The position numbers were made by a program, and so were the translations under genes. The notes under the pieces were generated by a model. That model did no database searches. It saw nothing but the letters and a program-made list of their open reading frames with translations, and was not told where the DNA came from. A stretch of DNA of 64,000 nt from NCBI GenBank assembly GCA_964482725.1, contig CAYZYT010000001.1, positions 4,632-68,631 on the forward strand. Reading direction: 5' to 3'. The number at the start of each line of letters is the position of its first letter. Position 1 is the stretch's first letter. Origin of the DNA: an uncultured bacterium. Lineage in GTDB: Bacteria; Omnitrophota; Omnitrophia; Omnitrophales; Aquincolibacteriaceae. Positions 1 to 64,000 of this stretch are shown one piece after another.

Positions 1-630
1 AAAATAAAGATAATTAGCAGAACTATATCTACCTTCAGAACCATAGACCCACTGCTCAGAAGAACCCAAAGCGTTAACAGTCCGATTAACGTCTGTCGCT
101 TCTCCCCAAGAAAACAAAACTTCGTCCTTATTCATTCCGATTACAATTTTTTTAGCTAAAACAGTTTGCTTTAATTTCAGTCTGTCAGGATGTTCTTGAA
201 AATGCTTTTCTATCCCTTCCTTGAGTTCTCTCGCCTTCTTTTCCACTGGCTGTTCATGTCGCACAAACTTACCATTTTCAAAGAAAAAATAGCTCTCTAT
301 CACATCATAAGAACCATAGCCGTTATAAGCAGTTGTTCTATAAACCCACATATCTTGACTCAAGATATTGTTACATTTCGTTTGCGCTACATTGGCGCTA
401 AAGGGATTGCTGACATCTGCACACTCGCCTTTGCGTTTAACTAAGGTAGGGGGAACAAAAGTAGCCAAAATTTGCTCTTCACTCATGCCCACACACGACC
501 GCCCTTTAAGCATGCAGGTTTTGATGTCGCTGGGAGTGTCAGGGTGTTGCTTGAGATATTCCTTTGCAGTAGACGCACAACCGCTTAAAAACATCACGAA
601 TAATAATGCTATGAGTAAATTTCTTTTCAT
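1..630 (-). CDS. Putative lipoprotein, 3' truncated by window edge. Minus-strand ORF starts with ATG at 630 (MKRNLLIALLFVMFLSGCAST..., lipobox LSGC) and runs off the window start.
   Basis: Manual minus-strand translation. Signal peptide plus Cys lipobox. AT-rich (~38% GC) unlike the rest of the window. Absent from the ORF track because it is incomplete. Confidence 0.4.
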   Translation of the reverse strand, partial: MKRNLLIALLFVMFLSGCASTAKEYLKQHPDTPSDIKTCMLKGRSCVGMSEEQILATFVPPTLVKRKGECADVSNPFSANVAQTKCNNILSQDMWVYRTTAYNGYGSYDVIESYFFFENGKFVRHEQPVEKKARELKEGIEKHFQEHPDRLKLKQTVLAKKIVIGMNKDEVLFSWGEATDVNRTVNALGSSEQWVYGSEGRYSSANYLYF

Positions 631-876
631 CTGTTCCTTTACTTTTAGCAGTAAGCGTTTTCGCGCTACAATGTTGGTGCATTTCTGCCCGACATTAGCA
701 CACTGAAAATCAAAGCCAAATTCACCAATGTAAAAAGCACACATAACACCTTCATTGCTACGCCACCATTCTTAGCCATCTCGGCATAACGCAATAGAAT
801 GTACAGTCCGATCATCAGCCCAATGTCTGGTATCATGAGACCCCTCCTCGTTTGCTTGTCTAAAATTTCTCTAGCT

Positions 877-1416
877 TTAGTATCCCCTCATTTTAGAATC
901 TGCAACCGTTGCAATTATCCTAATAAGATTATCTACCCCAACGCCTCTAGCATCTCTCGCTGTATTTTTAACCTCTAAGACAAAATCATATAAAGAGGCG
1001 TCCGGTACTTTCTTCCAAAGCTCATAGAAGGTGTGAAAAAGAAATGCAGCTATCTTGTAAGAAGGAACATCTGGATAATAGCCACTGATAATATTTAAAA
1101 GCGATTGAAACGCCTCTTTGGAGTGCTTTCCATCAAGCTTTGTCATTCGTTCTAGCATTATGTCTACTGTCTGTTCGCCCGACATTGCTTGCTCATTTTC
1201 ATTTTTGGGCGTCTCTTGCTTTGCCGTACCACTTAAAATGAACGTAGCCAGCACAATTAAAAACAATAATCCACCCACTGTAAAAAGAGCACTGCTATGG
1301 TCGACGTTTACTTTTTTCTCGGGAATGTTTTTGGGAGCAGAAAGCATTTCGTTGCAGTGTTTACATTTGACTGCTTCGTCTTGTATGTCTTCTGCGCAGA
1401 AAGAGCATTTCTTCAT
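877..1416 (-). CDS. Zinc-ribbon membrane protein (N-terminal CxxC...CxxC, one TM helix, C-terminal domain of unknown function).
   Basis: ORF-track protein MKKCSFCAEDIQDEAVKCKHCNEML... Zn-ribbon motif followed by the hydrophobic helix LLFLIVLATFILSG. AT-rich codon usage. Confidence 0.5.
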   Translation of the reverse strand: MKKCSFCAEDIQDEAVKCKHCNEMLSAPKNIPEKKVNVDHSSALFTVGGLLFLIVLATFILSGTAKQETPKNENEQAMSGEQTVDIMLERMTKLDGKHSKEAFQSLLNIISGYYPDVPSYKIAAFLFHTFYELWKKVPDASLYDFVLEVKNTARDARGVGVDNLIRIIATVADSKMRGY

Positions 1417-1484
1417 GCGCGAATGCTACACCCCATGATTAAGGGGTGTCAACGCCTTTAACCAATACCCCATAATCGAGGGGT

Positions 1485-1700
1485 ATGACTCAGGAAATTC
1501 GACATCAAATCAGTCAGAAGATTAAGAAGCTTCGCCAAGACAGCAAACTAACCCAAGCAAAGCTGTCTGAGCTGTGTAGGGTGAAGTATAAGTATCTTCA
1601 GCAAATCGAAGGTAAGAACCCGCCCAATCTAAGAGCAGACACTCTTGCGCGAATAGCAAAAGCGTTAAAAGTCTCTCCCTCTAAACTACTCGACTGTTAG
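1485..1700 (+). CDS. XRE-family helix-turn-helix transcriptional regulator (small, 71 aa).
   Basis: LTQAKLSELCRVKYKYLQQIEG is the classic HTH_XRE pattern. Divergent from the zinc-ribbon gene. Only convincing plus-strand CDS in the window. Confidence 0.65.
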   Translation: MTQEIRHQISQKIKKLRQDSKLTQAKLSELCRVKYKYLQQIEGKNPPNLRADTLARIAKALKVSPSKLLDC

Positions 1701-2154
1701 TTCCTCAGCAGCAGAGCATCACCTCACAAAAAACACTCTATCCTCAGGGGCATTAGTAGTCTGGTGTCAATCCAGCGACAAAAGCACGTCAAAATCAGAG
1801 TTTTTTGCTTTGTTGCGTGTTAAGAGGAATTATTCAGAAGTGCTTTATTGATAAAGAGAAGGAGAGAATTTAAGAGAAGAGAGCACCTGTATTTTTTAAA
1901 TTACAAAACAGCTGCTCTACCCCTGAGCTACACCAGCAGAATTATAACAACCCCTGTCTGTCCTCCGCATACATCTGCGGAGGCGGAAGCCAAACCAGCA
2001 CTTATCCTCATTCATTTAAAATTCAAAGGCAATGAGTGGCGTCCGGGTCCATCTTTCATGGCTCCTCAAGACCAGGCAGCGCAAAGACAAACGCCAAGGC
2101 CGCGTAATATATCAGATTTTTCCGCCCTTGAGTATCAAGAATAAAAAGACCGGA

Positions 2155-4506
2155 TCAAACGTGCTTGACGGGATCCTGAGACTTGTACAAAGGATCGTTT
2201 TCCGCGACCTTACGCTTGAAAAGTCGCTGAGGCCCGAAGGGTTTCATCATGATCAAGATCGCCGGCATGACCAGAAGGGAGCAAATGAGCGCCAGGAAGA
2301 TCGTCAAACTCGTCAGCACCCCAAAATGCACGGTGATGCGGAAACTTGCACAGACGCTCGCGGCAAACCCCATGCACAGGATCAGGGTCGAGACCACCAT
2401 CGACTGGCCCATGTTGCGATAGGTGTGATGCAGCGACTGGATATAATGAGACCGCTGCTGGAATTCCTTGCGAAACCGGTAAAGGAACTGGATCGAGGCG
2501 TCCACCACCAGACCCAGCACAATACTCGCGATCATCGCCGTCGCGGTAGAAAGCTCGATACCGGCAAACCCCATGATCCCATAGACCATAAGGATCGGGA
2601 TCAGATTCGGAATGGCGGCTAAAAGCCCGAGCGGGACGGACCGGAAGATCAGAATGATCACGATCAGGATGGACACGAACGCGAACGCGAAACTTTGGGT
2701 CTGCTCCTGGACCAGGCTCTTGGCGATCTTTCCCAAGAGAACCACATTCCCCGTCAGTTTATATTCGAAGGCATCGCTCATATGGTCCTGAAGATATTCC
2801 CGCACCCGCTCCTCCAACAGCGCTCCTTTGGTCGTCCCGATCGCACGCATGCGCGCCTCCAGACGCACCTCCTTGAAATCATGGGACACCAGTTTCCAAA
2901 GCTCCGGATCATTGGAATGGGCCAACCCTTTAAAATAAAGATTGAGCATCATAGGATTCCTGGGAATGCGATAAGCCTTGGGATCATCCTCGCGGGCCTC
3001 GTTGATCTTTTTGACAAGCGTCGTGATGCTATTGACCTTCGCGATCCCGGGCTCACTCTCCAGATAGGTCTTGAACTGGTCCAGAAGGTTCAGAGATTTC
3101 GCATCCACCATGCTCTCCCCGTCCTTGCGACGGAACACGAACCCTAGCGAATAAACCCCGGTGAGACGTTCGTCGATAAACCGGGTGGCGATCGCCAGCG
3201 GCAGGTTCGGTTTCATCTGCTTCACGATATTCGTATCCACCTCGAGCTTTTGAGTGCCCTGAAAGGAAAGCACCATCACCAGGCCCGTCACGATCAGGAT
3301 CCACCATTTCCAGCGAAATTCGAGTTTCTCCAGAAACCCTAGCAGGACCCGGTTGAAAAAATGAGATTCATTCGTAGCGCCGGGATCCACCGGCCGGTAC
3401 GGAAGGATCGGAAGAAGCAGGGTCGTTAACACAAGCTCGACAATATAAGAATAAAAGGTCCCGAGCGCCGCGTAGATCCCAAAACTCTGGATCGCCGGGA
3501 TCGGGCTCAACGCGAGCGAACCAAACCCCAGGACCGCCGTAAAATGCGTGAGAAAACACGGCATCCCAAGCTGTTGGATCGTCACGCTCACCGCTTCTTT
3601 AAGGCTCTTGTGATGCGGCCGGACCTCAAAAAAGAGATTGATCAGATACGTCGAATTGATGACCGAGACGATCATGATCACCGGCGCCAAAAGAGAGGTC
3701 ATGAGATTGAGTTCCTGCCCCAGGAGAGAGATCGTCCCGAGGGTCCAGACCAGCGTGGTAATAACGATCGACATGGAAAGGACCATACAAGCGAAACTGC
3801 GATAGATCAGAAAGGTCATCACGACCAGAATCACCGAAATGAGCGGCACAAAGACCATCTGGTCACGGTGGATCAGATCAATAAACTCATACTGTTCGAC
3901 CGGCGCACCCGCCATATAGAATTTCACCCCCGGTTGTTCAAAATCATCCAGATAACCTTTGAGGGCCTCGATGAACGCACCATTGGCCGCGGCACTGTTC
4001 TTTTCTGCGGGCTTCAAAAAGACAAGGATGTTGGCGATCTTCCCATCCTTGGAAACAATATTGCTGAGATAGAGTTCGTTACGGAGCACCTCTTTTTTAA
4101 CCTCCGCGATCGAACGCTCGCCTTCAAACACCCCTTCAAGCGCCGGCACGGTCTTCACGCCAAGCAACTTATGTTTGATGTCCATCGCGTTGGCGAGACT
4201 GATCACACGTTCCACCTGGGCGTAACTGGCAATGCCATCGGTGATGCTCTTGAGGGTCTTGAGATTGGCGGGTGTAAAAAGATCTTCGGTCGACATCGCG
4301 ACGGCGATCATCTGATCACTGCCATATTTAATGCGATACTGCTGATAATACTGATACTCGGGGGACTTCTTGATGAAAAGCGTTTCCATGGAAGGATCGA
4401 CCGAGAGCTTCGAGACGGCGATCCCGAAGAAAAGAACGCTGATCAGCATGGCCAACAAGACCGGCCAACGAAAATGATGAATGAACTCTGCGAATTGACG
4501 GAACAT
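2155..4506 (-). CDS. MMPL/RND-superfamily exporter (HpnN-like), two 6-TM bundles separated by periplasmic loops.
   Basis: 783 aa with two blocks of clustered TM helices and large loops (MMPL/SSD architecture). Confidence 0.8.
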   Translation of the reverse strand: MFRQFAEFIHHFRWPVLLAMLISVLFFGIAVSKLSVDPSMETLFIKKSPEYQYYQQYRIKYGSDQMIAVAMSTEDLFTPANLKTLKSITDGIASYAQVERVISLANAMDIKHKLLGVKTVPALEGVFEGERSIAEVKKEVLRNELYLSNIVSKDGKIANILVFLKPAEKNSAAANGAFIEALKGYLDDFEQPGVKFYMAGAPVEQYEFIDLIHRDQMVFVPLISVILVVMTFLIYRSFACMVLSMSIVITTLVWTLGTISLLGQELNLMTSLLAPVIMIVSVINSTYLINLFFEVRPHHKSLKEAVSVTIQQLGMPCFLTHFTAVLGFGSLALSPIPAIQSFGIYAALGTFYSYIVELVLTTLLLPILPYRPVDPGATNESHFFNRVLLGFLEKLEFRWKWWILIVTGLVMVLSFQGTQKLEVDTNIVKQMKPNLPLAIATRFIDERLTGVYSLGFVFRRKDGESMVDAKSLNLLDQFKTYLESEPGIAKVNSITTLVKKINEAREDDPKAYRIPRNPMMLNLYFKGLAHSNDPELWKLVSHDFKEVRLEARMRAIGTTKGALLEERVREYLQDHMSDAFEYKLTGNVVLLGKIAKSLVQEQTQSFAFAFVSILIVIILIFRSVPLGLLAAIPNLIPILMVYGIMGFAGIELSTATAMIASIVLGLVVDASIQFLYRFRKEFQQRSHYIQSLHHTYRNMGQSMVVSTLILCMGFAASVCASFRITVHFGVLTSLTIFLALICSLLVMPAILIMMKPFGPQRLFKRKVAENDPLYKSQDPVKHV

Positions 4507-4583
4507 GGCGCTTATTCTACCATAAAACAGGATGGAGCAAGAACGGGGCTTTCGTCATCGCCATCCTTCATCCGTCATCCCTT

Positions 4584-4802
4584 TTAATTAATTTCAACGA
4601 TTTTTATTTTACTTTTAAACCCGCCCACGATCGCGATGCGGCTTTTCGGGACTTTGAAATAGACCGCCAACGTCTCGATCACCGATTCGTTGGCACGCCC
4701 CTCCTGAGGCGGAGCCTTGACCAGGACCCGAAGCTCCCCGCCGGGTCCTTCCTGAACGGTATTTTCTTTGGCGTTCGTTTTGACTTTGATCGTGTATTTC
4801 AT
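4584..4802 (-). CDS. DUF167/YggU-family small protein.
   Basis: 72 aa with the GRANESVIETLA motif typical of UPF0235/DUF167. Confidence 0.65.
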   Translation of the reverse strand: MKYTIKVKTNAKENTVQEGPGGELRVLVKAPPQEGRANESVIETLAVYFKVPKSRIAIVGGFKSKIKIVEIN

Positions 4803-4808
4803 GATAAA

Positions 4809-4940
4809 AAGACCTCAGACGACGGACTAGCGACTACAGCAAAAACCCTTCTTTCAAAAACCCGATTCTCTCTATCGAAACTCGCTTCGGATAAGAGCCG
4901 CGATGTTGTCCCGGGGCTGCAGTCTCTAGTCTCTGGTCTG
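4809..4940. repeat. REP-like element: inverted heptad arrays 4809-4839 (AGACCTC AGACGAC GGACTAG CGACTAC) and 4916-4940 (revcomp AGACCAG AGACTAG AGACTGC) flanking an ~75-nt spacer. The right arm overlaps the stop codon of the 4926-5360 CDS.
   Basis: Read directly. Same family as the elements at 5951-6073, 12678-12780, 28884-28914 and 29294-29324. Confidence 0.55.
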
Positions 4941-5360
4941 TTTCGGGGTGATCTCCCAATCCCAGGCGATAGGAGCGTCGCTCGCGGGATCGAGCGGAAC
5001 ACGGGTCCGGAAATCGTCCTGAAAGCACATGCGGCTGGTTTTGTCGCAATAATAGAGCCGCGCGCTCAGGATCACGGCTTTGGAACCCGCGGCAGATGTG
5101 AATATGAGTTTATAAGGAGAAACGAGCGGATTGAAATTCTTATCTCGAACCGGAACCGAGAGAGTCTTTTCCAGACTTTCAGTTCTCCACGTGAGCACAA
5201 AGGGAGCTCCTTCGGTAAATCCGTAACTATCCGGAAATCGGAACGTGAGAGCCAAAGTCGTGGGCGGCCTCCGGTCTCCGATTTCGGGCGGTCTGAAAAA
5301 AAAGATCGCAACGGCCGTCACGATCGCGACAAGAACCACGCCATAAATATATTTTTTCAT
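4926..5360 (-). CDS. Small membrane-anchored hypothetical protein (N-terminal TM helix).
   Basis: MKKYIYGVVLVAIVTAVAIFFF signal anchor. No recognisable domain. Confidence 0.45.
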   Translation of the reverse strand: MKKYIYGVVLVAIVTAVAIFFFRPPEIGDRRPPTTLALTFRFPDSYGFTEGAPFVLTWRTESLEKTLSVPVRDKNFNPLVSPYKLIFTSAAGSKAVILSARLYYCDKTSRMCFQDDFRTRVPLDPASDAPIAWDWEITPKQTRD

Positions 5361-5405
5361 TGGGCTCCTCCTTACCTGAGGCGGGGCTATCGGCAGCTCG
5401 TCAGC

Positions 5406-5945
5406 TTAGAGTCCATGCTTTAAAACGGGATATTTTTTATCTTTATCGGAAAGGATGAATGCGCGATCGAGCTTCGGCCAGGGGATCGCGAGGCCAGGAT
5501 CCGACCAGAGAATCCCCCGCTCGTGTTCGGGGGAATAATAATCCGAGACCTTGTACATGAATTCCGTCCCTTCTTCCAGGACGCAGAATCCGTGGGCAAA
5601 ACCTTTGGGGATATAGAACATTTTCCGGTTCTCCGCCGAAAGCAAGATCGAGAAAAACTTGCCGAAAGTCTTGGACTTGGGGCGGATATCCACCGCCACA
5701 TCAAAGACGGACCCACGGAGGACCCGCATGAGCTTGGCCTGCGCGCGCGGTGAGTTCTGATAGTGCAAACCCCGCAGCACACCCTTGGCGGAAGAACTGA
5801 CGTTATCCTGAACAAAATCGTCCTTAATGCCGTTTTGGACGAAAAGCTTTTTCCGGTAACTTTCATAAAAAAAGCCGCGCGGGTCGCTGAAGACCTTCGG
5901 CTCGATCACGATCACGCCCTCAATAGAAGTTTTTATGAAGTTCAT
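5406..5945 (-). CDS. rfbC: dTDP-4-dehydrorhamnose 3,5-epimerase (RmlC/RfbC).
   Basis: GVIVIEPKVFSDPRGFFYESY... RGLHYQ... FYIPKGFAHGF are canonical RmlC cupin motifs. Confidence 0.9.
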   Translation of the reverse strand: MNFIKTSIEGVIVIEPKVFSDPRGFFYESYRKKLFVQNGIKDDFVQDNVSSSAKGVLRGLHYQNSPRAQAKLMRVLRGSVFDVAVDIRPKSKTFGKFFSILLSAENRKMFYIPKGFAHGFCVLEEGTEFMYKVSDYYSPEHERGILWSDPGLAIPWPKLDRAFILSDKDKKYPVLKHGL

Positions 5946-5950
5946 TTTTT

Positions 5951-6073
5951 CAGACCTCAGACATCAGACCACAGACTACAGCAAAGACGTCGGCCTCACC
6001 AGTCCTCTCCCCGGGGGAGAAGGACAGGTGAGGGAATTTTGTCTCTGGTCTGTAGTCTCTGGTCTGCAGTCTC
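5951..6073. repeat. REP-like element: heptad arrays 5951-5982 (CAGACCTC AGACATC AGACCAC AGACTAC) and 6041-6073 (inverted) around a central imperfect hairpin at 5994-6033 (cctcacc...ggtgagg). The right arm overlaps the stop of the receiver gene.
   Basis: Read directly. Sits at the 3' end of the receiver gene and upstream of rfbC, so probably a terminator or stability structure. Confidence 0.55.
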
Positions 6074-6440
6074 AGTTAAGCAGCTTCTCAATTTCTTCGG
6101 TAATTCTTACAAGGTTAAAAGGTTTTTGGAGGAACGTGTCACGACCGATCAATTCCGCTTCATCCATCACGTGCTGGTCCACGTATCCCGTCACCATGAT
6201 GGTCTTGGTCTTGGGAGATTTTTCCTTGCAGGCACGAAGCACTTCGGTCCCGGACGCATCCGGAAGTTTCACGTCGATCAGGATCACATCCGGATGAATT
6301 TCCTCGATCAACCGGATCCCAGCCTTGGCGGTATCCGCCGTGTGGGTCTCATAACCCTCTTCCTCAAGGAACTCCTTGATCTCCTGGACGATCCCAGCCT
6401 CGTCATCCACGATCAGGATTTTTTTCTTTACGTTCGGCAT
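6072..6440 (-). CDS. Single-domain response regulator (CheY-like receiver).
   Basis: ILIVDDE ... phospho-acceptor Asp in ILIDVKLPD ... K in LQKPF. Confidence 0.85.
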   Translation of the reverse strand: MPNVKKKILIVDDEAGIVQEIKEFLEEEGYETHTADTAKAGIRLIEEIHPDVILIDVKLPDASGTEVLRACKEKSPKTKTIMVTGYVDQHVMDEAELIGRDTFLQKPFNLVRITEEIEKLLN

Positions 6441-6454
6441 ATCGCCTCGCTTTA

Positions 6455-6555
6455 TCGTCCCATGTCACACGCCACAAGCCACACGAAACGCTATTTTCCT
6501 AACTCTCTGTGCCTTGCGGCCTTGTGTCTTTGTGTCCTTGCGTTGTGCGTTATTC
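6455..6555. repeat. Inverted arrays of CACAAG-type 7-8 nt tandem repeats (gtcacacgccacaagccacacg ... ccttgtgtctttgtgtccttgcgttgtgcg) between the receiver gene start and the histidine kinase stop.
   Basis: Read directly. Can fold into a long imperfect hairpin. Different sequence from the GAGAC family but the same construction. Confidence 0.4.
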
Positions 6556-8891
6556 TATCCCACCAGCCCCTTCGGGAGAACAGGTTTTAAGGCCGGGGTT
6601 TCTGAATAAATAGGAAGCGTTAGCGTAAACGTCGTCCCCTCCCCGAGTCTGCTATCCACCGTGATCGTCCCGCCGTGCAATTCGATGATGTATTTGCACA
6701 TGTAAAGCCCAAGCCCCGAACCCTTGCCCGGCGCCTTGGTCGTAAACCCGTAGTTGAAAACCTTTTTCATCACATCTTCGGTCATCCCTGAGCCATTGTC
6801 CCGGAAGTGGATCGCGACCATACTGGGATCCCGCGGATCGATCTCGGCGAGAACCCCGATCTTGCGGTGACGTTTTCCGGCCATGGCATGATACGCATTG
6901 ATGAAAAGATTCAGGAACACCTCCTGGAGACGCTCCAAATCTCCTCGGATCAGAGGCACATTCCCCGGGACATTGAAATCGACTTCCGTCCCCGAAAGGT
7001 TATCGAGATAAGTCTGGAATTGCACAAGCGGCAGTGTCTCCTCCAGGATGAGCTTCAAGGATAAGGCCTCGAATTTTCCTTTTTCTGATTTCTTGAGCAG
7101 CCCGGTCAGCGTATTCACCACCGCCTTGATACGCTCAATATTTTTTTCCATCTTCTCGAACACATCGAGGATCTCCGTCACCTTCATATCCTGGTTTTTT
7201 CGGTATTTTAAAATGACGCGCGACACGTTCATCGAAAGGATGGTGAGCGGATTATTCACCTCGTGACCCACCGAGGCGGCCAACCGGCCCAGCGTCGCCA
7301 TTTTCTGTTCGTGAATGAGCTGGGCCTGCGTATCCTGAAGCTGTTTATTCGCCCCTTCGGCCTCTTGCAGGGCCTTGATCAAAAGCGTCTTCGAGTGCTC
7401 GAGCTGCCCATTGATCCGTTCAAGTTCGATGGTTTTCCGGACAGCCTCGTCATAGAGCCGCGCATTCTCGATGGCAATGGAGGATTCCTGAGCGAGGGTG
7501 TAGAGGAGGTTCAGATCTTCGGTCGAATAATATTCTCCGGATTTCTTTTCGCCGAGCATGAGGATATTCCGGAGTTCGCGCCCTAAAAAACTCGGCACAC
7601 AGCAACTGGCGTTGAGCTGGTTCATCCGTTCCCGGATCGCCTCGTAATCATAGGCTTTCTCACTTTTGTCCCTCCGGGAAGAGGCCTCCTCGACCTGCTC
7701 CCGGATCCGCTCGATATCCACCGCCTCTTTGTGAGTCTCCAGATAGTGGATCAGCGGGTCATTCTCATAAAGCGTGAGCGTCAGGAACTTTTTATCGAAC
7801 CCGCGCTGGTACACGAGGTGATACTGGTCACTCGTCCCCTCCCGCATCAACACCGCCGCATTCTTCACCCGCATCTTCATAGTCACAAAATGCACCACAA
7901 GGCCCAGGAGATGCTCCAGGCTCTCAATGTTCGACATCCCCCGCGACGCGTCTTTCAGAAGCTTGTGATAGTCGTACTTTTTCTGAAAAAGGAACTGGTC
8001 CGTGAGGTGCATCAAGGACTTCCGGATGGGGTCAAAAAGAGAAATAGCGACGAGAATACAAAGAATCTGCGTGGCCATCCGGCCCATCCCCAGAAACTGC
8101 CCGAGATAACTTTGAGCGACGGCGGTCACCACGCTGACAATGGCGATGATCACCCCGAAAAGACCGGCAAATACGATCGTTTTCCGGATGAGTGTTTCGA
8201 CGTCGATGAAACGATACCTCAAAACCGCATACGCCGTAACGCACGAAAAAAAGAAAACCCCCCAAAGCCCGAAAGGAAATGGGAAAAAACTGAGGTCATA
8301 AACCGGGAGAAAACCGCCCACGCCCCCCAAATACCCCAGGACATTGGCCGCCAGAAATGCAATCAGGGCTTTACGCTGTTGTCCCTTTCTTCTCATAGCA
8401 ACTCGCGCAAGCGTAAAAAATGCCACAGAAACAAAAAGAGCGAACAGAAGGCTCCAGACCCCGAAGAGGATCCCCGGATCCGGGAAGTAATTAAAGGTCA
8501 GTTTGGGGCTAACGTCCGTGATGAAAAGATGCGGCATAAAAATGATGCTGAGGGATATCCCCGAGATCAAACAATAGCCGACTTTGATGGTTTTTTTAAG
8601 ATAGCCATCTTCATTCCCGGTATACACCCGCACGAAATGCAGAAAAGCAACGGGGATAAAGACGCCTACGGCGTGACATACCTGGCAAAGGATGTAAGCC
8701 AGCCGATGATCATTGATAGAGGTGGCGGCAAAGACAAAAGCACTCCAGTGGGCGATCGTAAAAAGATACCAGCAAAAGCAAGTAACGAGTTTCCGATTCG
8801 TGGCCCGGAGATAGACCAGCAGCATCAGGGAAAACGCCGTGATCGAGGTGATGATTGCGGAATAGCCGTACTGTTGTGCGGGCGTCAGCAT
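6555..8891 (-). CDS. Sensor histidine kinase: N-terminal multi-TM (7TM-type) domain, GAF-like region, coiled coil, HisKA (HEVNNPLT), HATPase_c.
   Basis: Motifs read from the translation. Start placed at internal Met (MLTPAQQYG..., ATG at 8891) directly abutting the stop of the upstream methyltransferase gene at 8893. The 55-aa extension in the ORF track overlaps that gene. Confidence 0.85.
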   Translation of the reverse strand: MLTPAQQYGYSAIITSITAFSLMLLVYLRATNRKLVTCFCWYLFTIAHWSAFVFAATSINDHRLAYILCQVCHAVGVFIPVAFLHFVRVYTGNEDGYLKKTIKVGYCLISGISLSIIFMPHLFITDVSPKLTFNYFPDPGILFGVWSLLFALFVSVAFFTLARVAMRRKGQQRKALIAFLAANVLGYLGGVGGFLPVYDLSFFPFPFGLWGVFFFSCVTAYAVLRYRFIDVETLIRKTIVFAGLFGVIIAIVSVVTAVAQSYLGQFLGMGRMATQILCILVAISLFDPIRKSLMHLTDQFLFQKKYDYHKLLKDASRGMSNIESLEHLLGLVVHFVTMKMRVKNAAVLMREGTSDQYHLVYQRGFDKKFLTLTLYENDPLIHYLETHKEAVDIERIREQVEEASSRRDKSEKAYDYEAIRERMNQLNASCCVPSFLGRELRNILMLGEKKSGEYYSTEDLNLLYTLAQESSIAIENARLYDEAVRKTIELERINGQLEHSKTLLIKALQEAEGANKQLQDTQAQLIHEQKMATLGRLAASVGHEVNNPLTILSMNVSRVILKYRKNQDMKVTEILDVFEKMEKNIERIKAVVNTLTGLLKKSEKGKFEALSLKLILEETLPLVQFQTYLDNLSGTEVDFNVPGNVPLIRGDLERLQEVFLNLFINAYHAMAGKRHRKIGVLAEIDPRDPSMVAIHFRDNGSGMTEDVMKKVFNYGFTTKAPGKGSGLGLYMCKYIIELHGGTITVDSRLGEGTTFTLTLPIYSETPALKPVLPKGLVG

Positions 8892-8892
8892 T

Positions 8893-9891
8893 TCAGTTTT
8901 TTGCGAAACAGTACTGCATGACCTTGAGCGGCTCGTACTCCAACGACAATTGTTTCTTGGAAAATCCTGCGTCCAGGAAAACCTTCTGGAAATCGTCCTC
9001 CGTTCGGTAGACAAGTTCCCAGTCCCCGCCCCATTCCATAAAGTGCCGCGAGGCATTGCTCCATTTATCGCGATAGTTCGAGATGATCAGCATGCCGCCC
9101 GGCGTCAGCAGTTCTTTAAGATTATGGATCAGGCGCGTCGATATTTTTTCGTCCAGATAATCAAAGAGCCCCGTCGAAAAGACCAGGTCGTATTTTTCAG
9201 AAATGTAATTTTTAATATTTTTTGCAAGCGCCAGCTTGATCGCATTTTTCTGGAAGAACCGGACTTGCGACTCATAGGGTTTTGAAACGATCTTCTTTTG
9301 CGCGTAATCAATGGAGTGCTGGTCATGATCCAGACAGTCCACGGTCAAATCCTTCCGGACCTCCGGCGTTTCTTCGAACATCTCCACGATGTCCGTGCAA
9401 GGTCCCGACGCCAAGTCGAGGATCTTCAAATTACGCCCTTTAAATCCCGCGGCAAAACTCGCCAGATGCCTTTTAAAATCCTCCTTGCGGTTCCTCGTCG
9501 CGGTGGAAGCGGCCGTTTTTAAAAAGTAGTTATCCATGCACCGTTCCATCCCGACGGTCGAAGGGTGATTCTTGTAAATTTCGTCAATGATCAGAAAATC
9601 CCCCTGATACCCGAAAGGCTTATCGATCACATGACGGTTGTAGCGCCCCAACCGGATAAAATCGCGACATTTCTCAATAAACAAATGCTTCATCTTGTAG
9701 ATCTTCGCCTCGTCGTTCCCGCACGCCTTCTCAAACTCGGCACACCACAAGAACACGCTATCGAGAGTTGCATCCAGATCTTTCTGAAAGGAGCTCCACT
9801 TCTCGGGGGCTTCATCCAAACTTTTCCGCATGTCGTTCAGTTTCGACCTGTATTGATGCGCCACATTCAAAAAATTCATTTTTTCGCCCAT
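8893..9891 (-). CDS. Class I SAM-dependent methyltransferase (not CheR-type) with a ~130-aa N-terminal extension.
   Basis: Motif I ILDLASGPC. Acidic post-I LDHD. Motif II YDLVFSTGLFDYL. Motif III LTPGGMLIIS. Start overlaps the stop of the upstream receiver gene by 1 nt, and its stop abuts the kinase ATG. Confidence 0.75.
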   Translation of the reverse strand: MGEKMNFLNVAHQYRSKLNDMRKSLDEAPEKWSSFQKDLDATLDSVFLWCAEFEKACGNDEAKIYKMKHLFIEKCRDFIRLGRYNRHVIDKPFGYQGDFLIIDEIYKNHPSTVGMERCMDNYFLKTAASTATRNRKEDFKRHLASFAAGFKGRNLKILDLASGPCTDIVEMFEETPEVRKDLTVDCLDHDQHSIDYAQKKIVSKPYESQVRFFQKNAIKLALAKNIKNYISEKYDLVFSTGLFDYLDEKISTRLIHNLKELLTPGGMLIISNYRDKWSNASRHFMEWGGDWELVYRTEDDFQKVFLDAGFSKKQLSLEYEPLKVMQYCFAKN

Positions 9892-10268
9892 TATCTTTTT
9901 AGAGCTTCGTTGATAGCTTTAAGCAGGACATCCATATCAAAGGGTTTCATAATGTAGGCCACCGGATGCAGCGCTCTCGCCTGCATTTCCTTGCTTTCAT
10001 CCGAATAGCCTGTGATAAAAATCTCCGGAGGCATTTTTGTCTTTTTTTTCTCAAAAACTTCTCTAAGTTTCGTTGCCGTCTGAATGCCGTCAAGCCCGGG
10101 CATACGTATATCCGAGATGATCAGGTCAAAAACCTCTTCCTCGGCTATATCGATCGCATCTTGGCCTCGTTTGGCGACAAACACTTCGAAATCATTTTTT
10201 TCCAAAAGCCTGGAAAAGGTTTTTGTGAGCAGTTCTTCATCATCAATGATGAGGATTTTCTTTTTCAT
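9891..10268 (-). CDS. Single-domain response regulator (receiver).
   Basis: KILIIDDE ... DLIISDIRMPGLDG ... K in MKPF. Confidence 0.85.
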   Translation of the reverse strand: MKKKILIIDDEELLTKTFSRLLEKNDFEVFVAKRGQDAIDIAEEEVFDLIISDIRMPGLDGIQTATKLREVFEKKKTKMPPEIFITGYSDESKEMQARALHPVAYIMKPFDMDVLLKAINEALKR

Positions 10269-10449
10269 TTACGAACTCCGATCGATGGTTGGCAACGGCT
10301 TCTGAGAAAAATAATGCTTCACAGACGATTATCGGATAACTCGGGATAATCCTTAGAGGATTAGCCCCTATAAAACAGCCCTCCCTACCCCTTCCGCGAG
10401 CACGAGAGCCTGACGTTTTTCCCTTTTCGCCAGGTACGGCCTGTGGTTC

Positions 10450-12657
10450 TTACCGCGAAAAGTCAGACGGAAAACGGACGGTAAATGCCGCTCCCTCGCC
10501 CGGGGAGGAAACAACGCTCACGGAAGCGTTATGCCGCTTCAGGATCCCGAAGCTTACGGCAAGACCCAGGCCGGTACCAGCCCCCACGTCTTTGGTGGTG
10601 AAGAAAGGATCGAAGATCTTTTTCTGGTGCTCCGGCGATATACCGCTCCCGTTGTCCGTCACGACCAATTCGACGGCATCGGCAACCTGACGGGTTTCCA
10701 CAAGGATCCTGCCCTGTTTCTTGCCGTTACGGACGGCATCGCGTGCGTTCAAGAGAAGGTTTGTGAGTACCTGATCCAGTTCCCCCGCGATTCCTTTGAC
10801 GGGCGACACATCTCCCAGTTTCATCTCCACTTCGATATTTTCCTGTTGGAACTGGAAACCCAGAAGTGCGCAGGTGCCTTTTACCACATCGCGCAGATCG
10901 ACATCCCTATGAGGCGTTTCTTCTACGGTTTTCCGGGCGTATTTCATAAGCTTCTGTACGATCCCCTGGCAGCGCTTCGCGCCCTCCTCGATCAGATCAA
11001 GAGATTCTAGACTGTCCTCGGTAGCCGTCATCTTGAGGATCTGCGCATTGGTCAAGACCGCCGTCAGCGGATTATTGATCTCATGGGCGACGCCGCCGGC
11101 AAGCGTGCCCAAGGTCGCGAGTTTCTCGGCCTGGATCAGCTGTTCCTGCGTTCTGACGAGCTCCCGGGTCCGATCCTCCACTCGTTTCTCCAGCTCCACA
11201 TTCCACCGCTTGAGCTCATCACTCATCTTCCGGACCTGGGTGTAAAGTTCGTTGATATTCTCGTATTGCATAGAGTTCGAGAAAGCGATCGTCACCGGGA
11301 TCTTGAGTTCGGCAAGGAATTGGATTTCGTTCGACCCATAAGGTTTTAGATTCGCTTTCCGGCCGAGACTCACCACCCCGAGGAGCTTCCCACCCAGGAC
11401 GAGCGGTACCGCGACCAGCCCCTGCGTCAGACGGAAGAATTGTTCGATCTCAAAACGGAACGCCTCCACTTCAGGGTCCGCGCCGACAAGATCTCCCATC
11501 ACGACCGTATCCTTCGATTCGAGCCAGGTCAGGAATGGATGGCCCTTGGAAAAGGGCTTGAGATTACGCAAGCCTTTGGCAATGACAGGGACATACTCAC
11601 CATTTTTCTCATCCAACAGAAAGACCGAAAGGCGACGCACATAAAGCTGGCGGCGGAGCATTCGCGCGAAACTCTGCAGCAGGTCCCGGAGATTTTTCAG
11701 ATGCACCAACTCCCTGGAGAATTTTGTCATGACCGCAATCAGGTTCTTCCTCTGGCGCTGGAACAGATGATCGAGCCGGGGCTGGATGGCGCGAAAATAG
11801 AAATAAAAAGTAATGGCGACAGTGAGGTAATAGAACATAGAGCTCCAGGCGGACGATGGGTCCCGAAGGCTCTGGGTCCAGTAGATAAAAGCAGCGAAAG
11901 GGATGATGGCTGCGATCGTCGTCACCATCCACATGAGCGTCTTGTGGATGACAGTCTCGATATCCATGGCCCGATACCGGATGATCGCGTAGGCCACAAC
12001 CAGGATCCAGAAAAAAACCGCGAGAAAACCGAGCGGGAGAACGGAATAGTAAATGAATTTCGGCAGATAATCGAACGCTCCCAAAAAAGCTACAAGGAAG
12101 CCGATCGTGATCAATCCAATCTGGGTGCGGCGCACGCCCTTCGGCTCTTTGAAAAACGCACTAAAAAAATTGTAGAACGCACAGACGAGCACCAGAAAAA
12201 AGAAACCCAAGAAGTAGCGATTCAGGGGGCCGTAGACGGGATAAAAACCCCAGAAGTAACGAGTGACGCCCGGAAAACTGAGCGGGGAGAAAAGCCCGAC
12301 GATATAAAAAGCCGTACCAAAGAAAAGCCCGGTCCGGATCGCAACCTTTTGTCTCTTGAAGAGTCCGAGCCATGTCGCTGAGAAGTAATGTGTGCACGGA
12401 GCGATCAGGGCTACCCCCAAGAATGTCACCGTCCGATAGACCGCTAGCGCGATCTCCGGAGTACTCGCCGCATAAGTTCCGGCGATCCCGAGGAACCACA
12501 AGAAACCGCAGACACCGATCAGGAAAAACGAGAAATTAACACGCGAGCGCTTGTTCTGCAGGAGGATGAATATCCCGATCAAGAGCATCAGGATCCCGAC
12601 CGCCAGGACAGGAATCGCGTACCAGTTGAAATGAAAAGCGCGGATCAAAGTCGCCAT
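10450..12657 (-). CDS. Sensor histidine kinase, paralogous to 6555-8891: multi-TM N-terminal domain, GAF-like, HisKA (HEINNPLTAV), HATPase_c.
   Basis: Motifs read from the translation. Start placed at MATLIRAF (12657). The ORF-track extension to 12717 translates the heptad-repeat element. Confidence 0.85.
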   Translation of the reverse strand: MATLIRAFHFNWYAIPVLAVGILMLLIGIFILLQNKRSRVNFSFFLIGVCGFLWFLGIAGTYAASTPEIALAVYRTVTFLGVALIAPCTHYFSATWLGLFKRQKVAIRTGLFFGTAFYIVGLFSPLSFPGVTRYFWGFYPVYGPLNRYFLGFFFLVLVCAFYNFFSAFFKEPKGVRRTQIGLITIGFLVAFLGAFDYLPKFIYYSVLPLGFLAVFFWILVVAYAIIRYRAMDIETVIHKTLMWMVTTIAAIIPFAAFIYWTQSLRDPSSAWSSMFYYLTVAITFYFYFRAIQPRLDHLFQRQRKNLIAVMTKFSRELVHLKNLRDLLQSFARMLRRQLYVRRLSVFLLDEKNGEYVPVIAKGLRNLKPFSKGHPFLTWLESKDTVVMGDLVGADPEVEAFRFEIEQFFRLTQGLVAVPLVLGGKLLGVVSLGRKANLKPYGSNEIQFLAELKIPVTIAFSNSMQYENINELYTQVRKMSDELKRWNVELEKRVEDRTRELVRTQEQLIQAEKLATLGTLAGGVAHEINNPLTAVLTNAQILKMTATEDSLESLDLIEEGAKRCQGIVQKLMKYARKTVEETPHRDVDLRDVVKGTCALLGFQFQQENIEVEMKLGDVSPVKGIAGELDQVLTNLLLNARDAVRNGKKQGRILVETRQVADAVELVVTDNGSGISPEHQKKIFDPFFTTKDVGAGTGLGLAVSFGILKRHNASVSVVSSPGEGAAFTVRFPSDFSR

Positions 12658-12677
12658 AAGAACCCGCAAAGATCGGG

Positions 12678-12780
12678 GACCGGAGACCGGAGACCCGAGA
12701 CCAAAGACTGCAAACAAAAAACTAAAATCCTTAGACTTGTGGCTGCTATCTGTGGTCGGGGGTCTGTCGTCTGTCGTCTC
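12678..12780. repeat. REP-like element: heptad arrays 12678-12710 (GAGACCG GAGACCC GAGACCA AAGACTG) and 12754-12780 (inverted). The right arm overlaps the stop codon of the SRPBCC-AAR gene.
   Basis: Read directly. Confidence 0.55.
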
Positions 12781-14365
12781 ATGTGTTGACCTTTAGAGCC
12801 TTGACTTCCTCATCCGTTACAAGACGATGCCCCCAAAAAAAAGGCGCGAGGTCGAAGCCGTGCTTACGGGCCAGTCCCAGGATCTCCGTCATTTTGGGCT
12901 GCGTGATATTCCCTTTCCCCCAGGAGAAATTCTCGTACCGCTCTTCGAGAGCCAGCACGATCGCTTCTGAAAAACAGCCGTAAAGAACATTCGAGGACGG
13001 GAGACCGATATCAAAACCTGCATTGAATTCTTGAGGTAAGGAGCAAATACCTCCCGAAAAGATCAGGATGTCTTGGCGGTCACAGTCCCGGTAAGAGATA
13101 TTCTTCGGGTATCCGATGTCGCAGACGATGGCGCCCGGCTTAAAATTCGCGATATCAAGGATCGAATGCGAAACACTCGCCGCGGCGATCACGATATCCG
13201 CGTCTCGAACCGCTTCGTTATTGTCATGCATCCCGTGGAATTTCGCCTTTCCGAACATCGTGATGACCTTGCTCATATGCTCCAGGCTCTCACCGCTCCG
13301 GCTCGTAATGACGAGATCGCTTACCTTATCCGCCAGCGCTCGTGCGCAGGCGCTGCCGATATCCCCCGCCCCTCCAATCACCGTGACTTTGGCCGTTGAG
13401 AGGTCCAGCCCCCGGAGTCGCGCGGCTTTTAGAACCCCTTCCACCGCCAATGCCGCGGTTAAGGTGTTCCCCGTCGTGACCGGTATATTGATAAGCTTTT
13501 TGAATTCTTCTCCGTATTTTTCTCCGGCGATCGAGGTAAAACCTCCGAGCGCCACGATCCCGAGGCCAAGCTTTTCCGCCACTTTGCAGGACTCCACAAC
13601 CTTCATCACTCCTTTTTGCATATCCTTGTCAAGAAGGTCTGGAATGATATTGCACGCGATGAACGCCCCGCGGGTCGTCTTGCCGCTGGAGCCCCGGAAC
13701 TCCTTCACGTCATAGGAAACATAGGAAGGGACAAGATCAAAGATCTTGGCCAGAAATTCCTCGGAAGGGACTTTCATGTCGGGTTTGAAGGATTGAAAGT
13801 ATTTAATCAGATGATTCAGATTATAGGGATGGCCGATCACCCCGAAGCCCCGGACATCGCTGATCCGCCGATCGCCGATCTTATGATAACGACGCTCGGT
13901 CAGGATCCCTTCGAAAGCTTGAAGCATGGAATCGAAGTTCCTTTTGACGCGCTCGGCAAGAGCTCCCCCGATGATCGTCTCAAGCACCGGGATCCCCAGA
14001 CTCACTCTCGCATCGACCCGAACCTCCGTCCCGCCCGCGGGATGCTCCGTCAGATGCCACTCGCCTTCGAATGTTTCAAGATCTCCATCTATGGCCTTGA
14101 AGCGGATAATAAAGTGATGAAAATCAAAGGTCTCTTCTTCTTTCCAGGAGATCGGGATACGTCCCATTTCGACTTTCCACGCAGTCACGACCTTGGTACG
14201 ACTGTGGCTCAGGACACGGCACTCCGTAACGTTTGGCATGATCCGAGGGAAGTCCTGAACACGCGTAAGGAGGCGCAGCACTTGCCAGCGCTTGGCGGGC
14301 AATATACGGCTCGCGGTCACGGCATAAACGCCGTCCTTTTTTTCCATTGGGGATGCCCCCTCCAT
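12779..14365 (-). CDS. Fusion protein: N-terminal SRPBCC (polyketide cyclase/START-like ligand-binding) domain (~170 aa) plus a full-length acyl-ACP reductase (AAR)-family NAD(P)-dependent dehydrogenase.
   Basis: The C-terminal two-thirds shows the blocks conserved in cyanobacterial acyl-ACP reductase: ALGGFTSI, TTGNTLTA, VTVIGGAGDIGSA, DIGYPKN, NFSWGKGNIT, ARKHGFDLAP. The N-terminus has the Polyketide_cyc2-like pattern. Confidence 0.7.
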   Translation of the reverse strand: MEGASPMEKKDGVYAVTASRILPAKRWQVLRLLTRVQDFPRIMPNVTECRVLSHSRTKVVTAWKVEMGRIPISWKEEETFDFHHFIIRFKAIDGDLETFEGEWHLTEHPAGGTEVRVDARVSLGIPVLETIIGGALAERVKRNFDSMLQAFEGILTERRYHKIGDRRISDVRGFGVIGHPYNLNHLIKYFQSFKPDMKVPSEEFLAKIFDLVPSYVSYDVKEFRGSSGKTTRGAFIACNIIPDLLDKDMQKGVMKVVESCKVAEKLGLGIVALGGFTSIAGEKYGEEFKKLINIPVTTGNTLTAALAVEGVLKAARLRGLDLSTAKVTVIGGAGDIGSACARALADKVSDLVITSRSGESLEHMSKVITMFGKAKFHGMHDNNEAVRDADIVIAAASVSHSILDIANFKPGAIVCDIGYPKNISYRDCDRQDILIFSGGICSLPQEFNAGFDIGLPSSNVLYGCFSEAIVLALEERYENFSWGKGNITQPKMTEILGLARKHGFDLAPFFWGHRLVTDEEVKALKVNT

Positions 14366-14537
14366 GATGTCCTAAGGCAATTCTAGCGTCAGGACGCTCT
14401 TACATTATCGGCCGGAGTTGGGGTCTTTTAACCCTGGATTGCAACATCTCATTGGAAGAGGGTTGCAGGGGGGGGGCCTTGTAAAACTCGAGTTTGTAAG
14501 GAGATGAGCGGAGTCGAGGTCCTACCTTCGTAGACAA

Positions 14538-14577
14538 AAAAACGGCCCCGCTTTTTCAAGCGGAGCCGTTTGAAACC
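14538..14577 (-). terminator. Rho-independent terminator for the 14599-15207 gene. Minus-strand hairpin cggctccgc-ttgaaaaa-gcggggccg followed by a T7 run.
   Basis: Read directly. 9-bp GC-rich stem with 1 mismatch plus U-tract, 20 nt downstream of the stop. Confidence 0.6.
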
Positions 14578-14598
14578 ATTTCTCCAAAAACGCCTCGT

Positions 14599-15207
14599 TT
14601 ATTGCTTCGAGAGCGTGATCTGGTCGAGCAAAATACTGCCGGTCTTCGGACTGGAGTTGATATCGTCGAAGACGAAAACGAGCTCGTTCAAAGAGTTCCA
14701 GTTCTCAATACGCCGGAACTTTTCGAATGGGATCGAGATCTTCTGCCACTGGTCCGTGACGCCGCTCACGATATAAGCGGAAGGCTTGTTCGTCATGTCC
14801 TTAAGCTCGATCTTGAAGCGCTTGGTGTAACCGACCTTGGCATCACCCTTGACGTAGAAATTCAGGGTGTTGTAAGCCGTCGCATCCTCGCCATTCAGCT
14901 TCATCCAGAAACCATTGTAAGCCGGATTCGGAGAATCCACATCGTAATCGAGGCGGATCGCATAGCCGGAAGCATCCCCTTGGCTATCATCCGTATCGAA
15001 AGACATCTGGGTTCCCTGGGACTCATCGTTCGGATCCTTGTCCCATCCACCGAAATCACCGCCGATATTATTCGGCTTGTCCCCGGTGTCAAAATCCGCG
15101 ATCACAAGCTCGTTCGATGCGGGAGCGGCCGCATAAGCGGAAACTCCAAAACCGACAACCATCAACGCAACGAGCGCTAACGTTAAACTGATGTTAAACT
15201 TCTTCAT
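14599..15207 (-). CDS. Secreted protein with a beta-sandwich carbohydrate-binding-module-like (CBM/CIA30-like) domain.
   Basis: Signal peptide MKKFNISLTLALVALMVVGFGVSAYAA. Aromatic and acidic-rich beta-strand pattern. Family assignment is tentative. Confidence 0.45.
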   Translation of the reverse strand: MKKFNISLTLALVALMVVGFGVSAYAAAPASNELVIADFDTGDKPNNIGGDFGGWDKDPNDESQGTQMSFDTDDSQGDASGYAIRLDYDVDSPNPAYNGFWMKLNGEDATAYNTLNFYVKGDAKVGYTKRFKIELKDMTNKPSAYIVSGVTDQWQKISIPFEKFRRIENWNSLNELVFVFDDINSSPKTGSILLDQITLSKQ

Positions 15208-15432
15208 TTTCGTGTTACTCCTTTCGTGAAATGATACTGTTTGGCGAGGGTCAGAATGAAGTATACCCTTTTAAAAAGATAAAGACAAGGGGTGCGGCAA
15301 AAAAAGTTACCTGTTCCTGAATTCTTCCAAAATGACGGCTCAATCCTCATTCGCCTGGATGGATCTTATCGAAAGCCATCACCCACGGACGCTGCAACTC
15401 ATTACTCTAAAAAGGCTTACAGAAACTCCGGG

Positions 15433-16032
15433 TCAAATCTTGGAGAAAGAATCGAGAACCATTTTCATCTCATCGGCCTTCCGGCGAACATCTTCCGAGG
15501 GAGCACTCTTCTGAAAATCACTAACCTTCATCTTGAGCTCGGAAATTTTGTCCTGCTCCACGCGCAGGCGTCTCAGGATGATATTAATATCATGGGCCAT
15601 ATCATGGAAGAAGTCCCCTTCGCGAAGCTTGATGTCTGCGGGCATTTCCCCGCGATTCACTTTAAGCAAGGTCTGGCGGAAACGGTAAACCGGGCCGGCC
15701 ACACGATGCAAAAAGACCACGCCATAAGCACCGATAATGATCAGCGTGAGGATCAAGACCAACGTCACGCGAATGATAATCGAATAGCTTACATCGTAAA
15801 GGATCTCCGATGGATTGATCTTCCCGAAAGTAAACGCACCCCCGAAGGCCGCATCGCGAATGGTCTGATGGATGACCCAAGCGACCGCCGCCGAGGCGAC
15901 CATAAAAAGAGCGATCAGCATAAACGAGAATTCCCGCTGCATCGGACGGTGAATGATGAGATTCTTCACCTGCCGTTTGTAGGGGCGATGGGGCACGGCG
16001 ACCTGGGCTTGCACGTTCACTTTTGTTTCCAT
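15433..16032 (-). CDS. Membrane protein with 2 TM helices and a HAMP signalling domain.
   Basis: TM helices, then the HAMP-like VAGPVYRFRQTLLKVNRGEMPADIKLREGDFFHDMAHDIN. Preferred over the overlapping plus-strand ORF 15292-16071, which looks antisense. Confidence 0.55.
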   Translation of the reverse strand: METKVNVQAQVAVPHRPYKRQVKNLIIHRPMQREFSFMLIALFMVASAAVAWVIHQTIRDAAFGGAFTFGKINPSEILYDVSYSIIIRVTLVLILTLIIIGAYGVVFLHRVAGPVYRFRQTLLKVNRGEMPADIKLREGDFFHDMAHDINIILRRLRVEQDKISELKMKVSDFQKSAPSEDVRRKADEMKMVLDSFSKI

Positions 16033-16086
16033 GTGGATCTCCTTTGTCCGCCCCTCAAGGAACGGAAGTAATGTTCTTTGTTAAAA

Positions 16087-19000
16087 TTAATGACTCTGGA
16101 CCGCTTTATGCACTGATAAAACCCGCACCTTTTCAGATGCGCCCGAAAAAAAAGCCCTAAAAATTTCCCGGATATCGTCGGTGATCATCACAAGCGCCGG
16201 AAGAACAAAAAGGATCAGAATGGTCGAACTGATCAACCCCCCGATGATAGTCACCGCCAGAGGTGACCAGAGATCGCTCGCCTGTCCAAAGCTCATGGCC
16301 ATAGGCAGAAATCCTAGGATGGCCGCGATCGCGGTCATAAGAATGGGCCTCAGCCGGTCGACGCCCGCTTGAATAAATCTCTCTTTTTTGCTTTGATCCT
16401 CAGGTAAATGGAGGGCATGATCCACCAGGAGGATCGCCGCATTCACCGAATAGCCCGCCAACATGATCATCCCGATAAAAACTTGCGTGCTGAGAGGTTT
16501 ACGCGTGATCGCAAGGGCGATCCATATCCCGATAAAATTGAGCAAGATCTTGATCATGATCAGGAACGGATAGAGATAATTCTCGAATAAACAGGCCATG
16601 ACCATATAGACCAGAAAAACCGTGATCAGAAGAGCCACCGCAAGCTGTCCTTTGCTTTCCAGAAGTTCCTCGAACCCGCCGCCGAAACGCCAATAGTAGT
16701 CATCCGGAAGCTTCACATCCTGCAAGACTTTTTTGACATCGGCCGCGATCTTTTCGATCGGTCGCTTCACATCCCCTTTGACGAAAACATAACGATGTTT
16801 GTCTCTGCGATCAATGCTCTGGGGACCGGTCGAAGGGTAGAAGTTCGCGATCTCGCTCAAAAGGACTTGCCTCGATTCCCGGGTCTGGATATAGACCTGC
16901 CCCAGGTCATCGAGCTTTTGCCGGTAAATAGCCTGAAGCCGCGTGATGGTTTCGATCTCTTCGCCTTTGGAAAGTTCGTGAAATTTCGTAGGCCTCATGC
17001 CGCGAACCTGAGCATGCATACTGTCTGCCACCGTCTTGACGCTCAGCCCATACATCGCGGACTTGCCTTTATCCACGACGAGCGAATACTCCGGCCGCTT
17101 GCGAAGGTCTGTCATGACCAGATTCGCCAAACCGTCCACCTTCGACATCTTGTTGGCAAATTCCTTGGCGAGTTTTTCAAGCTCATCCCCATCCTGGCCA
17201 TAGATATTCACGATGAGTTTTTTCTGCTCAGAGGAACCGGCCCCCTCATCCACGATCAGGCTGTAATCGCTATGGATTTCTTTGACCGCCGCGTTCCCCT
17301 GTTCATCGATGAGCTTCATGATCTCGTCTTTGGAGAACTGGCGTTTGCGAGCGGGCTTTAACCGGACAAAAAGCCGGAGGTCGTCCTTCGAAACCGTCGT
17401 AGAAAAGAGCGTGATATCCGGGATCTTCGAGAGGATCCCTTCGAGCTTTTTCATGGCTTGATCGTTGGACTCCAGGCGCGCGCCGGCCAACGGGAACGTG
17501 ACAACCGCGAATTCGTTCTCTTCAAAAGACGATGGCCAATCGATCGGTGTGCGGGCCAACATATAGATGGCCAGAAAACAGAGGCCAAAAACCACGGGCA
17601 CGACCCTCCATCGCCAGGTAATACACCAGCGAATGGCATTCACATATTTTTCCCGCGCCTTATCGATAAAAGAGCTTGAGGTGTCTTTGTGGTGCGCATT
17701 CAGGGCTGCGATCCCGAACTGGCGAATGAGCATCGGGATCAACATGAGCGCCGAAAAAAAAGATGCAATGAGAGAAATGCTGATCGTGAAAGCAAATCCT
17801 CCATAGGTGAGCTGAACGGTCTTATCGATAAAAATGATCGGCATGAACACCACGAGCATCGTGAGGAGCGACGTCAAAAGCGGAAGCCAAACTTCTTCGC
17901 TCCCTTCCCGAATGGCCTGAGCGTCCCCGAAACCGCGCTCTTTTTTAGAGAAAATGTTTTCCATGATCACGACCGCGGTGTCGATCAGGATACCGATCGC
18001 AAGCGACAACCCGCTCAAGGTCATGACATTGATACTGATCCCAAGCGCCGCCATAAAAATGAACGTCGCGATCAAAGAACATGGGATCACGACCAGAATG
18101 ATCGCCGCCAGCACCCAATTGCGTATAAAAACATAGATAACGCCCATGGTCAGCACCAGCCCCAAATAGAGCGCTCCCTTCACGTCATCGATAGCACGCG
18201 CGATCGTTTCGGCCCGATCATTCACGAGCACGACCTTCACATTCTCTTTATGCTCCCGCTCAAACGAATCCAGAACCTGATTAAGATCCTTCGCAACATC
18301 CAAGGTATTGGACATACTGGATTTTTTTACATAGACCGTGACATTCTGCTCCAGGTTCAAACGCGCCTGATCCGTAGCCTCGAGATAAGAGTCCTTGATC
18401 GTCCCGATCTCCTTCAGAGGAATGATGGATCCCTGACGAGTGGCCTTCACGCCAATGTCCCCCACCTCGTCCACCGTGAGAAAAGAACCCATGCTCCGGA
18501 CCGCGTACTCGAACTTTCCGGTCTCAACGTTCCCGGCCAAAAGATTGATGTTGCTCTGGCCCAGGACGTCCATCACCCGTTCGATCGAGATGTTATAAGC
18601 CACCATCTTGTCGCGGTCGAGCTCCACCAGGATCTTCCGTTCACGCCCGCCATAGACTTCCACGCTCGCCACCCCATCCACACGGCTGATGACCGGTTTA
18701 AGCTTGATATCCACCATCTCACGGATCTCTTCCGGGGACATGTTCTGAGAAGTCACCGCGAACACCATAATGGCGGCCTGAGCATCATCGTAATTGGCGA
18801 TGACGGGCTTTTCAATTTCCTTGGGGAGCAGGGGCTTGACGCGCGCAAATTTTTCACGGACTTCGAGCGCGGCAAACTTCATATCCGTACCGGGATCAAA
18901 CTCCATGGTCACGCGGGACTCCGCTTCACGCGAACTCGAGTAGAGACCTTTCATATGACTCACGGTACCGATGGCTTCTTCGATGGGTTTGGTGATCATC

Positions 19001-19185
19001 TTTTCGACATCTTGGGAAGGAAGTCCGCCGCGGGCACGCACCACGATCGAGATGATCCCCTGGCTCTGGCCCTGATAGAGTTCCACTTTTAAACGCATGA
19101 GGGAGATGATGCCGATCACGATCACCCCGGCAAAGAGGATGGCCGTAAAAACCGGACGTTTAAGCGCGAAACTGGGGAGTCCCAT
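16087..19185 (-). CDS. RND efflux permease (AcrB/HAE1 family), second of two tandem permeases.
   Basis: 1032 aa with the 12-TM, two-large-periplasmic-loop AcrB architecture. N-terminus MGLPSFALKRPVFTAILFAGVIVIGIISL. Confidence 0.9.
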   Translation of the reverse strand: MGLPSFALKRPVFTAILFAGVIVIGIISLMRLKVELYQGQSQGIISIVVRARGGLPSQDVEKMITKPIEEAIGTVSHMKGLYSSSREAESRVTMEFDPGTDMKFAALEVREKFARVKPLLPKEIEKPVIANYDDAQAAIMVFAVTSQNMSPEEIREMVDIKLKPVISRVDGVASVEVYGGRERKILVELDRDKMVAYNISIERVMDVLGQSNINLLAGNVETGKFEYAVRSMGSFLTVDEVGDIGVKATRQGSIIPLKEIGTIKDSYLEATDQARLNLEQNVTVYVKKSSMSNTLDVAKDLNQVLDSFEREHKENVKVVLVNDRAETIARAIDDVKGALYLGLVLTMGVIYVFIRNWVLAAIILVVIPCSLIATFIFMAALGISINVMTLSGLSLAIGILIDTAVVIMENIFSKKERGFGDAQAIREGSEEVWLPLLTSLLTMLVVFMPIIFIDKTVQLTYGGFAFTISISLIASFFSALMLIPMLIRQFGIAALNAHHKDTSSSFIDKAREKYVNAIRWCITWRWRVVPVVFGLCFLAIYMLARTPIDWPSSFEENEFAVVTFPLAGARLESNDQAMKKLEGILSKIPDITLFSTTVSKDDLRLFVRLKPARKRQFSKDEIMKLIDEQGNAAVKEIHSDYSLIVDEGAGSSEQKKLIVNIYGQDGDELEKLAKEFANKMSKVDGLANLVMTDLRKRPEYSLVVDKGKSAMYGLSVKTVADSMHAQVRGMRPTKFHELSKGEEIETITRLQAIYRQKLDDLGQVYIQTRESRQVLLSEIANFYPSTGPQSIDRRDKHRYVFVKGDVKRPIEKIAADVKKVLQDVKLPDDYYWRFGGGFEELLESKGQLAVALLITVFLVYMVMACLFENYLYPFLIMIKILLNFIGIWIALAITRKPLSTQVFIGMIMLAGYSVNAAILLVDHALHLPEDQSKKERFIQAGVDRLRPILMTAIAAILGFLPMAMSFGQASDLWSPLAVTIIGGLISSTILILFVLPALVMITDDIREIFRAFFSGASEKVRVLSVHKAVQSH

Positions 19186-19187
19186 GA

Positions 19188-22100
19188 TCAGGCCGGGGGA
19201 GGTGTTACGGAGCTTTCTTCAACGGTTTCTTCCTCGTAACCAAGAACCTTTTCCATGAACCGGTTCACGATGATGTAAAAGCACGGAAGTACGATCAGGG
19301 TCAGCACCGTAGAAGAAAAAAGACCTCCCATGGCGGTGATGGCAAGAGGCGACAGAAGTCCTCCGCCCTCCCCAAGACCCAGAGCGATCGGCAACATGCC
19401 CATAATGGTCGTGGTGGACGACATAAGAACAGGACGCGTTCTTGTGCGTACCGCCTCCCAGACGGCTTCGACCATCTCCTTACCTTCCGAGCGGAGCTGA
19501 TTAATATACTCCATCAACACGATCCCATTCCCCACGACCACGCCGCCCAAAAGCACAAGGCCTAAAAGAGAGATCACGTTAAAAGAGCTCCCGGTCACTT
19601 TAAGAGCAATGAGCGCTCCCCCGAAAGAAAGCGGCACGGTGACCATAATGATCAAGGGCTGCAGAAAAGACTCAAACTGGGCCGCCATGATCATATAGAC
19701 AAGCATGATGGCAAGCGCGAACGCGAAAATAACTCCTCCGAAATTCTCCTTGATCTCCTTGGCCTTACCGGAAAGGCGGACCTGGAAATCCTGAGGGATA
19801 TCGGTAGGGACCTTCAGCCCCGCAAGAAATTTTTGAACGTCCGCGAGCACATCCTTGTCCTGACGGGTCTTATCGATCTCCGCCGAAATGGTCACCGTAC
19901 GCTCCTGGTCCATGCGCTTGATCTCACTCGGTCCTTGACCTCGATTGATGGAAGCGATTTCCTTCAAAGGAACGTGAATATCCAAGACCTTCGAGTAAAG
20001 CAAGAGTGTCCCGAGATTCGAGATATTCTCCTTGTCCTTATCGCTTAACCTGACCCGAACATCGATCTCTCGGCCGGCCTCGCGATACTGTGTCGCCACC
20101 ACACCTTCAATGGCCGCTTTCGCGGTAAGGGAGATATCCATCGCCGAAACTCCGTAAAGAGCCGCGCGCTTTTTATTGATCTCGAGCTTCGTCTCTGGCG
20201 TTTTCTCGCCGCTATCATCCTGAATGTTGACGATCCCGGGGATCGCCCCGAGGCGCTCCTTGAGCCGCTTCACAAGTTCTTCCATAGCCATAAAATCATA
20301 CCCCTTCGCCTCGATCAAGATCGGTTTGATACTGCCGGCCCCGACCGAAAATTCGCTTTCCTGGAGTATAAACTCCACCTTGGCTTCATCTTTCTCAAAG
20401 TTCAGCGCTCCGATTTTCTTCTTAAGGGCAGCGACGATCTTGGCGGAAGGCTTTTTCCTTTTCTTATCGAGCGTCACAAGGATAAGCGACTGGGAGGGCC
20501 TCAGGGTCTCGATCTTGATCTCTCCGCGGCTCGTTTTTTCACTGCCGATCGCAACCGAAATATCCTGGACCGTCGGCTCCGAGCGCAGTACCTCTTCCAG
20601 CCGTTTGCAAACCTCGTCCGTGACATTGAGCCGGGTACCGAGAGGCATATCGACCTTCACGTAAAATTGCCCTTGATCCACCTTCGGCAAAACCTCGCGA
20701 TCGATCGTGGGCACTATCAAAAAAGTCGAAGCAAGCACCACGAACGCCGTAAGCAAAATACTGCCCATGAAACGGTTCTGTCCCGTTTTTGTGGGTATCG
20801 ACATGATCTGTTGGTCCAAGTCCCCCGTGAGACTCAGCGGCGTGTACTCCTGCTGTCTCACGGTCACATACGTGGAAAGCAACGCGATCAGCGTCAGCGG
20901 AACAAAAGTCGAGATGATCTGCGAAAAAATGATCGCCCAGGCGAGATCCTTAAAGATCTGGCCGGCAACTCCGGGAACAAAAACGATCAGAGGAAAGAAT
21001 ACGGCGATCGTCGTCAGGTTGGAGGACACGACAGGCCACACCACTTCCGAAGCTCCATCAATAGCGCCTTGTTCCGCATTGGCACCCTCCTGCCGTTTAC
21101 GGAAAATATTCTCCAGCACGACGATACTGGTGTCCGTGATCATCCCGATGGCGATCGCAAGCCCCCCCAAGGACATGATGTTCACCGTCACACCGGCCAT
21201 GGCCATCAAAAAAAACACACCCAAAATGGTCAGCGGAAGCGACACGACCACCAGGACCGACATCGCAATAGCGCGAAGGTAGATATAAAGCGTGATCAGG
21301 GCTAACACACCGCCCTGCATGGCCTGACTCGCCAGATTTTCGATCGTGCCACGGATAAAAATAGAATGGTCGTAAATGATCTTCACCTGAAGCCCGCGGG
21401 AATTCAGGTCTTCATCAAGAAATTTCAGCTCCTTGCGAAGCTTGTCTACGACCTGAATGGTGTTCGCGTTCGACTGTTTTTGAATGGCCACGGAAATATT
21501 CTGAGCCCCGTTATAACGGGAAATGCTGGTCTTATCCGCCAGCCCATCCACCACATTCCCGATATCCTTGACAGTCACGAGGCGCTTCTCGAGCATCTGT
21601 TTTTCAACCTCTCCCCGAAGTCTTTCAATCGTCTGGCGGGGCCCTTCGCTTGTGTCGCGCTCCACAAAACTCAGATCATCCCGGCGGAGTTTTTCCACAT
21701 TATCCACCCCCACCACCGCATATCCGATCTCGGCCACCGTGCGGAAATCTCCGACCGTCCGGATCAGATATTCATAGAGCCCTTTCTTGATACTCCCGGC
21801 CGGGTAGGAGACATTGGCTTCATCCAGGGAATTGACCACCTCCAACAGTGAAAGTTTGTTGGCCTGAAGACGCGGTTGATCGATCTCCACCAGGATCTCG
21901 CGATTTACACCCCCCGAAAGACTGACCGAAGCGACCCCTTCCACTTTCTCCAGGCGATCTTTGATCATTTTCTCGGTCAGGAGTTTCATGCGCACTGGAG
22001 GAAGATCCGGAGCGGTGACCGAAAGCAGAAGGATCGGACGGGAGAGAGGATCGAATTTCAGGACTACCGGATCTTCGGCTTCCTTGGGAAGTCTTTCCTT

Positions 22101-22445
22101 GATGAGATCGACTTTTTCGCGGATCGCCAGCGCCGCGAAATCAATATCCTGACCCCAGTTAAAGGAGGCCATGATGGTGCTGCGGCCTTCTCGCGAAACG
22201 GATTCAATGCGCTTCAAACCCGCCACAGACCCGATTGCTTCCTCCACGACACGTGTGATGAGCGTTTCGATCTCCTCGGGGGCAGCGTTCGAATAATCGG
22301 TGACCACTGTGACTTGAGGGAAAGTGATCGGCGGAAAAAGATCTTGCGGGAGACGCTTGAAAGAAAGAACGCCCAGGAGGATCAGCCCGAGCGTGAACAT
22401 GTAGATCGTGACTTTTTTCTTGATCGCGAATTCTGGGAGGCTCAT
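19188..22445 (-). CDS. RND efflux permease (AcrB/HAE1 family), first of two tandem permeases.
   Basis: 1085 aa. N-terminus MSLPEFAIKKKVTIYMFTLGLILLGVLSFKRLP is typical AcrB. Confidence 0.9.
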   Translation of the reverse strand: MSLPEFAIKKKVTIYMFTLGLILLGVLSFKRLPQDLFPPITFPQVTVVTDYSNAAPEEIETLITRVVEEAIGSVAGLKRIESVSREGRSTIMASFNWGQDIDFAALAIREKVDLIKERLPKEAEDPVVLKFDPLSRPILLLSVTAPDLPPVRMKLLTEKMIKDRLEKVEGVASVSLSGGVNREILVEIDQPRLQANKLSLLEVVNSLDEANVSYPAGSIKKGLYEYLIRTVGDFRTVAEIGYAVVGVDNVEKLRRDDLSFVERDTSEGPRQTIERLRGEVEKQMLEKRLVTVKDIGNVVDGLADKTSISRYNGAQNISVAIQKQSNANTIQVVDKLRKELKFLDEDLNSRGLQVKIIYDHSIFIRGTIENLASQAMQGGVLALITLYIYLRAIAMSVLVVVSLPLTILGVFFLMAMAGVTVNIMSLGGLAIAIGMITDTSIVVLENIFRKRQEGANAEQGAIDGASEVVWPVVSSNLTTIAVFFPLIVFVPGVAGQIFKDLAWAIIFSQIISTFVPLTLIALLSTYVTVRQQEYTPLSLTGDLDQQIMSIPTKTGQNRFMGSILLTAFVVLASTFLIVPTIDREVLPKVDQGQFYVKVDMPLGTRLNVTDEVCKRLEEVLRSEPTVQDISVAIGSEKTSRGEIKIETLRPSQSLILVTLDKKRKKPSAKIVAALKKKIGALNFEKDEAKVEFILQESEFSVGAGSIKPILIEAKGYDFMAMEELVKRLKERLGAIPGIVNIQDDSGEKTPETKLEINKKRAALYGVSAMDISLTAKAAIEGVVATQYREAGREIDVRVRLSDKDKENISNLGTLLLYSKVLDIHVPLKEIASINRGQGPSEIKRMDQERTVTISAEIDKTRQDKDVLADVQKFLAGLKVPTDIPQDFQVRLSGKAKEIKENFGGVIFAFALAIMLVYMIMAAQFESFLQPLIIMVTVPLSFGGALIALKVTGSSFNVISLLGLVLLGGVVVGNGIVLMEYINQLRSEGKEMVEAVWEAVRTRTRPVLMSSTTTIMGMLPIALGLGEGGGLLSPLAITAMGGLFSSTVLTLIVLPCFYIIVNRFMEKVLGYEEETVEESSVTPPPA

Positions 22446-22568
22446 AGTCTAGTCCCAACCAAGCCCTTCGTTAAAACAACGGTTGGGCCCGTACTGCGAA
22501 CCCTTAAATGGATGAATACCGCAGTGCTGGGAATCACTCTGCGGAGTTGACCTTTCGTCCGCATGGTC

Positions 22569-24014
22569 CTAAAGCTCGGCTTCTTGGGTTTCGATCAAAC
22601 GGACCTTCTTTCCATCCTCCAATCTCTCGAACCCGGTCATGGTGATGAGCTCTCCTTCCGTAAGGCCCGCGTCGATCTGAGAATAGTCGGTGCGGGTGTA
22701 ACCCACGGTCACAGGACGCTTCTCTACGGTCCCTTCCTCGATCTTTTCGGAACCTTTCTCGTTGGTCGCCTTGCCGGCTCCTTTTGAGCTCTTCTTTTCA
22801 GCCTTGTCCTGGCCTTGAGCCCCTGCACTTAACGCCGCGATAGCCCCCAGCCCTCCGCCCATAGCTCCAGCAACTTTGGGTTCTACGGTCTTGGAAGCAG
22901 CACCCTCGGGAAGTTGGATCACATAAACGAACTTCTCGCCTTCGCCACCTTGGATGGCATCCGTCGGGACCACAAGAGCATCCTTCTTACTATAGAGCAT
23001 GACGCGAACACGGGCGAACATCCCCGGCATCATAAAACCTTCCGGATTTTCAATGCGCACCTTAGCGGTCGAAGTCCGGCTTGTCCCCGAGATCTGCGGC
23101 GCAATATTTTCGATCACGCCCTCAAAGGTCTTATCCGGATAAGCGTCCACGAAAACCTTGGCCTTTTGCCCAAGCGTAATCTTCTGGACATCGCGCTCGA
23201 CGATCCCGAACTCGGCGTAAACATACTCCGTATTGATATGGGTCCCGATCAGCGTGCTCTGGCTGATATTTTCCCCTTCCTCAACATTCAGATCTCCCAA
23301 CATCCCGGAGGAGGGCGCATAAAGATTGGATTTCTCAAGCATGGCCTCGTTCGCCTTCATTTCAAGACGTTGAGCCTCGGCTTCGTATTTTGCGGCATCC
23401 ATTTCCAATTTCTTTTTTTCCACCGTCGACGGCGGGATCGCCCCCATCTTCAGGAGCTTTTCATTTTCCGCGACCTCGTTCTCCGTCACCTTGGCTTGAG
23501 ACTCTGCTTTATTGAAAGCCGCCTGAGCCCGCTTCAACCGCAAGAGGATGTCATCCTGTTTCATAGATACGAGCAAAGCACCTTCCTCGTAACGTTCCCC
23601 TTCTTTGTAATTGATCGAGCTGATCACGCCCGGGATCTCGAAACTGAGTTTCAGCTCCATCGCCCCCTTGATCGTCCCAAGCACATTCATGGAATCTTCA
23701 TAATTGAACCGGCCCACTTTGAATCCCTTGACCGCCACCGGCGCATCCTTGGCCGCCTGCTGTTGCTGCTTCATCGTTTCGCTCAAAGAAGGTTGCTTGG
23801 CTTTGAAAAGCCCCATCACCATCTTCCCCCCCAGGAAAAGCCCGAGCACGACCAGAGCGATGATGATCAGACGGACTTTATTCTGAAAAAGCCAAGAACT
23901 TCGCATCGCCTCCGGAACGGGAAGCGGCATTTTGACCGGCCCCTCGGAGGATGGGGATTTGATCCTGAATGAACTCTTTTCGTTTCCGGGATTCTCTTCG
24001 TCTTTCATGTCCAT
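22569..24014 (-). CDS. RND efflux membrane fusion protein (periplasmic adaptor, HlyD/AcrA family) with a low-complexity Gly/Ala/Lys linker.
   Basis: TM anchor, coiled-coil hairpin, lipoyl and beta-barrel regions recognisable. Confidence 0.85.
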   Translation of the reverse strand: MDMKDEENPGNEKSSFRIKSPSSEGPVKMPLPVPEAMRSSWLFQNKVRLIIIALVVLGLFLGGKMVMGLFKAKQPSLSETMKQQQQAAKDAPVAVKGFKVGRFNYEDSMNVLGTIKGAMELKLSFEIPGVISSINYKEGERYEEGALLVSMKQDDILLRLKRAQAAFNKAESQAKVTENEVAENEKLLKMGAIPPSTVEKKKLEMDAAKYEAEAQRLEMKANEAMLEKSNLYAPSSGMLGDLNVEEGENISQSTLIGTHINTEYVYAEFGIVERDVQKITLGQKAKVFVDAYPDKTFEGVIENIAPQISGTSRTSTAKVRIENPEGFMMPGMFARVRVMLYSKKDALVVPTDAIQGGEGEKFVYVIQLPEGAASKTVEPKVAGAMGGGLGAIAALSAGAQGQDKAEKKSSKGAGKATNEKGSEKIEEGTVEKRPVTVGYTRTDYSQIDAGLTEGELITMTGFERLEDGKKVRLIETQEAEL

Positions 24015-24071
24015 TTTAAGCTCCGCTTGAGATCCTGCTTTTCAAAAAAGGGCCTGCGATCGGGATCGATT

Positions 24072-26027
24072 TTATTTCTTTTGAGGATTTTCCATGCTTA
24101 AAAAATTCTGAATGCCCACAGCGTGATTGAGCGACGCCTTGGCGGAAAAATATTCCTTGAGCGCCTTATGGAGCTCCGCTTTTTCCCGCACGAGATCCGT
24201 TTCAGCCTGAAGATATTCTGAAAGCTCGATCTCTTTTTTGCTCAGCCGGTGTTCGGCAAAATCCCGCAGCCGCTTGCGGTATTCCAGGCGTTTGACCGTG
24301 GAATTCACCTGGATCATGGACTTTTGATAATCGTAGTAGGCCTGCTTAACATCCTGAAGCACTTGTTTCTCAGCCTTCTCGAGCTCCACAACCTGGTTGA
24401 GTTTATCGACCTCAGCCTGTTTCACATTCACAAAAGCATCCAGGCCGTCCAAAACCCCAAAGGTCAGACCGTTCTTTCGGAGGATGGATCCTGAGCCCTG
24501 ATTAAATTGTGTGATCGACGGAGCCTTGTAATCCCGGTCAAACGTATAATTCACCTTGTTGCCGCCAAGATTCCAGTTCATTTCAAGCATGAGCTGCCAT
24601 TCTTTTTTCAACACGGGTTCGTTTTTGGACCCAAGATAATCGCCACCGATCGTGTTCGGATCGAGGTAAGCTTCGCCCAAAGCCCCAAACTGATACGTCA
24701 GATTGGCCTTGGGTAAAAATTCGCCCCACCGGATGCGTTCCCCGAGTCGCGCGGCCTGAAGCTTCGCGGCCTCGACCTGAAGTTCCGGGCGATGCCCGTA
24801 GGAAAGATCGATCAATTTTGAAAGTTCCGGCGCCTTGCCTTCGCCCTTAAAAACATCGGGCAGGGACTTCGTCCCAGCCGCCCCCCCTGCGGGGATCGCC
24901 TGTCCTTCCACCACATCATCAAGGTTATAGATCTTGGCAAGCGTGAACTGATCGTTCACTGAAAGATCGAGGTATTTTTGAAGATCGAGCTTCGCGATCT
25001 CGAGTTCCTGATTCGCGGATTCAAGATCGAACTGCATCTGGCTGTAAAGCGACTGCACGTTCAAACGCTCGATCTCGGAAATGATCTTTTCGTTGAACTT
25101 CTCCTCTGACATTTCCGCAAAACGTTTCATTTTCTCTACCGCGGCGCGATTTTCCTCAGCCGTCTGCAAGGTCCGTTGGTACTCAAAATAAGCACGGGAA
25201 AGATCGTACACGAGTTCGGCAAGGGTCTTGTCGTACTGTTTTTTCGAAGCCTCCAGATTCGCTTTTTCCTGGAGGAGTGTATTCCAGAGGACCCCTCCGT
25301 TAAAAATGGGCTGGCGAAGCGTGACATGCCAATCTTCTCCCGTGAAAGGATTGCTGGTCAGAACGCCCTCGCGGACATTCATGTTAAACGACGCCTCGGG
25401 GAAGAGCTTCCGCAAAGCCAGGAGGACGCGCCGGTTGTAAAGGGCAATATTCTCATGCGCGGCCTTGGCCTGAGTATGGACGGACTGAGCGCGAACGATA
25501 AGATCCTGGAGATCTTTGGCCCCGCCGCTTAGGAATTCTTCTTTCTGCTGGATCTTCATCGGCGTAATGCTGGTCCGGATATAGACCCGGTCCAAATAAG
25601 GCATCTCTTTCGCGCGCTCATCCCGCATCGCCTCCACCTGCTGCTCCACAGCCTTTTCCAGGGCCTTCGTGCGGGCCTTATCTTCAGCCTTTTCGCGCTT
25701 ACTCTGCTTTTTTCCGTTACCGGCTTGAATCTCGATCTTCGCCTCAGGAGCGTCTTTACGTACGGCCACTGGCTCTTCGATCTTGGAAGCCCCCAATACA
25801 GACTGGCTCGGAACTGCGGGGATCGGAATGAAAACGGCCGCGGGAGCGATGGGGGCAAGCGGTTCATAACTCATGCCGGAGGTAGACAGGGCCCGGCTTT
25901 CAGAAGTTGTGGTCATGCCACCCGCCGGCACGGAACCCTCCGAGGCTTGCCCGTGAGAAGGAAACACACAGAGTCCGGCAGCAGCAAAAGACACTAAAAG
26001 AAAGGAAAATATTTTTTTCATAAACAT
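24072..26027 (-). CDS. Outer-membrane efflux protein (TolC/OEP family) with an extended low-complexity N-terminal region.
   Basis: Signal peptide. Two OEP repeats with coiled-coil segments. First gene of the OMF-MFP-RND-RND operon. Confidence 0.8.
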   Translation of the reverse strand: MFMKKIFSFLLVSFAAAGLCVFPSHGQASEGSVPAGGMTTTSESRALSTSGMSYEPLAPIAPAAVFIPIPAVPSQSVLGASKIEEPVAVRKDAPEAKIEIQAGNGKKQSKREKAEDKARTKALEKAVEQQVEAMRDERAKEMPYLDRVYIRTSITPMKIQQKEEFLSGGAKDLQDLIVRAQSVHTQAKAAHENIALYNRRVLLALRKLFPEASFNMNVREGVLTSNPFTGEDWHVTLRQPIFNGGVLWNTLLQEKANLEASKKQYDKTLAELVYDLSRAYFEYQRTLQTAEENRAAVEKMKRFAEMSEEKFNEKIISEIERLNVQSLYSQMQFDLESANQELEIAKLDLQKYLDLSVNDQFTLAKIYNLDDVVEGQAIPAGGAAGTKSLPDVFKGEGKAPELSKLIDLSYGHRPELQVEAAKLQAARLGERIRWGEFLPKANLTYQFGALGEAYLDPNTIGGDYLGSKNEPVLKKEWQLMLEMNWNLGGNKVNYTFDRDYKAPSITQFNQGSGSILRKNGLTFGVLDGLDAFVNVKQAEVDKLNQVVELEKAEKQVLQDVKQAYYDYQKSMIQVNSTVKRLEYRKRLRDFAEHRLSKKEIELSEYLQAETDLVREKAELHKALKEYFSAKASLNHAVGIQNFLSMENPQKK

Positions 26028-26306
26028 TGTATTGGCGGCATTTTACCACGGTTCAGGACAGAATCGAAAGCTCTTCTTTTATCGGCAAAGAGGCGTTTTA
26101 GTTAATGCAAAAGATCGATTTCTGGGAATTGCATTTTTCCAAAGATTAACCCGTAAAATTTCTTGAAACCCTTCAGCACCGTTCGTTTTTCCCCGGCGTG
26201 GAAAAACTCGCTCGCGCCGTCGGTCTCGCTCGACGGCCCATCCTGCCCGCTTGCCCTCCGGAGCGTGCTTCAGACTCTCATGAAATTCTACCCCAGGCCA
26301 TTATTC

Positions 26307-26966
26307 TTAGGACTTCGGATGAAGAGGCTCTTGTCTCCTGAAGGCACCCTTTGTCTTCAAACAGGACGGCACCGCAACCAAAAGCAGCGTGGAATTGCGC
26401 TGGAGAGCATTCGCCAGACGGAACCGCATCCCTCCATAAAAATACAGGTTGTCGCCTTCTTTGAGGATCACGCTGCGCCCTTCCACCTCACCCTCGAACT
26501 GGCCGATCAGCGTCATGATAAAAAAAGAACCGGTTCCGTCCCCACCCAATAGTTTCTCATCAAAATACTTTTGTCCTTCAAGGATCATCTTCCCGCAAAA
26601 AAGATCCTCCATAAGCGGCGTGAAAGAGATCAGCTGAATGCCTTGGGACGGAAGATCGATCTTGCAGAGCCCTTTTTGGGAACCCAGAGAGAAATAGTCG
26701 CGCTGGTCGAATTCGGCCCTACGGAAAAGATCGCTCACGCTCATGCCGAACCCTTTCGCGAGGGCTTCGAGCGTGACCATCGAAGGGTTCCGGATCCTTC
26801 CCTTTTCAAGCGCCACGAGCGTCTTGGGATCGATCCCCTTGCCACGCCGGCAAAGCTCCGCACCGCTCATGCCTTTGTCTGTACGCAACCGCCTCACGAT
26901 CTGGCCTATATCAAGAGGCCGATCGGTTTTTACTTTTTCCACCTTGTCTTTCCTAGGTCTCGGCAT
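26307..26966 (-). CDS. XRE-family HTH regulator with a C-terminal cupin sensor domain.
   Basis: N-terminal HTH (MSGAELCRRGKGIDPKTLVALEKG) and C-terminal cupin-like strands. Immediately upstream of the efflux operon. Confidence 0.7.
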   Translation of the reverse strand: MPRPRKDKVEKVKTDRPLDIGQIVRRLRTDKGMSGAELCRRGKGIDPKTLVALEKGRIRNPSMVTLEALAKGFGMSVSDLFRRAEFDQRDYFSLGSQKGLCKIDLPSQGIQLISFTPLMEDLFCGKMILEGQKYFDEKLLGGDGTGSFFIMTLIGQFEGEVEGRSVILKEGDNLYFYGGMRFRLANALQRNSTLLLVAVPSCLKTKGAFRRQEPLHPKS

Positions 26967-28869
26967 TCCAGAGCTCCTCCCTTTTTTCCAAAATCACTTT
27001 CCCAAGGACAAAACGCTGATATTTTTCTTCATTGCGAAAGAACCAGACAAGTTTTCCTTCTCCACCCTTTCGATCGACATCATGCACGGCCGGGCTCAGC
27101 CGGATCTCCTGACCGGGCTCCGGCGTCACTCCCAAAAAATCCCAGCGGATAGCGCCTTCAACAATGTAGCCTTTGTCATCCGTGTAGCCCTTCGCCAGGA
27201 CCTTCCTTTTTTCCAGAGGGTCCTCCCCGCCCTGGAACCAGGACCAAACGGCCAGCTCCTGCTCTTCAAACCCCGGTCTGAAACCCAGTTGGTAATCCCC
27301 GAGATTGTTCCAAAAAAGTCCATCTCCCTCCGGGTCGACATAAATCTCAAAAAGATCGTCACGCCAGATAGACTTCCCCGTCCTTTTGGCCACCCCATCG
27401 TCATCCGTCACCTTCGCCACAAAATAAAGATAATCGCTATCCCACGCGAAACGGACCTCCGCCCCAAGATCTTCTGGCCCTTCAAAATCTCCGGAATCTT
27501 TATGCTCTTTCGAGTTCATGACGATCGCCGTGCCCGGAGGCCAATCTTTGAGGAATCCATCCACGCGAAGGCCTCGGGAAACATACGGCGCTCGATACAC
27601 GGGAGGCTCCGGCCAAGGAAGAGGGAAAAGCCCTTTCCGAAAACCTATTTTCCCGAGGGCGGCCTGGATCGGCGCGCTCTGGGACATGAACTTCCATATC
27701 AATCCGGTCCGGTAATTCTCGATCATCAGAAGAAGCGGCCCTTGGTCGATCGCCAGAACTTTGTCGCTGAACCAACCCTTGCCGACGTTCATGGCATCGG
27801 AAAAACCATAAGGACCCCACATCGCGTCGCTGTAATAGGTCCGAATATTTTCAAGGCAAGCGATAGATTCTTCCGGCGTAAACACGATCGAACTCCCGCA
27901 GGCCGTGGGCGCAACCGTCCCGTCATGCAAGACGGTCCAACCCGGAGGCGCACCGTACGCGCGATACCCGGAGGGACCGTCGGAGGCGGAAAGTCCCCAG
28001 AGATTCGGCCCGTAGCCCGCGAATTTCGAGGCCTGATCGATACAAAAAGCGCGGTTCGCATGCGTGGCGTTCACGGAATTCTGAAAATAATCCGCGAGAC
28101 CGTCGTTTTGCCCCCGAAGATCCAGCCAAACATGCGGGTATTGATGCGTAAAAAGCGGCGGCAGCTGGATCAAGCGATAGCCGCGATAACTCCCCACCGG
28201 CCGAACGATCTCGCGCCAGGTCTCTGCGGGGACCGGGTGGGTCGGCGAACCGATCGCAAGAACATAAAGCAGCAATCCTTCGGAAAAAACGTCCCACCGG
28301 TTCCGTTGAAAACCTGTTTCCGGCGACCAGGCCATGGCAAACGTTTTCCCTTTATTGAGCATCCACGGGAAATCGACACGCTCATAGATCTTTTGGACCA
28401 GGTCCCGGATCTTCGGATCGTCGTAATACTCCGCCGCGAAAAGCGCCCCGGCCAGAAAAAGTGCCGTGTCGATTGGCGAAAGCTCGCTCCGGTTCACTCT
28501 TTCGCCTGTCTCGAAATTCAAAAAATGGTAGAAGAACCCTTTGTGCTGCTCGGCATCCCGGAGAAAAAACTCCAGGGTCCGCACGGTAAGCTCTTGAGCC
28601 ACGGGGCGGCTCATCCATCCCCGTTCCACCGCCACCGGATAAACCGTGAGCGCGAATCCCACTCCCGCAATGCTCGCCGGAGCATTGCTCGTGACCCCGG
28701 GCCGGTTCGGCGCACTGTCCCGGACAAGCCCGTTGTGAGGATTATGTTGCTCTTCGAAATAGCGGAATGCTTTTTCCTGAACTTCCTCGAGAAACGTGTC
28801 GTGGGAAGCTGAAGGTTCTTCGGCAGCAAGCGGAAAGCTAAAGATAAGAGTACATAGTACATAGTACAT
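26953..28869 (-). CDS. Secreted glycoside hydrolase with a GH144/glucoamylase-like (alpha/alpha)6 domain plus a C-terminal CBM9-like domain.
   Basis: Glycoamylase-like blocks (WGLSASDGP, DQGPLLLMIENYRTG). C-terminal FAWDSDYLYFVAKVTDDD-type CBM9 pattern. Start placed at MYYVLCTL (28869), encoded by the tandem tacatag repeats. Confidence 0.55.
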   Translation of the reverse strand: MYYVLCTLIFSFPLAAEEPSASHDTFLEEVQEKAFRYFEEQHNPHNGLVRDSAPNRPGVTSNAPASIAGVGFALTVYPVAVERGWMSRPVAQELTVRTLEFFLRDAEQHKGFFYHFLNFETGERVNRSELSPIDTALFLAGALFAAEYYDDPKIRDLVQKIYERVDFPWMLNKGKTFAMAWSPETGFQRNRWDVFSEGLLLYVLAIGSPTHPVPAETWREIVRPVGSYRGYRLIQLPPLFTHQYPHVWLDLRGQNDGLADYFQNSVNATHANRAFCIDQASKFAGYGPNLWGLSASDGPSGYRAYGAPPGWTVLHDGTVAPTACGSSIVFTPEESIACLENIRTYYSDAMWGPYGFSDAMNVGKGWFSDKVLAIDQGPLLLMIENYRTGLIWKFMSQSAPIQAALGKIGFRKGLFPLPWPEPPVYRAPYVSRGLRVDGFLKDWPPGTAIVMNSKEHKDSGDFEGPEDLGAEVRFAWDSDYLYFVAKVTDDDGVAKRTGKSIWRDDLFEIYVDPEGDGLFWNNLGDYQLGFRPGFEEQELAVWSWFQGGEDPLEKRKVLAKGYTDDKGYIVEGAIRWDFLGVTPEPGQEIRLSPAVHDVDRKGGEGKLVWFFRNEEKYQRFVLGKVILEKREELWNAET

Positions 28870-28883
28870 GGCCCGTGAACGGG

Positions 28884-28914
28884 CCAGAGACCGGAGACTA
28901 GAGACCAGAGACTG
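28884..28914. repeat. GAGAC heptad array (GAGACCG GAGACTA GAGACCA GAGACTG) immediately downstream of the four-helix-bundle gene, preceded by the perfect hairpin ggcccg-tgaa-cgggcc at 28870-28885. Forward arm of an inverted pair with 29294-29324.
   Basis: Read directly. Confidence 0.5.
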
Positions 28915-28932
28915 AAGGCTAAAGAACAAAGT

Positions 28933-29292
28933 TTAAATATCCTTTCGCACGGCTTGAATAAGCCCAAAAAGAGTTCTTGCCGTCTTTTGCGCCAAAAAAT
29001 CAATCTGTCCAAAATCTTTTTGGTCTAAGTATCCCAAACGCGAGACCAGGCTTAATAAATATTCGACCTCAGAAAGCGAACTCTTAGCCATTGAAAGGAA
29101 ATGCAAATAATCTTTCTGGTGCTGTCGACTCGAACCCTCCACAATATTCGCCGCCACAGAAACAGCTGCTCTGCGAAGCTGAGAAGTCACCCCATAGATT
29201 TCACTCTTAGGAAACCCTGGCGTCAACTTATAGATTTCGATAACAAGATCATCCGCATATTGAAATGCTTTTATTTTCCTGAAATCCCTCAT
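28933..29292 (-). CDS. Four-helix-bundle protein (TIGR02436 family, often called '23S rRNA intervening-sequence protein').
   Basis: Characteristic pattern ...IYKLT..FP..E.YG..SQLRRAAVSVAANI.EG..R....D...FL..A.SS..E.... Start at MRDFRK (ATGA overlap with the upstream receiver gene stop). Confidence 0.75.
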   Translation of the reverse strand: MRDFRKIKAFQYADDLVIEIYKLTPGFPKSEIYGVTSQLRRAAVSVAANIVEGSSRQHQKDYLHFLSMAKSSLSEVEYLLSLVSRLGYLDQKDFGQIDFLAQKTARTLFGLIQAVRKDI

Positions 29293-30092
29293 ACCTCTGG
29301 TCTCCTGTCTCCAGTCTCGAGTCCAAAAAAGGCCATTTTTTTCACAAGGAACATCATCGCCCCAAGCGAACTGCCTTGGCATCCTTTTTCGATCACCGCA
29401 GGATTCCCGAACCGGCGCATCTCGGAAAGCTCCTCGCCGGAAATAGAGTCGAAGAAAACGATCACCGGGATCTCAAGCTTCGAAGCCTTGAGTTTCGCAT
29501 AGAATTCGCGGCCATCCATGACGGGCATCTTGATATCGAGAAGGATCACATCCGGCCTTTGCTTCGCGATCATGGCAAAAGCTTCTTTGCCGTTTGACGC
29601 GCGCGTGATCTCGAAAGCCGGCGATCTTCGCCCGTCAAAATAATCCCGCACCATCGTTCCGATCTCTTCCTCGTCATCCACGACGAGGATCCTCAGGAGC
29701 TCCGGCGCTGGAAGGACCTCCACAAAACGCTTGTTAAGATCGACCTGGGACGGCAGAGTTGAAAAAACGACATCCCAAAGAACTTCTTTATCCGCCGCAG
29801 GAGCAACGCCCAGGAGACAAAACCGGAAGACCGGATCCGTACTCTTACGAACCTTGATCTTCTGGACGAAGGCCTTGGTCAAAAAACAGGGCTCGGCAAA
29901 AAGGATACTCGGAAGGAACTTGTCGAAAAGTGCGGCGGCGTGCGTTGGCTCTTCTGCTATCGTAACAAAGGCTGGCGTATCGCTGAAATAGTCCTGAAGG
30001 AATGCTCCCCAAATTCCCCCGCGTTTTTTCCCGCCCTCTGGACGGGACCCCGCCGCTTCGCTGTCGGTGGCAAGGATCAGGACATTCTTCAA
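29289..30092 (-). CDS. Response regulator with a degenerate N-terminal receiver-like domain and a canonical C-terminal receiver (REC-REC, no output domain).
   Basis: C-terminal ILVVDDEEEIG ... DVILLDIKMPVMDG ... receiver motifs. N-terminal half is receiver-like but lacks the acidic pocket. Confidence 0.65.
   Translation of the reverse strand: MKNVLILATDSEAAGSRPEGGKKRGGIWGAFLQDYFSDTPAFVTIAEEPTHAAALFDKFLPSILFAEPCFLTKAFVQKIKVRKSTDPVFRFCLLGVAPAADKEVLWDVVFSTLPSQVDLNKRFVEVLPAPELLRILVVDDEEEIGTMVRDYFDGRRSPAFEITRASNGKEAFAMIAKQRPDVILLDIKMPVMDGREFYAKLKASKLEIPVIVFFDSISGEELSEMRRFGNPAVIEKGCQGSSLGAMMFLVKKMAFFGLETGDRRPEV
29294..29324. repeat. Inverted GAGAC heptad array (revcomp GAGACTG GAGACAG GAGACCA) embedded in the last 10 codons of the receiver gene (..GLETGDRRPEV), 2 nt upstream of the four-helix-bundle gene start.
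   Basis: Read directly. Pairs with 28884-28914 across the four-helix-bundle gene. Confidence 0.5.
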
Positions 30093-30192
30093 GCACGCCT
30101 CCTTCTATGACCGATTCGTTGTTCGGTTACCGCCTCCGGCTCCGTCCCGGTGTACGGCCCCGCAGGGTCGGAGAGTAACAAAGCCCGGCGCG

Positions 30193-30540
30193 TTATGTCC
30201 CAAGCCCAAGACTTATTTTGATGGCGCGATCCACCCGCTCCAGATAACTCCCCGGAAGATGCCCAATCTTTTTTTCTACCCTTTTTTTGTCGAGGGTACG
30301 GATCTGCGACAAAAGCACCGTGGAATCCTCCTTCAAACCGCTCACGGCCCGTGGAATCGGAACATTGGTTGGATATTCTTTTGAGAAATTCCTGGTGGTC
30401 ATGGGAGCCACAATAACCGTGGGGGCGAATTCGTTGCCTATATCGTTTTGAATGACGACAACGGGCCGGCGGCCCGCTTGCTCCGACCCCCGCGTGGGGT
30501 CCAGGTCAACCCAGAAAAGGTCTCCTCGCTTAATCGACAT
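30193..30540 (-). CDS. mazF: Type II toxin, MazF/PemK family endoribonuclease.
   Basis: RGDLFWVDLDPTRGSEQAGRRPVVVIQND ... PTVIVAPMT is the canonical PemK/MazF pattern. Start at MSIKRGD. Confidence 0.8.
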   Translation of the reverse strand: MSIKRGDLFWVDLDPTRGSEQAGRRPVVVIQNDIGNEFAPTVIVAPMTTRNFSKEYPTNVPIPRAVSGLKEDSTVLLSQIRTLDKKRVEKKIGHLPGSYLERVDRAIKISLGLGT

Positions 30541-30775
30541 ATTTAAGCGACTCCCCGTCAAGGATCTTGAATGCTTCCGCGATCACCCCCGACTCGTCCG
30601 CGATCTCCAGATAACCCTCTTTAAGAAGATTTTGCATGGCACCCTGCCGTTTCAGTTTTAAATAGATGCGCACGGCTTTTTGGATAAGCGTACTCCGCTT
30701 CGTATGTTCCCGCTTGGCTTCCGCATCCAGTTCATGACGCAACGCCTCCGGAAAAGTAATACTCAAATGTTCCAT
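30530..30775 (-). CDS. Antitoxin, ribbon-helix-helix (CopG/MazE-like), overlapping the toxin start by 11 nt.
   Basis: MEHLSITFPEALRHELDAEAKREH... is an RHH N-terminus. Classic antitoxin-before-toxin arrangement. Confidence 0.7.
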   Translation of the reverse strand: MEHLSITFPEALRHELDAEAKREHTKRSTLIQKAVRIYLKLKRQGAMQNLLKEGYLEIADESGVIAEAFKILDGESLKYVD

Positions 30776-30780
30776 CGCAT

Positions 30781-30850
30781 GGCCTCCTTGCATTCTTTGT
30801 ATGCACTTTGAGTATACACCGTACTATGCATTATTGCAAAGGAGACTTAG
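30781..30850. promoter_or_regulatory. Putative autoregulatory operator/promoter of the toxin-antitoxin pair: palindromes tgcat-N7-atgca, gtatac and ttgcaa in an AT-rich stretch.
   Basis: Read directly. Location immediately 5' of the antitoxin gene. Confidence 0.3.
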
Positions 30851-30952
30851 TGTTGAGCTTATCACGATTATTACATAAAATCAATTTTATTTTATTTAAA
30901 ATTAATTTATTGATTACGACACACTTCCTCGATAGGCGCTTCGAAAAGGGCA

Positions 30953-31363
30953 TTATTTAGGCTTGAAAGGATGCGACGCCGTCGGATCCCAAGTTCCATC
31001 CGAATTCAAAATGATCGTTTTATTTTTGAAATCATCCGGCGCGGTCGCTATGCGCTGGGCCGTCGCTTTGTAGGTCGGGGGAGACCCCGCCGTGATAACC
31101 ACCGTGTAATTGAACTTACGACTCGCGGGGGCATTAGGGTCATCGATGTCCAGTGAAGCCATAGAGGTCGTGTACGTCGATGAATTCTCGAGAAAGTAGG
31201 ACGCCTCCGCTTGACGGATGGCGGAAAGATTCGCAATCGCCTCAGCCACAGAGCCTTTCTCTTCCTGGCCGAAAAAACGCGGGAGCACGAACGCCGCCAG
31301 AACTCCAAGGACGACGACCACGATCAAAATCTCAGTCAGGGTAAAACCCTTATTATTTTTCAT
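30953..31363 (-). CDS. Type IV pilin (prepilin-type N-terminal cleavage/methylation domain).
   Basis: KGFTLTEILIVVVVLGVLAA class-III signal sequence. Three N-x-S/T sequons (NSS, NYT, NKT). Confidence 0.8.
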   Translation of the reverse strand: MKNNKGFTLTEILIVVVVLGVLAAFVLPRFFGQEEKGSVAEAIANLSAIRQAEASYFLENSSTYTTSMASLDIDDPNAPASRKFNYTVVITAGSPPTYKATAQRIATAPDDFKNKTIILNSDGTWDPTASHPFKPK

Positions 31364-31380
31364 CACGTCCCCCACCCTTT

Positions 31381-31517
31381 AAAATCCGAAGCGCGAATAT
31401 CGAAATACGAAGCAAATCTTAAACCCGAATTTTTTAATATCCAAAACAAGTTGCTTCGAATGTGTTTTTTCTATTTTTCGAGCTTGTTTCGAGTTTCGTG
31501 CTTCGAAATTCGGATTT
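31381..31517. repeat. AT-rich ~140-bp element rich in TTCGAA/CGAAAT motifs with ~25-nt terminal inverted repeats (aaatccgaagcgcgaatatcgaaatacgaagc ... gtttcgtgcttcgaaattcggatttt). Paralogous to 40058-40195.
   Basis: Read directly. Lies between the pilin gene and the upstream small membrane-protein gene. Confidence 0.5.
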
Positions 31518-31520
31518 TAG

Positions 31521-31982
31521 TTAGTTCCGGCATCCCACCGTGATCTCGCTCCCGTCAAAACCTTCCGTCGTCACGGGCTTATACGCCCCCAAACAATCAT
31601 ACGATCCGGCTTCGATATCGATCCGGACCCCATTCCCCGAGGGCCCTGTCTCCGTCGCCTGACAAACTCCTTCCGGAGGCAGACATTCATAATCAAACCC
31701 GGTGCTCGCTTCGACATTCGGAAGTTTCATCTCGCCCCATCCTTCCGAATAGATCATCTTCCGGCCACTTTTCCGAGCCGACACATACTTGTAACTCTGG
31801 GTGGACTGCTGAAACGCCGTCTGGGCGCGTCGCAGCGTCACCAACATTTTCTGCGCCTCGGTCAGATTCGCGCGAAAAGCCTGCTCCGGCTCCGGCCTTG
31901 AACGAAAGAAAAAGATCCCGGCTGCGATCGCGATGGCGACAACAATCATAATAAGGATAATGACAACTTTCGAAATTTTCAT
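31521..31982 (-). CDS. Small membrane-anchored protein in the pilus cluster (possible non-canonical minor pilin/assembly factor).
   Basis: N-terminal hydrophobic anchor IILIMIVVAIAIAAGIFFF. No G-F-T-L-x-E prepilin motif. One NLT sequon. Confidence 0.4.
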   Translation of the reverse strand: MKISKVVIILIMIVVAIAIAAGIFFFRSRPEPEQAFRANLTEAQKMLVTLRRAQTAFQQSTQSYKYVSARKSGRKMIYSEGWGEMKLPNVEASTGFDYECLPPEGVCQATETGPSGNGVRIDIEAGSYDCLGAYKPVTTEGFDGSEITVGCRN

Positions 31983-32064
31983 TTTTTCAGATCGCCTCAG
32001 CTTCCTCTAAGGGAACAGGCTCTAGATAACAGCCTGTTCCCTCGAAGGCCTATCCAGCTCCGTC

Positions 32065-32490
32065 TTATGAAACTGGCCTGCAACCCTTGTTGCCGGTGAC
32101 TGTTGTATATTTTGTCATATCGCACGTAAAGACTCCGTCGATGGATAACGAAACAGAGCCGTTAGTGGCCGCGGTAGCAGCAGCCCCTCTATAGGCAGTG
32201 CAAGATCCGCTAGAACACGTATAACCAAAATTCGTCGTCGTGACCTTTTTCAATCCGAGCGATGCCCATGTGGTATTGGATGAGGAGTTGTCAACATCCA
32301 CATAACCTTGGGTCAGATCAAATGCATTCGCCTGAGCCCTGCGCAAAACACCCAGCACCTGCTGAGCTTCCGCGATATAAGCGTTCTCGGTCTGCCCCAG
32401 AAACCTCGGCAAGATCATCGCAGCCAAAACCGCTAAAATGATCACCACGATCAGAATTTCTATCAGTGTGAAGCCTTTTTGTTTTCTCAT
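32065..32490 (-). CDS. Type IV pilin (major pilin candidate).
   Basis: MRKQKGFTLIEILIVVIILAVLAA prepilin signal. Start at the second ATG with an AAGGAG Shine-Dalgarno 8 nt upstream. Sequons NSS, NTT, NGS. Confidence 0.8.
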   Translation of the reverse strand: MRKQKGFTLIEILIVVIILAVLAAMILPRFLGQTENAYIAEAQQVLGVLRRAQANAFDLTQGYVDVDNSSSNTTWASLGLKKVTTTNFGYTCSSGSCTAYRGAAATAATNGSVSLSIDGVFTCDMTKYTTVTGNKGCRPVS

Positions 32491-32525
32491 TGCATTCTCC
32501 TTTTGTGATTTTAATGCCTGCTTGC

Positions 32526-32531
32526 AGTATA
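32526..32531 (-). promoter_or_regulatory. Candidate -10 box (TATACT on the minus strand) about 35 nt upstream of the pilin start, followed by an A/T-rich tract.
   Basis: Read directly. Weak -35. A sigma-54 alternative was not found here. Confidence 0.25.
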
Positions 32532-32568
32532 CCCTGTTTTTTCCCAAAAAAACAGTTTTTGAAAAAGA

Positions 32569-33888
32569 CTACCCGCCCCCTTTGGTCGAAAGATCGATGA
32601 TGGGCATGAACATAGCGATCACGATCGTGCCGATGACGCCGCCCATAAAGATCAAAAGGATCGGTTCCAAAAGCGTGGTCAAACGCGTAAGAAAAGTATC
32701 GACCTGCTCTTCATAGTAGTTGGAGAGGAGCGCCAGAAATCGGTCGAGCTGGCCGCTCTCTTCGCCGACCGTAATAAGCTGAGTCATAAAGACCGGGAAG
32801 ATCTTTCGCGCTTCGAGCTGCACGCCGAGCCCCTGCCCGCTTCGGACCTGCTGGGCCACCCGTTTGATCCCGGCCTCGAGGAACATATTCTCCACGAGCC
32901 GTCCTGCGATCTCAAGCGCTTGAAGGATCTGCACCCCGGCGCGCAAAAGAGTTCCGAGGGACCGTGTGAAACGGATCACCGCGACCTGTATCAGGATCGG
33001 ACCAAAAAGAGGCGCCCCCAAAGCCATCTTATCATACGACATCTTGAGCGAAGGGACTTTGCTCGTGTAAACAAAAGCGATCACCGCGGCCGCAACGATC
33101 CCTGCCACCCAGAGGAAATGCATTCTCAGGGTGTCGCTGATCGCCACGACGATCTGGGTCAGGACCGGAAGCGGCATTTTTTGAGCGATAAAGATCGAAG
33201 AGAATTTTGGCACAATAAAAAGCATGAGAAAAATGAGGGCGCCCGTCACCGCAGCGGTCAGCACCCCGGGATAAAAGAATGCGGTGGTGACCTTGCTTTG
33301 GATCCGTGCCGCCGATTCCTGATAATGCGCGATCTCTTCCAGACAATCCGGCAGCTTTCCCGTCGCTTCTCCGACTTCCACCAAATTCACCCAGATCCAT
33401 GGAAAAACATGGGGATAGCTCCGGAGCGCTTTACTGAACGTACCGCCTTCCGAGACCTTCCTCCGCAGATCATGGATCACCTGCCGGAAAAAAAGATTCG
33501 AGATCCCCTTTTCGATGATCTCGAGCGAACGGAGAAGAGGGATACCGGCTTTAAGAAGGGTCGAAAGCTGAACGGCGAAAAAAATGGCTTCACGGGTCGT
33601 CACGCGATTCGTAAATGAAAAAGCACCTCCGCCGGGTTCCTTATCGGAAGACGAGGGTTTCGAAAGCGCATGCTGAAAACCGCCCTTCTTCTTGCCATGT
33701 TCCTGGACCCCGATCACCACATACCCTTGCGCCAGAAGCTTTTGAATGGCCACTTCCTCGTTGGGAGCCTCCAGGGTCAATGTTTTGGCCTGGTCCGGAA
33801 GGTCGCGCAACCGGACGTGACAATCGAAGAGCAGGTCCGGCTCTTTAAACTTGTTCGCTTGCGGGGATCCAGGGATAGGTTCATTCAT
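32569..33888 (-). CDS. pilC: Type IV pilus inner-membrane platform protein PilC (GspF family).
   Basis: Two T2SSF repeats and 3 TM helices. Typical PilC length (439 aa). Confidence 0.9.
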   Translation of the reverse strand: MNEPIPGSPQANKFKEPDLLFDCHVRLRDLPDQAKTLTLEAPNEEVAIQKLLAQGYVVIGVQEHGKKKGGFQHALSKPSSSDKEPGGGAFSFTNRVTTREAIFFAVQLSTLLKAGIPLLRSLEIIEKGISNLFFRQVIHDLRRKVSEGGTFSKALRSYPHVFPWIWVNLVEVGEATGKLPDCLEEIAHYQESAARIQSKVTTAFFYPGVLTAAVTGALIFLMLFIVPKFSSIFIAQKMPLPVLTQIVVAISDTLRMHFLWVAGIVAAAVIAFVYTSKVPSLKMSYDKMALGAPLFGPILIQVAVIRFTRSLGTLLRAGVQILQALEIAGRLVENMFLEAGIKRVAQQVRSGQGLGVQLEARKIFPVFMTQLITVGEESGQLDRFLALLSNYYEEQVDTFLTRLTTLLEPILLIFMGGVIGTIVIAMFMPIIDLSTKGGG

Positions 33889-35575
33889 AAGCCACGCTCA
33901 AGACCTCATCTAGGGTTGTCAATCCTCGCTCCACTTTCTTGATCCCGTTCTGGAGGAGGGTTTCATATTTTTTTTCTTTTTGAAGATCTCTCAATTTGGA
34001 AAGATCCGCGTCTTTAGTGACAAGACGCCGGATATCCTCATCGATCGGCAGGACTTCATAAATAGCCATGCGGCCCCAATAACCGATCTTCCGGCACTTG
34101 GGACATCCTACGGCCTTGTAGAGCGTTTCGGCACGGATCCCGTATTGAGCCTGGGTCTTGGCATCGATCTTGTACGCTTCTTTGCAATGAGGACAAAGAA
34201 CACGGATCAAACGCTGAGCCGCCACAAGGCCGATACTTCCGGCAACGAGATAGGACTGGATCCCGATATCAATGAGACGGGTTACAGCCGTAACGGCATC
34301 ATTCGTGTGCAAGGTGGAGAGCACCAAATGGCCGGTCAGGGACGCGCGAATGCAGATCTCGGCCGTCTCAAGGTCGCGCACTTCCCCCACCAGGATCACA
34401 TCCGGGTCCTGGCGCAAAAAAGCGCGGAGGGCCGAAGCGAAGGTCAGTCCGATCTCGGGCTTGACCTGGACCTGGTTCATCCCCGCGATCTGATATTCCA
34501 CCGGGTCTTCGATCGTAAGAATATTAATCTCCGGAGAAAGACGTTTGTTCAGCGCCGCGTAAAGCGTCGTGCTCTTGCCGCTTCCCGTCGGCCCGGTCAC
34601 AAAGATAAGTCCGTAAGGCCGCATCAGCGCCGTCTCGAAATGAGCGAGCTGCTCCGGTTCAAACCCGAGCAACTTCATATCCAAGAGATCCAGGCGCTTA
34701 TCCAGAATACGCATCACGACCTTTTCTCCGAAAACAATAGGGACGGTCGATACGCGCATATCGACTTTATGTCCTTTGTACTGGAGCGCGAAGGAGCCGT
34801 CCTGAGGGATCCGCTTTTCGGCGATATCCATCTTGGAAAGGATCTTGATACGAGAGACCAAAGCGTTATGCAATTCCCGGGGTGGCGGCGGAAGCTCGTA
34901 GAGGACACCGTCCACGCGATAACGGATGTTGATCTTGTCCTGGCAAGGCTCGATGTGAATATCACTGGCGCGATCCTCAAGAGCTTTACGGATCATGACA
35001 TCCACGAGTTTGACCACGGGAGCTTTCTCCGCCTCCTGGATAGTCGCTTCAAGATCGATCTTATGATCGCCCGGCTCCTGGATATAATCCTGTTTTACAT
35101 CATCCACCTCGGAGGAAGAGATCACTTCCTGGAAATCCGTATTACCATAATAGGCCTCGATGGCCCGCTTGAGCTCGCTTTCAGCCGAAAGGACCGTCAC
35201 AATGTCGTATCCGGTGATCTTGCGAAGATTATCCATAAAAATGATGTCCGGAACCTTCGCCACCGCCACCTTAAGCACTTGTCCGATACGATCCAACGGG
35301 AGAACGAGATTGGCCAGCGCAAAATCGGTCGGGATGCATTCCTTAAGACGCTGGTCCATGCGGGGTTTTAACTGATCGGTGGAAAGGAAAGAAACGCCGA
35401 GCTGCTCGGAGAGCACCAACCGGAGCTGAGACTCTTCCAGAAAACCCAATTGGATCATGATCTGACCCAGCGGTTCCTTTGTCTCTTTTTGCTTGGCAAG
35501 AGCCTGGCCCAATTGCTCCCGGTTAATGAGCCGCCGCTCAATGAGGATGTCACCTAATAAAGCGTTAATACCCAT
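33881..35575 (-). CDS. pilB: Type IV pilus assembly ATPase PilB (GspE family) with N-terminal MshEN/T2SSE_N domain.
   Basis: Walker A GPTGSGKST. Asp box, Walker B and tetracysteine motif (CPHC...CPKC). Confidence 0.9.
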   Translation of the reverse strand: MGINALLGDILIERRLINREQLGQALAKQKETKEPLGQIMIQLGFLEESQLRLVLSEQLGVSFLSTDQLKPRMDQRLKECIPTDFALANLVLPLDRIGQVLKVAVAKVPDIIFMDNLRKITGYDIVTVLSAESELKRAIEAYYGNTDFQEVISSSEVDDVKQDYIQEPGDHKIDLEATIQEAEKAPVVKLVDVMIRKALEDRASDIHIEPCQDKINIRYRVDGVLYELPPPPRELHNALVSRIKILSKMDIAEKRIPQDGSFALQYKGHKVDMRVSTVPIVFGEKVVMRILDKRLDLLDMKLLGFEPEQLAHFETALMRPYGLIFVTGPTGSGKSTTLYAALNKRLSPEINILTIEDPVEYQIAGMNQVQVKPEIGLTFASALRAFLRQDPDVILVGEVRDLETAEICIRASLTGHLVLSTLHTNDAVTAVTRLIDIGIQSYLVAGSIGLVAAQRLIRVLCPHCKEAYKIDAKTQAQYGIRAETLYKAVGCPKCRKIGYWGRMAIYEVLPIDEDIRRLVTKDADLSKLRDLQKEKKYETLLQNGIKKVERGLTTLDEVLSVAYE

Positions 35576-35590
35576 GCTTTTTTTGTGCCT

Positions 35591-37387
35591 CTATTTGGGG
35601 CTCGATGCGGGCAATTTCGAGTTCTGGTCCAAGGTCTCAAGCGTGGAATCGATCAATTTCTTCCGGACATTGAAATAACCGTCAAAATCCGTTTTTGACT
35701 CCGGCCCGTCCTTCAGTTGCTTGTACCACTGCTTTTCTTTCACCTTCCAGAAGGGTGCCGTCTCTTCGTCAAAATTCAGTCGCCGGTCGGGAGGGTTGGG
35801 GGCTTGAAGCATGGTGGGATCCGTGATGATATAAGGCGTCACGAAAAGGATCAATTCCCGGTCCGCGATCGTTTTTACGTTTTTGGTAAAAAGGGCTTTG
35901 CCGATCACGGGGATATTCCCGAAAAAAGGCACCTTCCGGTCACCGTTGGCCTGTTCACTAAAAAGCATGCCGCCTAGCGCAATGGTTTGTCCGTCATTGA
36001 CCATCAGGGTAGTCCGAGCAGTCCGGGTCGTTGGATCTCCCGTATTTCCCGTCGAAGACACATCTTTGATCTTCGATTCCTCCACCGTCGCAAATGTCGG
36101 TTCCAGCGTCAAGGTAATACGTCCGCCGGTATTGATCAGCGGGGTCACACGCAAAAGCGTGCCGGTTTCATAACGCTCGATACTTGAAGAAGTGGTTCCC
36201 GCTCCCCCTGCTTCCGTATTCGTCGTCGAACCAATGGCCGACTGGGTCGAGATCTTGATCAAGGCGGGTTGATTGTCCAAAGCCAGGATCTTGGGCTTCG
36301 CCAGGATCTTGAGCTTCCCGGAAGTCTCCAGGGCGTTGATCTTAATCTGAAAGCTCGAAAAATCCCGGCTTCCCGGAGTGACCGTGCCCGAACTGTTCGT
36401 CGGATTAAACTGTTTGGCGGTATCTCTGAACGTATTTCCGATATTACCAAAGAACCCTTTAAAACTTCCGCTGCTTGGGACAGAACCTGTCCTGAAAGGC
36501 CATTCGGTCGCCTCTTTAGCCCCGGTGATGGTTCCCATAAGACCGGCCGCGTCTCCCCATTGGACACCAAGATCCCTGGCAAAATCCTCCATCGTTTCAA
36601 CCAGGATCACATTGATCAACACCTGATCCACCGGGCGATCGAGCTGGGCGATCGCAGATTCGATCATCTTGAGCCGGTCTTCCGAGTCCGTCACGACCAA
36701 GCTGTTGGAACGGTCATCGACCGAAACCTTCCCCCGTTCCGAAAGGATCTTTTCAACCGACTTGACGATCGCCGATGCACCCAAATCTCCTTCATCCTTC
36801 GGAGCCGCAAGGGATCCCAATCCGGCCCCTGAAGAGCCCGAGGAACTTCCTGAGGAGCTTGAGTTCTCGATCTCTTTGATTTTACTTACTTTCACATAGT
36901 AAAGTTTATAAACGCGGGTCAGCAAAGACGGTTTTTCAGGGGCATCGGAGGAAGCCCGAAAAAGATAGATTTTCCTCCCGGGAAGAAAATCGTAGCTGAC
37001 GTTGCACCCGTACGCGATCGCCTGCAGGACATCCTCGAGGACGACATTGTCGAGCGTCATGCTCACTTGCCTCTCCGCCACTTCGGTCCCCGCGATAAAA
37101 TTGATCCCGCTCAGATTTGAAAGCACGTTCAGCACATTGATAAGCGACGCCGATTTGAAATCCAGATAATATTTCCCGTCTGTCGTCCTTTCAACCTTGA
37201 CTTCCGGGACCGCGGGGACTGTCCCCACCGGGACCGGTTGTCCCACGGAAGGAGCTTCGGGAGCCGGAGAGACCGGAGCGCCCGTGGAAGCCCCGACGTC
37301 TTCTGCCATCGCAGGATGCGAGAAACATAGGCTTAATAAAAAAACGGCGAGAACACTCCTGCTGAAAAGCGGGTTCGCTTTTTTCAT
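35591..37387 (-). CDS. pilQ: Type IV pilus secretin PilQ.
   Basis: Signal peptide, N-domains, and a C-terminal secretin domain (LVVTDSEDRLKMIE ... GGMLFSEQANGDRKVPFFGNIPVIGKALF). Confidence 0.85.
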   Translation of the reverse strand: MKKANPLFSRSVLAVFLLSLCFSHPAMAEDVGASTGAPVSPAPEAPSVGQPVPVGTVPAVPEVKVERTTDGKYYLDFKSASLINVLNVLSNLSGINFIAGTEVAERQVSMTLDNVVLEDVLQAIAYGCNVSYDFLPGRKIYLFRASSDAPEKPSLLTRVYKLYYVKVSKIKEIENSSSSGSSSGSSGAGLGSLAAPKDEGDLGASAIVKSVEKILSERGKVSVDDRSNSLVVTDSEDRLKMIESAIAQLDRPVDQVLINVILVETMEDFARDLGVQWGDAAGLMGTITGAKEATEWPFRTGSVPSSGSFKGFFGNIGNTFRDTAKQFNPTNSSGTVTPGSRDFSSFQIKINALETSGKLKILAKPKILALDNQPALIKISTQSAIGSTTNTEAGGAGTTSSSIERYETGTLLRVTPLINTGGRITLTLEPTFATVEESKIKDVSSTGNTGDPTTRTARTTLMVNDGQTIALGGMLFSEQANGDRKVPFFGNIPVIGKALFTKNVKTIADRELILFVTPYIITDPTMLQAPNPPDRRLNFDEETAPFWKVKEKQWYKQLKDGPESKTDFDGYFNVRKKLIDSTLETLDQNSKLPASSPK

Positions 37388-37941
37388 GACGGCGGTTGCT
37401 CCCTTCCGGGTAAAGATGACGACGTTTTTGATAGTGACTCCGCTGATGCGTTCTCTAAAGCAATCTTTTTTTCCGCCCGGTCTTTGGCCTTTTGAACGTC
37501 CTGATCCGGGAACAAGGGAACCGTGACTTTACCCCCGCTCACTAAAATATCGACCTCTCTCCTGCGAACCTCAACCAATTTTATTCCTTTTTTCTCATCC
37601 CCCTGATAAAAAACCTCGCCTCCAATGACCGCATAGGCGTCCTTGCTCCCGAATCCTATCCCTTGAAGTGCCACTGCGATCTCGGGACCGGCGGACGGCG
37701 CAGCGTTCAAAACGATCCCGGGAGCCTCCGGTTCCGGAGCGGTCGCGAAAGGATCACGAATTTCCTGTTGGGCCATCCGGATAGCGCTATCCATACCGGG
37801 AGTCGCCTCTTCCGGCGTTGGGGAGACAACCCCCTGCGACGCCGCGATGCCGGGCGAGGGTTCCTCGGCGCCCAGCATTAAGACTGAGGGCCACACCATG
37901 GCCAGAAAAAACCCCAAAAAACACCGGTTTATTTTAAGCAT
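37384..37941 (-). CDS. PilP-like pilus assembly protein (4-nt overlap with pilQ).
   Basis: N-terminal anchor. C-terminal beta-domain AVIGGEVFYQGDEKKGIKLVEVRRREVDIL resembles PilP. Operon position between PilO and PilQ. Confidence 0.6.
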   Translation of the reverse strand: MLKINRCFLGFFLAMVWPSVLMLGAEEPSPGIAASQGVVSPTPEEATPGMDSAIRMAQQEIRDPFATAPEPEAPGIVLNAAPSAGPEIAVALQGIGFGSKDAYAVIGGEVFYQGDEKKGIKLVEVRRREVDILVSGGKVTVPLFPDQDVQKAKDRAEKKIALENASAESLSKTSSSLPGREQPPS

Positions 37942-38479
37942 TGTTTTTTTTGGCCCGTTGTTTTAACAAAGTTTCGAACACCAGTTGGATCTGTAAAGAA
38001 TATTTGCCTTCTTGAGGGCTGGAAGAAGGTTTCCATAATATGGAGATATCCCTGACCTTGATCGCCCCGCCGAACTTTTCGACCGCCTGCAGGAATTTCA
38101 ACAACGAGAAAAAAGTCCCCTGCCCATTCATCTCCATCTTCAACTTGGTGTATCCCCCATCCGATTCGGTCCGGGGGGTCAACGTCTCAACGTGGAGCTC
38201 GGTCCGTCCCGCGATGTCGGAGATCTTTCCAAGAAGTTGGGACCGTTCCGTGAGCGTTGCTAAAACACCCTCATGGGCGTCCAGGCTTTCTCTCAGCCCC
38301 TGAATTTCCCGGTAAAGCTCAATGCGTTTCTGAGAATCCGTGATGCTTTGCCGTAAGGTCGTGATCTCCTGAAAAACCGGCTGGATCATGACCGCATAGC
38401 ACAACACGAAGGTTGCGACCCCGGCCGCAGCCTTGATGGCCCATTCTTTTTGCTGTTCATTGATCTTCACGGTCGACAT
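37934..38479 (-). CDS. PilO-like pilus assembly protein.
   Basis: Single TM, coiled coil, C-terminal ferredoxin-like region. Operon position between PilM/N and PilP. Confidence 0.6.
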   Translation of the reverse strand: MSTVKINEQQKEWAIKAAAGVATFVLCYAVMIQPVFQEITTLRQSITDSQKRIELYREIQGLRESLDAHEGVLATLTERSQLLGKISDIAGRTELHVETLTPRTESDGGYTKLKMEMNGQGTFFSLLKFLQAVEKFGGAIKVRDISILWKPSSSPQEGKYSLQIQLVFETLLKQRAKKNNA

Positions 38480-38492
38480 AGTCTAGTATTCC

Positions 38493-40022
38493 TCACTCCC
38501 CAAGGACCCGGAAACGAGTCAGATCCCGATCCCGGGACCGTTCTCTTTTGATCTCTTCGAGTTTGATCTCCGAGAAAAAATCCGACATGATCTTTCTCCC
38601 GCTCAGCGCTTTTAACCAAGAGCTGACGGTCTCTGTTTCTTTTTCGGCATTTCCGAGAAAGCAGACCCCTCGCACGTTCAAGCGCTTTCTCCTTTTCCCG
38701 TTTTGCGATATTTCTTTCCCGGCCGCGTCTTCGAGTGAAACGTAATCCAGCGAGATCGATTGGGGCAATCCTTGCCCTAAGGAGATCATAAATTCAGACG
38801 GTGAGGATTTATCGCTAAAAAATCCGTTTAGCTGCCCCACCTTTTCACGCATCTTTTCTTTCTCATTGATCAGGTCCTCCATCGAGCGAGAAGCAAGCGC
38901 AGGGAACTCCCGATCCGCGGGACCCAGGATCGCGTCATTTTTACCCTCCAACTGCATCAGATAGGGTTGAAAAACAGCGTAACGGACCAGGGCAAAGAGC
39001 ATGAGGATCGCAAAGCATCCAATCCCCAGGAATTTCAAAAGAAGAGGAAGATCGGACCGGCGTTCTGTTTTGGGTAACAGTTGGATATCCCCCATCGAAG
39101 AGCGATACCCGAGAGACCGGAGCGCCAACCCAAAGGCCACTAGCACCACATGCAGGGTCTCCGGAGGAAGCGTCTTCGCACTGGGTAAACTTGCAACATC
39201 AAAACGGATCGTGTAATTGAACGCGTGCTCCAAATGCTCGACCCAGAGCTTGAGATCGCCGGCCCCGGATAAAAAGATCTGGCCGATCGCCTCGCCTCCG
39301 GTCAACTTGTAGAAGTAGTCCATGGAAGCCTTCAACTCATTATGAAACCGTGTTTTATCTTCTTCCATTTTCCCGGTCAAAAGAAAGTCACGGGACAAGT
39401 AGACGATCCCTTTGGAAGTGAGCGTCACGTTCACATTCCCATCGGACTGAAGAACCACAAATCCATAGGTCTTGGTCTTTCCGACCATGTTTAACGCCGA
39501 GAACGCGCGGCTGACCGCATTGTAGACCGGTTCCACGATCAGGACTTTTGCGGAGACCGAACGCAGATCTTCCAAATACGCATCCAGAACTTCTCCGCGG
39601 ATCGCGGTGGCGGTGACCGAGAGAACATTCTTATGGGTCGGATAGGAGTGATAATCCAGCGCCGAATCGGAGATCTTGAATGGAACGTAGCGGCTCGCTT
39701 CATTACGAACCGCAGCCGCTTCATCTCTTTTGGGAACTACCGGCATGATGAAGTGCCGCGTCACGACCTGCAAAGGGCTGACGGCCACATTCACGAAAGC
39801 CCCGGGCTCTTTGATCTTATCAAGAGCCTTGAGAATGGCTCGAGCTTCCGGGCTTATCTTCTTGATCCGGTGGGCTTCTTTGCCGACCGTGGGCTCTTGC
39901 GGACCTTCCGGATTGATCGGTTCGACCGCGAAGGATGAGATCTGAGGCCCGGTCACCGTGCGGATCGCAGAAACCGCGATCACCTCATTGCGGCCGATAT
40001 AAATGCCAACACCTTTTGACAT
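38493..40022 (-). CDS. PilM-PilN fusion: actin-like PilM ATPase-fold domain (~330 aa), then a TM helix and a PilN-like periplasmic region.
   Basis: N-terminal PilM-like fold. Internal TM LLLKFLGIGCFAILMLFALVRYAVF. ~160-aa C-terminal region. Confidence 0.65.
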   Translation of the reverse strand: MSKGVGIYIGRNEVIAVSAIRTVTGPQISSFAVEPINPEGPQEPTVGKEAHRIKKISPEARAILKALDKIKEPGAFVNVAVSPLQVVTRHFIMPVVPKRDEAAAVRNEASRYVPFKISDSALDYHSYPTHKNVLSVTATAIRGEVLDAYLEDLRSVSAKVLIVEPVYNAVSRAFSALNMVGKTKTYGFVVLQSDGNVNVTLTSKGIVYLSRDFLLTGKMEEDKTRFHNELKASMDYFYKLTGGEAIGQIFLSGAGDLKLWVEHLEHAFNYTIRFDVASLPSAKTLPPETLHVVLVAFGLALRSLGYRSSMGDIQLLPKTERRSDLPLLLKFLGIGCFAILMLFALVRYAVFQPYLMQLEGKNDAILGPADREFPALASRSMEDLINEKEKMREKVGQLNGFFSDKSSPSEFMISLGQGLPQSISLDYVSLEDAAGKEISQNGKRRKRLNVRGVCFLGNAEKETETVSSWLKALSGRKIMSDFFSEIKLEEIKRERSRDRDLTRFRVLGE

Positions 40023-40057
40023 AATTCCCCTTTGTTTCGCTCTCTAAGTAACCTAGT

Positions 40058-40195
40058 AAATTCGAAATCCGAATATCGAAGCACGAAACAAATTCAAAAT
40101 TCGAATGCTTCAATGTCCGAGACGAGTCGTTTTGTATTTCGAATTTCAAAAATTATGATTTGTTTCGAATTTCGGTATTCGTGCTTCGAATTTCA
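40058..40195. repeat. Second copy of the AT-rich TTCGAA-rich ~140-bp element with terminal inverted repeats (aaattcgaaatccgaatatcgaagcacgaaac ... ttcggtattcgtgcttcgaatttcac), immediately upstream of the pilMN gene.
   Basis: Read directly. Shares aaatccgaa..atatcgaa..acgaa.caaat and ttcgtgcttcgaa blocks with 31381-31517. Confidence 0.5.
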
Positions 40196-40218
40196 CATCA
40201 AGAAGTGTGATCCGCCGC

Positions 40219-41382
40219 CTAACTTGAAAAGGAAACGGCATCGCCTTCCTGGATCAACTGCAACATCCCCGCGTCGCGAAGCACCGCGGCAGACGTGGTC
40301 GGATAAACCCGGTCGATGCGCCCGACCGCTAGCTCGACGCCGCTCCGGGAGATCGTGATCCAGCACCCGGAACGGATCCCTTGATCGGCCCCCCGACTGA
40401 CCACAACAAATCTTTGTCCTTCATTGACCGAGGTGACCTCTCCTTGAAATCCGGCATTCCCGCCCGTTGAAAAGGATCCCTGCGAAAGTCCCGCGGCGGC
40501 ACCTGAAAGAGCCGACATCCCCGTTTGATCGATGATCTTTTCAAAAGCCTGGCCCTGCGCCTTCAGAGCACTGACGATGGCGTCCTGGGTCTGCAAAGCA
40601 CCCCGTAAGCGAGCGATCTCCGATTCATAACGGACGGTGATCGCCATAAGTTCTTCGCGGTATTTTTTTTCAAGACCTTGCTCAAAAGCGACCTTCTCAG
40701 CTTGGGCCGTTCTCAATTTCGAGGCCACCTCCTGAAGCTGGCCAGTCAGCCATTTCATTTCTGCGCTCTGATTCTCTGAAGCATTCTGAAGGGCTGCGTA
40801 AGAACGTCCCAGGCGTGTTTTCTCACTTTGAAGCTGGGCGAACTGCTGAGACGTCCCCCGATCCGAAGAAACCGCTTGAAGATATAAAAGCACGAGAGCC
40901 CCCGCTCCGAGGCATCCCAACACCCAGAAGAATCTGCCTAAACCTGAGGAAGTTTTCCCTGAGCCACGCTTGAGTTTAGGCGCACCTGAAGATGCGAAGA
41001 CGGCCGTTTGCGTGCTAAAAGTTTCAAACGCCGGGGAAGGTTGCTTCGCGGGAATTTGGGGCAAAAGAACGGCTCTCTTGAACGGCGCGGTTCTCTGCTC
41101 CTTATATTCGTGAACGATCTTCTCTTCCTGCGCAGCCCAGTTCTTGACGGCGGCAAGATCGGCTCGAGGAACCTCGAGGGGAGCACTTTTGAGAACAGGC
41201 TCTTTTAAGGCCGTGGTTGTATGATTCCCTCGGGCTTCGGGCCGCGGAGATGAAAAAAAATTAAAAAACTTTCCGCCTTTTTTGGGCGCGCCCGGTCCTG
41301 AGACGTCCTGTCCGTTTCGATGGATGATCTTGATCTTTTTGTCGCCGAGTTCTTGCATGGGACCGACCCTCTCGCGGTGCAA
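40219..41382 (-). CDS. Membrane-anchored coiled-coil protein with a small C-terminal beta-rich domain.
   Basis: Central TM FFWVLGCLGAGALVLLYL and a long coiled coil. Function unknown. Confidence 0.4.
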   Translation of the reverse strand: MHRERVGPMQELGDKKIKIIHRNGQDVSGPGAPKKGGKFFNFFSSPRPEARGNHTTTALKEPVLKSAPLEVPRADLAAVKNWAAQEEKIVHEYKEQRTAPFKRAVLLPQIPAKQPSPAFETFSTQTAVFASSGAPKLKRGSGKTSSGLGRFFWVLGCLGAGALVLLYLQAVSSDRGTSQQFAQLQSEKTRLGRSYAALQNASENQSAEMKWLTGQLQEVASKLRTAQAEKVAFEQGLEKKYREELMAITVRYESEIARLRGALQTQDAIVSALKAQGQAFEKIIDQTGMSALSGAAAGLSQGSFSTGGNAGFQGEVTSVNEGQRFVVVSRGADQGIRSGCWITISRSGVELAVGRIDRVYPTTSAAVLRDAGMLQLIQEGDAVSFSS

Positions 41383-41641
41383 AGCTCCGTACTCGCCCTC
41401 ATATGATGGCTACAGAAAGCATACGCGGCACGAACTATCCATAAAAAGTGCTGTCCAGACGCACTTTCAGACAGACCTCTTATGAGTTCTATCTCTGTAT
41501 CTTACATTTCATTTTCGGCTTACCAAGGTTTTTCTTGATTGCAAATCCCTCCTTCTTACGGAGCAAGGACTTCTCGCTCCGAGGCGCGCCTTTCATCGAG
41601 AAAGATCCGCAGAACGCCGAAGCTGCATTTTCAATTTCGGA

Positions 41642-42859
41642 CTAGGCCTGAGTTTTTCCCTTCAAACCCTCAAAAACCTCAGAGATGTTCCGGTGTTGGC
41701 CCTCCGCCCTATCTCCATGGCACTCGGGGAATTGATACAAAAATGGAAGTTTTAATTTCAAAAAGGCGAACAGTCCGGAAACTTTATGATCCATAAAGGC
41801 TTTTGTCCCTCGAAAGAAACCATGAAGGATAAGCCAAAAAAAACACCTCAGAGGATAGAAGCATGCCCTTTCCCATGCGGAAAATTCCCCGAGATCTTTT
41901 TTTGTTTTTTCGCGGGACCCTTGGGATTTCAAACTGCGCTCAAGAAGGGCCAGGTATTGCAGCCGGCGATACTTCCCATAATCGATCTTCAGGGATTTGA
42001 CTTTAAGCTTCTGTTGGATGGCAATACAGGCATCGAGCCATCCTGTGTTGATATACGAGCCGGGTAAAAATCGATAGCCGCACACTAAACTCGGCACTTG
42101 CTGGGAAGCATTCAAAAAAGAAATCCCCGCTTCTTCGTCATTATTGTGGTGAAAATAACCATAAGACCTGTTCGCGACCCCGATAATCACCAGCGGCTCC
42201 GGAACAATAACGGTCTTCTCGGAAAAGTAAAACAAAAGATTCATCGCGTAATAGTCGGGAAATAAGGATTGAAAAAAACGATCTTTTCCCTCGATCGACT
42301 CGATCAGTTCCCGTTTGACCAAGGCGTATTGCATGTTGTATTCAAAAGATAACCGGAATTCCAGGGTGTCCTGCACCAGGGGTTGGGCTTTCGCCCTTTC
42401 CAGTAAAAAAGGTTCCTTTCGTCCGTGAAAGAAAGGAGCAGCGCCGCATTCCTGCAAATACCCGTCGGGAAATGCCGCCATGACGCCAGGATAAATAAAC
42501 TGATAAGCTTTTGTGTAAATAAAGTCCGGGTGCTGAAATTTCTCTATCAGAGACCTCATCCTGGAAAAATAACCCGGACAGAGCGCGTCATCATCTCCCA
42601 GCATCACCACATAGTCCCCTAAAGACATCGCAAGGGCCTGGTTCCAATTTTCCGTAACCGAAAGAGAGCGAGACGTTTTAAAATACCGGATCCTTGAATC
42701 CTTCAAGGAAGCAACATATTCCCCCGTCGCGGGTCCGGTACCGTTGTCGGAGACGACAATCTCCCAATCCTTAAAATCCTGGCTCCGGACACTGAGGAGT
42801 GCTTGTTTGAGAAGTTCCGGACGATCTTTCGTTGGGATCAAAACAGAGAATTTTTCCAA
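41642..42859 (-). CDS. Family 2 glycosyltransferase (GT-A fold).
   Basis: FSVLIPTKDRPELLKQAL ... VVSDNGTG ... GDDD. Confidence 0.8.
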   Translation of the reverse strand: MEKFSVLIPTKDRPELLKQALLSVRSQDFKDWEIVVSDNGTGPATGEYVASLKDSRIRYFKTSRSLSVTENWNQALAMSLGDYVVMLGDDDALCPGYFSRMRSLIEKFQHPDFIYTKAYQFIYPGVMAAFPDGYLQECGAAPFFHGRKEPFLLERAKAQPLVQDTLEFRLSFEYNMQYALVKRELIESIEGKDRFFQSLFPDYYAMNLLFYFSEKTVIVPEPLVIIGVANRSYGYFHHNNDEEAGISFLNASQQVPSLVCGYRFLPGSYINTGWLDACIAIQQKLKVKSLKIDYGKYRRLQYLALLERSLKSQGSREKTKKDLGEFSAWERACFYPLRCFFWLILHGFFRGTKAFMDHKVSGLFAFLKLKLPFLYQFPECHGDRAEGQHRNISEVFEGLKGKTQA

Positions 42860-44602
42860 TCAATTTCCTTTTCTTCTGAATACGGCCGTATAGGAACTTC
42901 CCCTCAGGGGTCGATTTTCGAAATAATAAAAAACAGGATACAAGATCGCGCCAAAAAAAGAAGCTGCTTTTTTAAAAAGAGGACTCCGAAATCGATGAGC
43001 CAGGCTGAATCGCCAGCCAAACAAATTCCATCCCCGGCCGCCCGGGTCATCGCTGAAAAGGCCCTCAGAGACAAGCCCCATTTTTTCGCACCGGGTCTGA
43101 AGCAACCCGGAAGATATCAAATTGACATGCCTCGGCGCATCGATATGAGTCCAGGATCCCTTAAAGATCCGGAACTGCAGCGAATCCGGATTGGGCGCTG
43201 AAAGAATCAGCCAGCCGCCCGGTCTTAATTTTTGGACACAAGCCGATAAGACCGAGAAAGGATCTCTGAAATGTTCTACCACTTGCCACAAAACGATCGC
43301 GTCGAAATTTCCGGACGCCTCTAGCGCCGCAACAGGATCATCGGATTCCACCACGGGAATTTTCAGCGTATCGCGGATGAACCGGCAACATTTTGGATCC
43401 ATTTCGATGCAGGACATATCAAAACCCGCTTTTTTTGCCAAGTATGCAAAAGCACCGTTCGAAGGCCCGATCTCAAGCATTTTCCCGCTTGAAATGAACC
43501 TCTGGACCGTGGAAAGCTTAGGCTTTTCCTGGACCGCCCACCCCTCAAATTGTTTCCATGTTTCCGGAAGCATCGAATAATCCTCAGGATAATACCGGGA
43601 AAGATCTTCCGGGACAGGTTGTAAAAAAACAAACCCGCATCCACCGCAGCGATAATAATCAAAAGATTGATCCGTTATGTTCCGGTTTAGATCCTTTGTC
43701 TGAAAATAAAATGAAGCAGCGGCGCTGCAAAGAGGGCACGGTGGGGTCATGGGATCATGAGACTCCCCAAGCATCCTGGTCCCCCAGGCGGAGGCGGAAA
43801 GATCCCGCTTCATGTCCGGGGAAGCCTTTTCATAAAGTTCTGTCTGGTTATCCGAAATAAGCAAATTGCTTTGTTGCCCCTGCCGAAAGGTATCGCTTCG
43901 CCACCAATCCTCTTTGGGATAACCTTGTCCGTCTTTCCCGACGACCACGAGGTCCTGTCCCATCCCAAGGATCTGCCGGCTCAAACCCTTTTTCCCGCTT
44001 TCAAAACACCACGCATCCATTTTTCTCAATAAACGGGCCCGAACGATCTTCTCCATCACGCTCTTGCGGACCATAAACGCATTGGTTCGAATATGATAAT
44101 TCGGGAAAGGATCAAATCTGAATTTCATGTCAAAAAAATAGATCGCCCATCTCCAGCCAATGGCCAGTTTCTCCCGAAAAGTTTTTTCACTCTTTACGAA
44201 GCTCGAAACATTCGGGTAAAAACTCTCCCAAGAGCCTGTGACCCCGACGAGGCCGACTTTATCCCGACTGATCCAACTATGCATTTTTAGCAGCCACGCG
44301 TCATCGCGGATCACGGAAAAAGTATTGAGAAAACAAAAATAAACATAATTTCCAGATTTTAGCGCCTTAAAATAAGCATCGATATCATAACCCCGGTCCG
44401 GGATAAACATCTTCTGATGCGGCAATCCTTCGAGCAATGCCTCGTGCGCAGCAGTTTCTTTTTCCGCTGAAAACCCTTTGTATAAAACAAGCAGATCATG
44501 CCCCATCCCGCCACGATTCGCGCGATATGAATTGATAAAATTTTTGACGGGCTCAATGCCTTCTTTTTCCCGAACAAGATAAACCACCGCTGTTTCGGTC
44601 AT
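42860..44602 (-). CDS. Two-domain protein: N-terminal ~270-aa domain of unknown function plus C-terminal zinc-ribbon and class I SAM-dependent methyltransferase.
   Basis: CPLCSAAASF...YRCGGCGFVF Zn-ribbon. Motif I MLEIGPSNGAF. VLWQVVEHFRDP. Confidence 0.7.
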   Translation of the reverse strand: MTETAVVYLVREKEGIEPVKNFINSYRANRGGMGHDLLVLYKGFSAEKETAAHEALLEGLPHQKMFIPDRGYDIDAYFKALKSGNYVYFCFLNTFSVIRDDAWLLKMHSWISRDKVGLVGVTGSWESFYPNVSSFVKSEKTFREKLAIGWRWAIYFFDMKFRFDPFPNYHIRTNAFMVRKSVMEKIVRARLLRKMDAWCFESGKKGLSRQILGMGQDLVVVGKDGQGYPKEDWWRSDTFRQGQQSNLLISDNQTELYEKASPDMKRDLSASAWGTRMLGESHDPMTPPCPLCSAAASFYFQTKDLNRNITDQSFDYYRCGGCGFVFLQPVPEDLSRYYPEDYSMLPETWKQFEGWAVQEKPKLSTVQRFISSGKMLEIGPSNGAFAYLAKKAGFDMSCIEMDPKCCRFIRDTLKIPVVESDDPVAALEASGNFDAIVLWQVVEHFRDPFSVLSACVQKLRPGGWLILSAPNPDSLQFRIFKGSWTHIDAPRHVNLISSGLLQTRCEKMGLVSEGLFSDDPGGRGWNLFGWRFSLAHRFRSPLFKKAASFFGAILYPVFYYFENRPLRGSSYTAVFRRKGN

Positions 44603-44667
44603 TGTAAATTTTCACCCTTTATCGCTAGGAGCTTTACGAACGGTCTGGATCATGGCCCCGCGGGGCC

Positions 44668-45666
44668 TCAAAGTATCCTGAAATACTCACGGACCGTTTC
44701 TAAAAATGAGACGCTATACCCTGCACGCTCCAGGGAACGATCGGAAACCACACGCTGGGCCTGTATTTTTTTCCGCTGACCGAAGATCCCGGGAAGATCC
44801 GTGAGCGGCTCCACGCTCCCCCGCGCAAGGGCTCCTGCCAGGTCCCATCGTCCAGAAAAAAAATAGATCAAAAAACGTAGCCCGGCATAGAACAAAGAGA
44901 TCACGAGTCCTCTCAGGACTCCCGCAACCTCAAAATTCTTCAAAATATTTCGGAGCGCGTTCTTTTGCATGTAATAGACGCGGACCGGCGACAATCTCGG
45001 ACCATTCGTGCTTCCCACCTTGTGATACATCACCGAAGAAGGTTGAAAGACCATCCGATAACCCCGCAAAAGCAAGCGCCAACAAAGATCCACATCTTCA
45101 TTATACGCAAAATAGCTTTCATCAAAGCCTCCGACCTCGCGGAACAAACTCGTTCTCATGAGCATGCTTGCGCCGCTCACACCGCCCCGGTAGCCGCGGT
45201 CGTTATATTGTCCGCGATCCTTCTCCCCCAACCCCATATCGCAACCGATCCCCACCGGGGTGATCATCAGGCCAACACTATGGATCGTGTCCGGCCGATC
45301 ATAAAAATAAATTTTGCTACCCGCCGCGGCCGCCAAGGGATCCGATTCCAAGGCTTTGACCAGTTCCTCAAGCCAATCTTCTTTGACACGGACATCATTA
45401 TTCAAAAAAGCAAAATAGGGCGCGTCAATGAGCTTCACCGCATGATTGTAGGCCCCCGTGATCCCGCAGTTTTTTTCGATCCGTATAATACGGACCCACG
45501 GGAATTCTTTCCGGACATACTCCGCGGAGCCATCCTGAGAACCGTTGTCCACTAGATAGACCTTTTGATCTGGGTAGGTTTGTTTCCCCAGAGAGGAAAA
45601 GCACTCCTCAAGCAAAGGACGCCCGTTGTAATTCAAGACGAGAACAGAAACTTTCTCGCCGCTCAC
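44668..45666 (-). CDS. Family 2 glycosyltransferase.
   Basis: VSVLVLNYNGRPLLEECF ... YLVDNGSQDGS ... DxD region. Confidence 0.8.
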   Translation of the reverse strand: MSGEKVSVLVLNYNGRPLLEECFSSLGKQTYPDQKVYLVDNGSQDGSAEYVRKEFPWVRIIRIEKNCGITGAYNHAVKLIDAPYFAFLNNDVRVKEDWLEELVKALESDPLAAAAGSKIYFYDRPDTIHSVGLMITPVGIGCDMGLGEKDRGQYNDRGYRGGVSGASMLMRTSLFREVGGFDESYFAYNEDVDLCWRLLLRGYRMVFQPSSVMYHKVGSTNGPRLSPVRVYYMQKNALRNILKNFEVAGVLRGLVISLFYAGLRFLIYFFSGRWDLAGALARGSVEPLTDLPGIFGQRKKIQAQRVVSDRSLERAGYSVSFLETVREYFRIL

Positions 45667-45743
45667 TTTCCAAACCTCACGAGAGTATTCCTCGGTGGAT
45701 GGGAGATTGAATTAGAATATTTCAAACTCCGTTTTTTAAAATT

Positions 45744-47264
45744 TCAGTATTGAAGAAAAATTTTTCTTAAAAATTTCAGAAGGGGCCCTTCGATATAAAA
45801 ATTGAATTGGTTATTTTCAATCCGCCAACTGCAGACGCGCCACAAACAATTTTTAAAAAGACCCACCAGAGATATCGTTTTCTGCGCCCCATACATCCCC
45901 ATGCCGGAGTGGGCCAGAAATTGGCTCGAGCTCACCACTTTATATACGTTCTCGGCATCGTCTACGTTTAACGATTTGATTTTTTCGACGGACTGAAACC
46001 TGAAGACATCGTCTGGGATATTTTCAGGCTCTTGGAACTTAGAAAAATCTGTTTCCCAGAGAGAACCCGGATAGGGTCTGTACGTTTGAAAAAACGGAAC
46101 GTTCGCATAGGGGCCCATTTCATATATTTTTTTGATAAGACGCCCTGTTTCAAGCATCTCCGCCGGTGTTTCCCCCGGCCAACACATAACAAATGAGAAG
46201 GAGAGCGTGACATGCGCCTTATTACAATACTCAACTGCCCGAAGAATATCTTCACGGACAATTCCCTTGTTAAGGATTTTCAGCAACCGGTCACTCCCGC
46301 TCTCTCCCCCGACGCCAAACCCATCGCCACCACAAGCCTTGATTCTTTTTAAGACCCCCACGTTTATATAATCATCCCTTATGTCAGAAACCCGGATCGT
46401 AGCATTCCATGCGATTTTGCCGTAAAGATCGTCATCGCCTTCAATGAGACTCAGTAAATCGAATGTCCTTACTTTGTCCGAAAAAAAGTGCTCTTCCTGG
46501 AAGTTGAAAAAAGTGATGTCGTATTTTTGTTTTAAATCCTTAATTTCTTCGTAGATAGACCTTGCCGGCCGAGGACGATAGCGTCTCTCGGTTATGACAT
46601 TGATGCAGAAAGAACATCGAAAACGGCACCCGAGACCGGTAAGAATGGAAAAGCCTCGGCGCTCCTTGCCATCGATCTTTATATTTAATACATATTTGTT
46701 AATGCTCTCCCTATAAAAAACATCGTCGATCCTATCGGGCAATTTCTCAAAGGGCGTTAATGGCGCTCTGGACGTCCTCAAGAGGGAACCGTCTTTATTT
46801 TTTGCGCAAATATTAGGCACGCGTCCAATTTCAGTCCTGTTATTCAAATAATCCATCAACGGGACTAAGGAAGCGTCCGCTTCATTGAGAACACAGAGAT
46901 CCACCCAGGGCGTCCGCACAAGACTCTCCGGCATCAATGTCGGGTGGACACCCCCAAAAACGATGGGGGTTTCAGGGAATCTTTTCTTTATTGTTTTAGA
47001 TAAGGTGATCGCTGAATATATCTGCGACGACATGCAGCTGAATCCAACAAAAGCAATGTCCTTACGTTCCAATTCAGAAAGAACCCTGTCCTCCCACCTC
47101 GGGTCCACATTAGCGTTTATGATGGATGCGGAGTAACCCTTCTTCAAAAGAATGGTCCCGATCAAGCCAAGCCCAAGGGGGAAATCTTTTTGTTGGATAC
47201 TCCGGACGCATGTCCCGTCTTTCAACTTAAACGAAGGATTGATTAAAATGGCGTGTGATTTCAT
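45744..47264 (-). CDS. Cobalamin (B12)-binding-domain radical SAM enzyme (class B radical SAM, putative methyltransferase).
   Basis: N-terminal B12-binding Rossmann-like region (IAFVGFSCMSSQ...VFGGVHPT) and CxxxCxxC cluster GCRFRCSFC. Confidence 0.8.
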   Translation of the reverse strand: MKSHAILINPSFKLKDGTCVRSIQQKDFPLGLGLIGTILLKKGYSASIINANVDPRWEDRVLSELERKDIAFVGFSCMSSQIYSAITLSKTIKKRFPETPIVFGGVHPTLMPESLVRTPWVDLCVLNEADASLVPLMDYLNNRTEIGRVPNICAKNKDGSLLRTSRAPLTPFEKLPDRIDDVFYRESINKYVLNIKIDGKERRGFSILTGLGCRFRCSFCINVITERRYRPRPARSIYEEIKDLKQKYDITFFNFQEEHFFSDKVRTFDLLSLIEGDDDLYGKIAWNATIRVSDIRDDYINVGVLKRIKACGGDGFGVGGESGSDRLLKILNKGIVREDILRAVEYCNKAHVTLSFSFVMCWPGETPAEMLETGRLIKKIYEMGPYANVPFFQTYRPYPGSLWETDFSKFQEPENIPDDVFRFQSVEKIKSLNVDDAENVYKVVSSSQFLAHSGMGMYGAQKTISLVGLFKNCLWRVCSWRIENNQFNFYIEGPLLKFLRKIFLQY

Positions 47265-47300
47265 AACTCTCAGTTTTAAGAAGATCTTTTTAAGAACACA

Positions 47301-48224
47301 CTATTCGTTTCGGCTGGGGCTAATAATTCCCTTCAGGAATCCAAAATGCCACTGAATAAAAGCTACGATCGAGAGAAATACTTTTGTTACGTCGAAGGAA
47401 AGCCGGCACAGCGTCCCGGCCGCGAGGAGCGCCATGGCGATCAGCGCAGGAACCGGAAAAAAGAAAAGACCGAAAAGGCCCAGAAAGGTTACAAGCGGAA
47501 GCCACTGCACCGGACGAAAGGCCCCGTGCATCCGCACGAGCTTCCCCTGCGCCCAGCCGTAACGGAACATCATCCGGCTAAATCCTTGCACCGTCCGGGT
47601 CCGGTAATGGTAGACCACGGCCTGCGGATTCATCATCAGTTCCCATTTCTTTTGCCGGATCCTGTGATCCAGCTCAAGATCCTCCCCAGGCCAAAAATCT
47701 TCCAGGAATCCGCAGAACGCGTCGTAGACACTTCTGCGATACATAACATTGCAGCTCGCGTTATGATTCACCTCACGAAGAGCTCTCGCCGTCTGCATAT
47801 AGTTGGTCATAAAGCCAAAAGCCTGGAGGAGCTGCTGGACCTTTCGAGCGAACGGGACTTCATCCGCAGGACTTTTTTGAATACCGCCGACCCCCGCGAC
47901 ATTCTCACCCACAAAACCTTTCAAGAGTTCTTTGATCCAATCCTGCGGCACGACACAATCCGCATCGGTAAAGGCAACGAAATCGCCGTGGGCCTGCATC
48001 ACGGCCCGGTTTCGCGCTACGGAAGGTCCTTCGCCATTCATACGGAACACTTTAACACCCGCATGGTCCGCAGCAATTCGCCCCGTCTGATCCTCAGATC
48101 CGTCATCAACCACGATCACTTCGTAATAGGGATAATCCAGCCGGGACACCGAATCCAGACATGGAGCGATCGTCCTTTCGGCATTCTTAGCGGCAATAAT
48201 GACGGAGATGCAAGGATCACTCAT
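47301..48224 (-). CDS. Family 2 glycosyltransferase.
   Basis: ISVIIAAKNAERTIAPCLDSV ... VIVVDDGSEDQT. Confidence 0.8.
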   Translation of the reverse strand: MSDPCISVIIAAKNAERTIAPCLDSVSRLDYPYYEVIVVDDGSEDQTGRIAADHAGVKVFRMNGEGPSVARNRAVMQAHGDFVAFTDADCVVPQDWIKELLKGFVGENVAGVGGIQKSPADEVPFARKVQQLLQAFGFMTNYMQTARALREVNHNASCNVMYRRSVYDAFCGFLEDFWPGEDLELDHRIRQKKWELMMNPQAVVYHYRTRTVQGFSRMMFRYGWAQGKLVRMHGAFRPVQWLPLVTFLGLFGLFFFPVPALIAMALLAAGTLCRLSFDVTKVFLSIVAFIQWHFGFLKGIISPSRNE

Positions 48225-49651
48225 CGGGAGATCAGATAAGAAAAAAAGTTGAACCCGCCGCGAAGTTTCCGGTACAGGTCAAAAATATTTTTATTATCGA
48301 AAAGGAATTTCAGGATAAATCCGGGACGCAAATAAAACCTCTTGAGGCCCGCATCCACCAAGGCATTGATCTCTTGGATCGTGATATCCGGATAATCCAC
48401 CACCGCGCCCTGTTCTCCGCCATCCAACCAGTCTTCCCAGGCCTTCGCTTTGAGCAGGCCCTTACTTTTACAATAATCAAAATATTCGGAACCCGGCAAC
48501 GGAGAAGCGGCCGAGAACTGGAGCGTATCGAGGCCCAGCCCCAGAGCGAATTCGATCGTCTTCTTTGCCGTCTCCCTTGTTTCCCCAGGCAATCCCAACA
48601 CAAAGCAACCGTGGATATCGATCCTGGCTTTTTTGGCAGCACGGACAAAATCCAGCGCCTGCGCTACCTTCAGAGATTTTTTGACATTATCCAGAATATC
48701 CTGATCCCCGGACTCAAAGCCCACCAGGAACTGCCGGCACCCGGCCTTTTTCATTTCCGCAAACAGTTCTGCGTTACAAATGTCCGGGCGCGCATTGACC
48801 GACCAGTTTATCTTGAGACCGCGCCGGAGGATCTCCTGGCAAATCTCAAGCGCCCGTATTCTGTTCACCGTGAACGTATCATCCTCGAAAAAAAATTCGC
48901 CGCGCTTCAACTTCGGGAAAAGCCGGAGATCATGCTCGATCTCATCGACGATATTCTGAGGAGACCGGAACCGGTACTGATGCCCGAACATCAACTGCGG
49001 CCACTGGCAAAAGGTGCAACGGAACGGACAGCCCCGGCCGCCGATGATATTGATATGAGGATAAAGCCTTCCCGCATCAAAATATTTCATGATATCCAGA
49101 AATTCCCACGCAGGAAAAGGCAGGGCATCCAGATCTTGAATGAAAGGCCGGTGGGGCGTGAGTTTTGGCTTGCCGTTCTCTAGGTAACAGATCCCCGTCA
49201 CGCGCGAAAGATCGTTTTGATTCTCAAGAATATCCTTGATCGTCTCGTCGAACTCTCCGAGAGCGATCACATCGATACTGCCCCGCGCCACGCTCAAGGT
49301 TTCTTCGGGCAAAGCGCTCGCATGCGTCCCGACCATGATCACCTGAGTGGCGCTTTCTTCCTTACAGATCCGGGCGCATTGAATATCGGAGGTGATCGAC
49401 GGCGTGGTGGAATCCAGAACGACGAAATCCGGTTTTTTCTCGCGGATCACTTCCCGGAGCTTTTCCTTATCCCAGCCCTTCGCGACAAAATCATAGAGCT
49501 CGACCTCACACCCTGCCTTTTTCAATACCGCGGCTGCGTAGCAAAGCCAGTCCGGCGGCCGGATCGCCCGTCCTCTTGTACGCGCCGGCCATCGCTGGCA
49601 ACGGCAGTAATCCCGGATGAATGGCGGATTAATAATGAGAGTTTTCATCAT
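48221..49651 (-). CDS. Second cobalamin-binding-domain radical SAM enzyme.
   Basis: B12-binding region (PDFVVLDSTTPS...VIMVGTHA) and GCPFRCTFCQW CxxxCxxC motif. 4-nt overlap with the downstream glycosyltransferase. Confidence 0.8.
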   Translation of the reverse strand: MMKTLIINPPFIRDYCRCQRWPARTRGRAIRPPDWLCYAAAVLKKAGCEVELYDFVAKGWDKEKLREVIREKKPDFVVLDSTTPSITSDIQCARICKEESATQVIMVGTHASALPEETLSVARGSIDVIALGEFDETIKDILENQNDLSRVTGICYLENGKPKLTPHRPFIQDLDALPFPAWEFLDIMKYFDAGRLYPHINIIGGRGCPFRCTFCQWPQLMFGHQYRFRSPQNIVDEIEHDLRLFPKLKRGEFFFEDDTFTVNRIRALEICQEILRRGLKINWSVNARPDICNAELFAEMKKAGCRQFLVGFESGDQDILDNVKKSLKVAQALDFVRAAKKARIDIHGCFVLGLPGETRETAKKTIEFALGLGLDTLQFSAASPLPGSEYFDYCKSKGLLKAKAWEDWLDGGEQGAVVDYPDITIQEINALVDAGLKRFYLRPGFILKFLFDNKNIFDLYRKLRGGFNFFSYLISR

Positions 49652-51274
49652 TCACTCTTCGGCTATGAGATAGGAAACAGGCTCTTTCAACATTGGATAA
49701 ACCTTGCCCAACCGCAAGGGCCTTGTCTTCAGGAACTTTTCCACGTTCAAGGAACCGCCCTTTTTCAGGATCAGCGCCCAGGGGATAAACCCTTCCTGCC
49801 CATCGGAGGTAAATCCCATATGCACCATGTGGTAGTTCGATTCAACATACTTTTTTATTTCCGGCGACATCGTCTGGAAATACGGAAATGAAAAGACACT
49901 CAAGTATTCTATGCCTAATTCTTTTTCTTTGCGCTTAAAATCATCCAGGTCGATAGGCCAGCCGCAGCGCCGGTCGGCATAAGTACAAACCCCGTAACCC
50001 TGACTCCACGTATAATGAAAGAAAGGCTTCCCCGCCGAGACATGTTTTCTCAGATAATCTCCCGCCACGTCCTGGCCAAACAGCACATAATCATACTGAC
50101 GCATCGTGGCAGCATAAACATCCGGCAGGGAGATAAGCAAGAAACCTACCAGCAGGATAGACCCGGCTCGGCTCCGAAAGATCTTATTCAAAAAAAGAGA
50201 GACCTCCCAAAGAAAACAAGCGGAACACAAAGCCACTACGAATAAGAACGGCATCTGATAATAGTTGTGTTGGTTCATGTAGTCAGAGAATACAACGCTA
50301 TAGACCAAGATCCCCAGCAGCCATCCCAAAACAGTCTTTCGCAACAAGGGACTCGTCTTTGACACAAAAACCAAGACAACGCCTCCCAGCGCAGCCCCCA
50401 CGTAAAATCCCGTGAAGTTTTCTTGAAAAACATAACTGTAGAGCCTGGGGCCAAAATCATGCCAATAGGGCATTCCGAAAAACTGCATCAGTTTTGTCCT
50501 GCCCTCGAGCCCTCCGAAAATCATTTCTTTGGGACACAACCCAAGGATCACTCCCAAAGGGATAAGGGCAAAAAAGCTATGACGGAGGGCGCCCCAGAAA
50601 GAATACTTCCGGATAATTTCCTTATAAGGGACGATCAGCAACAAAGGTATCACCAAAACAAGAAAAGTCAGTTTACACAAAACGATCGCCGCCATGGCCA
50701 GGGCGCCGTAGAATAAAAATCTGAAATTCAAACTACGGGAAAACTGCAACCCGTAGAAGATGGCGATCAGCATAAATAAAAACGCCGGGCTCTCCGGCTG
50801 AAGATTTCTCGAAAAAAAATTCCCTAAGGGCAAGAAGCTCAGAATCAGCGTCGCCAAAATACCGATCGCCGGAGTTTGCGTCAAAGCAGTGCTTATGCGG
50901 AACATAAACAGCAAGGAGAGCAGAAAGTAAAAAACATTGATCCATCGTGAAGCCGCTAGAAAATACCCGTCCCCCAACAGCTTATAGCAAAAAGCGGTTT
51001 GCCAAGCGGTGAAATAACCTACGGGAGGAATCGATGCCCCGGACGGAGAGGGGCTAAGTCCATGATAGAAATCAATTTGCCGCGCGAGATAATCATCCGC
51101 TTTCACCATATTTCGCGCCATGCTGATAAATTCGTTTTCCTTCATGTTGTGATAACCCAGGGCAGGAAAATCGATGTGATAGAAGCGAATAGCCAATGCA
51201 AAAACAAGGATCCCGGCAAGGATCCAAAGAGTTTTTCGTGCGATCGGCCGTTCGGGGAGCAACCCTGCGTTCAT
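49652..51274 (-). CDS. GT-C fold glycosyltransferase (PMT/ArnT-like, GT39/GT83 type), polytopic membrane protein.
   Basis: About 11 TM helices. First periplasmic loop has an acidic motif (KENEF). Start placed at MNAGLLPER to avoid a 130-nt overlap. Confidence 0.7.
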   Translation of the reverse strand: MNAGLLPERPIARKTLWILAGILVFALAIRFYHIDFPALGYHNMKENEFISMARNMVKADDYLARQIDFYHGLSPSPSGASIPPVGYFTAWQTAFCYKLLGDGYFLAASRWINVFYFLLSLLFMFRISTALTQTPAIGILATLILSFLPLGNFFSRNLQPESPAFLFMLIAIFYGLQFSRSLNFRFLFYGALAMAAIVLCKLTFLVLVIPLLLIVPYKEIIRKYSFWGALRHSFFALIPLGVILGLCPKEMIFGGLEGRTKLMQFFGMPYWHDFGPRLYSYVFQENFTGFYVGAALGGVVLVFVSKTSPLLRKTVLGWLLGILVYSVVFSDYMNQHNYYQMPFLFVVALCSACFLWEVSLFLNKIFRSRAGSILLVGFLLISLPDVYAATMRQYDYVLFGQDVAGDYLRKHVSAGKPFFHYTWSQGYGVCTYADRRCGWPIDLDDFKRKEKELGIEYLSVFSFPYFQTMSPEIKKYVESNYHMVHMGFTSDGQEGFIPWALILKKGGSLNVEKFLKTRPLRLGKVYPMLKEPVSYLIAEE

Positions 51275-52458
51275 CTTCGAATCGCGAGAAGGCTGAGAAA
51301 GAAAGAGGAGAAGATGGTCTGGAGGCCCAGGATCATGAAGATCATCGCGGCCACGGATTCGCGGATACGGTAAAGGGCTCCGAAAGAATTCTGCCACCAT
51401 TCCACGAAAATGCTTGTGTTAAGCGCTAACCCCAAAAAGAACAAGGCCGCGCCGGCCAAAAGTCCGATCTCCAGTTTAAAATATTTGGCAAACCAGTGAA
51501 GCGCGGGCTCCTCATCCAAATACCCCTGTTTGATCGCGAAAAGTTTCGCATAAAGTCCCGTGTTGATGATCTGGTATCCCAGAACGCCCAGAAAAGCGGC
51601 CAGGATGAACATATGAATATCCCACGCATGCCCCAAAAAATTCACCGGTCCGCTCATCAGAAGAAGCATGACCAGGAACCCGAAACCGCTGAGCACCGCC
51701 CCGGGGACCATGTAAAGCCACGTCGGGCAAAAGAGAAGCATGAAGCGGAGATGCCGCCAGGCGTCCTTCACCGGGCTTAGCTTCGAGATTCCTTTGCGCT
51801 TGGAATAATCGATCGGGACTTCGAGGATCTTCAGTTTTTTAAGAAGGGCCTCCATGACCATCTCGGAGGCGAATTCCATGCCGAGGCAATGCAAATTCAG
51901 TTTTTGATAAGCCTTTTGGGTAAAACTACGCATCCCACAATGAATGTCCGAAAGCCCCGTTCGAAAAAAAAGCCGGTAAAGTCCGGTCAAAAAGGGATTC
52001 CCAAGATAACGGTTCGCCCACGGCATGGCCCCTTTTTGGATCTTCCCCTTGAACCGGGACCCCATCACAAAATCGCACCCTTTTTTCAGCGGCTCCAGGA
52101 ACAGCTCCAGGCGGCTAAAATCGTAGGTATCATCGCCGTCGCCCATGACAAGATATTTCCCCCGGGCTTCCTTAAAACCGCGAAGATAGGCCGAGCCGTA
52201 CCCAGGCACAGATTCCACAACCACGCGTGCCCCGGCGGCTGCAGCATTCTGGAAGGAGTGGTCCGTGGAACCATTATCCACCACGATCACTTCACCGCTC
52301 ACCCGGTTCTCTGTAAAAAACCGGAGGGCCTTCCCGACGCAACCCGCGATCGTCAGTTCTTCATTCAAGCACGGAATGACCACGGACACTTCTATTTCAT
52401 TCTCACCCACGAGGATCTCCCCAGAGGATCTCAAAAACGTAGATCTTTTCTTTATCAT
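51271..52458 (-). CDS. Polyprenyl-phosphate glycosyltransferase (GT2, ArnC/DPM1/GtrB-like) with C-terminal TM helices.
   Basis: VSVVIPCLNEE ... VVDNGSTDHS ... MGDGDD ... C-terminal membrane anchor. Confidence 0.8.
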   Translation of the reverse strand: MIKKRSTFLRSSGEILVGENEIEVSVVIPCLNEELTIAGCVGKALRFFTENRVSGEVIVVDNGSTDHSFQNAAAAGARVVVESVPGYGSAYLRGFKEARGKYLVMGDGDDTYDFSRLELFLEPLKKGCDFVMGSRFKGKIQKGAMPWANRYLGNPFLTGLYRLFFRTGLSDIHCGMRSFTQKAYQKLNLHCLGMEFASEMVMEALLKKLKILEVPIDYSKRKGISKLSPVKDAWRHLRFMLLFCPTWLYMVPGAVLSGFGFLVMLLLMSGPVNFLGHAWDIHMFILAAFLGVLGYQIINTGLYAKLFAIKQGYLDEEPALHWFAKYFKLEIGLLAGAALFFLGLALNTSIFVEWWQNSFGALYRIRESVAAMIFMILGLQTIFSSFFLSLLAIRR

Positions 52459-55009
52459 CCGAATAAAAAGGCTTGAAGCTTTTCATCCCTTGACCGCCAA
52501 GGAAATACAGCTTCACGAAAAGGGATTCCGCCAATTCGTCGCTGCCGATGAGCGCCTGGTACTCTCCCCCATTCCGAACGATCACGATCGTTTTCACATA
52601 ATCGCCTTTTTCGTTCACGATCTCCCGCTTCTTTCCATTTTCATAAAGAACGGCTTTTTTGGGAATCCGGTATTTTCCATCCAGGGAAGAATAAAACAGG
52701 ATGTCCCGGGAGCCCGTGTTGTAGACCACCCCGTTATCAAAATAAAGCAGTTGCCCGGCTTCTTTACCGGAAGCGGGAACCGAGGCAAACGTGTAGCGGC
52801 AGGATAACCCGTCATTCTTCCCGCGATCTTCGATCCCCGTCATGGCCGTCTGATAACTTTTCAGGGCCTCGTCCGGGGACAAACCAAAAATCGTCCGGAG
52901 TCCCGCCAGAACCTCGCCTTCCGGCTTGTGACGGTTCGCCGAAACAAATACCGCCCGAAAATCCCAACTTCCCAAAAAGGAAATGCTGGACATCTTCTCA
53001 AGCATGGATCCTTCCACGATAAAATAAGCCGGCGCGGGCCGTTGATACAAATGATCCAAAATTTTTGCTGCCGCCGCGAGCGGGACTTTTTTCTGGGCTA
53101 AAAACGCCTCGCCTTTTTTCCGGTCCAACCCCAAAAGATCTTCTAAGGCTTGCCGGCACTGAAACGGGTCGGGGATATATTTCTGCAATTCGTAATAGGT
53201 GACGCTCGAATTGTTGTTCAACATGCGAAGGATCGCGACCGCTTTGTTCTCGTCTTTTTCGATCAAGGCCCGCGCCATCCAATAACAAAGCTGCGCGTTC
53301 TGGGTTTGGCCGTCAAAGATCACACGCCTTTTCCCGTAATACTTGAACCAACTGCCGTTATCCCACCAGGAATTGAGGATGGCTTCTTTCGGAGCCTTCT
53401 GGTCAACGTAGGTTAGGGCTTTATACCAGCCTTCATGCATCATGGGCCGGATCTCGAGAGCTTTGGTCCAGCCGGTTAAAAAAATAGCTTGGACCCATAA
53501 TCCCAGACACAACAAAAACAAGGCAAGCCCGGCAAAGCGCATCAGTCCATTTTTGATCCTGAAAATGAGCGCTGGGATGGCCTCTCCGACAAAAACCCCA
53601 AAGAATAAGGCCAGCGGCAGGGAAAGATAGATCGCAAACCGGTTCCCTTTCAGAGAGGCCGCCAGCATGAAGAGAAACCAGCACGCCATCATGATCACGG
53701 GCTCCCTCCGCTCGCCGCGCCATTCTCTTAGAATCACCACGATCCCGCCAAGAAGCGATAATAGAAAAATGACTTTCCCGTAGAAAAGTGAAGCCATCGT
53801 CTTGAATGTAAGCGGCATCAGCTCGATGACCGTATAGTAGGGATTCGGCCAGATATCCTGAACTCCGGAAGAAGTGCCCGACAAAGCGGACCCGATCCGG
53901 AGGACGTCTCTCACCCAAATAATTTGATCAAGCATATGCGGGCCGATCAGCCAGTACACGAACACTGCGCTGGTTACATAAAAAACCGTCGCTGATAAAA
54001 ACAACGGAACGATCTTTCCGCGGCAATGTTCCCATCGCCTGGGTCTCTCAGCCAGGTCCCCGAGGATCACTGCCACGAAAAAGCCTGCGCTCACCACAAC
54101 CATAAACCACCAGCCGGACCACGTGATGGCATAAAGGCCTTGAAAAAAACCGGCCAGCAGGGAGAGAAGGATCGTTCTCCGTAGATTGCCCCTTGGGCCC
54201 ACCGCTTCCAAAAGCGTCCAGGTCACCGCCAGGGCGAGGATCAGACTGAGCATGTCAAAGTCGTACCAGCCCGCACAACTGCGGCTGATACACATTCCCG
54301 TCAATCCAACGAAAAAAGTACTTAGGAACGCGGATAATCTTGAGAACCAGCGAACCATAAAAGCATAAAAAAGAATCAGGAAAACCGCCGCGTAAAATAC
54401 GGGGATATAGAAAAGGAAGGTATCCAGCGGCATCGGGGTCAAAAGACTGAACCCCATGAAAAGAAATGCGGAAAGATAGAACAGGAGCCGGAAATAAAAA
54501 ACTTCCGCCCCTTGGGGGGCCAACATTAAACTGTCACGGCTTTTCCCATCGATCTTTTGATCTCCGGGATGGCCGTTCTTAATGATGTTCCGGGTCCAGA
54601 TCGCCCAGCTAAAAGGATCGTATTCCATAAAAAACGTCTGGCCACGGAAGTCTTGATAGCGGCCTTTCAACTGGCTGTATTCTTTTTCGACAGCTTTACT
54701 GAACCCCGCCTTATCCAGGAGGATCTCCTGACTTACGGCTTCGAGCCCCTGACGGGCTTGCGTCTTCGTCCCGTTGAAAGTCCCCCCGGGAATTTTCTGA
54801 AGATGCTGGTCGACGATATTGAGAACGGCTTCATTTTTCAATTGGGGGAAATAGCCCGGAAAAACTCGAACGGTGATATTCACGCCAAGGCAGATGGCAA
54901 GGAGAAGACCCCCGATAAGCGCACTGGAGCCAAGATCCGAGACGTCGATGGAAGAGAAAAAAGTCTCTGCCGACTGAACCCACTTCTTTGCCCGCGAAGC
55001 AGGGCTCAT
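52403..55009 (-). CDS. Oligosaccharyltransferase of the STT3/AglB/PglB family (GT66). Polytopic N-terminal domain plus large C-terminal periplasmic domain.
   Basis: First-loop motif [14 protein letters not shown] (compare HEFDPYFNYR of STT3) and WWDNGSWF (the WWDYG catalytic motif) after ~13 TM helices. 868 aa. Confidence 0.75.
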
Positions 55010-55641
55010 GGCATTCTTTCGATGCGTTTCTTTTCAAAAGCGGCAATCGCCGATTCTTCTTTGAGGGTGATGCCGATATCATCGAGCCCAAGAAGGAACC
55101 GTTCTTTAACCGAGGGATCGATCTCGAAACGGAAAACGATCTCGGGGGAAGCATGAAAGATCACCGTCTGGTCAGCCAAATGGACGGTCGCTTGCAACCC
55201 AGGCGTTTGGCGCGCCGCCCGAAAGATCTTCTCGACATCCGTTTCAGAAAGCTCCAGGGTCAGAAGACCATTTTTCACACTATTATGTTTAAAAATGTCG
55301 GCAAATCCCGGGATGCGGTTCTTCCCCTCCCCGGACCATGGGGCAATGACCACACGGAATCCATACTGACAGATCGCCCAAACCGCGTGCTCACGACTGG
55401 AGCCACATCCAAAATTGTTGCGGGCGACCAAAATGGTCGCACCCTGATACTCTTCCCGGTTCAGGATGAATCCCGGGTTGTTTTTTTCACCCGGGAGATA
55501 CCGCCAATCATAAAAGAGAGACTCCCCGAACCCCGTACGGGCAATGGATTTCAGGAATTGCTTCGGAATGATCGCATCGGTATCCACATTGGCCCGATCC
55601 AGCGGAAGGACCACGCCTCTAAAATCCTCAAACGCCTTCAT
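55006..55641 (-). CDS. leuD: 3-isopropylmalate dehydratase small subunit LeuD.
   Basis: [21 protein letters not shown] ... GCGSSREHA conserved LeuD blocks. Stop overlaps the oligosaccharyltransferase start by 4 nt. Confidence 0.85.
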
Positions 55642-57056
55642 GGTAGAACCTCTGGCCATTTTCGAATGTCCACAAAATGCCCGGCTAGGGCGGCGGCGGC
55701 CGCCATTTCAGCACCCACAAGATGCGTTCGCCCATCCTTCCCCTGACGCCCTTCAAAATTACGGTTGGAAGTCGCGGCGCAACGTTCCTGAGGTTTCAAC
55801 TGGTCGGGATTCATCGCCAGGCACATACTGCACCCGGATTCGCGCCACTCACATCCCGAGTTCAAAAAGATCCTATCGAGCCCTTCGGCCTCGGCTTGTT
55901 TTTTCACCTGCTGGGAACCCGGCACCACAAGCACCCGAACCCCTGAGGCAACTTGGTGACCCCTGAAATATTGTGCCGCGATGCGCAGATCTTCGATACG
56001 CCCGTTCGTGCAGCTCCCAATAAAAACCGTATCGATCTTGATGTCCGTGATCGGCATTCCGGGTTTCAGCCCCATATATCGCAGGGCCTGCTCCACATCC
56101 GCTTTGGCATAACCCGGGACTTCCCCCGGCTCCGGCACGCATCCATCCACGTCCACAACCATTCCGGGGCTGGTTCCCCAAGTCACTTGAGGTGCGATCT
56201 TGGTCGCATCGATCGTAAGCTCTTTATCAAACTTTGCTCCCGGGTCCGTCGGCAACGTCTTCCAATAAGCGATCGCCTCTTCGAGGGCTTTCCCCTTCGG
56301 CGCGTAGGGACGGTCTCCTTGCGCAATATACTGGAACGTCGTTTCATCCGGAGCGATCATCCCCGCGCGGGCACCGGCCTCGATCGCCATGTTACAAACG
56401 GTTAAACGCCCTTCCATCGAAAGAGCACGGATCGCTTCCCCGCAAAACTCGATCGCGCAACCCGTTGCGCCTGCAGTCCCGATCATCCCGATCAATTTAA
56501 GGACCATGTCCTTTGCGGACACCGGTTCCGTGATTCGTCCTGTAAATTCCACTTTGAAAGTTTTTGGTTTTTTCTGGAGAAGACACTGGGTTGCGAGGAC
56601 GTGCTCCACTTCGGAAGTACCGATCCCGAACGCAAGCGCGCCAAAGGCACCATGGGTGGCCGTATGGGAATCTCCGCAGACAATGGTCGTTCCTGGAAGT
56701 GTGATCCCGAGTTCGGGGCCCACAATATGCACCACACCCTGCCTGTCGCTGTGAAGGTCATAGAGCGTGACACCGAATTCTTTGCAATTTCTGGAAAGCG
56801 CGTCGAGCGACGCCTTCGCGATCATGTCTTTGATGTTGAAACGATCCCTGCTGTCGGTGGGAACATTGTGATCCATCGTAGCGAATGTCAATTCCGGATG
56901 ACGGACTTTGCGACCCGAAAGGCGGAGCCCCTCAAAGGCCTGGGGGCTCGTGACTTCATGGACCAGCTGCCGGTCAATGTAAAGAAGTGCCGTTCCGTCC
57001 GGGAACGTCTTCACCACATGAGAATTCCATATTTTTTCGAAGAGTGTTTTAGACAT
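55638..57056 (-). CDS. leuC: 3-isopropylmalate dehydratase large subunit LeuC.
   Basis: [15 protein letters not shown] ... MDHNVPT ... [27 protein letters not shown] ... aconitase-family Fe-S ligands. Confidence 0.9.
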
Positions 57057-57196
57057 AAGTCTTATAATTATATGAATTTACGACCAATGCGCAAGGATAA
57101 CAAAACCTGGGAAATGAATGACGGAGGGTGGATCGCGGCAAACTAAAAAAACAAAGTTTTAGCGCCCTCCGCCTTCCTCCATCCTCCCTCCGGTTC

Positions 57197-58327
57197 TTAA
57201 AATAGCTCTCCCTGCGCCGAAACAGGAAGCTCGCCTTTGGCGCCGAGCCCGCTGATGCCGACCCCCAGCAAACGGATGGGCTTTCGGCCAGCCAGTGTTT
57301 TCTTCTTTAAAAGATCACAGGCGATCTCGTGAAGGGTCTGCCAATCCGGAGGCGGCGCGGGAAGCGTCCTGGAACGCGTGATCTGTTCAAAATCGTGGTA
57401 TTTCACCTTGAGCACCACAGTCCTCCCGAAGCGCCCTTCCTGCTTTAGATCATAAAAAACATGCTCCGCGAGCCCGGCCAGTTTCCGTTTCAGCCACGGC
57501 AGGTCCGTGACGTCCTTGGCGAACGTTTCCTCAGAACTCAACTGTGTCCGTTCCCAGTGGGGGTTGACTTCCCGGTCATCCTCGCCTCTCGCTTTATGAA
57601 AAAGTTCAAGCCCCCACTTCCCCAATTTCGCACAAAGGTCCTGCGGCTTCACCCCCCAAATATCCCCGCACGTGTTAAGCGTCATCCCGTGAAGGATCTC
57701 TTCGGTGCGCGGGCCGACACCCGGGATCTTCCGGACCGGGAGGTCTTTTAAGAATGCCAGGACTTTATCGGGAAAGACCACTGTCAGGCCATCCGGTTTT
57801 TGCATATCCGAAGCGATCTTCGCAAGGAACATATTGGGCGCCACACCGGCGGAGGCTGTGAGTTTCGTCACGGCAAAGATGTGCTGTTTGATCAGACCCG
57901 CGAGCTTTACGGGATCTTCCAGCTTGAGTTTGTTCTCGGTCACATCGAGATACGCTTCATCGAGCGAGACTTGTTCCACAAGAGGTGTGTAGGTATGAAA
58001 AATCGCCATGATGGATCGGGAAGCGGTGCTGTATTTTTCAAAATCGGGGTAGAGGAAAACACCGTGCGGACAAAGACGTTTGGCCTGAGCGGTCGGCATA
58101 CCGGAATGAATGCCAAACTTCCGGGCTTCATAAGAACACGTGCTCACAACACTGCGGCTATTGGGATTCCCGCCTACGATCACGGGCTTGCCTTTGAGAT
58201 CGGGGTTGTCGCGCTGCTCCACGGCCGCAAAGAATGCGTCCATGTCGAGGTGGATGAATTTCTTAAAACCGGAGAACGGAGAGTGGAGGGCGGATGGCGA
58301 CAAGCCGGCTTTTATGCTCTCCTCCAT
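57197..58327 (-). CDS. dinB: DNA polymerase IV (DinB, Y-family).
   Basis: IHLDMDAFFAAVEQRDNPDLKGKPVIVGG ... SLDEAYLDVT canonical DinB motifs. 21-aa N-terminal extension relative to typical DinB, so the true start may lie downstream. Confidence 0.9.
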   Translation of the reverse strand: MEESIKAGLSPSALHSPFSGFKKFIHLDMDAFFAAVEQRDNPDLKGKPVIVGGNPNSRSVVSTCSYEARKFGIHSGMPTAQAKRLCPHGVFLYPDFEKYSTASRSIMAIFHTYTPLVEQVSLDEAYLDVTENKLKLEDPVKLAGLIKQHIFAVTKLTASAGVAPNMFLAKIASDMQKPDGLTVVFPDKVLAFLKDLPVRKIPGVGPRTEEILHGMTLNTCGDIWGVKPQDLCAKLGKWGLELFHKARGEDDREVNPHWERTQLSSEETFAKDVTDLPWLKRKLAGLAEHVFYDLKQEGRFGRTVVLKVKYHDFEQITRSRTLPAPPPDWQTLHEIACDLLKKKTLAGRKPIRLLGVGISGLGAKGELPVSAQGELF

Positions 58328-58356
58328 CCGCCATCCTCCATCCGCTTAGGTGGAAA

Positions 58357-60042
58357 TTAAGAAAGAGAAGAAAGAATAGAGTGTAATTCGACCAGTTTGG
58401 TTTCGCCCGTCCGGCGGTTCTTGAGCTCGACTTTACCTTCTTTCAGGCTGCGATCGCCGATCACGATCTGCGTGGGGATGCCGACGAGGTCAGCGTCATT
58501 GAATTTCACGCCGGCGCGTTCATCCCGGTCGTCAAAGAGAACATCCTTGCCGGCCTGGGTCAGTTCCTCATAGATCTTTTCGGCGGCAGCGCGGATCTTC
58601 TCATCAGAATGATTCACGGTGATGATCTCCACCGCGAACGGCGCGATGGCCTCAGGCCACTTGATGCCTTTGAGATCGTGATGCTGTTCGATCGTGGCTG
58701 CGAGAATGCGGTTCACGCCGATCCCGTAGCAACCCATGATCGCGGGCTTGCGCTCGCCTTTTTCATCCAGAAAATGAGCGCCGATGGATTCCGAGTAGCG
58801 TGTGCCGAGCTTGAAGATGTGACCGATCTCCATGCTGGTCGTCAGCGCAAGCTTGCTTTTGCCATCCGGCGCGAGGTCGCCGTCCTTCACAAAACGAATG
58901 TCCCCCGTGGCCGTGGGTGTAAAATCGCGACCCGGCACAACGTGTTTTCGATGCTTATCTTGCTCGTTCGCACCGGAAACGCCGTCGGCAATACCCAGCA
59001 CGTCCCAATCCGCGTAAAGGGGGATCTTGAGTCCGACCGGCCCCGCGAACCCGACCGGAGCGCCGGTCGCTTCTCGTATTTCATGAGCCTCTGCCTGGCG
59101 CAGCTCTTTCGCGCCGATGAGTTTGCGAAGTTTCCCTTCGTTCACTTCACTGTCTCCTGTCACCAGCGCGGCCACCGGCTTGCCATCCGCCATAAAGATC
59201 AGCGTCTTGATGATCTGGGGGGCGGGGATCTTGAACTTGTTGGAGATTTCCTCGATCGTCCTTAAATTGGGCGTGTCAAAAGTTTCTGGCTTTTCAGGGA
59301 TGACATTTACAATTTGAAATTTCGGGTCTGCCCGCTCCGCGATATCCTGGCTCGCGAGATAACCGTCCTCGGAACTCGCGACACGATCTTCTCCGTACGG
59401 ACAGATCACCATGAATTCCTGGCTCATCTTGCCGCCCATCATCCCGGTATCCGCATTCACAACCTGAAACTTCAAGCCACAGCGCGTGAAGATGCGCTGA
59501 TACGCCTCGTACATTTTCTGATAGTTCACGTCCAGACCCTTTTCATCGGTATCAAAGCTATAGGCATCCTTCATAATGAACTCCTTGGTGCGGATGACAC
59601 CAAAGCGTGGACGGGCCTCGTCGCGGAATTTGGTCTGGATCTGGAAAAGATTGAGCGGAAGATCGCGAAAGGACTTGATATTGGTCCCCACAAGATCCGT
59701 GATGATCTCTTCGTGCGTCGGCCCGAGAACAAACTCGTGTCCCGCGCGGTTCTTGAAAGCGATCTTGTCATCCCCGAGCGTTTCATAGCGTCCGGATTTT
59801 TTCCAGATCTCAGCCGGATGGAGCGCGGGCATCAACACTTCAGACGCTCCGGCACGATTCATCTCCTCGCGAATGATCCCGATGATCTTGAGGAGCACAC
59901 GGAAACCCAGCGGCAGATAGCTGTAAACGCCCGAAGAAAGCTGGCGAACAAGACCGGCCCGGAGCGCAAGCTGATGGCTGATGGCCTCGGCATCTTTAGG
60001 AATATTTCGAAGGCTGGGGATCAGGGTTTGAGTCCAACGCAT
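58357..60042 (-). CDS. proS: Prolyl-tRNA synthetase ProS (class II).
   Basis: Class II motifs (FRDE, GVIRTKEF, GCYGIGVNR). Start placed at MRWTQTLIPSLRN (ATG at 60042), not the ORF-track ATG at 60144. Confidence 0.9.
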   Translation of the reverse strand: MRWTQTLIPSLRNIPKDAEAISHQLALRAGLVRQLSSGVYSYLPLGFRVLLKIIGIIREEMNRAGASEVLMPALHPAEIWKKSGRYETLGDDKIAFKNRAGHEFVLGPTHEEIITDLVGTNIKSFRDLPLNLFQIQTKFRDEARPRFGVIRTKEFIMKDAYSFDTDEKGLDVNYQKMYEAYQRIFTRCGLKFQVVNADTGMMGGKMSQEFMVICPYGEDRVASSEDGYLASQDIAERADPKFQIVNVIPEKPETFDTPNLRTIEEISNKFKIPAPQIIKTLIFMADGKPVAALVTGDSEVNEGKLRKLIGAKELRQAEAHEIREATGAPVGFAGPVGLKIPLYADWDVLGIADGVSGANEQDKHRKHVVPGRDFTPTATGDIRFVKDGDLAPDGKSKLALTTSMEIGHIFKLGTRYSESIGAHFLDEKGERKPAIMGCYGIGVNRILAATIEQHHDLKGIKWPEAIAPFAVEIITVNHSDEKIRAAAEKIYEELTQAGKDVLFDDRDERAGVKFNDADLVGIPTQIVIGDRSLKEGKVELKNRRTGETKLVELHSILSSLS

Positions 60043-60082
60043 GGTGTCGTACCTCGTATGTTGTATGCCGTATGTCGCTGTC

Positions 60083-60140
60083 ATCCCCGAATGATTCTGT
60101 CGGGGATCCAGGCTCCTGGATTCCCGCCGCCGCGGGAATG
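60083..60140. promoter_or_regulatory. Three consecutive GC-rich palindromes in the proS 5' leader: atccccga-N9-tcggggat, tccagg-ct-cctgga, attcccgc-cgc-gcgggaat.
   Basis: Read directly. No U-tract. Function unknown (leader structure or REP-like). Confidence 0.3.
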
Positions 60141-60161
60141 ACAAAAAGTGTCGCGTTCGAG

Positions 60162-61280
60162 TTATTTCAGGTGAAAAAGATGTTTTAGTTTATCGAGGAT
60201 CGAAAGATTCACGAAATCATTATAAAGCACGAACACCATAAGTGCCATAAGCAGGAAGAAACCGCCCGTCGTGATCCGTTCCTGCCATATCGGGCTGATG
60301 CGCTTGCGCGTCACCAATTCGATCAGGAGAAATACCAGATGCCCCCCGTCGAGCGCGGGGAGCGGAAAAAGATTGATCACCGCGAGCGATACGCTCAGGA
60401 TCGCCAACAGTTGCAGAAGCGCCGCAATCCCTGCTTTGGCAGCCTGTCCGCTGATCTGGATGATCCCCAGAGGCCCCATCAGGTGCTTGGGCGATACCTG
60501 TCCCGTGATGAGATAAAAAAGAGCTTTATGGGTCAAGACCGTATGAAAAACTTCAAGGTCCCACGCCTTGGCAAGCGCCGGCCATGCGGCGTAGCGCTCT
60601 GAGACATACACCTTCGGGTCCGGCGTGATCCCCACGCGTTTCATCCGCACGGTCTTGCCAAAAAGATCTTTGGCTTCTTCAACTTTCGGTTTGATCTGGA
60701 CGATCAAAGGCTCCGGCAATGCGTCCGCACGGGGCCGCTCGACGTTCAGCTTGATCATAGTCCCCGGCGACCGATCGAACCCGTCAAGGATGTCCTTCCA
60801 GTTCGTGACGGCTTTATCGTCCACCTTCAGGATCTTGTCATTCACCTTGAGAAGACTGGCTTCTGCCGGATAGCCTTTCACAAAACCGCCGACCACAGTG
60901 CCCGGCATCGGCCGGCCGATCATGAATACGGCCCAAAAAATCAGGAATGCCAAGACATAATTCATCGCCACGCCGGACACAACAATGAAGATCCGTGAAA
61001 AAACGGACGCCGCCAGAAAATCCCCCGGCTTCGGCCCTTCCGGTCCAACCTTAGACGCTTCTTCCCCCGCAGGGCTCACAAACCCGCCCAGGGGAAAAAG
61101 AGAAATGGAGAAACGCGTCTCCCCGGACTGCCAATGGATCAGTTCCGGCCCAAACCCGATCGAAAATTTCTCGACACGCACCTTGGAAAAACGGCATGCA
61201 ATAAAGTGCCCGAACTCGTGCACAATAATGAGAACACCAAAAACGATCAGTGCCGGTAAAAGAGAGATCAGGGCATTCAT
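60162..61280 (-). CDS. rseP: RIP zinc metalloprotease RseP (site-2 protease) with PDZ domain.
   Basis: HEFGHF zinc motif in TM1, PDZ region, C-terminal LDGG motif. Confidence 0.9.
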   Translation of the reverse strand: MNALISLLPALIVFGVLIIVHEFGHFIACRFSKVRVEKFSIGFGPELIHWQSGETRFSISLFPLGGFVSPAGEEASKVGPEGPKPGDFLAASVFSRIFIVVSGVAMNYVLAFLIFWAVFMIGRPMPGTVVGGFVKGYPAEASLLKVNDKILKVDDKAVTNWKDILDGFDRSPGTMIKLNVERPRADALPEPLIVQIKPKVEEAKDLFGKTVRMKRVGITPDPKVYVSERYAAWPALAKAWDLEVFHTVLTHKALFYLITGQVSPKHLMGPLGIIQISGQAAKAGIAALLQLLAILSVSLAVINLFPLPALDGGHLVFLLIELVTRKRISPIWQERITTGGFFLLMALMVFVLYNDFVNLSILDKLKHLFHLK

Positions 61281-61401
61281 AGAAGCTCCTCAGCTGTTTC
61301 CCGGGCCGCCTTGCGAGAGCAAGCGCCCTGGTTATCATTATAAAATTCAATCCGGAAACCAGGACAGCACTGACCTTCAAACGTATAAATTAAATACATG
61401 G

Positions 61402-62622
61402 TCAGGCGAGCCTCGCCTTCTTGATTAAAGAACTGGCCTCCAGGCGGGCCCAGGCATCGGCCGCGAAGATATCGGCCAGGACCGGTTTGTAGACCAGCTT
61501 GTGCGAGCGCATGGTCCTTTCGATGATCTTCGTGATTCCAAGAAATCCGATACGGCGACCAAGAAACGCCTCGACGGCGACCTCGTTAGCCGCGTTCAAA
61601 ACAGCCGGCATCGTTCCGCCGATCTTACTGGCGGTGTAGCCAAGCTCCAGGCACGGGAAACGTTTACGATCCGGTTTCTCGAAATGGAGTGCCGTAAGAT
61701 GCGCTAGATCCAGATGAGGCAGCGGGTCCTCCAACCGTCCGGGATAGCTCAGCGCGTATTGGATCGGAAGCCGCATATCGGTCACGCCGAGATGCGCAAA
61801 ATGCGAGCCATCGATGAATTCCACGAGCGCGTGCACGATTGCCTCCGGATGAACCAGCACATCGATCTTTGCGGCCGGCACGCGGAAAAGATTCGCAGCC
61901 TCGATCACTTCCAGGCCTTTATTCATCATAGTCGCAGAATCGATCGTGATCTTGGGACCCATTTTCCATTTAGGATGATTGAGCGCCTGCGCCGGAGTGA
62001 TCTTCGCGAGCGATCCCTTCATATTCCGGAAAGGCCCACCGGAAGAAGTAATGATGAGCCTTTTGACAAACGCCGGATCCTGTTTTTCAAGGCACTGCCA
62101 AAGCGCGGAGTGTTCGCTATCGATCGGGAGGACCGCAACCTTGGCTTTCTCGGCTGCCTCCAGAAGAAGCTTCCCGGCCATCACGAGCGGTTCTTTATTC
62201 GCGATGGCTACGGTCTTTTTTGCATGCACCGCGGCAAAGATGGGCTTGAGGCCCACCGCCCCCACCATGGCGCAGATCACTTGCTGGACCCCGATAAGCG
62301 TCGCGACTTCCTCGAGGCCTTCGTCCCCCGTCACCACACGGATCCCGAGACGTTTGAACCTGGCAGCCGCCTTGTGCGCCGCCGGAGCGTCGTAGATGCA
62401 AACGACTTTAGGACGAAATTCCACAGCCTGTTCGTAAAGCTTCTCGATGTTCTTTTTCACAGCGAGGGCTTTGACCGAAAATCGATCGGGATGGATACGG
62501 ACCACGCGCAGCGTGTTCTCGCCCACCGAACCTGTGGAGCCGAGGATCGAAAGATGCTTCACCCCGTTAGATCTCCCGCATTTTTGACGCCCTTGAGAAA
62601 ACAATTTCGATTCTCCGTTCAC
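61402..62622 (-). CDS. dxr: 1-deoxy-D-xylulose 5-phosphate reductoisomerase Dxr.
   Basis: KHLSILGSTGSVGENTLRVV NADPH-binding N-terminus. Conserved Dxr blocks throughout. True start is probably an internal GTG (VKHLSIL). Confidence 0.9.
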   Translation of the reverse strand: MNGESKLFSQGRQKCGRSNGVKHLSILGSTGSVGENTLRVVRIHPDRFSVKALAVKKNIEKLYEQAVEFRPKVVCIYDAPAAHKAAARFKRLGIRVVTGDEGLEEVATLIGVQQVICAMVGAVGLKPIFAAVHAKKTVAIANKEPLVMAGKLLLEAAEKAKVAVLPIDSEHSALWQCLEKQDPAFVKRLIITSSGGPFRNMKGSLAKITPAQALNHPKWKMGPKITIDSATMMNKGLEVIEAANLFRVPAAKIDVLVHPEAIVHALVEFIDGSHFAHLGVTDMRLPIQYALSYPGRLEDPLPHLDLAHLTALHFEKPDRKRFPCLELGYTASKIGGTMPAVLNAANEVAVEAFLGRRIGFLGITKIIERTMRSHKLVYKPVLADIFAADAWARLEASSLIKKARLA

Positions 62623-62669
62623 GAATGGTTGCTCTGCTGATTGTCAGAGAGTTAGAGATCTAACGGGGT

Positions 62670-63467
62670 TCATAACCTTTCAAGACCCAGGACCATGGTC
62701 AGATAAAAATAAACAACGGGGATCGTGAAAAGAAGACTGTCCATCACATCCAACATGCCTCCGAGGCCTGGGACATTTCCGGAATCCTTAACGCCCGCAT
62801 CGCGTTTGATCAGGCTCTCGGCAAGATCGCCCAGAAGCGCCAGGGCTCCGACTGCCGCTCCAAGGATCAAGAGATGGGCCACAGGGACATGCAGATAAAA
62901 AACAGAACCGACCGAAAGGGCGATCGTCGCGATCATCTGGGCGATAGCCCCTTCTATGGATTTCTTGGGACTCACGTGCTCCAGAAGTTTTGTCTTCCCA
63001 AATTTCTTCCCGATGAAATAGGCTGCCATGTCCCCGCCCTTCACGATCAGGAGGGTATAGGCTACCCAGTCCGCACCGTCGGGGAGAAGTTTGATCTTGA
63101 TAAGATAAGAGAAAAACCACGCGACATAGATGATCCCGAAAACGCTCACCGAAACGCTTGTGATGGTCTTATCCGGGGACTTGCGATTGAACAGAAATAT
63201 GAAAAGCGCCACGATGACCATAAGAAGATTCGTGGGCTGCAGCGAAAAATAGGCGGAAAACGGCAAAAGCGCGCCAAACACAAGGCCGAATCCCCGGTGG
63301 ACAAGAAGCCCTTTTTGTTCTGCGAGAGAAAAGAATTCCCAGAGCCCCACCAGGATGAACGCCTCGACCATCAGAAAAAAGCACCAATGCGGCAAGAAAA
63401 AGATCACCGCGATACCCGCCAAAATAAAGACCGAGGAAGTCAGAAACCGTTTAACCAATTGATTCAT
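62670..63467 (-). CDS. cdsA: Phosphatidate cytidylyltransferase CdsA.
   Basis: Polytopic membrane protein with the C-terminal CdsA signature (GDLAESLIKRDAGVKDSG). Confidence 0.85.
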   Translation of the reverse strand: MNQLVKRFLTSSVFILAGIAVIFFLPHWCFFLMVEAFILVGLWEFFSLAEQKGLLVHRGFGLVFGALLPFSAYFSLQPTNLLMVIVALFIFLFNRKSPDKTITSVSVSVFGIIYVAWFFSYLIKIKLLPDGADWVAYTLLIVKGGDMAAYFIGKKFGKTKLLEHVSPKKSIEGAIAQMIATIALSVGSVFYLHVPVAHLLILGAAVGALALLGDLAESLIKRDAGVKDSGNVPGLGGMLDVMDSLLFTIPVVYFYLTMVLGLERL

Positions 63468-63510
63468 AAAATCTCCTCTTTCTAAGCATCGGGTCCGTTA
63501 ATGAATGCCC

Positions 63511-64000
63511 CTAAGAACACGCTCCGTTCGCAGCAGAAGTATCCCCGAAACGTCTTTCGCGCATCCGATAATCTCCGAGCGCCTTTTCAAATTCATCCCG
63601 GGTGAATTCCGGCCAGAACTTTTGTGTGATATAAAGCTCCGCATAAGAGATCTGCCACAAAAGAAAATTGCTGATCCGCATCTCTCCGCTCGTGCGGATC
63701 AAAAGCTCCGGGTCCGGCATGTTCGCGGTATAAAGATTTTTTGAGAAAGTCTCTTCGGTGATCTCGGAAGGCTTGATGTCCCCGGACACGGCCTTCTCTG
63801 CGATCTTCTGACACGCCCGCACGATCTCACGACGGCTGGAATAGCTCAAGGCGAATGTCACGACGAGGCCCGTGTTATGCTTGGACGCCTCCATGGCGTG
63901 CGTGAGTTTTTTTTGTAACGCCGGGGCAAGGTCCCCCATTTCGCCGATCACATTAAAAATGCAGTTGTTTTTGATCATCGCTTCGATCTTCTTATCAAGA
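63511..64000 (-). CDS. uppS: Undecaprenyl-diphosphate synthase UppS, 5' end beyond the window.
   Basis: RTSGEMRISNFLLWQISYAELYITQKFWPEF is the C-terminal UppS signature. The ORF-track fragment starts at an internal Met and the gene continues past 64000. Confidence 0.85.
   Translation of the reverse strand, partial: LDKKIEAMIKNNCIFNVIGEMGDLAPALQKKLTHAMEASKHNTGLVVTFALSYSSRREIVRACQKIAEKAVSGDIKPSEITEETFSKNLYTANMPDPELLIRTSGEMRISNFLLWQISYAELYITQKFWPEFTRDEFEKALGDYRMRERRFGDTSAANGACS

Follow-up and report, generated by a model that had tools for sequence, protein, structure and literature searches.

A START-like domain fused to an AAR-type thioester reductase beside a seven-transmembrane histidine kinase gene in Candidatus Omnitrophota

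What does a START-like (SRPBCC) domain do when it is fused to a putative aldehyde-forming reductase, and why does the gene for such a fusion lie beside a histidine kinase gene? We addressed these questions for a 528-residue ORF of an uncultivated Candidatus Omnitrophota bacterium, carried in a 64-kb window (the whole stretch of DNA that was analysed). [quoted passage not shown] In biotechnology, AAR is slow to release its product unless the aldehyde-deformylating oxygenase (ADO), an enzyme that needs O2, is bound. An AAR relative with a built-in hydrophobic-ligand domain could reveal how an aldehyde is handed off without ADO, and the fusion could serve as a part for fatty aldehyde or fatty alcohol production. 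Omnitrophota are ultra-small and possibly host-dependent bacteria; we know of no isolate from this phylum and of no description of its membrane chemistry. The Omnitrophota survey paper does not discuss lipids; one of its section headings describes many lineages as encoding acetogenesis.

Two domains in one predicted enzyme

An earlier note on this DNA read the ORF as an SRPBCC domain fused to an AAR-family dehydrogenase. Pfam, the AAR model and Foldseek all agree that this two-domain ORF is real. The alignments of most homologues begin at residues 7-16, so the true start may be Met7. An AlphaFold model of the fusion has a mean pLDDT of 90.3 and a pTM of 0.87, and the latter suggests that, as modelled, the arrangement of the two domains is fixed. 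We predict that the protein is a cytoplasmic two-domain enzyme. The earlier note did not recognise the architecture as a characterised one, and full-text literature searches returned no paper on an SRPBCC-AAR fusion. A 2026 review of bacterial START proteins, in which such proteins typically have a single domain, is silent on the fusion; full-text searches on COG5322 and HisKA_7TM gave nothing about function. The SRPBCC-AAR combination is genuine, frequent in Omnitrophota and unstudied; in its chemistry it is a variant within a known enzyme family.

In the N-terminal domain, residues 23-145 match PF03364 (Polyketide_cyc) with an E value of 6.4e-18 and 65.7 bits against a cutoff of 23.4, and residues 16-151 match PF10604 (E 3.3e-10). 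The predicted order of a strand, two helices, six strands and a long helix at residues 126-161 is that of the helix-grip fold. The earlier note allowed that structure prediction might return no SRPBCC fold; Foldseek matched the domain to the START protein TTHA0849 (2d4r) with a target TM of 0.88 and an rmsd of 1.6 Å. Thus the SRPBCC assignment holds in the Pfam search and in predicted structure alike. Four residues (W63, W74, D95 and W103) are invariant in all 80 aligned SRPBCC-containing sequences, which comprise 79 locus copies and the window protein. The RatA model PRK10724 gave the START domain 29.1 bits, below its cutoff of 258 bits; the 'RatA' label that JGI attaches to homologues reflects the shared domain alone.

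The reductase has three parts: an acyl-tunnel domain at the N-terminus, a middle Rossmann domain (the mid-domain) and a C-terminal domain. Residues 174-505 cover positions 2-335 of the 339 in the AAR model TIGR04058 (E 9e-47). However, the score of 160 bits is below the equivalog cutoff of 449.7 bits, and the PigE thioester-reductase model scores equally well (158 bits, E 3e-46). The solved Synechococcus elongatus AAR (6JZQ) was matched at E 1.2e-34 and the PigE structure (4PPM) at E 1.5e-25, and Foldseek returned the AAR structures 6jzy and 6jzu with E values of about 1e-26 to 2e-26 and target TM scores of 0.82-0.84. Thus, the claimed membership of the AAR family stands, but orthology with AAR does not. 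The fusion belongs to the broader family of AAR-like thioester reductases (AAR, the N-terminal part of PigE and the C-terminal part of TamH; COG5322). Placement in a different Rossmann family, which had been raised as a possibility, was not supported by the scores: the GluTR (hemA) and shikimate dehydrogenase (aroE) models reached 33.1 and 23.5 bits against 160 bits for AAR.

Most of the sequence blocks named earlier are present as described (ALGGFTSI, TTGNTLTA, DIGYPKN and NFSWGKGNIT), but two are slightly different: the nucleotide loop reads GGAGDIGSA where AAR has GATGDIGSA, and the C-terminal block reads KHGFDLAP rather than RHGFxxxP. In AAR, C294 is the acyl-enzyme nucleophile, 162-GATGDIG-168 is the NADPH loop and R189 binds the 2'-phosphate (PMC7089970). 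A Cys occupies the position aligned with C294 (Cys464 of the fusion) in 79 of 86 aligned sequences, that is, 85 locus copies and the window protein; R356, which aligns with R189, is likewise conserved in 79/86, and in the alignment to AAR the position of R193 is a Ser. Judged from its sequence, the reductase domain is complete, with both the catalytic Cys and the NAD(P)H loop present. Thioester reduction is the reaction of every aldehyde-forming relative that has been studied biochemically: AAR (PMC7089970), PigE (PMC8341465) and TamH (PMC9594044). By analogy, the enzyme probably converts activated fatty acids to fatty aldehydes. Degenerate paralogues without the Cys exist among the homologues, hinting at non-catalytic roles for the AAR-like scaffold.

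Linkage to signalling and lipid genes

The operon link of the fusion gene to a 7TM-GAF kinase and a response regulator is the most informative feature of the locus (Table 1). The strong terminator-like hairpin upstream suggests that a new transcription unit begins at the fusion gene. On comparative context, we predict that the fusion gene heads a unit with the 7TM-GAF kinase and the receiver-only regulator. In the spacer hairpin, the region of the fusion's stop codon pairs with the start codon of the kinase, which the gene caller places at the ATG at 12657. The input region of the kinase is a polytopic 7TM domain without a large periplasmic domain.

Table 1. Features of the fusion gene and its neighbourhood in the window
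Feature	Positions	Strand	Basis or remark
Whole fusion gene, SRPBCC + AAR-like thioester reductase	12779..14365	(-)	528 aa, ATG-to-stop ORF
SRPBCC/START helix-grip domain, residues ~12-161	13883..14332	(-)	Pfam, fold model, alignment
Linker, residues 162-173, START C-terminal helix to first reductase strand	13847..13882	(-)	Predicted secondary structure; AAR model starts at 174
AAR-type thioester reductase, residues 174-528	12782..13846	(-)	AAR model, solved AAR, Foldseek
Dinucleotide-binding loop G331-G-A-G-D-I-G337 (AAR 162-GATGDIG-168)	13355..13375	(-)	AAR alignment; PMC7089970
Cys464 codon, aligned with AAR catalytic Cys294	12974..12976	(-)	AAR alignment; codon confirmed
Candidate promoter-like site TTAAAA, 16-nt spacer, GATAAT	14404..14431	(-)	Upstream of fusion; consensus match alone
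Terminator-like hairpin, 14-bp stem + T run, ending upstream CBM11-like gene	14540..14571	(-)	Sequence
Fusion–kinase spacer	12658..12778	(-)	No terminator-like site; long hairpin
Histidine kinase, 7TM (HisKA_7TM) + GAF + HisKA + HATPase	10450..12717	(-)	Conserved downstream partner
Single-domain response regulator, receiver only	9891..10268	(-)	125 aa
SAM-dependent methyltransferase (Methyltransf_20/31)	8893..9891	(-)	Start overlaps response-regulator stop
Second HisKA_7TM histidine kinase	6555..8891	(-)	778 aa per gene caller
Second single-domain response regulator	6072..6440	(-)	122 aa

This linkage extends well beyond the window. The locus search, which used a 7-sequence alignment and two peptide patterns, gave 138 confirmed relatives in species-representative genomes. 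Because both patterns are specific to the window's branch, the true number of genomes is at least 138. The SRPBCC-AAR fusion is a hallmark of Candidatus Omnitrophota, and fusions are still detectable at ~28-30% identity. Of 80 loci, 64 have the kinase cluster; in 61 of these the kinase lies on the same strand, downstream of the fusion (within 304 bp in 39, with overlapping codons in 23), and the linkage is kept at ~30% identity (loci L089, L090 and L092). Signalling outputs encoded in related loci include a response regulator (RR)-nucleotide cyclase and GAF-HD-GYP proteins, and the SAM-dependent methyltransferase recurs in 10 related loci. Homologues also include PilZ-extended forms (PilZ-SRPBCC-AAR) and a split form in which the SRPBCC and AAR-like genes are adjacent (L093), and in some cases a neighbouring ketoacyl synthase (KS) is fused to a receiver domain (RR-KS).

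The related loci are rich in lipid genes as well. In 29 loci, from other lineages, a PlsC/Aas-type acyltransferase gene lies upstream and usually overlaps the fusion by 11 nt. FabF, FabG, FabA/Z, FabK-like proteins and thioesterases are encoded in related loci, as are ALDH, a GMC oxidoreductase and a GDSL acylhydrolase; thiolase and ketoacyl synthases occur in some. An ACP gene is not co-located: a search with E. coli AcpP, of a preliminary kind, gave a single weak match (L066) in ~93 loci. Pfam detected no domain in the 199-aa upstream protein or the 223-aa protein, in the C-terminal 547 aa of the long SDR or in the degenerate AAR-like paralogue. The window itself is without PlsC, GMC, ALDH and the ~886-890-aa HpnA-like SDR of relatives and, unlike some homologue loci, without thiolase, RR-KS or any KS. 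Neither the kinase/regulator link nor the lipid-synthesis neighbourhood of the relatives was mentioned in the earlier note. A stand-alone homologue in Halothermothrix orenii has neither a kinase nor a START gene among its neighbours, so the operon logic cannot be transferred from this cultured organism. The family is a marker for a lipid module that is conserved in Omnitrophota and entirely uncharacterised.

That no ADO gene is nearby, as first noted from the sequence, was borne out. Pfam scans of the annotated ORFs of the window detected neither an ADO nor a wax-synthase domain, and tblastn with an ADO query sequence, a result that we take as a lead, gave nothing in the window with an E value below 4 and no match in ~93 related loci. 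In AAR, ADO docks at the distal mouth of the acyl tunnel, in the N-terminal domain, where it receives the aldehyde, and its binding residues are R73, R79, K80 and Y247 (PMC7089970). In the fusion, K80 and Y247 are kept, R73 is Asp and R79 is Met. Judged from its comparative context, the fusion locus is not part of an alkane pathway.

A model for the fusion and its alternatives

The enzyme-kinase operons, the PilZ-enzyme fusions and the receiver-ketoacyl-synthase fusions suggest that the lipid enzymes of this module are directly connected to two-component and c-di-GMP signalling. It would be unusual for a phosphorelay to control fatty-acid enzymes directly and post-translationally. We propose, with a probability of about 0.55, that the fusion provides a signal-controlled supply of fatty aldehyde for the remodelling of envelope lipids, and that the signalling proteins have these enzymes as their outputs.

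Our proposal begins with the chemistry of the AAR family. A fatty acyl thioester (acyl-ACP or acyl-CoA) would enter the cleft and pass its acyl group to Cys464. The acyl-enzyme would then be reduced to a fatty aldehyde by NAD(P)H bound in the GGAGDIG loop. The cofactor is likely NADPH because Arg356 matches the 2'-phosphate-binding Arg189 of AAR. The long C-terminal helix of START and the 12-residue linker would tether it to the N-terminal domain of the reductase. As this is the domain with the tunnel mouth, the anatomy suggests that START most likely handles the hydrophobic chain there, and in place of ADO it may escort the reactive aldehyde either to the membrane or to the enzyme that acts next. 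The putative role that the earlier note gave to START, that of a device for channelling or sequestering the aldehyde, is plausible. The PlsC/Aas acyltransferase, FAS-II genes and aldehyde/alcohol oxidoreductases that are attached in other lineages would be consistent with a role in lipid remodelling. The PilZ-SRPBCC-AAR and receiver-KS fusions place the enzymes at the receiving end of signalling.

As putative roles of START, the capture of substrate and the sensing of a ligand compete with aldehyde handling. With the same reductase chemistry, START could capture the acyl-ACP substrate and feed it to the reductase, or it could sense a ligand and switch the reductase on or off allosterically; we regard this as a real but minor possibility. 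PYR/PYL START receptors, for instance, control PP2C. Capture has a precedent in MSMEG_5634, a bacterial helix-grip protein that binds acyl-AcpM (PMC9014085). The nearest solved START relative, TTHA0849, has a very small pocket according to the 2026 review; such a pocket is too small for a long chain and favours a sensor of small ligands, and the nearby genes are rich in GAF, PilZ and receiver domains. However, the cleft by which substrate enters AAR is in the mid-domain, above the catalytic Cys, and the distal exit of the tunnel is in the N-terminal domain (PMC7089970), so the N-terminal tether puts START nearer to the exit than to the entry.

The tie to the kinase could also run in the other direction, with the enzyme as a signal synthase. 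The hydrophobic aldehyde or a tailored derivative would be the ligand of the co-transcribed 7TM kinase, in an autocrine or quorum-sensing-type circuit; we think this unlikely. RpfF/RpfC, CqsA/CqsS and PhcB/PhcS each have the gene for a synthase of a fatty-acyl-derived signal beside that of a polytopic membrane kinase, and the fusion gene shows the adjacency and co-orientation with a multi-TM kinase that would be expected of such a pair. The pairing is near-universal in the family and tightly spaced, the kinase input is of the seven-helix type described above, the downstream outputs include the RR-nucleotide cyclase and GAF-HD-GYP proteins, and in the window a methyltransferase-kinase-regulator unit follows. 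The circuit, undescribed to date and in our judgement equally doubtful, would have START deliver the SRPBCC-AAR product to the membrane and the seven-helix domain of the kinase sense it. Receiver-only regulators, cyclic-nucleotide enzymes and lipid enzymes fused to receiver or PilZ domains would carry its output. Such a circuit, if real, would add a new class to the fatty-acyl-derived autoinducers or feedback systems. However, the PilZ-SRPBCC-AAR and receiver-KS fusions put the enzymes on the receiving side, the near-complete auxiliary FAS-II set and the acyltransferase are typical of bulk lipid synthesis, and the phylum-wide spread of the module fits a housekeeping envelope function.

The remaining alternatives question the chemistry on which the proposed aldehyde supply depends. 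It is improbable that the AAR-like fold serves another reaction, such as off-loading by amidation, as in the putative terminal amidation domain (TAD), or an amino-acid or shikimate dehydrogenase activity. Pfam detected only the Shikimate_DH NAD-binding domain in the reductase, databases name the homologues 'shikimate dehydrogenase' or 'predicted amino acid dehydrogenase', and TAD has the same fold and Cys. But the AAR model matches over its full length while aroE and hemA score far lower, TAD is far more distant (E ~5e-8, TM ~0.7), and the neighbouring genes belong to fatty-acid metabolism rather than to NRPS/PKS or aromatic amino-acid synthesis.

Very improbable is a type-II-PKS-like aromatase/cyclase joined to a reductive release domain, which would yield a cyclised polyketide aldehyde. 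Foldseek matched the aromatase/cyclases ZhuI, TcmN and WhiE to the START domain at TM 0.73-0.83, there is a weak sequence match to BexL, and some loci have ketoacyl synthases and a thiolase; however, the nearest START relatives are TTHA0849 and the RatA/CoQ10-type proteins, not ARO/CYC, the ketoacyl synthase resembles FabF, with 464 bits against the fabF model, and no KS-CLF pair was seen. Finally, a true AAR orthologue might feed an alkane pathway if the ADO gene lay elsewhere in the genome. This reading has in its favour the common motifs, fold and catalytic Cys, but we gave it very low weight, as scarcely credible, on the score of 160 against 449.7 bits, the failure to find ADO in the 64-kb window or the ~93 related loci, the replacement of R73 and R79, and the contrast between the O2-requiring ADO and the acetogenesis ascribed to many Omnitrophota lineages in a heading of the survey paper.

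Comparison with known systems

The fusion resembles cyanobacterial AAR (EC 1.2.1.80; S. elongatus orf1594; 6JZQ/6JZU/6JZY) in its three-domain fold (TM 0.82-0.84) at ~28-30% sequence identity. The catalytic Cys (C294/C464), the GxxGxxG loop, the 2'-phosphate Arg (R189/R356) and the DxGYPKN and NFSWG motifs are common to both. It differs in its added N-terminal START domain, the lack of an ADO partner, the loss of R73 and R79, a score far below the equivalog cutoff, its non-photosynthetic Omnitrophota source and its histidine-kinase operon.

In PigE (N-terminal) and TamH (C-terminal), of prodiginine and tambjamine synthesis, an AAR-family reductase is also fused to a module that handles the aldehyde product. 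That module is a PLP transaminase, which converts the aldehyde to an amine, whereas the partner here is a non-enzymatic-looking START domain. START lies on the opposite side of the reductase from the PigE transaminase, and the fusion locus has no pigment gene cluster. TAD, from the carmabin NRPS/PKS (9E4S/9E4X/9E50), has an AAR-like fold in which an invariant Cys lies beside NAD, but it ends an NRPS module and its proposed chemistry is different.

Single-domain TTHA0849 (2D4R) and the START domain have in common the helix-grip fold (TM 0.88) and a GD...G.W signature. TTHA0849, the RatA/CoQ10-type proteins (RatA model 29 against a 258-bit cutoff) and MSMEG_5634 are stand-alone proteins, unlike the fusion. 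Such single-domain bacterial START proteins are a precedent for the binding of lipid tails or acyl-ACP.

Among signalling systems, Des-DesK-DesR senses membrane state, and RpfF-RpfC and CqsA-CqsS use fatty-acyl-derived signals. The fusion locus differs from these in that its enzyme family is unrelated, its kinase input is HisKA_7TM plus GAF, and its response regulator is without a DNA-binding domain. Like them, it has the gene of a fatty-acyl-modifying enzyme directly beside genes for a polytopic kinase and its regulator.

Domain structure and family of the fusion

The START and AAR-type domain assignments both stand. Residues 23-145 of the fusion match PF03364 (Polyketide_cyc, SRPBCC; E 6.4e-18) and residues 16-151 match PF10604, and in its C-terminal half the generic NAD-binding family PF01488 is the sole Pfam match. 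In NCBIfam, the acyl-ACP reductase model TIGR04058 covers residues 174-505 with positions 2-335 of its 339 (E 9.4e-47, 160 bits), and the PigE model covers residues 174-525 with its N-terminal part (158 bits). Competing Rossmann families scored 33 bits (GluTR) and 23.5 bits (shikimate dehydrogenase). The top solved-structure matches by sequence were S. elongatus AAR (6JZQ, E 1.2e-34) and PigE (4PPM, E 1.5e-25), with TTHA0849 (2D4R) matching the N-terminal domain.

The structure predicted from an 83-sequence family alignment (mean pLDDT 90.3, pTM 0.87) has an N-terminal domain in the helix-grip order of strand, two helices, six strands and long helix (126-161). When the model was compared with the PDB using Foldseek, AAR chains ranked first (E ~1e-26, target TM 0.82-0.84), followed by the carmabin TAD domain (TM ~0.7); the N-terminal domain matched TTHA0849 (TM 0.88, rmsd 1.6 Å) and aromatase/cyclases such as ZhuI and TcmN (TM 0.77-0.83). 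These results bear out the earlier note, which had assigned residues ~170-528 to the AAR family and placed an SRPBCC domain before them. The motif blocks it quoted are present, except that two deviate: GGAGDIGSA stands in place of GATGDIGSA, and KHGF in place of RHGF.

[quoted passage not shown] It aligns over the full length, is predicted to adopt the AAR fold and has the catalytic Cys and the dinucleotide loop. C464 aligns with the AAR catalytic C294 and is Cys in 79 of 86 aligned sequences (85 locus copies plus the window protein). Arg356 corresponds to Arg189, which in AAR helps to hold the 2'-phosphate of NADPH (PMC7089970). A true AAR orthologue was rejected on score (160 against a curated TIGR04058 cutoff of 449.7 bits). 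Mutating any of four AAR residues (R73, R79, K80, Y247) abolishes ADO binding (PMC7089970); of these, the fusion retains K80 and Y247 but has Asp for R73 and Met for R79. The claim that no ADO gene lies nearby also held: none was found among the annotated window ORFs or, by tblastn with an approximate ADO sequence, in ~93 related loci. Databases name the protein 'SRPBCC family protein', 'predicted amino acid dehydrogenase/RatA' or 'long-chain acyl-ACP reductase'.

Distribution and variant forms

A word-indexed protein search gave 680 matches. The best 120 of these are nearly all proteins of 500-553 aa with both domains, and wherever the source names a taxon for them it is Candidatus Omnitrophota/Omnitrophica. 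Representatives of 50%-identity clusters, searched exhaustively, yielded 2965 proteins at E <= 1e-3, of which 323 reached E <= 1e-30. Among them, fusions could be traced to ~28-35% identity, and there were also longer forms and a large set of AAR-like proteins of 350-380 aa that stand alone. Endomicrobia, anaerobic Firmicutes and other groups have stand-alone homologues, for which the usual annotation is 'shikimate dehydrogenase'. We confirmed 138 relatives in species-representative genomes and kept 80 loci for context; in these 80, every relative is full-length and 44-91% identical. Nearly all are labelled Omnitrophota, with a few uncultured bacterium, Planctomycetes or Uhrbacteria MAGs; a distant branch (~30% identity) is likewise from Omnitrophota.

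In one related locus (L093) separate genes encode the two parts: a 144-aa SRPBCC gene stops at 8000, and at 8001 a 373-aa AAR-like gene begins. This split form supports a functional connection of the START and reductase domains. The PilZ-extended homologues imply a candidate c-di-GMP input to the enzyme. Other variants carry short Arg-rich (DRR-repeat) N-terminal extensions. Six loci have the order paralogue-PlsC-fusion-kinase. Their short paralogues lack the START domain, H179 and D416, have Ser, Ala or Thr in place of the catalytic Cys and a degenerate GxGxxG loop, and are probably pseudoenzymes. One fusion representative, P0126, likewise lacks the Cys and the nucleotide loop. Thus, the AAR-like scaffold may also serve non-catalytically.

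Gene neighbourhood

The chief new result of our analysis is the genomic context. ORFs were called in the 80 loci and clustered, and cluster representatives were annotated. The commonest neighbour is a ~730-aa histidine kinase (HisKA_7TM, GAF, HisKA, HATPase), present in 64 of 80 loci. Sixty-one have it 3' of the fusion on the same strand; in 39 of these it is within 304 bp, and in 23 its start overlaps the fusion stop. For 15 of the 16 loci without this kinase cluster, the sequence downstream runs to under 3.4 kb; the remaining one, L023, has shorter 7TM kinases farther along. A receiver-only response regulator of 125 aa comes after the kinase in 46 loci. The linkage survives at ~30% identity: L090 has the order fusion, 7TM-GAF kinase, receiver-nucleotide cyclase, and the genes cut short downstream in L089 and L092 encode the N-termini of 7TM kinases. 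In the split locus, too, the kinase follows.

Upstream in 29 loci is the gene of a 198-aa PlsC-type acyltransferase, usually sharing 11 nt with the fusion gene; the encoded protein most resembles the acyltransferase domain of Aas (acyl-ACP--phospholipid O-acyltransferase). Subsets of loci carry a GMC oxidoreductase with an Fe-S motif, a ~890-aa protein with an HpnA-like SDR domain or a B12-radical-SAM enzyme between fusion and kinase. Fer4 within a GMC enzyme is an uncommon cofactor pairing. Farther downstream, among additional kinase-regulator pairs, are FabF, FabG-like, FabA/Z-like and FabK-like enzymes, two hot-dog thioesterases, a GDSL acylhydrolase, an ICMT/PEMT-type methyltransferase, an aldehyde dehydrogenase and GAF-HD-GYP proteins. 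L006 encodes a FabF-like ketoacyl synthase fused to a receiver; in L014, L023, L045, L048, L056 and L066 the FabF-like gene shares 4 nt with a receiver-only gene. This coupling suggests that a phosphorelay directly controls an enzyme of fatty-acid elongation.

Hopanoid- or sterol-associated echoes occur near the fusion in the window's MMPL transporter, in the ~890-aa protein (the +1 gene of L003 and L006) and in the radical-SAM enzyme of L086. The N-terminus of the ~890-aa protein scores 337 bits to HpnA, below the cutoff of 368, and its C-terminal 547 residues have no Pfam match.

The window's arrangement is a reduced version of the related loci. Its genes encode, in this order, outer-membrane factor, membrane-fusion protein, two RND pumps, 199-aa protein, CBM11-like protein, fusion, 7TM kinase, regulator, methyltransferase, second 7TM kinase, second regulator, RmlC-like cupin and MMPL/sterol-sensing transporter; PlsC, thiolase, the long SDR and the response regulator-ketoacyl synthase fusion are absent from the window. 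The efflux system lies 5' of the fusion gene in 18 related loci, with two small proteins of 199 aa (no Pfam match) and 202 aa (secreted, CBM11-like). Because a terminator-like hairpin and a promoter-like site precede the fusion gene and no terminator-like site was found between it and the kinase in the window, the sites fit a transcription unit that begins at the fusion and reads into the kinase. The spacer hairpin pairs the fusion stop-codon region with the kinase start codon, and related arms (GAGAC..AGACC / GGTCT..GGTC) occur in L013, L017 and L021, with compensatory changes in 2 of 20 pairs. It may serve in translational coupling or in processing. GC is 0.415 at window positions 1-2000, against ~0.52 elsewhere in the window, and the sole sizeable ORF there (877-1416, 179 aa) matched no family convincingly.

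Features of the window and of related loci (L) and homologous proteins (P)
Feature	Position	Strand	Remarks
Fusion ORF	12779-14365	-	ATG to stop, 528 codons
Terminator-like hairpin	14571-14540	-	strong; closes gene 5' of fusion
Promoter-like site	14431-14404	-	5' of fusion gene; consensus match
Fusion-kinase spacer hairpin	12658-12778	-	long, imperfect; -44.2 kcal/mol, z -3.1
Efflux system	16087-26027	-	tandem RND pumps (1032 + 1085 aa), membrane-fusion protein, outer-membrane factor
MMPL transporter	2155-4506	-	sterol-sensing domain
Type IV pilus/type II secretion set	31521-40022	-	pilin-like N_methyl protein, T2SSF, T2SSE with MshEN, secretin, PilO-like and PilM-like proteins
Glycosylation-type cluster	41642-55009	-	four GT2 glycosyltransferases, methyltransferase, PMT_2-like protein
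Two B12-binding radical-SAM enzymes	45744-47264, 48221-49651	-	inside glycosylation-type cluster
STT3/PglB-like oligosaccharyltransferase	52403-55009	-	868 aa; inside glycosylation-type cluster
Receiver-FabF-like fusion	L006:19556-21235		ketoacyl synthase
GMC-family FAD oxidoreductase	L059:17149-18441 + 6 other loci		embedded 4Fe-4S (Fer4); fusion-kinase gap
B12-radical-SAM enzyme	L086:11538-13007		weakly similar to HpnJ and to ladderane-lipid radical-SAM family
PilZ or HTH_17 + PilZ before SRPBCC-AAR core	P0130, P0133, P0288-P0294; L089:8001-10169		homologues of 630-780 aa
Second short AAR-like paralogue	L068:9-974, L069:8353-9390, L070:8297-9415, L076:8440-9432, L086:8331-9374, L088:7504-8532		321-372 aa; 5' of PlsC

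Proposed role and known systems

The chemistry of the fusion is most likely that of the known family. The aldehyde-forming relatives that have been studied biochemically, AAR (PMC7089970), the PigE N-domain (PMC8341465) and the TamH C-domain (PMC9594044), all use the Cys to reduce a thioester bound to a carrier. TAD, more distant, may perform different chemistry. By analogy with the family, an acyl thioester would be loaded on Cys464 and then reduced with NAD(P)H to a fatty aldehyde. No ACP gene is co-located in ~93 related loci (approximate E. coli AcpP query; one weak match, in L066), and thus either acyl-ACP or acyl-CoA may be the substrate.

In AAR, the walls of the acyl tunnel come from the N- and C-terminal domains, and its distal mouth at Y23/Y26 faces the ADO interface, the route of aldehyde delivery (PMC7089970). 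The START domain is tethered by its own long C-terminal helix and a 12-residue linker to about residue 2 of the reductase, and the pTM of the model suggests that the two are held in a fixed arrangement. Because of this tether, this arrangement and the anatomy of AAR, the START domain would be well placed at the tunnel mouth, where we propose that it acts as a built-in acceptor or escort. Instead of escorting product, it could capture substrate or sense a small ligand. The cavity of TTHA0849, its closest solved relative, is reported to be very small (2026 review of bacterial START proteins), and a mycobacterial helix-grip protein binds acyl-ACP (PMC9014085), which makes these roles possible.

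A further alternative is that the product is itself a signal. RpfF-RpfC and CqsA-CqsS are fatty-acyl signal-synthase/sensor pairs, and the pairing of enzyme and kinase genes in this family resembles them. Returning to the lipid enzymes, the fusion of PilZ to this enzyme, the receivers fused to or overlapping a ketoacyl synthase and the receiver-only regulators suggest that these enzymes are outputs of signalling. Overall, the likeliest role is lipid remodelling under signal control.

As the earlier note had supposed, the architecture appears not to have been characterised: no paper on it or on its operon was found in the literature searched, and bacterial START proteins are typically single-domain (2026 review). 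The novelty lies in the START domain as partner, in the confinement to Omnitrophota and in the conserved link with a 7TM kinase. For an AAR-type reductase fused to its aldehyde-handling partner, PigE and TamH provide precedent.

Follow-up and report, generated by a model that had tools for sequence, protein, structure and literature searches.

A PglB-like oligosaccharyltransferase linked to type IV pilus genes in Candidatus Omnitrophota: a candidate system for N-glycosylation of bacterial pilins

In the Campylobacter pgl system (C. jejuni, C. lari), a single-subunit oligosaccharyltransferase (OST), PglB, is encoded in a cluster with glycosyltransferases; the pathway includes a PglC-type initiating transferase and the flippase PglK, and its acceptor sequon is D/E-x-N-x-S/T. 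Type IV pili are absent from Campylobacter, whose OST gene is unlinked to pilin genes. In P. aeruginosa, the gene for the pilin-modifying enzyme, TfpO or TfpW, comes right behind the pilin gene, in a slot that holds alternative enzymes depending on the strain; no such gene position is stated for Neisseria PglL/PglO. The enzymes of these two bacteria (TfpO/PilO and TfpW, PglL/PglO) modify Ser/Thr, either as Wzy_C/WaaL-type O-oligosaccharyltransferases or as an arabinosyltransferase. Pilin glycans protect P. aeruginosa against pilus-specific phages (10.1101/150227). In the archaeal AglB pathway (Haloferax, Methanococcus, Sulfolobales), which acts on S-layer proteins as well as on pilins and archaellins, the OST has among its substrates type IV pilin-like subunits that contain numerous short N-x-S/T sequons (PMC5131992). 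The statement in a preliminary description of the present locus that the pilin glycosylation known from bacteria is O-linked, and that archaeal pilins are N-glycosylated, agrees with published work (PMC5131992, PMC12645811), in which the archaeal enzyme is AglB, and we found no report of N-glycosylated bacterial pili in the literature.

The window analysed here is a 64,000-nucleotide stretch of DNA from an uncultured bacterium of Candidatus Omnitrophota. Throughout positions 30953–57056 its genes lie on the minus strand, as do all features given below: leuCD come first, followed by the OST gene, eight genes whose products build the glycan, a gene for a coiled-coil protein, pilMN-O-P-Q-B-C and the three pilin genes. 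The gene content and order described earlier (a glycosylation block, one coiled-coil gene, then a pilus block) are thereby borne out. The leuD stop and the start of the OST gene share a 4-nt overlap. The OST gene lies upstream of the pilus genes without adjoining them, with 12.4 kb between it and pilMN and some 20 kb between it and the pilin genes. The gene that separates the two blocks (40219–41382) encodes a membrane coiled-coil protein with no family match in Pfam or NCBIfam. We read the window as a complete-looking bacterial N-glycosylation module with type IV pilins among its acceptors, and put the probability of this reading at roughly 0.6.

The 868-aa product of the OST gene (52403–55009) is a single-subunit enzyme of the STT3/PglB/AglB family (GT66). 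It matches Pfam STT3 (PF02516) with 91.7 bits (cut-off 24.5, E 9.4e-26) and STT3-PglB_core (PF21436) with 29.8 bits (cut-off 23), and the profile of its family matches PglB at 3e-18 and AglB at 7e-18. Identity to Campylobacter PglB is only about 14–15%; the two nevertheless belong to the same family of single-subunit bacterial OSTs, and the catalytic residues of PglB (D154/D156, E319, R375 and WWDYG) align with the family profile. Among 79 Omnitrophota homologues, the motifs ExD (E129xD131), GW[FY]DxD (D250xD252), TVxEL (E396), R457 and NSWWDxG show little or no variation. In solved OSTs, WWDxG binds the Ser/Thr at position +2 of the acceptor; here it reads WWDNG (residues 548–552), and its W, W, D and G are unchanged in 79/79 homologues. 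A candidate stretch for the DK or MI motif, which lies near the acceptor site in this family, reads D-E-N-K-A-V-A-I in the window, but most homologues have Glu at the Lys position, and no clear MI motif could be assigned. An AF2 model of the enzyme (pLDDT 86.3) has the GT-C membrane fold and the periplasmic C-terminal domain of solved OSTs. The top 19 Foldseek matches to this model are all OSTs, PglB coming first (E 8e-23, TM 0.69–0.70 normalised to the target, C-terminal periplasmic domain included), followed by AglB and eukaryotic STT3; in fold the enzyme resembles PglB more than AglB. With invariant catalytic and WWDxG motifs, an STT3 domain and a PglB-like model, the OST looks active.

Directly after the OST gene lies a gene for a GT2 glycosyltransferase with a C-terminal 4-TM domain (51271–52434; Pfam GT2 and GT2_TM_C), and a GT2 of this type occupies the same place in 59/81 STT3 loci. 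It is probably a polyprenyl-phosphate hexosyltransferase of the AglJ/DPMS type, as its closest relatives suggest: the best NCBIfam match is AglJ (TIGR04182, 6.7e-47; its 160 bits are under the family cut-off of 325), and the best PDB match is the P. furiosus Dol-P-Man synthase (8e-13). The next protein is a PMT_2/ArnT-like GT-C glycosyltransferase of 540 aa (49652–51274; Pfam PMT_2, 1.9e-6), which has homologues in 27 STT3 loci and gave no match in a PDB sequence search. An AglJ-like GT2 beside the OST and a GT-C possibly using a polyprenyl-P donor recall the archaeal Agl pathway, the roles of AglJ, AglD and AglS being the basis of the likeness; the AglJ-like GT2 also sets the window apart from Campylobacter pgl. 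The archaeal parallel has its limits: the host here is bacterial, with a PilMNOPQ machine and a secretin in the outer membrane.

The rest of the cassette consists of a B12-binding radical SAM enzyme resembling HpnJ (48221–49651; NCBIfam HpnJ, 1.3e-110, 370 bits, under the 577-bit cut-off), a GT2 with homologues in 42 loci (47301–48224; Pfam, 1.6e-34), a second B12-binding radical SAM enzyme (45744–47264; Pfam Radical_SAM and B12-binding), another GT2 (44668–45666; Pfam, 4.9e-27), a 580-aa fusion protein whose C-terminal part is a SAM methyltransferase domain (42860–44602; Pfam Methyltransf_23, 1.3e-16), and a GT2, in its N-terminal domain only (41642–42859; Pfam, 1.7e-18), for which the best NCBIfam similarity, far under the cut-off, is to PglI. 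Pfam and NCBIfam searches of the nine cassette proteins returned no Bac_transf, ABC or Wzx domain, the marks of an initiating phosphoglycosyltransferase or a flippase, so that the PglC-type transferase and PglK of Campylobacter have no counterpart in the window cassette; a gene for a Wzx-like flippase is present in the cassettes of relatives.

Comparison with close relatives points to exchange of these genes. The locus L004 is 90% identical to the window in leuC, 84% in leuD and 82% in PilMN, and keeps the coiled-coil gene in the same position (65%) and the gene at the PilP position (69%), yet STT3 identity drops to 45% and the intervening genes are not the same. In the best-matching loci the HpnJ-like radical SAM enzyme is 58–66% identical, with STT3 at only about 33%. 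A further locus, L094, has the same housekeeping backbone with the cassette at a different site, between dinB and leuC, which indicates that the cassette moves. Judging by these gene comparisons, the glycan cassette is swapped between close relatives, as is typical of surface-glycan loci.

The pilus block encodes a PilM-PilN fusion (38493–40022; Pfam PilM_2), PilO (37934–38479; Pfam PilO), a protein at the PilP position without a Pfam match (37384–37941), the secretin PilQ (35591–37387; Pfam Secretin, 2.6e-39), the assembly ATPase PilB with an MshEN domain (33881–35575; Pfam T2SSE, 8.6e-138, and MshEN) and the platform protein PilC (32569–33888; Pfam T2SSF, 2.5e-56). These are followed by two prepilins, pilin 2 (32065–32490, MRKQKG/FTLIEIL) and pilin 1 (30953–31363, MKNNKG/FTLTEIL), each with a Pfam N_methyl match and a class III signal (G-1, F+1, E+5). 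Features of a type IVa pilus are thus present: a PilB-type ATPase, PilC, PilM/N/O, a secretin and class III prepilins. Neither a PilT retraction ATPase nor a PilD prepilin peptidase is among the window ORFs scanned against Pfam; both may be encoded elsewhere in the genome. The AF2 model of pilin 1 (pLDDT 93.8) has a canonical type IV pilin fold, P. aeruginosa PilE and PilA being the nearest folds.

Three sequons had been ascribed to each prepilin. This is correct for pilin 2 (NSS, NTT, NGS), while pilin 1 has four (NLS, NSS, NYT, NKT), NLS having been overlooked. Sequon density per 1000 residues is 31 in pilin 1 and 22 in pilin 2, against a window background of 3.76. In composition-preserving shuffles, pilin 1 is enriched (P = 0.008), pilin 2 less clearly so (P = 0.15), and the two jointly have seven sequons where 2.45 are expected (P = 0.004). 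At the family level there are 58 sequons vs 41 expected for pilin 1 (z = 3.0) and 54 vs 34.8 for the top 30 members of the pilin 2 family (z = 3.6), an enrichment of only 1.4–1.55-fold; sequons are missing altogether from 10/40 orthologues of pilin 1 and from four of the 30 top-ranking relatives of pilin 2, and sequon positions are not conserved in either family.

The proximity of pilus and OST genes remarked on earlier is conserved in relatives. L004 shares the window layout, and linkage is much tighter in 25 other Omnitrophota loci, out of 59 that are informative, where PilB-PilC-(2–5 pilins) immediately precedes STT3 in the same orientation, with a gap of 40–230 nt between the end of the last pilin gene and STT3. 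Pilus genes lie downstream of STT3 in two loci (the window and L004) and are absent upstream of it in 32. All 91 pilin ORFs of these loci are on the STT3 strand, 89 of them upstream and two immediately downstream. The pilin-adjacent arrangement of TfpO/TfpW, absent in the window, has a parallel in the 25 related loci, the difference being that the Omnitrophota enzyme is of the N-linking STT3 family. As in P. aeruginosa, the slot after the pilin gene can hold other enzymes, in this case other GT-C proteins: YfhO in L084 and PMT_2-TPR in L085.

The same survey bears on a different explanation, in which the OST is a general glycosylase of envelope proteins (periplasmic, S-layer or outer-membrane), its proximity to the pilus genes is a by-product of envelope gene clustering or of a mobile cassette, and the window pilins are at most incidental substrates. 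In one clade of STT3 paralogues, the genes ahead of STT3 encode a histidine kinase and a response regulator instead of pilus proteins; because of this two-component-linked clade and the 32 loci without upstream pilus genes, the enzyme family probably has other or broader substrates. The cassette's mobility in L094 and the modest, positionally unconserved enrichment in the window pilin families also fit a general glycosylase. Against it, the linkage recurs in three or more deep clades of the STT3 tree, with two pilus operon types and two orientations. In L050, STT3 lies between the pilins and pilM, inside the operon, and the same operon lacks STT3 in L083, L087, L088 and L090. In L004, the cassette stays beside the pilus genes despite its replaced content. 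Taken with the sequon counts of neighbouring proteins given below, these observations make a general glycosylase without a dedicated pilin role unlikely.

Sequon counts were much higher in pilins linked to the OST. The 93 OST-linked Omnitrophota pilins carry 296 N-x-S/T sequons, compared with 134 ± 10 expected from composition (z = 16; shared ancestry of the loci means that z-scores overstate the count of independent events). The reversed motif S/T-x-N is not enriched in the same pilins (157 vs 135 expected), and NxT outnumbers NxS by 193 to 103, about 2:1, despite S and T being about equally frequent. Sequons exceed the locus's own expectation in 24/26 loci (P = 5e-6). No excess was seen in 288 neighbouring ORFs (4.1 per 1000 residues, z = –1.4), which argues against the general glycosylase, nor in ten pilin-like proteins of E. 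coli K-12 (z = –0.5). Within a single pilin family, the 12 STT3-adjacent members have a mean of 3.0 sequons vs 1.23 for the other 117 (Mann–Whitney P = 2.8e-5); pilins with 3–4 sequons also occur in operons without STT3 within 10 kb. In one minor pilin type, a sequon lies within the last 16 residues in 16/17 members, its register shifting. By these counts, the pilin sequons are under selection. Sequon frequency is thus above background, as the earlier description had implied, modestly in the window families (z about 3 to 3.6) and strongly in the OST-adjacent pilins; neither this comparison nor that of synteny, both named in the earlier description as possible refutations, counts against N-linked pilin glycosylation. 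The case for it is weaker for the window itself than for the phylum overall.

These counts also weigh on the idea that the pilins are O-glycosylated on Ser/Thr by the PMT_2-type GT-C (49652–51274) while STT3 serves other targets. The pilins are Ser- and Thr-rich, YfhO or PMT_2-TPR directly follows a pilin gene in other Omnitrophota, and all known bacterial pilin glycosylation is O-linked (PMC12645811). O-glycosylation leaves unexplained both the excess of N-x-S/T over S/T-x-N and the preference for NxT, and the five pilins before YfhO in L084 carry 0, 0, 0, 1 and 2 sequons, against the mean of 3.0 beside STT3; we regard it as very improbable. Least credible of all is that the block produces a glycoconjugate of lipid or polysaccharide type, that its STT3 homologue is not protein-directed and that the sequons are a compositional accident: the HpnJ-like and ArnT/PMT-like enzymes and the lack of a phosphoglycosyltransferase or flippase match would suit such a product, but the acceptor-binding WWDxG is invariant and the sequon excess survives both the composition shuffles and the reversed-motif control.

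We therefore return to N-glycosylation of the pilins by the OST, for which conserved gene linkage and selection on sequons are the grounds. The AglJ/DPMS-like GT2, by homology, would load the first sugar on polyprenyl phosphate at the cytoplasmic face; the further GT2s, the two B12-radical SAM enzymes and the methyltransferase would extend and decorate the glycan. The lipid-linked glycan would then be flipped across the membrane, and the PglB-like OST would transfer it in the periplasm to the Asn of short N-x-S/T sequons in pilins, before or while the pilus is assembled. An acidic residue at –2 would not be required: unlike in Campylobacter, D/E occupies this position in just 22/296 pilin sequons and in 0/7 window sequons. 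A further difference from PglB is that the position aligned with its R331 has no conserved Arg in Omnitrophota OSTs. Multi-sequon pilins as substrates would be shared with the archaeal AglB pathway, the Omnitrophota side being our proposal. More speculatively, a polyprenyl-P-sugar donor may supply the PMT_2 GT-C with a further sugar, for attachment to Ser/Thr or to the glycan already bound, and a glycan coat on the pilus might hide it from phage or modulate adhesion.

For the phylum as a whole, we consider the chances evenly balanced that Omnitrophota N-glycosylate their type IV pilins with a PglB-like, short-sequon OST encoded in or beside the pilus operon and fed by an AglJ-like polyprenyl-phosphate pathway, with the cassette and the class of GT-C in the slot (STT3, YfhO, PMT_2-TPR) swapped between lineages. 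If so, this would be, as far as we have found, the first N-glycosylated bacterial pilus, and the phylum a natural source of relaxed-sequon bacterial OSTs.

A minor observation concerns the 153-aa protein encoded between the two pilins (31521–31982), which has no Pfam match and no class III signal. The single sequon previously noted in it (NLT) was confirmed. Its helix resembles the α1 helix of both pilins, and the protein resembles a pilin that has lost its class III signal.

All genes between 30953 and 57056 lie on the minus strand. In transcription order they begin with leuC and leuD, and the stop of leuD is overlapped by the start of the gene for an 868-aa STT3-family oligosaccharyltransferase (OST, 52403-55009). 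The remainder of the glycosylation cassette (41642-55009) follows 3′ of the OST gene: a GT2 glycosyltransferase with a C-terminal membrane domain and a PMT_2-type GT-C enzyme, then a B12-radical SAM protein, a GT2, a second B12-radical SAM protein, a GT2, a methyltransferase fusion and a GT2, in that order, ending at 41642. A single coiled-coil gene (40219-41382) stands between the cassette and the type IV pilus block (30953-40022), in which pilMN, pilO, an unassigned gene in the pilP position, the secretin gene pilQ, pilB and pilC are followed by prepilin 2, a pilin-like protein lacking a class III signal, and prepilin 1. Gene content and order thus confirm what had been observed in the preliminary description, with one correction: pilin 1 carries four N-x-S/T sequons (NLS, NSS, NYT, NKT) and not three. 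The 153-aa protein between the prepilins (31521-31982) has a pilin-like helix (EAQKMLVTLRRAQTAFQ) and, in place of the class III signal, an N-terminal membrane anchor that looks uncleaved; it matches no family. A MazF/PemK toxin gene with a small RHH-type antitoxin gene (30193-30793) lies directly 3′ of the last pilin gene, at the end of the cluster. Counts from a promoter and terminator scan of 30000-42000 were no different from chance and thus did not reveal operon boundaries.

The OST matches the Pfam STT3 family far above threshold, and a profile built from 17 of its homologues matches C. lari PglB (3e-18), A. fulgidus AglB (7e-18) and human STT3A. Invariant or nearly invariant among 79 Omnitrophota sequences are E129xD131, GWYD250xD252, TVxE396L, R457 and NSWWD550xG, which correspond to the motifs responsible for catalysis and acceptor binding in solved OSTs. 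The AlphaFold model (pLDDT 86) has OSTs as all of its best 19 structural matches, PglB being the first. The third motif, DK or MI, could not be assigned across the 79 Omnitrophota homologues, and no conserved Arg occupies the position aligned with R331 of PglB, the residue that recognises the acidic –2 residue in the Campylobacter sequon (D/E-x-N-x-S/T). The OST belongs to the PglB/AglB/STT3 family and would work as these enzymes do, and we predict with high confidence that it is functional.

Relatives of the OST are annotated as Candidatus Omnitrophota. When one genome per species was scanned, relatives turned up in 105 stretches, nearly all of them in Omnitrophota assemblies. We retrieved 80 OST loci with ±10 kb, restricted locus analyses to these spans, and assessed synteny by tblastn of all 21 window proteins against them. 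The openly accessible literature yielded no paper joining Omnitrophota or Omnitrophica with oligosaccharyltransferase, STT3 or PglB, and for Omnitroph* together with N-glycosylation it gave matches only on an unrelated commercial fucosidase.

Linkage of the OST to pilus genes is conserved. The proximity seen in the window is kept in a close relative (locus L004) and, more tightly, in 25 of the 59 judgeable loci, where PilB, PilC and 2-5 pilin genes immediately precede the OST in the same orientation, with the last pilin ending 40-230 nt before it. It is not universal, as pilus genes upstream of the OST are absent in 32/59. Every one of the 91 pilin ORFs detected in the loci by motif search lies on the OST strand (89 upstream, 2 immediately downstream). 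On a neighbour-joining tree the pilus-linked loci fall into at least three deep clades, and two different kinds of pilus operon are involved. Locus L050 has the order GGDEF, MshEN, two PilB, PilC, pilin, pilin, STT3, pilin, PilM and then PilQ; L083, L087, L088 and L090 contain homologous operons that lack the OST but are otherwise identically ordered. In other Omnitrophota pilus operons the slot after the pilin gene is filled by YfhO in L084 (3400-5772) and by a PMT_2 protein with fused TPR repeats in L085 (10513-12564), both GT-C, and the five tandem pilins that precede YfhO carry 0, 0, 0, 1 and 2 sequons. In a separate STT3 group, a paralogue clade, the genes directly upstream encode a ~470-aa membrane histidine kinase and a ~130-aa response regulator instead of pilus proteins (L039, L040, L042, L049, L054, L061, L066, L067, L068, L072 and L074); some genomes have two STT3 loci.

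Against a window background of 3.76 sequons per 1000 residues, pilin 1 has 31 and pilin 2 has 22 per 1000. The two together carry 7 sequons, where shuffling their own residues would predict 2.45 (P=0.004); for pilin 2 by itself the excess is not significant. Enrichment is modest in the corresponding families: 58 sequons versus 41 expected among pilin 1 orthologues (z=3.0), a quarter of which have no sequon, and 54 versus 34.8 among the top 30 relatives of pilin 2 (z=3.6). Pilin 1 is modelled as a canonical type IV pilin (pLDDT 93.8); its four sequons are found in the α1 helix, at the helix end, in β-strand 1 and in the loop preceding β-strand 3, one in each place. Sequon positions are unconserved in both families; since conservation is poor among pilin 1 orthologues, few of which have the α1-helix NLS, we claim no specific glycosylation sites for the window pilins.

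A far stronger signal comes from pilins encoded beside the OST in relatives, in which 93 proteins contain 296 sequons versus 134±10 expected (z=16, a significance overstated, as in all our sequon tests, because related sequences are taken as independent; the direction is consistent throughout). Sequon frequency in the pilins exceeds the background both in the window and in relatives. The reversed motif S/T-x-N served as a control and occurs 157 times in the same 93 pilins versus 135 expected. N-x-T (193) outnumbers N-x-S (103), S and T being equally common in these proteins, and D or E stands at –2 in just 22 of the 296 sequons. Sequons exceed their own expectation in 24 of 26 loci, and the 288 non-pilin ORFs of the same loci show no excess (4.1 per 1000). 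Because pilin homology searches gave only or mainly Omnitrophota-type relatives and no cross-phylum set, E. coli K-12 was chosen as an outside control; its pilin-like proteins, a small sample (n=10), show no sequon excess. In one minor pilin type a sequon falls within the final 16 residues in 16/17 members and slides in register (NIT, NVT, NWT, NWS, NET, NDT), as would be expected if selection favoured a glycan in a given region and not a particular residue. Within the L050-type pilin family, the 12 OST-adjacent members have a mean of 3.0 sequons versus 1.23 in the rest (P=2.8e-5). The contexts of zero- and high-sequon pilins of one family (8 loci) showed no clean dichotomy, and pilins with 3-4 sequons also occur in operons with no STT3 within 10 kb. 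We conclude that N-x-S/T, and N-x-T above all, is in selective excess in OST-linked pilins.

These results support the proposal of the preliminary description that the pilins may be N-glycosylated by an STT3-type OST. We put the probability that pilins are among the substrates of the OST at about 0.6; confidence is greater for those lineages in which the OST directly follows the pilins, and smaller for the window, where the two blocks are neighbouring but not interleaved. Modification would take place on Asn, in the periplasm. The OST-adjacent GT2 shows its greatest similarity to archaeal AglJ and to the P. furiosus Dol-P-Man synthase, which suggests that the pathway starts from a polyprenyl-phosphate-linked sugar; from such a donor the PMT_2 GT-C could transfer a sugar on the outer face. 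Neither an initiating phosphoglycosyltransferase nor a flippase was found in the window cassette; a Wzx-like gene is present in relatives. The HpnJ-like B12-radical SAM protein (48221-49651) is 58-66% identical in the best-matching loci, much better conserved than the OST there (~33%), which hints that an unusual sugar or lipid modification is conserved.

The cassette itself is variable. L004 has the same order as the window (leuCD, OST, cassette, coiled-coil gene, pilMNOPQ), with leuC 90%, leuD 84% and PilMN 82% identical. When its positions 10001-17293 are compared with 41642-55009 of the window, the OST is just 45% identical versus 69-90% for the flanking leuCD and pilMNOPQ, and the 4.7 kb from the OST to the coiled-coil gene hold different genes, showing replacement of the cassette between conserved flanks. 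In L094, another relative, the cassette sits one step earlier on a uppS-cdsA-dxr-rseP-proS-dinB backbone common to the window, with dinB and leuC as its neighbours. Such swapping points to diversifying selection on the pilus glycan, for example from phage. Replacement or movement of the cassette is seen among the window, L004, L094 and L095. The window encodes a 23S rRNA intervening-sequence-type four-helix protein at 28933-29382, and in L095 a gene of this family (1652-2056) lies between leuC and leuD; an uncharacterised 114-aa ORF lies between leuC and leuD in L004 (8905-9249).

Detailed studies of STT3-type Asn-linked glycosylation cover few bacteria, chiefly Campylobacterota and some Desulfovibrio-like lineages. 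The window system differs from the Campylobacter-type Pgl locus in having no extended sequon, no PglC and no PglK. Bacterial pilin glycans are, to our knowledge, O-linked. Cells of Omnitrophota, which are uncultured and possibly dependent on a host, are very small, and pili may be central to them. The closest logic is that of archaeal AglB, which N-glycosylates pilins and archaellins (PMC5131992). In gene arrangement, the loci of the relatives most resemble the P. aeruginosa pilin accessory genes tfpO and tfpW, which encode O-linking enzymes (10.1101/2020.04.19.049825; 10.1101/150227). If true, a phylum-wide genetic coupling between a PglB-like enzyme and type IV pili would mean that bacteria share an archaeal trait, and would give the OST of Omnitrophota a testable function; bacterial OSTs apparently using a short N-x-S/T without the acidic –2 residue would be of value to glycoengineering.

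Elsewhere in the window, a 689-aa plus-strand ORF (26743-28812) was rejected as a gene: it has no family match and is overlapped, within 26743-28929, by an opposite-strand ORF (26953-28929, minus strand) for a glucoamylase-like protein with a CBM9 domain, so it is probably no gene. Two 7TM-HisKA histidine kinases are encoded at 6555-9056 and 10450-12717, and a tandem pair of genes for AcrB-type RND pumps makes up an efflux module at 16087-26027 together with a membrane-fusion protein and an outer-membrane factor. G+C content over the first 2000 nt (1-2000) is 0.415, lower than the 0.47-0.55 found in the rest of the window.

Follow-up and report, generated by a model that had tools for sequence, protein, structure and literature searches.

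An AglB-like oligosaccharyltransferase, sugar-building genes and sequon-rich type IV pilins point to an undescribed bacterial N-glycosylation system in the Omnitrophota

Introduction

The locus described here raises the question of whether bacteria of the phylum Omnitrophota carry a system for asparagine-linked protein glycosylation and, if they do, where it comes from, which proteins it would modify and how its donor would be made. Oligosaccharyltransferase (OST)-dependent N-glycosylation in bacteria has been found mainly with PglB of the Campylobacterota, of some Desulfobacterota and of a few deep-sea-vent bacteria (PMC8342417, PMC12229607). In the library searched, no paper was found that names Omnitrophota or Omnitrophica alongside oligosaccharyltransferase, or that deals with pilin N-glycosylation in this phylum; broader searches gave only general papers on OSTs. 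The DNA analysed is a 64-kb stretch of a 356-kb contig, referred to here as the window. A preliminary description had proposed that it encodes an OST of the STT3/AglB/PglB type at the head of a co-directional glycan-assembly block.

Results and Discussion

The OST gene and its product

An 868-aa ORF, from ATG to stop, fills exactly the interval that the preliminary description had given; no strand had been stated there, and the gene lies on the minus strand (Table 1). Profile searches placed its product among the OSTs, with 91.7 bits to PF02516 over aa 117-510 (E=9.4e-26, cutoff 24.5) and 29.8 bits to the core domain STT3-PglB_core, PF21436, over aa 546-683 (cutoff 23). The AF2 model (pLDDT 88.7, pTM 0.86) shows a GT-C fold of 13 TM helices and, behind it, a globular domain outside the cytoplasm, thus bearing out the roughly 13 helices claimed ahead of the WWD motif and containing the periplasmic OST domain (aa ~520-868). 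TM1 spans aa 28-48 and leads into a long EL1 (aa 49-174) that carries E129-x-D131. The best Foldseek match was PglB (5OGL, E=1e-21); other GT-C families scored lower on fold and were ruled out for this protein. A single-sequence search of the PDB gave only weak C-terminal matches, and the TM motifs were aligned to solved enzymes by a profile search of the PDB. A word-index profile search for relatives added almost nothing to the first search.

Table 1. Features of the window, from high to low coordinates
Feature	Position	Strand	Basis or remark
Undecaprenyl-diphosphate synthase UppS, cut by window end	63511..63978	-	context, outside glycan locus
Oligosaccharyltransferase, STT3/AglB type, 868 aa	52403..55009	-	profiles, motifs, predicted fold, alignments
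GT2 with C-terminal membrane domain, polyprenyl-phosphate type (AglJ / Dol-P-hexose transferase / PpgS-like)	51271..52434	-	profiles
GT-C glycosyltransferase, PMT_2, annotated GT39/ArnT-like, 540 aa	49652..51274	-	profiles, predicted structure
B12-binding radical SAM enzyme, HpnJ-like	48221..49648	-	TIGR03471 370 bits, cutoff 578
Soluble GT2 glycosyltransferase	47301..48224	-	profiles
Second B12-binding radical SAM enzyme	45744..47264	-	profiles
GT2 glycosyltransferase	44668..45666	-	profiles
580-aa protein, C-terminal half SAM methyltransferase	42860..44602	-	N-terminal ~290 aa without Pfam match
GT2 glycosyltransferase, N-terminal GT2 domain, long C-terminal extension	41642..42859	-	profiles
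PilM-like	38493-40022	-	type IV pilus / T2SS-like genes, 32569..40022
PilO-like	37934-38479	-	type IV pilus / T2SS-like genes, 32569..40022
185-aa ORF, no assignment	37384-37941	-	within pilus / T2SS-like genes
Secretin	35591-37387	-	type IV pilus / T2SS-like genes
PilB/T2SSE ATPase	33881-35575	-	type IV pilus / T2SS-like genes
PilC/T2SSF	32569-33888	-	type IV pilus / T2SS-like genes
Type IV pilin-like, candidate OST acceptor	32065..32547	-	KGFTLIE class III signal, N_methyl 38.8 bits, 3 N-X-S/T
Type IV pilin-like, candidate OST acceptor	30953..31375	-	KGFTLTE, N_methyl 33.8 bits, 4 N-X-S/T

The two motifs on which the preliminary description relied, EYDPFSW (aa 129-135) and WWDNG (aa 548-552), are both present as claimed and lie far beyond chance, and the residues expected to act in catalysis (D131, GWYD250FD252ML, TVIE396, R457 and WWD) align to those of solved OSTs. 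In EL1, the first DXD-type motif reads E129-Y-D131, D131 aligning with D47 of Archaeoglobus fulgidus AglB (AfAglB) and being kept in all 57 Omnitrophota sequences that align there and in all 20 from DPANN. D252, in the second DXD motif (EL2), is kept in 57/58 Omnitrophota and 20/20 DPANN sequences (77/78). The TIXE/SVSE site of EL5 is T393-V-I-E396, which aligns with TIME of PglB and with the Glu of AfAglB, and its T393 and E396 are kept in 78/78. R457 aligns with the RF arginine of solved OSTs; E396, R457 and WWD are found in all 58 Omnitrophota and all 20 DPANN relatives. At the WWDYG site (W548-W-D-N-G552) both W, the D and the G are likewise kept in 78/78; at the fourth position only the closest relatives have N, a few others carry Q, and the rest have F/Y. 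The putative DK/MI site, which in OSTs forms the Ser/Thr pocket, reads by sequence alignment M669-L-E-K672-M-S-S-I676, a hybrid of DxxKxxxM/I and MxxIxxxI/V/W whose MxxK is common to the Omnitrophota and DPANN clades. As the catalytic residues are all conserved, the reading as a pseudo-enzyme was rejected.

A part in binding the lipid-linked donor has been ascribed to the DGGK motif. After the WWDYG site we found neither DGGK nor DNXTZNX[T/S] in the OST, which reads D566-G-Q-T-Q570: the D and G are retained, the Lys is missing and there is no double sequon. DGGK is the form of PglB and the Euryarchaeota and DNXTZNX[T/S] that of eukaryotes and the TACK group, both following WWDYG (PMC8342417). 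DGxSQ in place of DGGK is common to the Omnitrophota and DPANN clades, and we regard DGQTQ, judging from the alignments, as a clade-specific variant that does not exclude membership in the STT3/AglB/PglB family. A repurposed enzyme might also be considered, one that serves a non-protein acceptor (lipid, peptidoglycan or polysaccharide) or mainly hydrolyses its donor to free oligosaccharides, the link to pilins being coincidental. The departure of the DGGK and DK/MI motifs from both canonical forms and the N found where WWDxG otherwise carries Y/F would fit this, and hydrolysis of lipid-linked oligosaccharides by OSTs is known (PMC8342417). We consider it quite improbable, as the elements expected to bind the peptide show strict conservation (WWD in 78/78, K672 in 73/78), other GT-C families are lower on fold, and the adjacent pilins have the excess of N-X-S/T over S/T-X-N (see below) predicted from selection for N-glycosylation sites.

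Relationship to archaeal and bacterial enzymes

The OST belongs to a clade that spans about 58 species-level genomes of Omnitrophota and has the AglBs of DPANN archaea as its sister group. In a neighbour-joining (NJ) tree the Omnitrophota sequences form a clade of their own (96% bootstrap) that joins the DPANN AglBs, with Campylobacter lari PglB (ClPglB) outside the combined group (82%). This tree was built from capped distances and a small outgroup sample (parts of AfAglB and of ClPglB from HMMER alignments, and three distant homologues), so that transfer between Omnitrophota and DPANN could have run in either direction. The PglB equivalog NF050801 gave 36.8 bits against a cutoff of 1300, and the archaeosortase-associated archaeal STT3 model (TIGR04154) 53.9 bits against 450. 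By these comparisons the OST is not a PglB but a member of an AglB-like clade.

Among the closest known systems is archaeal AglB with the Haloferax volcanii Agl pathway (AglB, AglJ/G/I/E, AglD/AglS, AglP), represented structurally by A. fulgidus AglB-L (3WAJ/7E9S). Here, however, the host is a bacterium, diderm and able to make undecaprenyl carriers. EL2 has DxD as in PglB where AfAglB has DxH, EL1 holds ~80 extra residues ahead of the catalytic Asp, DGQ(S/T)Q stands where DGGK would be expected, MxxKxxxI occupies the DK site, and both the archaeal STT3 and AglJ models score well below their cutoffs. With the bacterial PglBs (C. lari and C. jejuni, and Desulfovibrio homologues) the OST shares its type, a periplasmic single-subunit N-OST in a bacterium, as well as TIxE, the RF arginine, WWD and an EL2 motif in which GWYDFDML aligns almost identically with GYYDTDML of ClPglB; identity to PglB is nevertheless only ~15%. 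Unlike eukaryotic STT3 (yeast, human STT3A/B), it has TVIE rather than SVSE and no double-sequon motif, and it is a single-subunit, prokaryotic enzyme. Taken with the profiles, motifs and predicted fold, which support the earlier family assignment, this suggests that the gene encodes a real enzyme of the archaeal AglB type that glycosylates asparagine and appears to be active.

In the OST family, several of the public MAG labels are clearly unreliable. Together with the DPANN affinity of the nearest relatives outside the phylum, this might indicate DPANN DNA that was fused to a bacterial contig in assembly or put in the same bin by mistake, an artefact that we find scarcely credible. The ATG of the OST and the leuD stop share 4 nt (55006-55009), and bacterial genes flank the block on both sides of the same contig (secretin, RND/TolC efflux, Dxr, UppS and RseP-like). 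GC content is even across the block, and an independent Logan assembly repeats the leuD-OST-GT2 order. The separate Omnitrophota clade has its own synteny, and two of its loci lie on closed Omnitrophota MAG chromosomes; CP070797 and CP070807 are examples of complete Omnitrophota genomes with this OST. Archaeal contamination was rejected on the leuD overlap, the bacterial flanks, the independent assembly and the separate clade. Dxr, UppS, the secretin and RND/TolC efflux mark the host as bacterial, cluster mates of the window's CdsA and RND at >=90% identity are labelled Candidatus Omnitrophota, and from the presence of UppS it follows that a bacterial polyprenyl carrier is made.

Type IV pilins as candidate acceptors

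The order pilM-secretin-pilB-pilC-[2-6 pilins]-OST was found in 17 of 47 Omnitrophota loci with an upstream flank, versus none of 15 DPANN loci. The window differs from these 17 in that its pilus operon lies ~12 kb downstream of the OST, after the glycan block. Its two pilins nevertheless rank first (30953..31375) and second in sequon density among the 47 window ORFs analysed, on small counts of 4 and 3. For wider comparison, pilins were chosen by a simple motif regex, and the set is to some extent redundant, with 17 pairs at >=70% identity. In 73 adjacent pilins there are 213 N-X-S/T against 128 reversed motifs (p=2.4e-6), and their globular parts hold 212 N-X-S/T compared with 102.5+/-8.4 in shuffles (z=13). 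In a first-pass set of 67 pilins the density was 2.07 N-X-S/T per 100 aa; for 233 other ORFs it was 0.40. The count exceeds the shuffle mean in 17/18 loci, and the enrichment is uneven, about five loci having no sequon enrichment at all.

These results suggest that the OST most likely acts chiefly on the type IV pilins of the adjacent genes, its function being their N-glycosylation. Bacterial pilin O-OSTs (PilO/TfpO, PglL) glycosylate type IV pilins in the periplasm from a polyprenyl-linked donor. The same kind of job is proposed here for the Omnitrophota enzyme; those enzymes, however, are O-linking members of the Wzy_C/O-antigen-ligase family, whereas this one is an STT3. Since surface structures are predominantly O-glycosylated in bacteria and N-glycosylated in archaea (PMC6098224), N-linked bacterial type IV pilins would be unusual. 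Together, the OST, the sugar-building genes and the sequon-rich pilins point to an undescribed bacterial N-glycosylation system. We give a probability of about 70% to the reading that the OST is an active single-subunit N-OST of the AglB type, supplied with a donor built by its locus and acting mainly on the adjacent pilins. This is based on family, fold, motif conservation, phylogenetic position, synteny and sequon enrichment, from which we infer catalytic activity, the structure of the donor, its mono- or diphosphate linkage and the identity of the acceptors.

The glycan locus and a proposed route to the donor

The neighbours listed in the preliminary description (a polyprenyl-phosphate GT2, a GT-C, three GT2s, a methyltransferase and two B12-radical SAM enzymes) were all recovered by profiles, in a 13.4-kb block (41642-55009) whose genes all run in one direction. 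The OST heads the glycosylation genes of this block but is not, as had been proposed, the first co-directional gene, being preceded by leuD; nearly all genes called between 29 and 64 kb lie on the minus strand. A promoter and terminator scan of 40-57.5 kb gave counts at or below shuffle expectation and thus marks no operon boundaries.

In loci of the pgl type a phosphoglycosyltransferase makes the start, and the flippase PglK is encoded as well. The Omnitrophota locus differs, as neither was found in the window or among the annotated unassigned genes of five related loci, where the inserted genes are only epimerases, GT2, GT4, methyltransferases and radical SAM enzymes; to call the toolkit complete was thus an overstatement. 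The best models for the membrane GT2, which has a GT2_TM_C domain, are both archaeal: AglJ (TIGR04182, 160 bits, below the cutoff of 325) and the haloarchaeal Dol-P-hexose transferase. Its ORF overlaps the 3' end of the OST; the NCBI call has 395 aa and a start at 52458. In 40 Omnitrophota-clade loci this GT2 is the next gene after the OST, its identity being mostly 52-66%, and a weaker GT2 match closely follows the OST in 7 DPANN loci. The GT-C next to it has no WWD motif and is presumably a periplasmic transferase dependent on a polyprenyl-P-sugar. Its predicted structure (pLDDT 92.8) is a generic fold matching ALG12, STT3, AglB and ArnT all at ~1e-8, and these near-equal matches single out none of PMT, ArnT or ALG.

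We propose that the AglJ-like GT2 would put the first sugar on undecaprenyl phosphate, that the soluble GT2s would lengthen the glycan, and that the methyltransferase and B12-radical SAM enzymes would modify it, the donor thus being made by the co-directional genes of the OST locus. A putative flippase would export the lipid-linked glycan, and the GT-C could add a further sugar outside. At the periplasmic face D131, D250/D252 and E396 would coordinate a divalent cation and make the Asn carboxamide reactive, R457 would bind the phosphate of the polyprenyl-linked glycan, and WWD548-550 with the M669xxK672xxxI676 helix would bind the +2 Ser/Thr of the N-X-S/T sequon, the OST moving the glycan en bloc to Asn. 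The logic is that of the Haloferax AglJ/G/I/E-AglB-AglD/AglS-AglP pathway, from which B12-radical SAM enzymes are absent as reviewed (PMC3871713).

The GT2 could instead, by analogy with ArnC/ArnT or Ppm1/Pmt pairs, serve the GT-C. In that case an Und-PP-glycan would be begun by a PglC/WecA-type phosphoglycosyltransferase whose gene lies elsewhere in the genome, the canonical bacterial route, and the pair would separately decorate the glycan or another periplasmic target. A GT2 with TM segments and a GT-C form a classic pair of polyprenyl-P-sugar synthase and user (GtrB/GtrC is another), and here the two genes adjoin with a 4-nt overlap. The GT-C is well folded and generic, the phosphate-binding arginine, R457, is common to mono- and diphosphate users, and the window is a small part of its contig. 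We nonetheless think this route rather unlikely, as the GT2 adjoins the OST in 19 Omnitrophota-clade loci without a GT-C match and a GT2 also closely follows it in 7 DPANN loci, the unassigned genes annotated in five neighbouring loci include no phosphoglycosyltransferase, and AglJ, among the best models, starts a monophosphate-linked N-glycan (PMC3871713). A donor started by the AglJ-like GT2 belongs to a wider proposal, to which we give slightly less than an even chance: a phylum-wide archaeal-type (Agl-like) N-glycosylation, shared with DPANN through ancient inter-domain transfer and tied to type IV pilus / T2SS-like operons, that modifies pilins at N-X-S/T and possibly uses a GT2-started monophosphate undecaprenyl donor with no phosphoglycosyltransferase start.

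If true, a separate AglB-like clade across a whole bacterial phylum would change the PglB-centred picture, adding to bacterial N-glycosylation a third and independent lineage, the first in which type IV pilins carry N-linked glycans. It would also imply gene exchange between Omnitrophota and DPANN, both ultra-small and host-associated. Pili and secretion filaments of Omnitrophota are thought to mediate host contact or predation (bioRxiv 10.1101/2023.11.21.568195), and they would then be N-glycosylated like archaeal pili. The clade would offer new single-subunit bacterial OSTs for glycoengineering, probably with a plain N-X-S/T sequon, and may show an OST working in a bacterium with a GT2-started, possibly monophosphate carrier. 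Further members of the glycan block recur elsewhere, the GT-C in 21 other loci and a copy of the HpnJ-like radical SAM enzyme, 57-66% identical, in 12.

Family assignment and catalytic residues

The preliminary description had read an 868-aa protein with the motifs EYDPFSW and WWDNG as an oligosaccharyltransferase (OST) of the STT3/AglB/PglB type. Its gene is an uninterrupted ATG-to-stop reading frame; the plus-strand translation of the interval has many stops. Both motifs were located, at aa 129-135 and 548-552 respectively. STT3-type membership was borne out by matches to Pfam STT3 (PF02516; 91.7 bits, E=9.4e-26, cutoff 24.5, aa 117-510) and, in the C-terminal part, to the STT3/PglB/AglB core domain PF21436 (29.8 bits, cutoff 23). 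A confident AlphaFold2 model built from 28 homologues (pLDDT 88.7, pTM 0.86) presented TM1, a long external loop 1 and 12 more TM helices, in agreement with the ~13 helices described, followed by a mixed alpha/beta periplasmic domain starting at about aa 520. Foldseek comparison of this model with the PDB gave PglB, AglB or STT3 in all of the top 19 places (5OGL, E=1e-21), and ArnT, AftA, DPY19 and PMT ranked well below. Because the top structural matches are OSTs and the model has the periplasmic domain, neither placement in another GT-C family nor loss of that domain, the two outcomes that would have spoken against the assignment, was found.

Residues were matched by aligning the OST-family profile to solved OSTs. 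D131 corresponds to D47 of Archaeoglobus fulgidus AglB (AfAglB), GWYD250FD252ML to GYYDTDML and TVIE396 to TIME of Campylobacter lari PglB (ClPglB), R457 to the conserved RF arginine, and WWD548-550 to WWDYG. Among 58 Omnitrophota and 20 DPANN relatives, E396, R457, W548, W549, D550 and G552 never vary, all aligned sequences keep D131, and 77 of 78 keep D252. The clade as a whole departs from other OSTs in having DG-Q/x-S/T-Q in place of DGGK, MxxKxxxI at the DK/MI site (with W at the last position in the DPANN sequences) and about 80 additional residues between TM1 and D131. The family-defining motifs and 13-TM topology of OSTs have been listed (PMC8342417), and by everything tested the protein belongs to the STT3/AglB/PglB family, apart from the DGGK-type motif, which is a clade-specific variant; its DK/MI site reads ambiguously. 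Public annotation of its relatives already reads 'STT3 domain-containing protein'. Given the complete conservation of motifs and predicted fold, we consider it likely (roughly 85%) that the OST is an active N-oligosaccharyltransferase that works by the canonical metal-dependent mechanism and recognises N-X-S/T.

Only the closest relatives have the N of WWDNG; at this position a few others carry Q, and the remaining family F or Y. WWDNGS thereby contains an N-G-S sequon (aa 551-553) within the catalytic motif, seen in no sequences but the closest relatives (P0001-P0003) and probably incidental.

Phylogenetic placement

Searching one genome for each GTDB species returned 577 relatives, the best ~57 of which are from Omnitrophota MAGs (some under plainly wrong names such as 'Planctomycetales'), followed by Woesearchaeota, Nanoarchaeota and other DPANN-like genomes; an exhaustive HMM search gave 1792 clusters (50% identity) at E<=1e-30. 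By neighbour-joining (NJ) bootstrap the Omnitrophota OSTs were monophyletic (96%), the DPANN sequences formed a group (86%), and the union of the two, excluding AfAglB, ClPglB and three distant AglB-like proteins, received 82%. The DGxSQ and MxxK variants common to both groups agree with this. Scores against the NCBIfam PglB (36.8 bits, cutoff 1300) and archaeo_STT3 (53.9 bits, cutoff 450) models were far below cutoff. From the NJ grouping, the shared variants and these sub-cutoff scores, the sequences define a bacterial, AglB-like clade separate from PglB. Since the tree is a simple one with saturated distances, it does not give the direction of any inter-domain transfer. Predation on archaea has been proposed for Omnitrophota (bioRxiv 10.1101/2023.11.21.568195); such an ecology would fit with an exchange of genes.

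Several observations make a chimeric contig unlikely. Genes typical of bacteria are present in the window (secretin, RND/TolC efflux, Dxr, UppS, leuCD); in the 90%-identity clusters that contain its CdsA and RND proteins, every named member is Candidatus Omnitrophota; the leuD-OST-GT2 order was found again in an independent Logan assembly; and GC content is even over the OST and glycan block.

Several MAGs carrying family members are labelled 'uncultured Planctomycetales' or 'Methanosarcinales' (e.g. L004, L027, L063, L067); they group with Omnitrophota or DPANN, one is a 774-kb chromosome, and the labels look unreliable. Some Omnitrophota MAGs hold two OST paralogues from different subclades (L003 and L024 in isolate STA_84; L041 and L045 in isolate AMR_MDS_3867), so the genome studied here may have a second copy beyond the window.

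Glycan block and possible donor pathway

The co-directional neighbours described earlier (a membrane GT2, a GT-C, three GT2s, a methyltransferase and two B12-radical SAM enzymes) are all present downstream, overlapping or 0-77 nt apart. The OST had been taken as the head of this run; however, leuC-leuD precede it, the OST ATG overlapping the leuD stop by 4 nt. In a consensus scan around the block, neither promoter nor terminator signals exceeded chance.

Features of the window
Feature	Position	Strand	Remarks
ORFs	1-744; 877-1416		no Pfam matches
MMPL/sterol-sensing-domain transporter	2155-4506	-	
Histidine kinases, neighbouring	6555-9056; 10450-12717	-	7TM (HisKA_7TM) sensor region; one with GAF domain
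Tandem RND (AcrB-family) pumps	16087-26027	-	1032 and 1085 aa; membrane-fusion protein, TolC-like outer-membrane factor
ORF, 689 aa	26743-28812	+	no Pfam match
23S rRNA-intervening-sequence protein family	28933-29382	-	PF05635, 111 bits; weak bAvd-like match
PemK/MazF-type toxin with small overlapping ORF	30193-30793	-	128.8 bits
Type IV pilin	30953-31375	as glycan block	Pfam N_methyl
Type IV pilin	32065-32547	as glycan block	Pfam N_methyl
PilM-, PilO-, secretin-, PilB-, PilC-like genes	32569-40022	as glycan block	after the block
GT2	41642-42859	as OST	
Methyltransferase fusion	42860-44602	as OST	
GT2	44668-45666	as OST	
B12-radical SAM enzyme, second	45744-47264	as OST	
GT2	47301-48224	as OST	
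HpnJ-like B12-radical SAM enzyme	48221-49648	-	
GT-C, PMT_2 type	49652-51274	as OST	
Membrane GT2	51271-52434	as OST	
OST	52403-55009	-	868 aa
DinB-like gene	57197-58327		348 aa (NCBI) or 376-aa full ORF; start calls disagree

The membrane GT2 scored best against two archaeal models, AglJ (160 bits, below the cutoff of 325) and the Dol-P-hexose transferase of haloarchaea. Its start differs among gene calls (51271-52458; 395 aa in NCBI, 387 aa in Logan). In a tblastn survey of window proteins against 80 fetched loci, 40 loci of the Omnitrophota clade had this AglJ-like GT2 directly 3' of the OST; identity was mostly 52-66%, exceeding the conservation of the OST itself. In 7 DPANN loci a weaker GT2 match came close behind the OST. 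The GT-C was found in 21 further loci; its model (pLDDT 92.8) matched ALG12, STT3, AglB and ArnT each at ~1e-8, pointing to a generic GT-C fold, and its homologues are annotated GT39 or ArnT-like. A close copy of the HpnJ-like enzyme (57-66% identity) occurred in 12 further loci. Insertions elsewhere comprise NDP-sugar epimerases/dehydratases, GT2, GT4, methyltransferases and additional B12-radical SAM enzymes.

Neither a phosphoglycosyltransferase (PGT) nor a flippase was found in the window or among the annotated inserted genes of other loci, and the claim of a complete toolkit is therefore unsupported as worded. In Haloferax, AglJ/G/I/E assemble the glycan on dolichyl monophosphate, AglB transfers it, AglD and AglS add the final mannose outside the cell, and AglP is responsible for methylation (PMC3871713). 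The set in the window (AglB, AglJ-type GT2, soluble GT2s, methyltransferase and Dol-P-sugar-dependent GT-C) parallels that pathway in its working, but here the host is a diderm bacterium and the genes are tied to a type IV pilus operon. From synteny and the lack of a PGT among the genes surveyed, we tentatively suggest that the AglJ-like GT2 might begin the donor on undecaprenyl monophosphate. The main rival is an Und-PP glycan begun by a PGT encoded elsewhere; the GT2/GT-C pair would then form a decoration module of its own.

The B12-radical SAM enzymes might carry out C-methylation or rearrange a lipid-linked sugar in the manner of HpnJ; the HpnJ-like enzyme may instead serve a lipid. The MMPL transporter in the same window and this enzyme belong to families with the hopanoid-pathway relatives HpnN and HpnJ.

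Type IV pilins as candidate acceptors

Upstream sequence of 2 kb or more was available for 47 loci of the Omnitrophota clade. In 17 of them a pilus operon with 2-6 terminal pilin-like genes directly precedes the OST in the same orientation, against none of 15 DPANN loci. The order is pilM-(pilN/O)-secretin-pilB-pilC-[2-6 pilins]-OST-GT2 (L015, L028, L032, L052 and 13 more; e.g. L032:476-12484), the last pilin abutting the OST and, in at least one locus (L032), overlapping its start. The window differs in that its pilus operon comes after the glycan block.

In 73 pilin-like proteins, selected by a simple motif filter and partly redundant (17 pairs at >=70% identity), N-X-S/T occurred 213 times (NxT 136, NxS 77) and the reversed S/T-X-N 128 times (binomial p=2.4e-6). 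The globular parts held 212 sequons against 102.5+/-8.4 in composition-preserving shuffles (z=13), and density reached 2.07 per 100 aa in the 67 pilins of the first-pass set, while 233 other ORFs from these loci had 0.40. Counts exceeded the shuffle mean in 17 of 18 loci and the reverse count in 13 of 15 untied loci (p=0.004), the enrichment being uneven, with about five loci lacking any. By density (sequons per 100 aa), the two window pilins take the top two places among 47 ORFs, with 2.86 and 1.88 where the mean is 0.38, on small counts of 4 and 3. Such a directional excess in OST-adjacent pilins is predicted by selection for N-glycosylation sites. Taken together, synteny and sequon statistics suggest that type IV pilins are probably major acceptors of the OST.

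As far as is known, bacterial pilin glycosylation is the work of unrelated O-oligosaccharyltransferases (PilO/TfpO, PglL). According to reviews, glycosylation of bacterial surface structures is mainly O-linked (PMC6098224). The sequon excess beside an OST parallels the case of archaeal pilins and archaellins, both of them substrates of AglB (PMC5131992). For Omnitrophota, T2SS/T4P-like loci that include class III signal-peptide genes have been described, in a paper that touches on glycosylation only in passing (bioRxiv 10.1101/2023.11.21.568195). In the literature searched, we found no paper mentioning Omnitrophota or Omnitrophica together with oligosaccharyltransferase.

Other features of the window

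The PemK/MazF-type toxin gene lies past the last pilin gene and before a response-regulator gene; a small upstream ORF overlapping it, with no Pfam match, may be the antitoxin. The RND pair looks like an MdtABC-style heteromeric efflux operon. The 689-aa ORF is among the few large plus-strand genes, and GC content in the first 2000 nt (1-2000) is 41.5%, against ~52% in the remainder.
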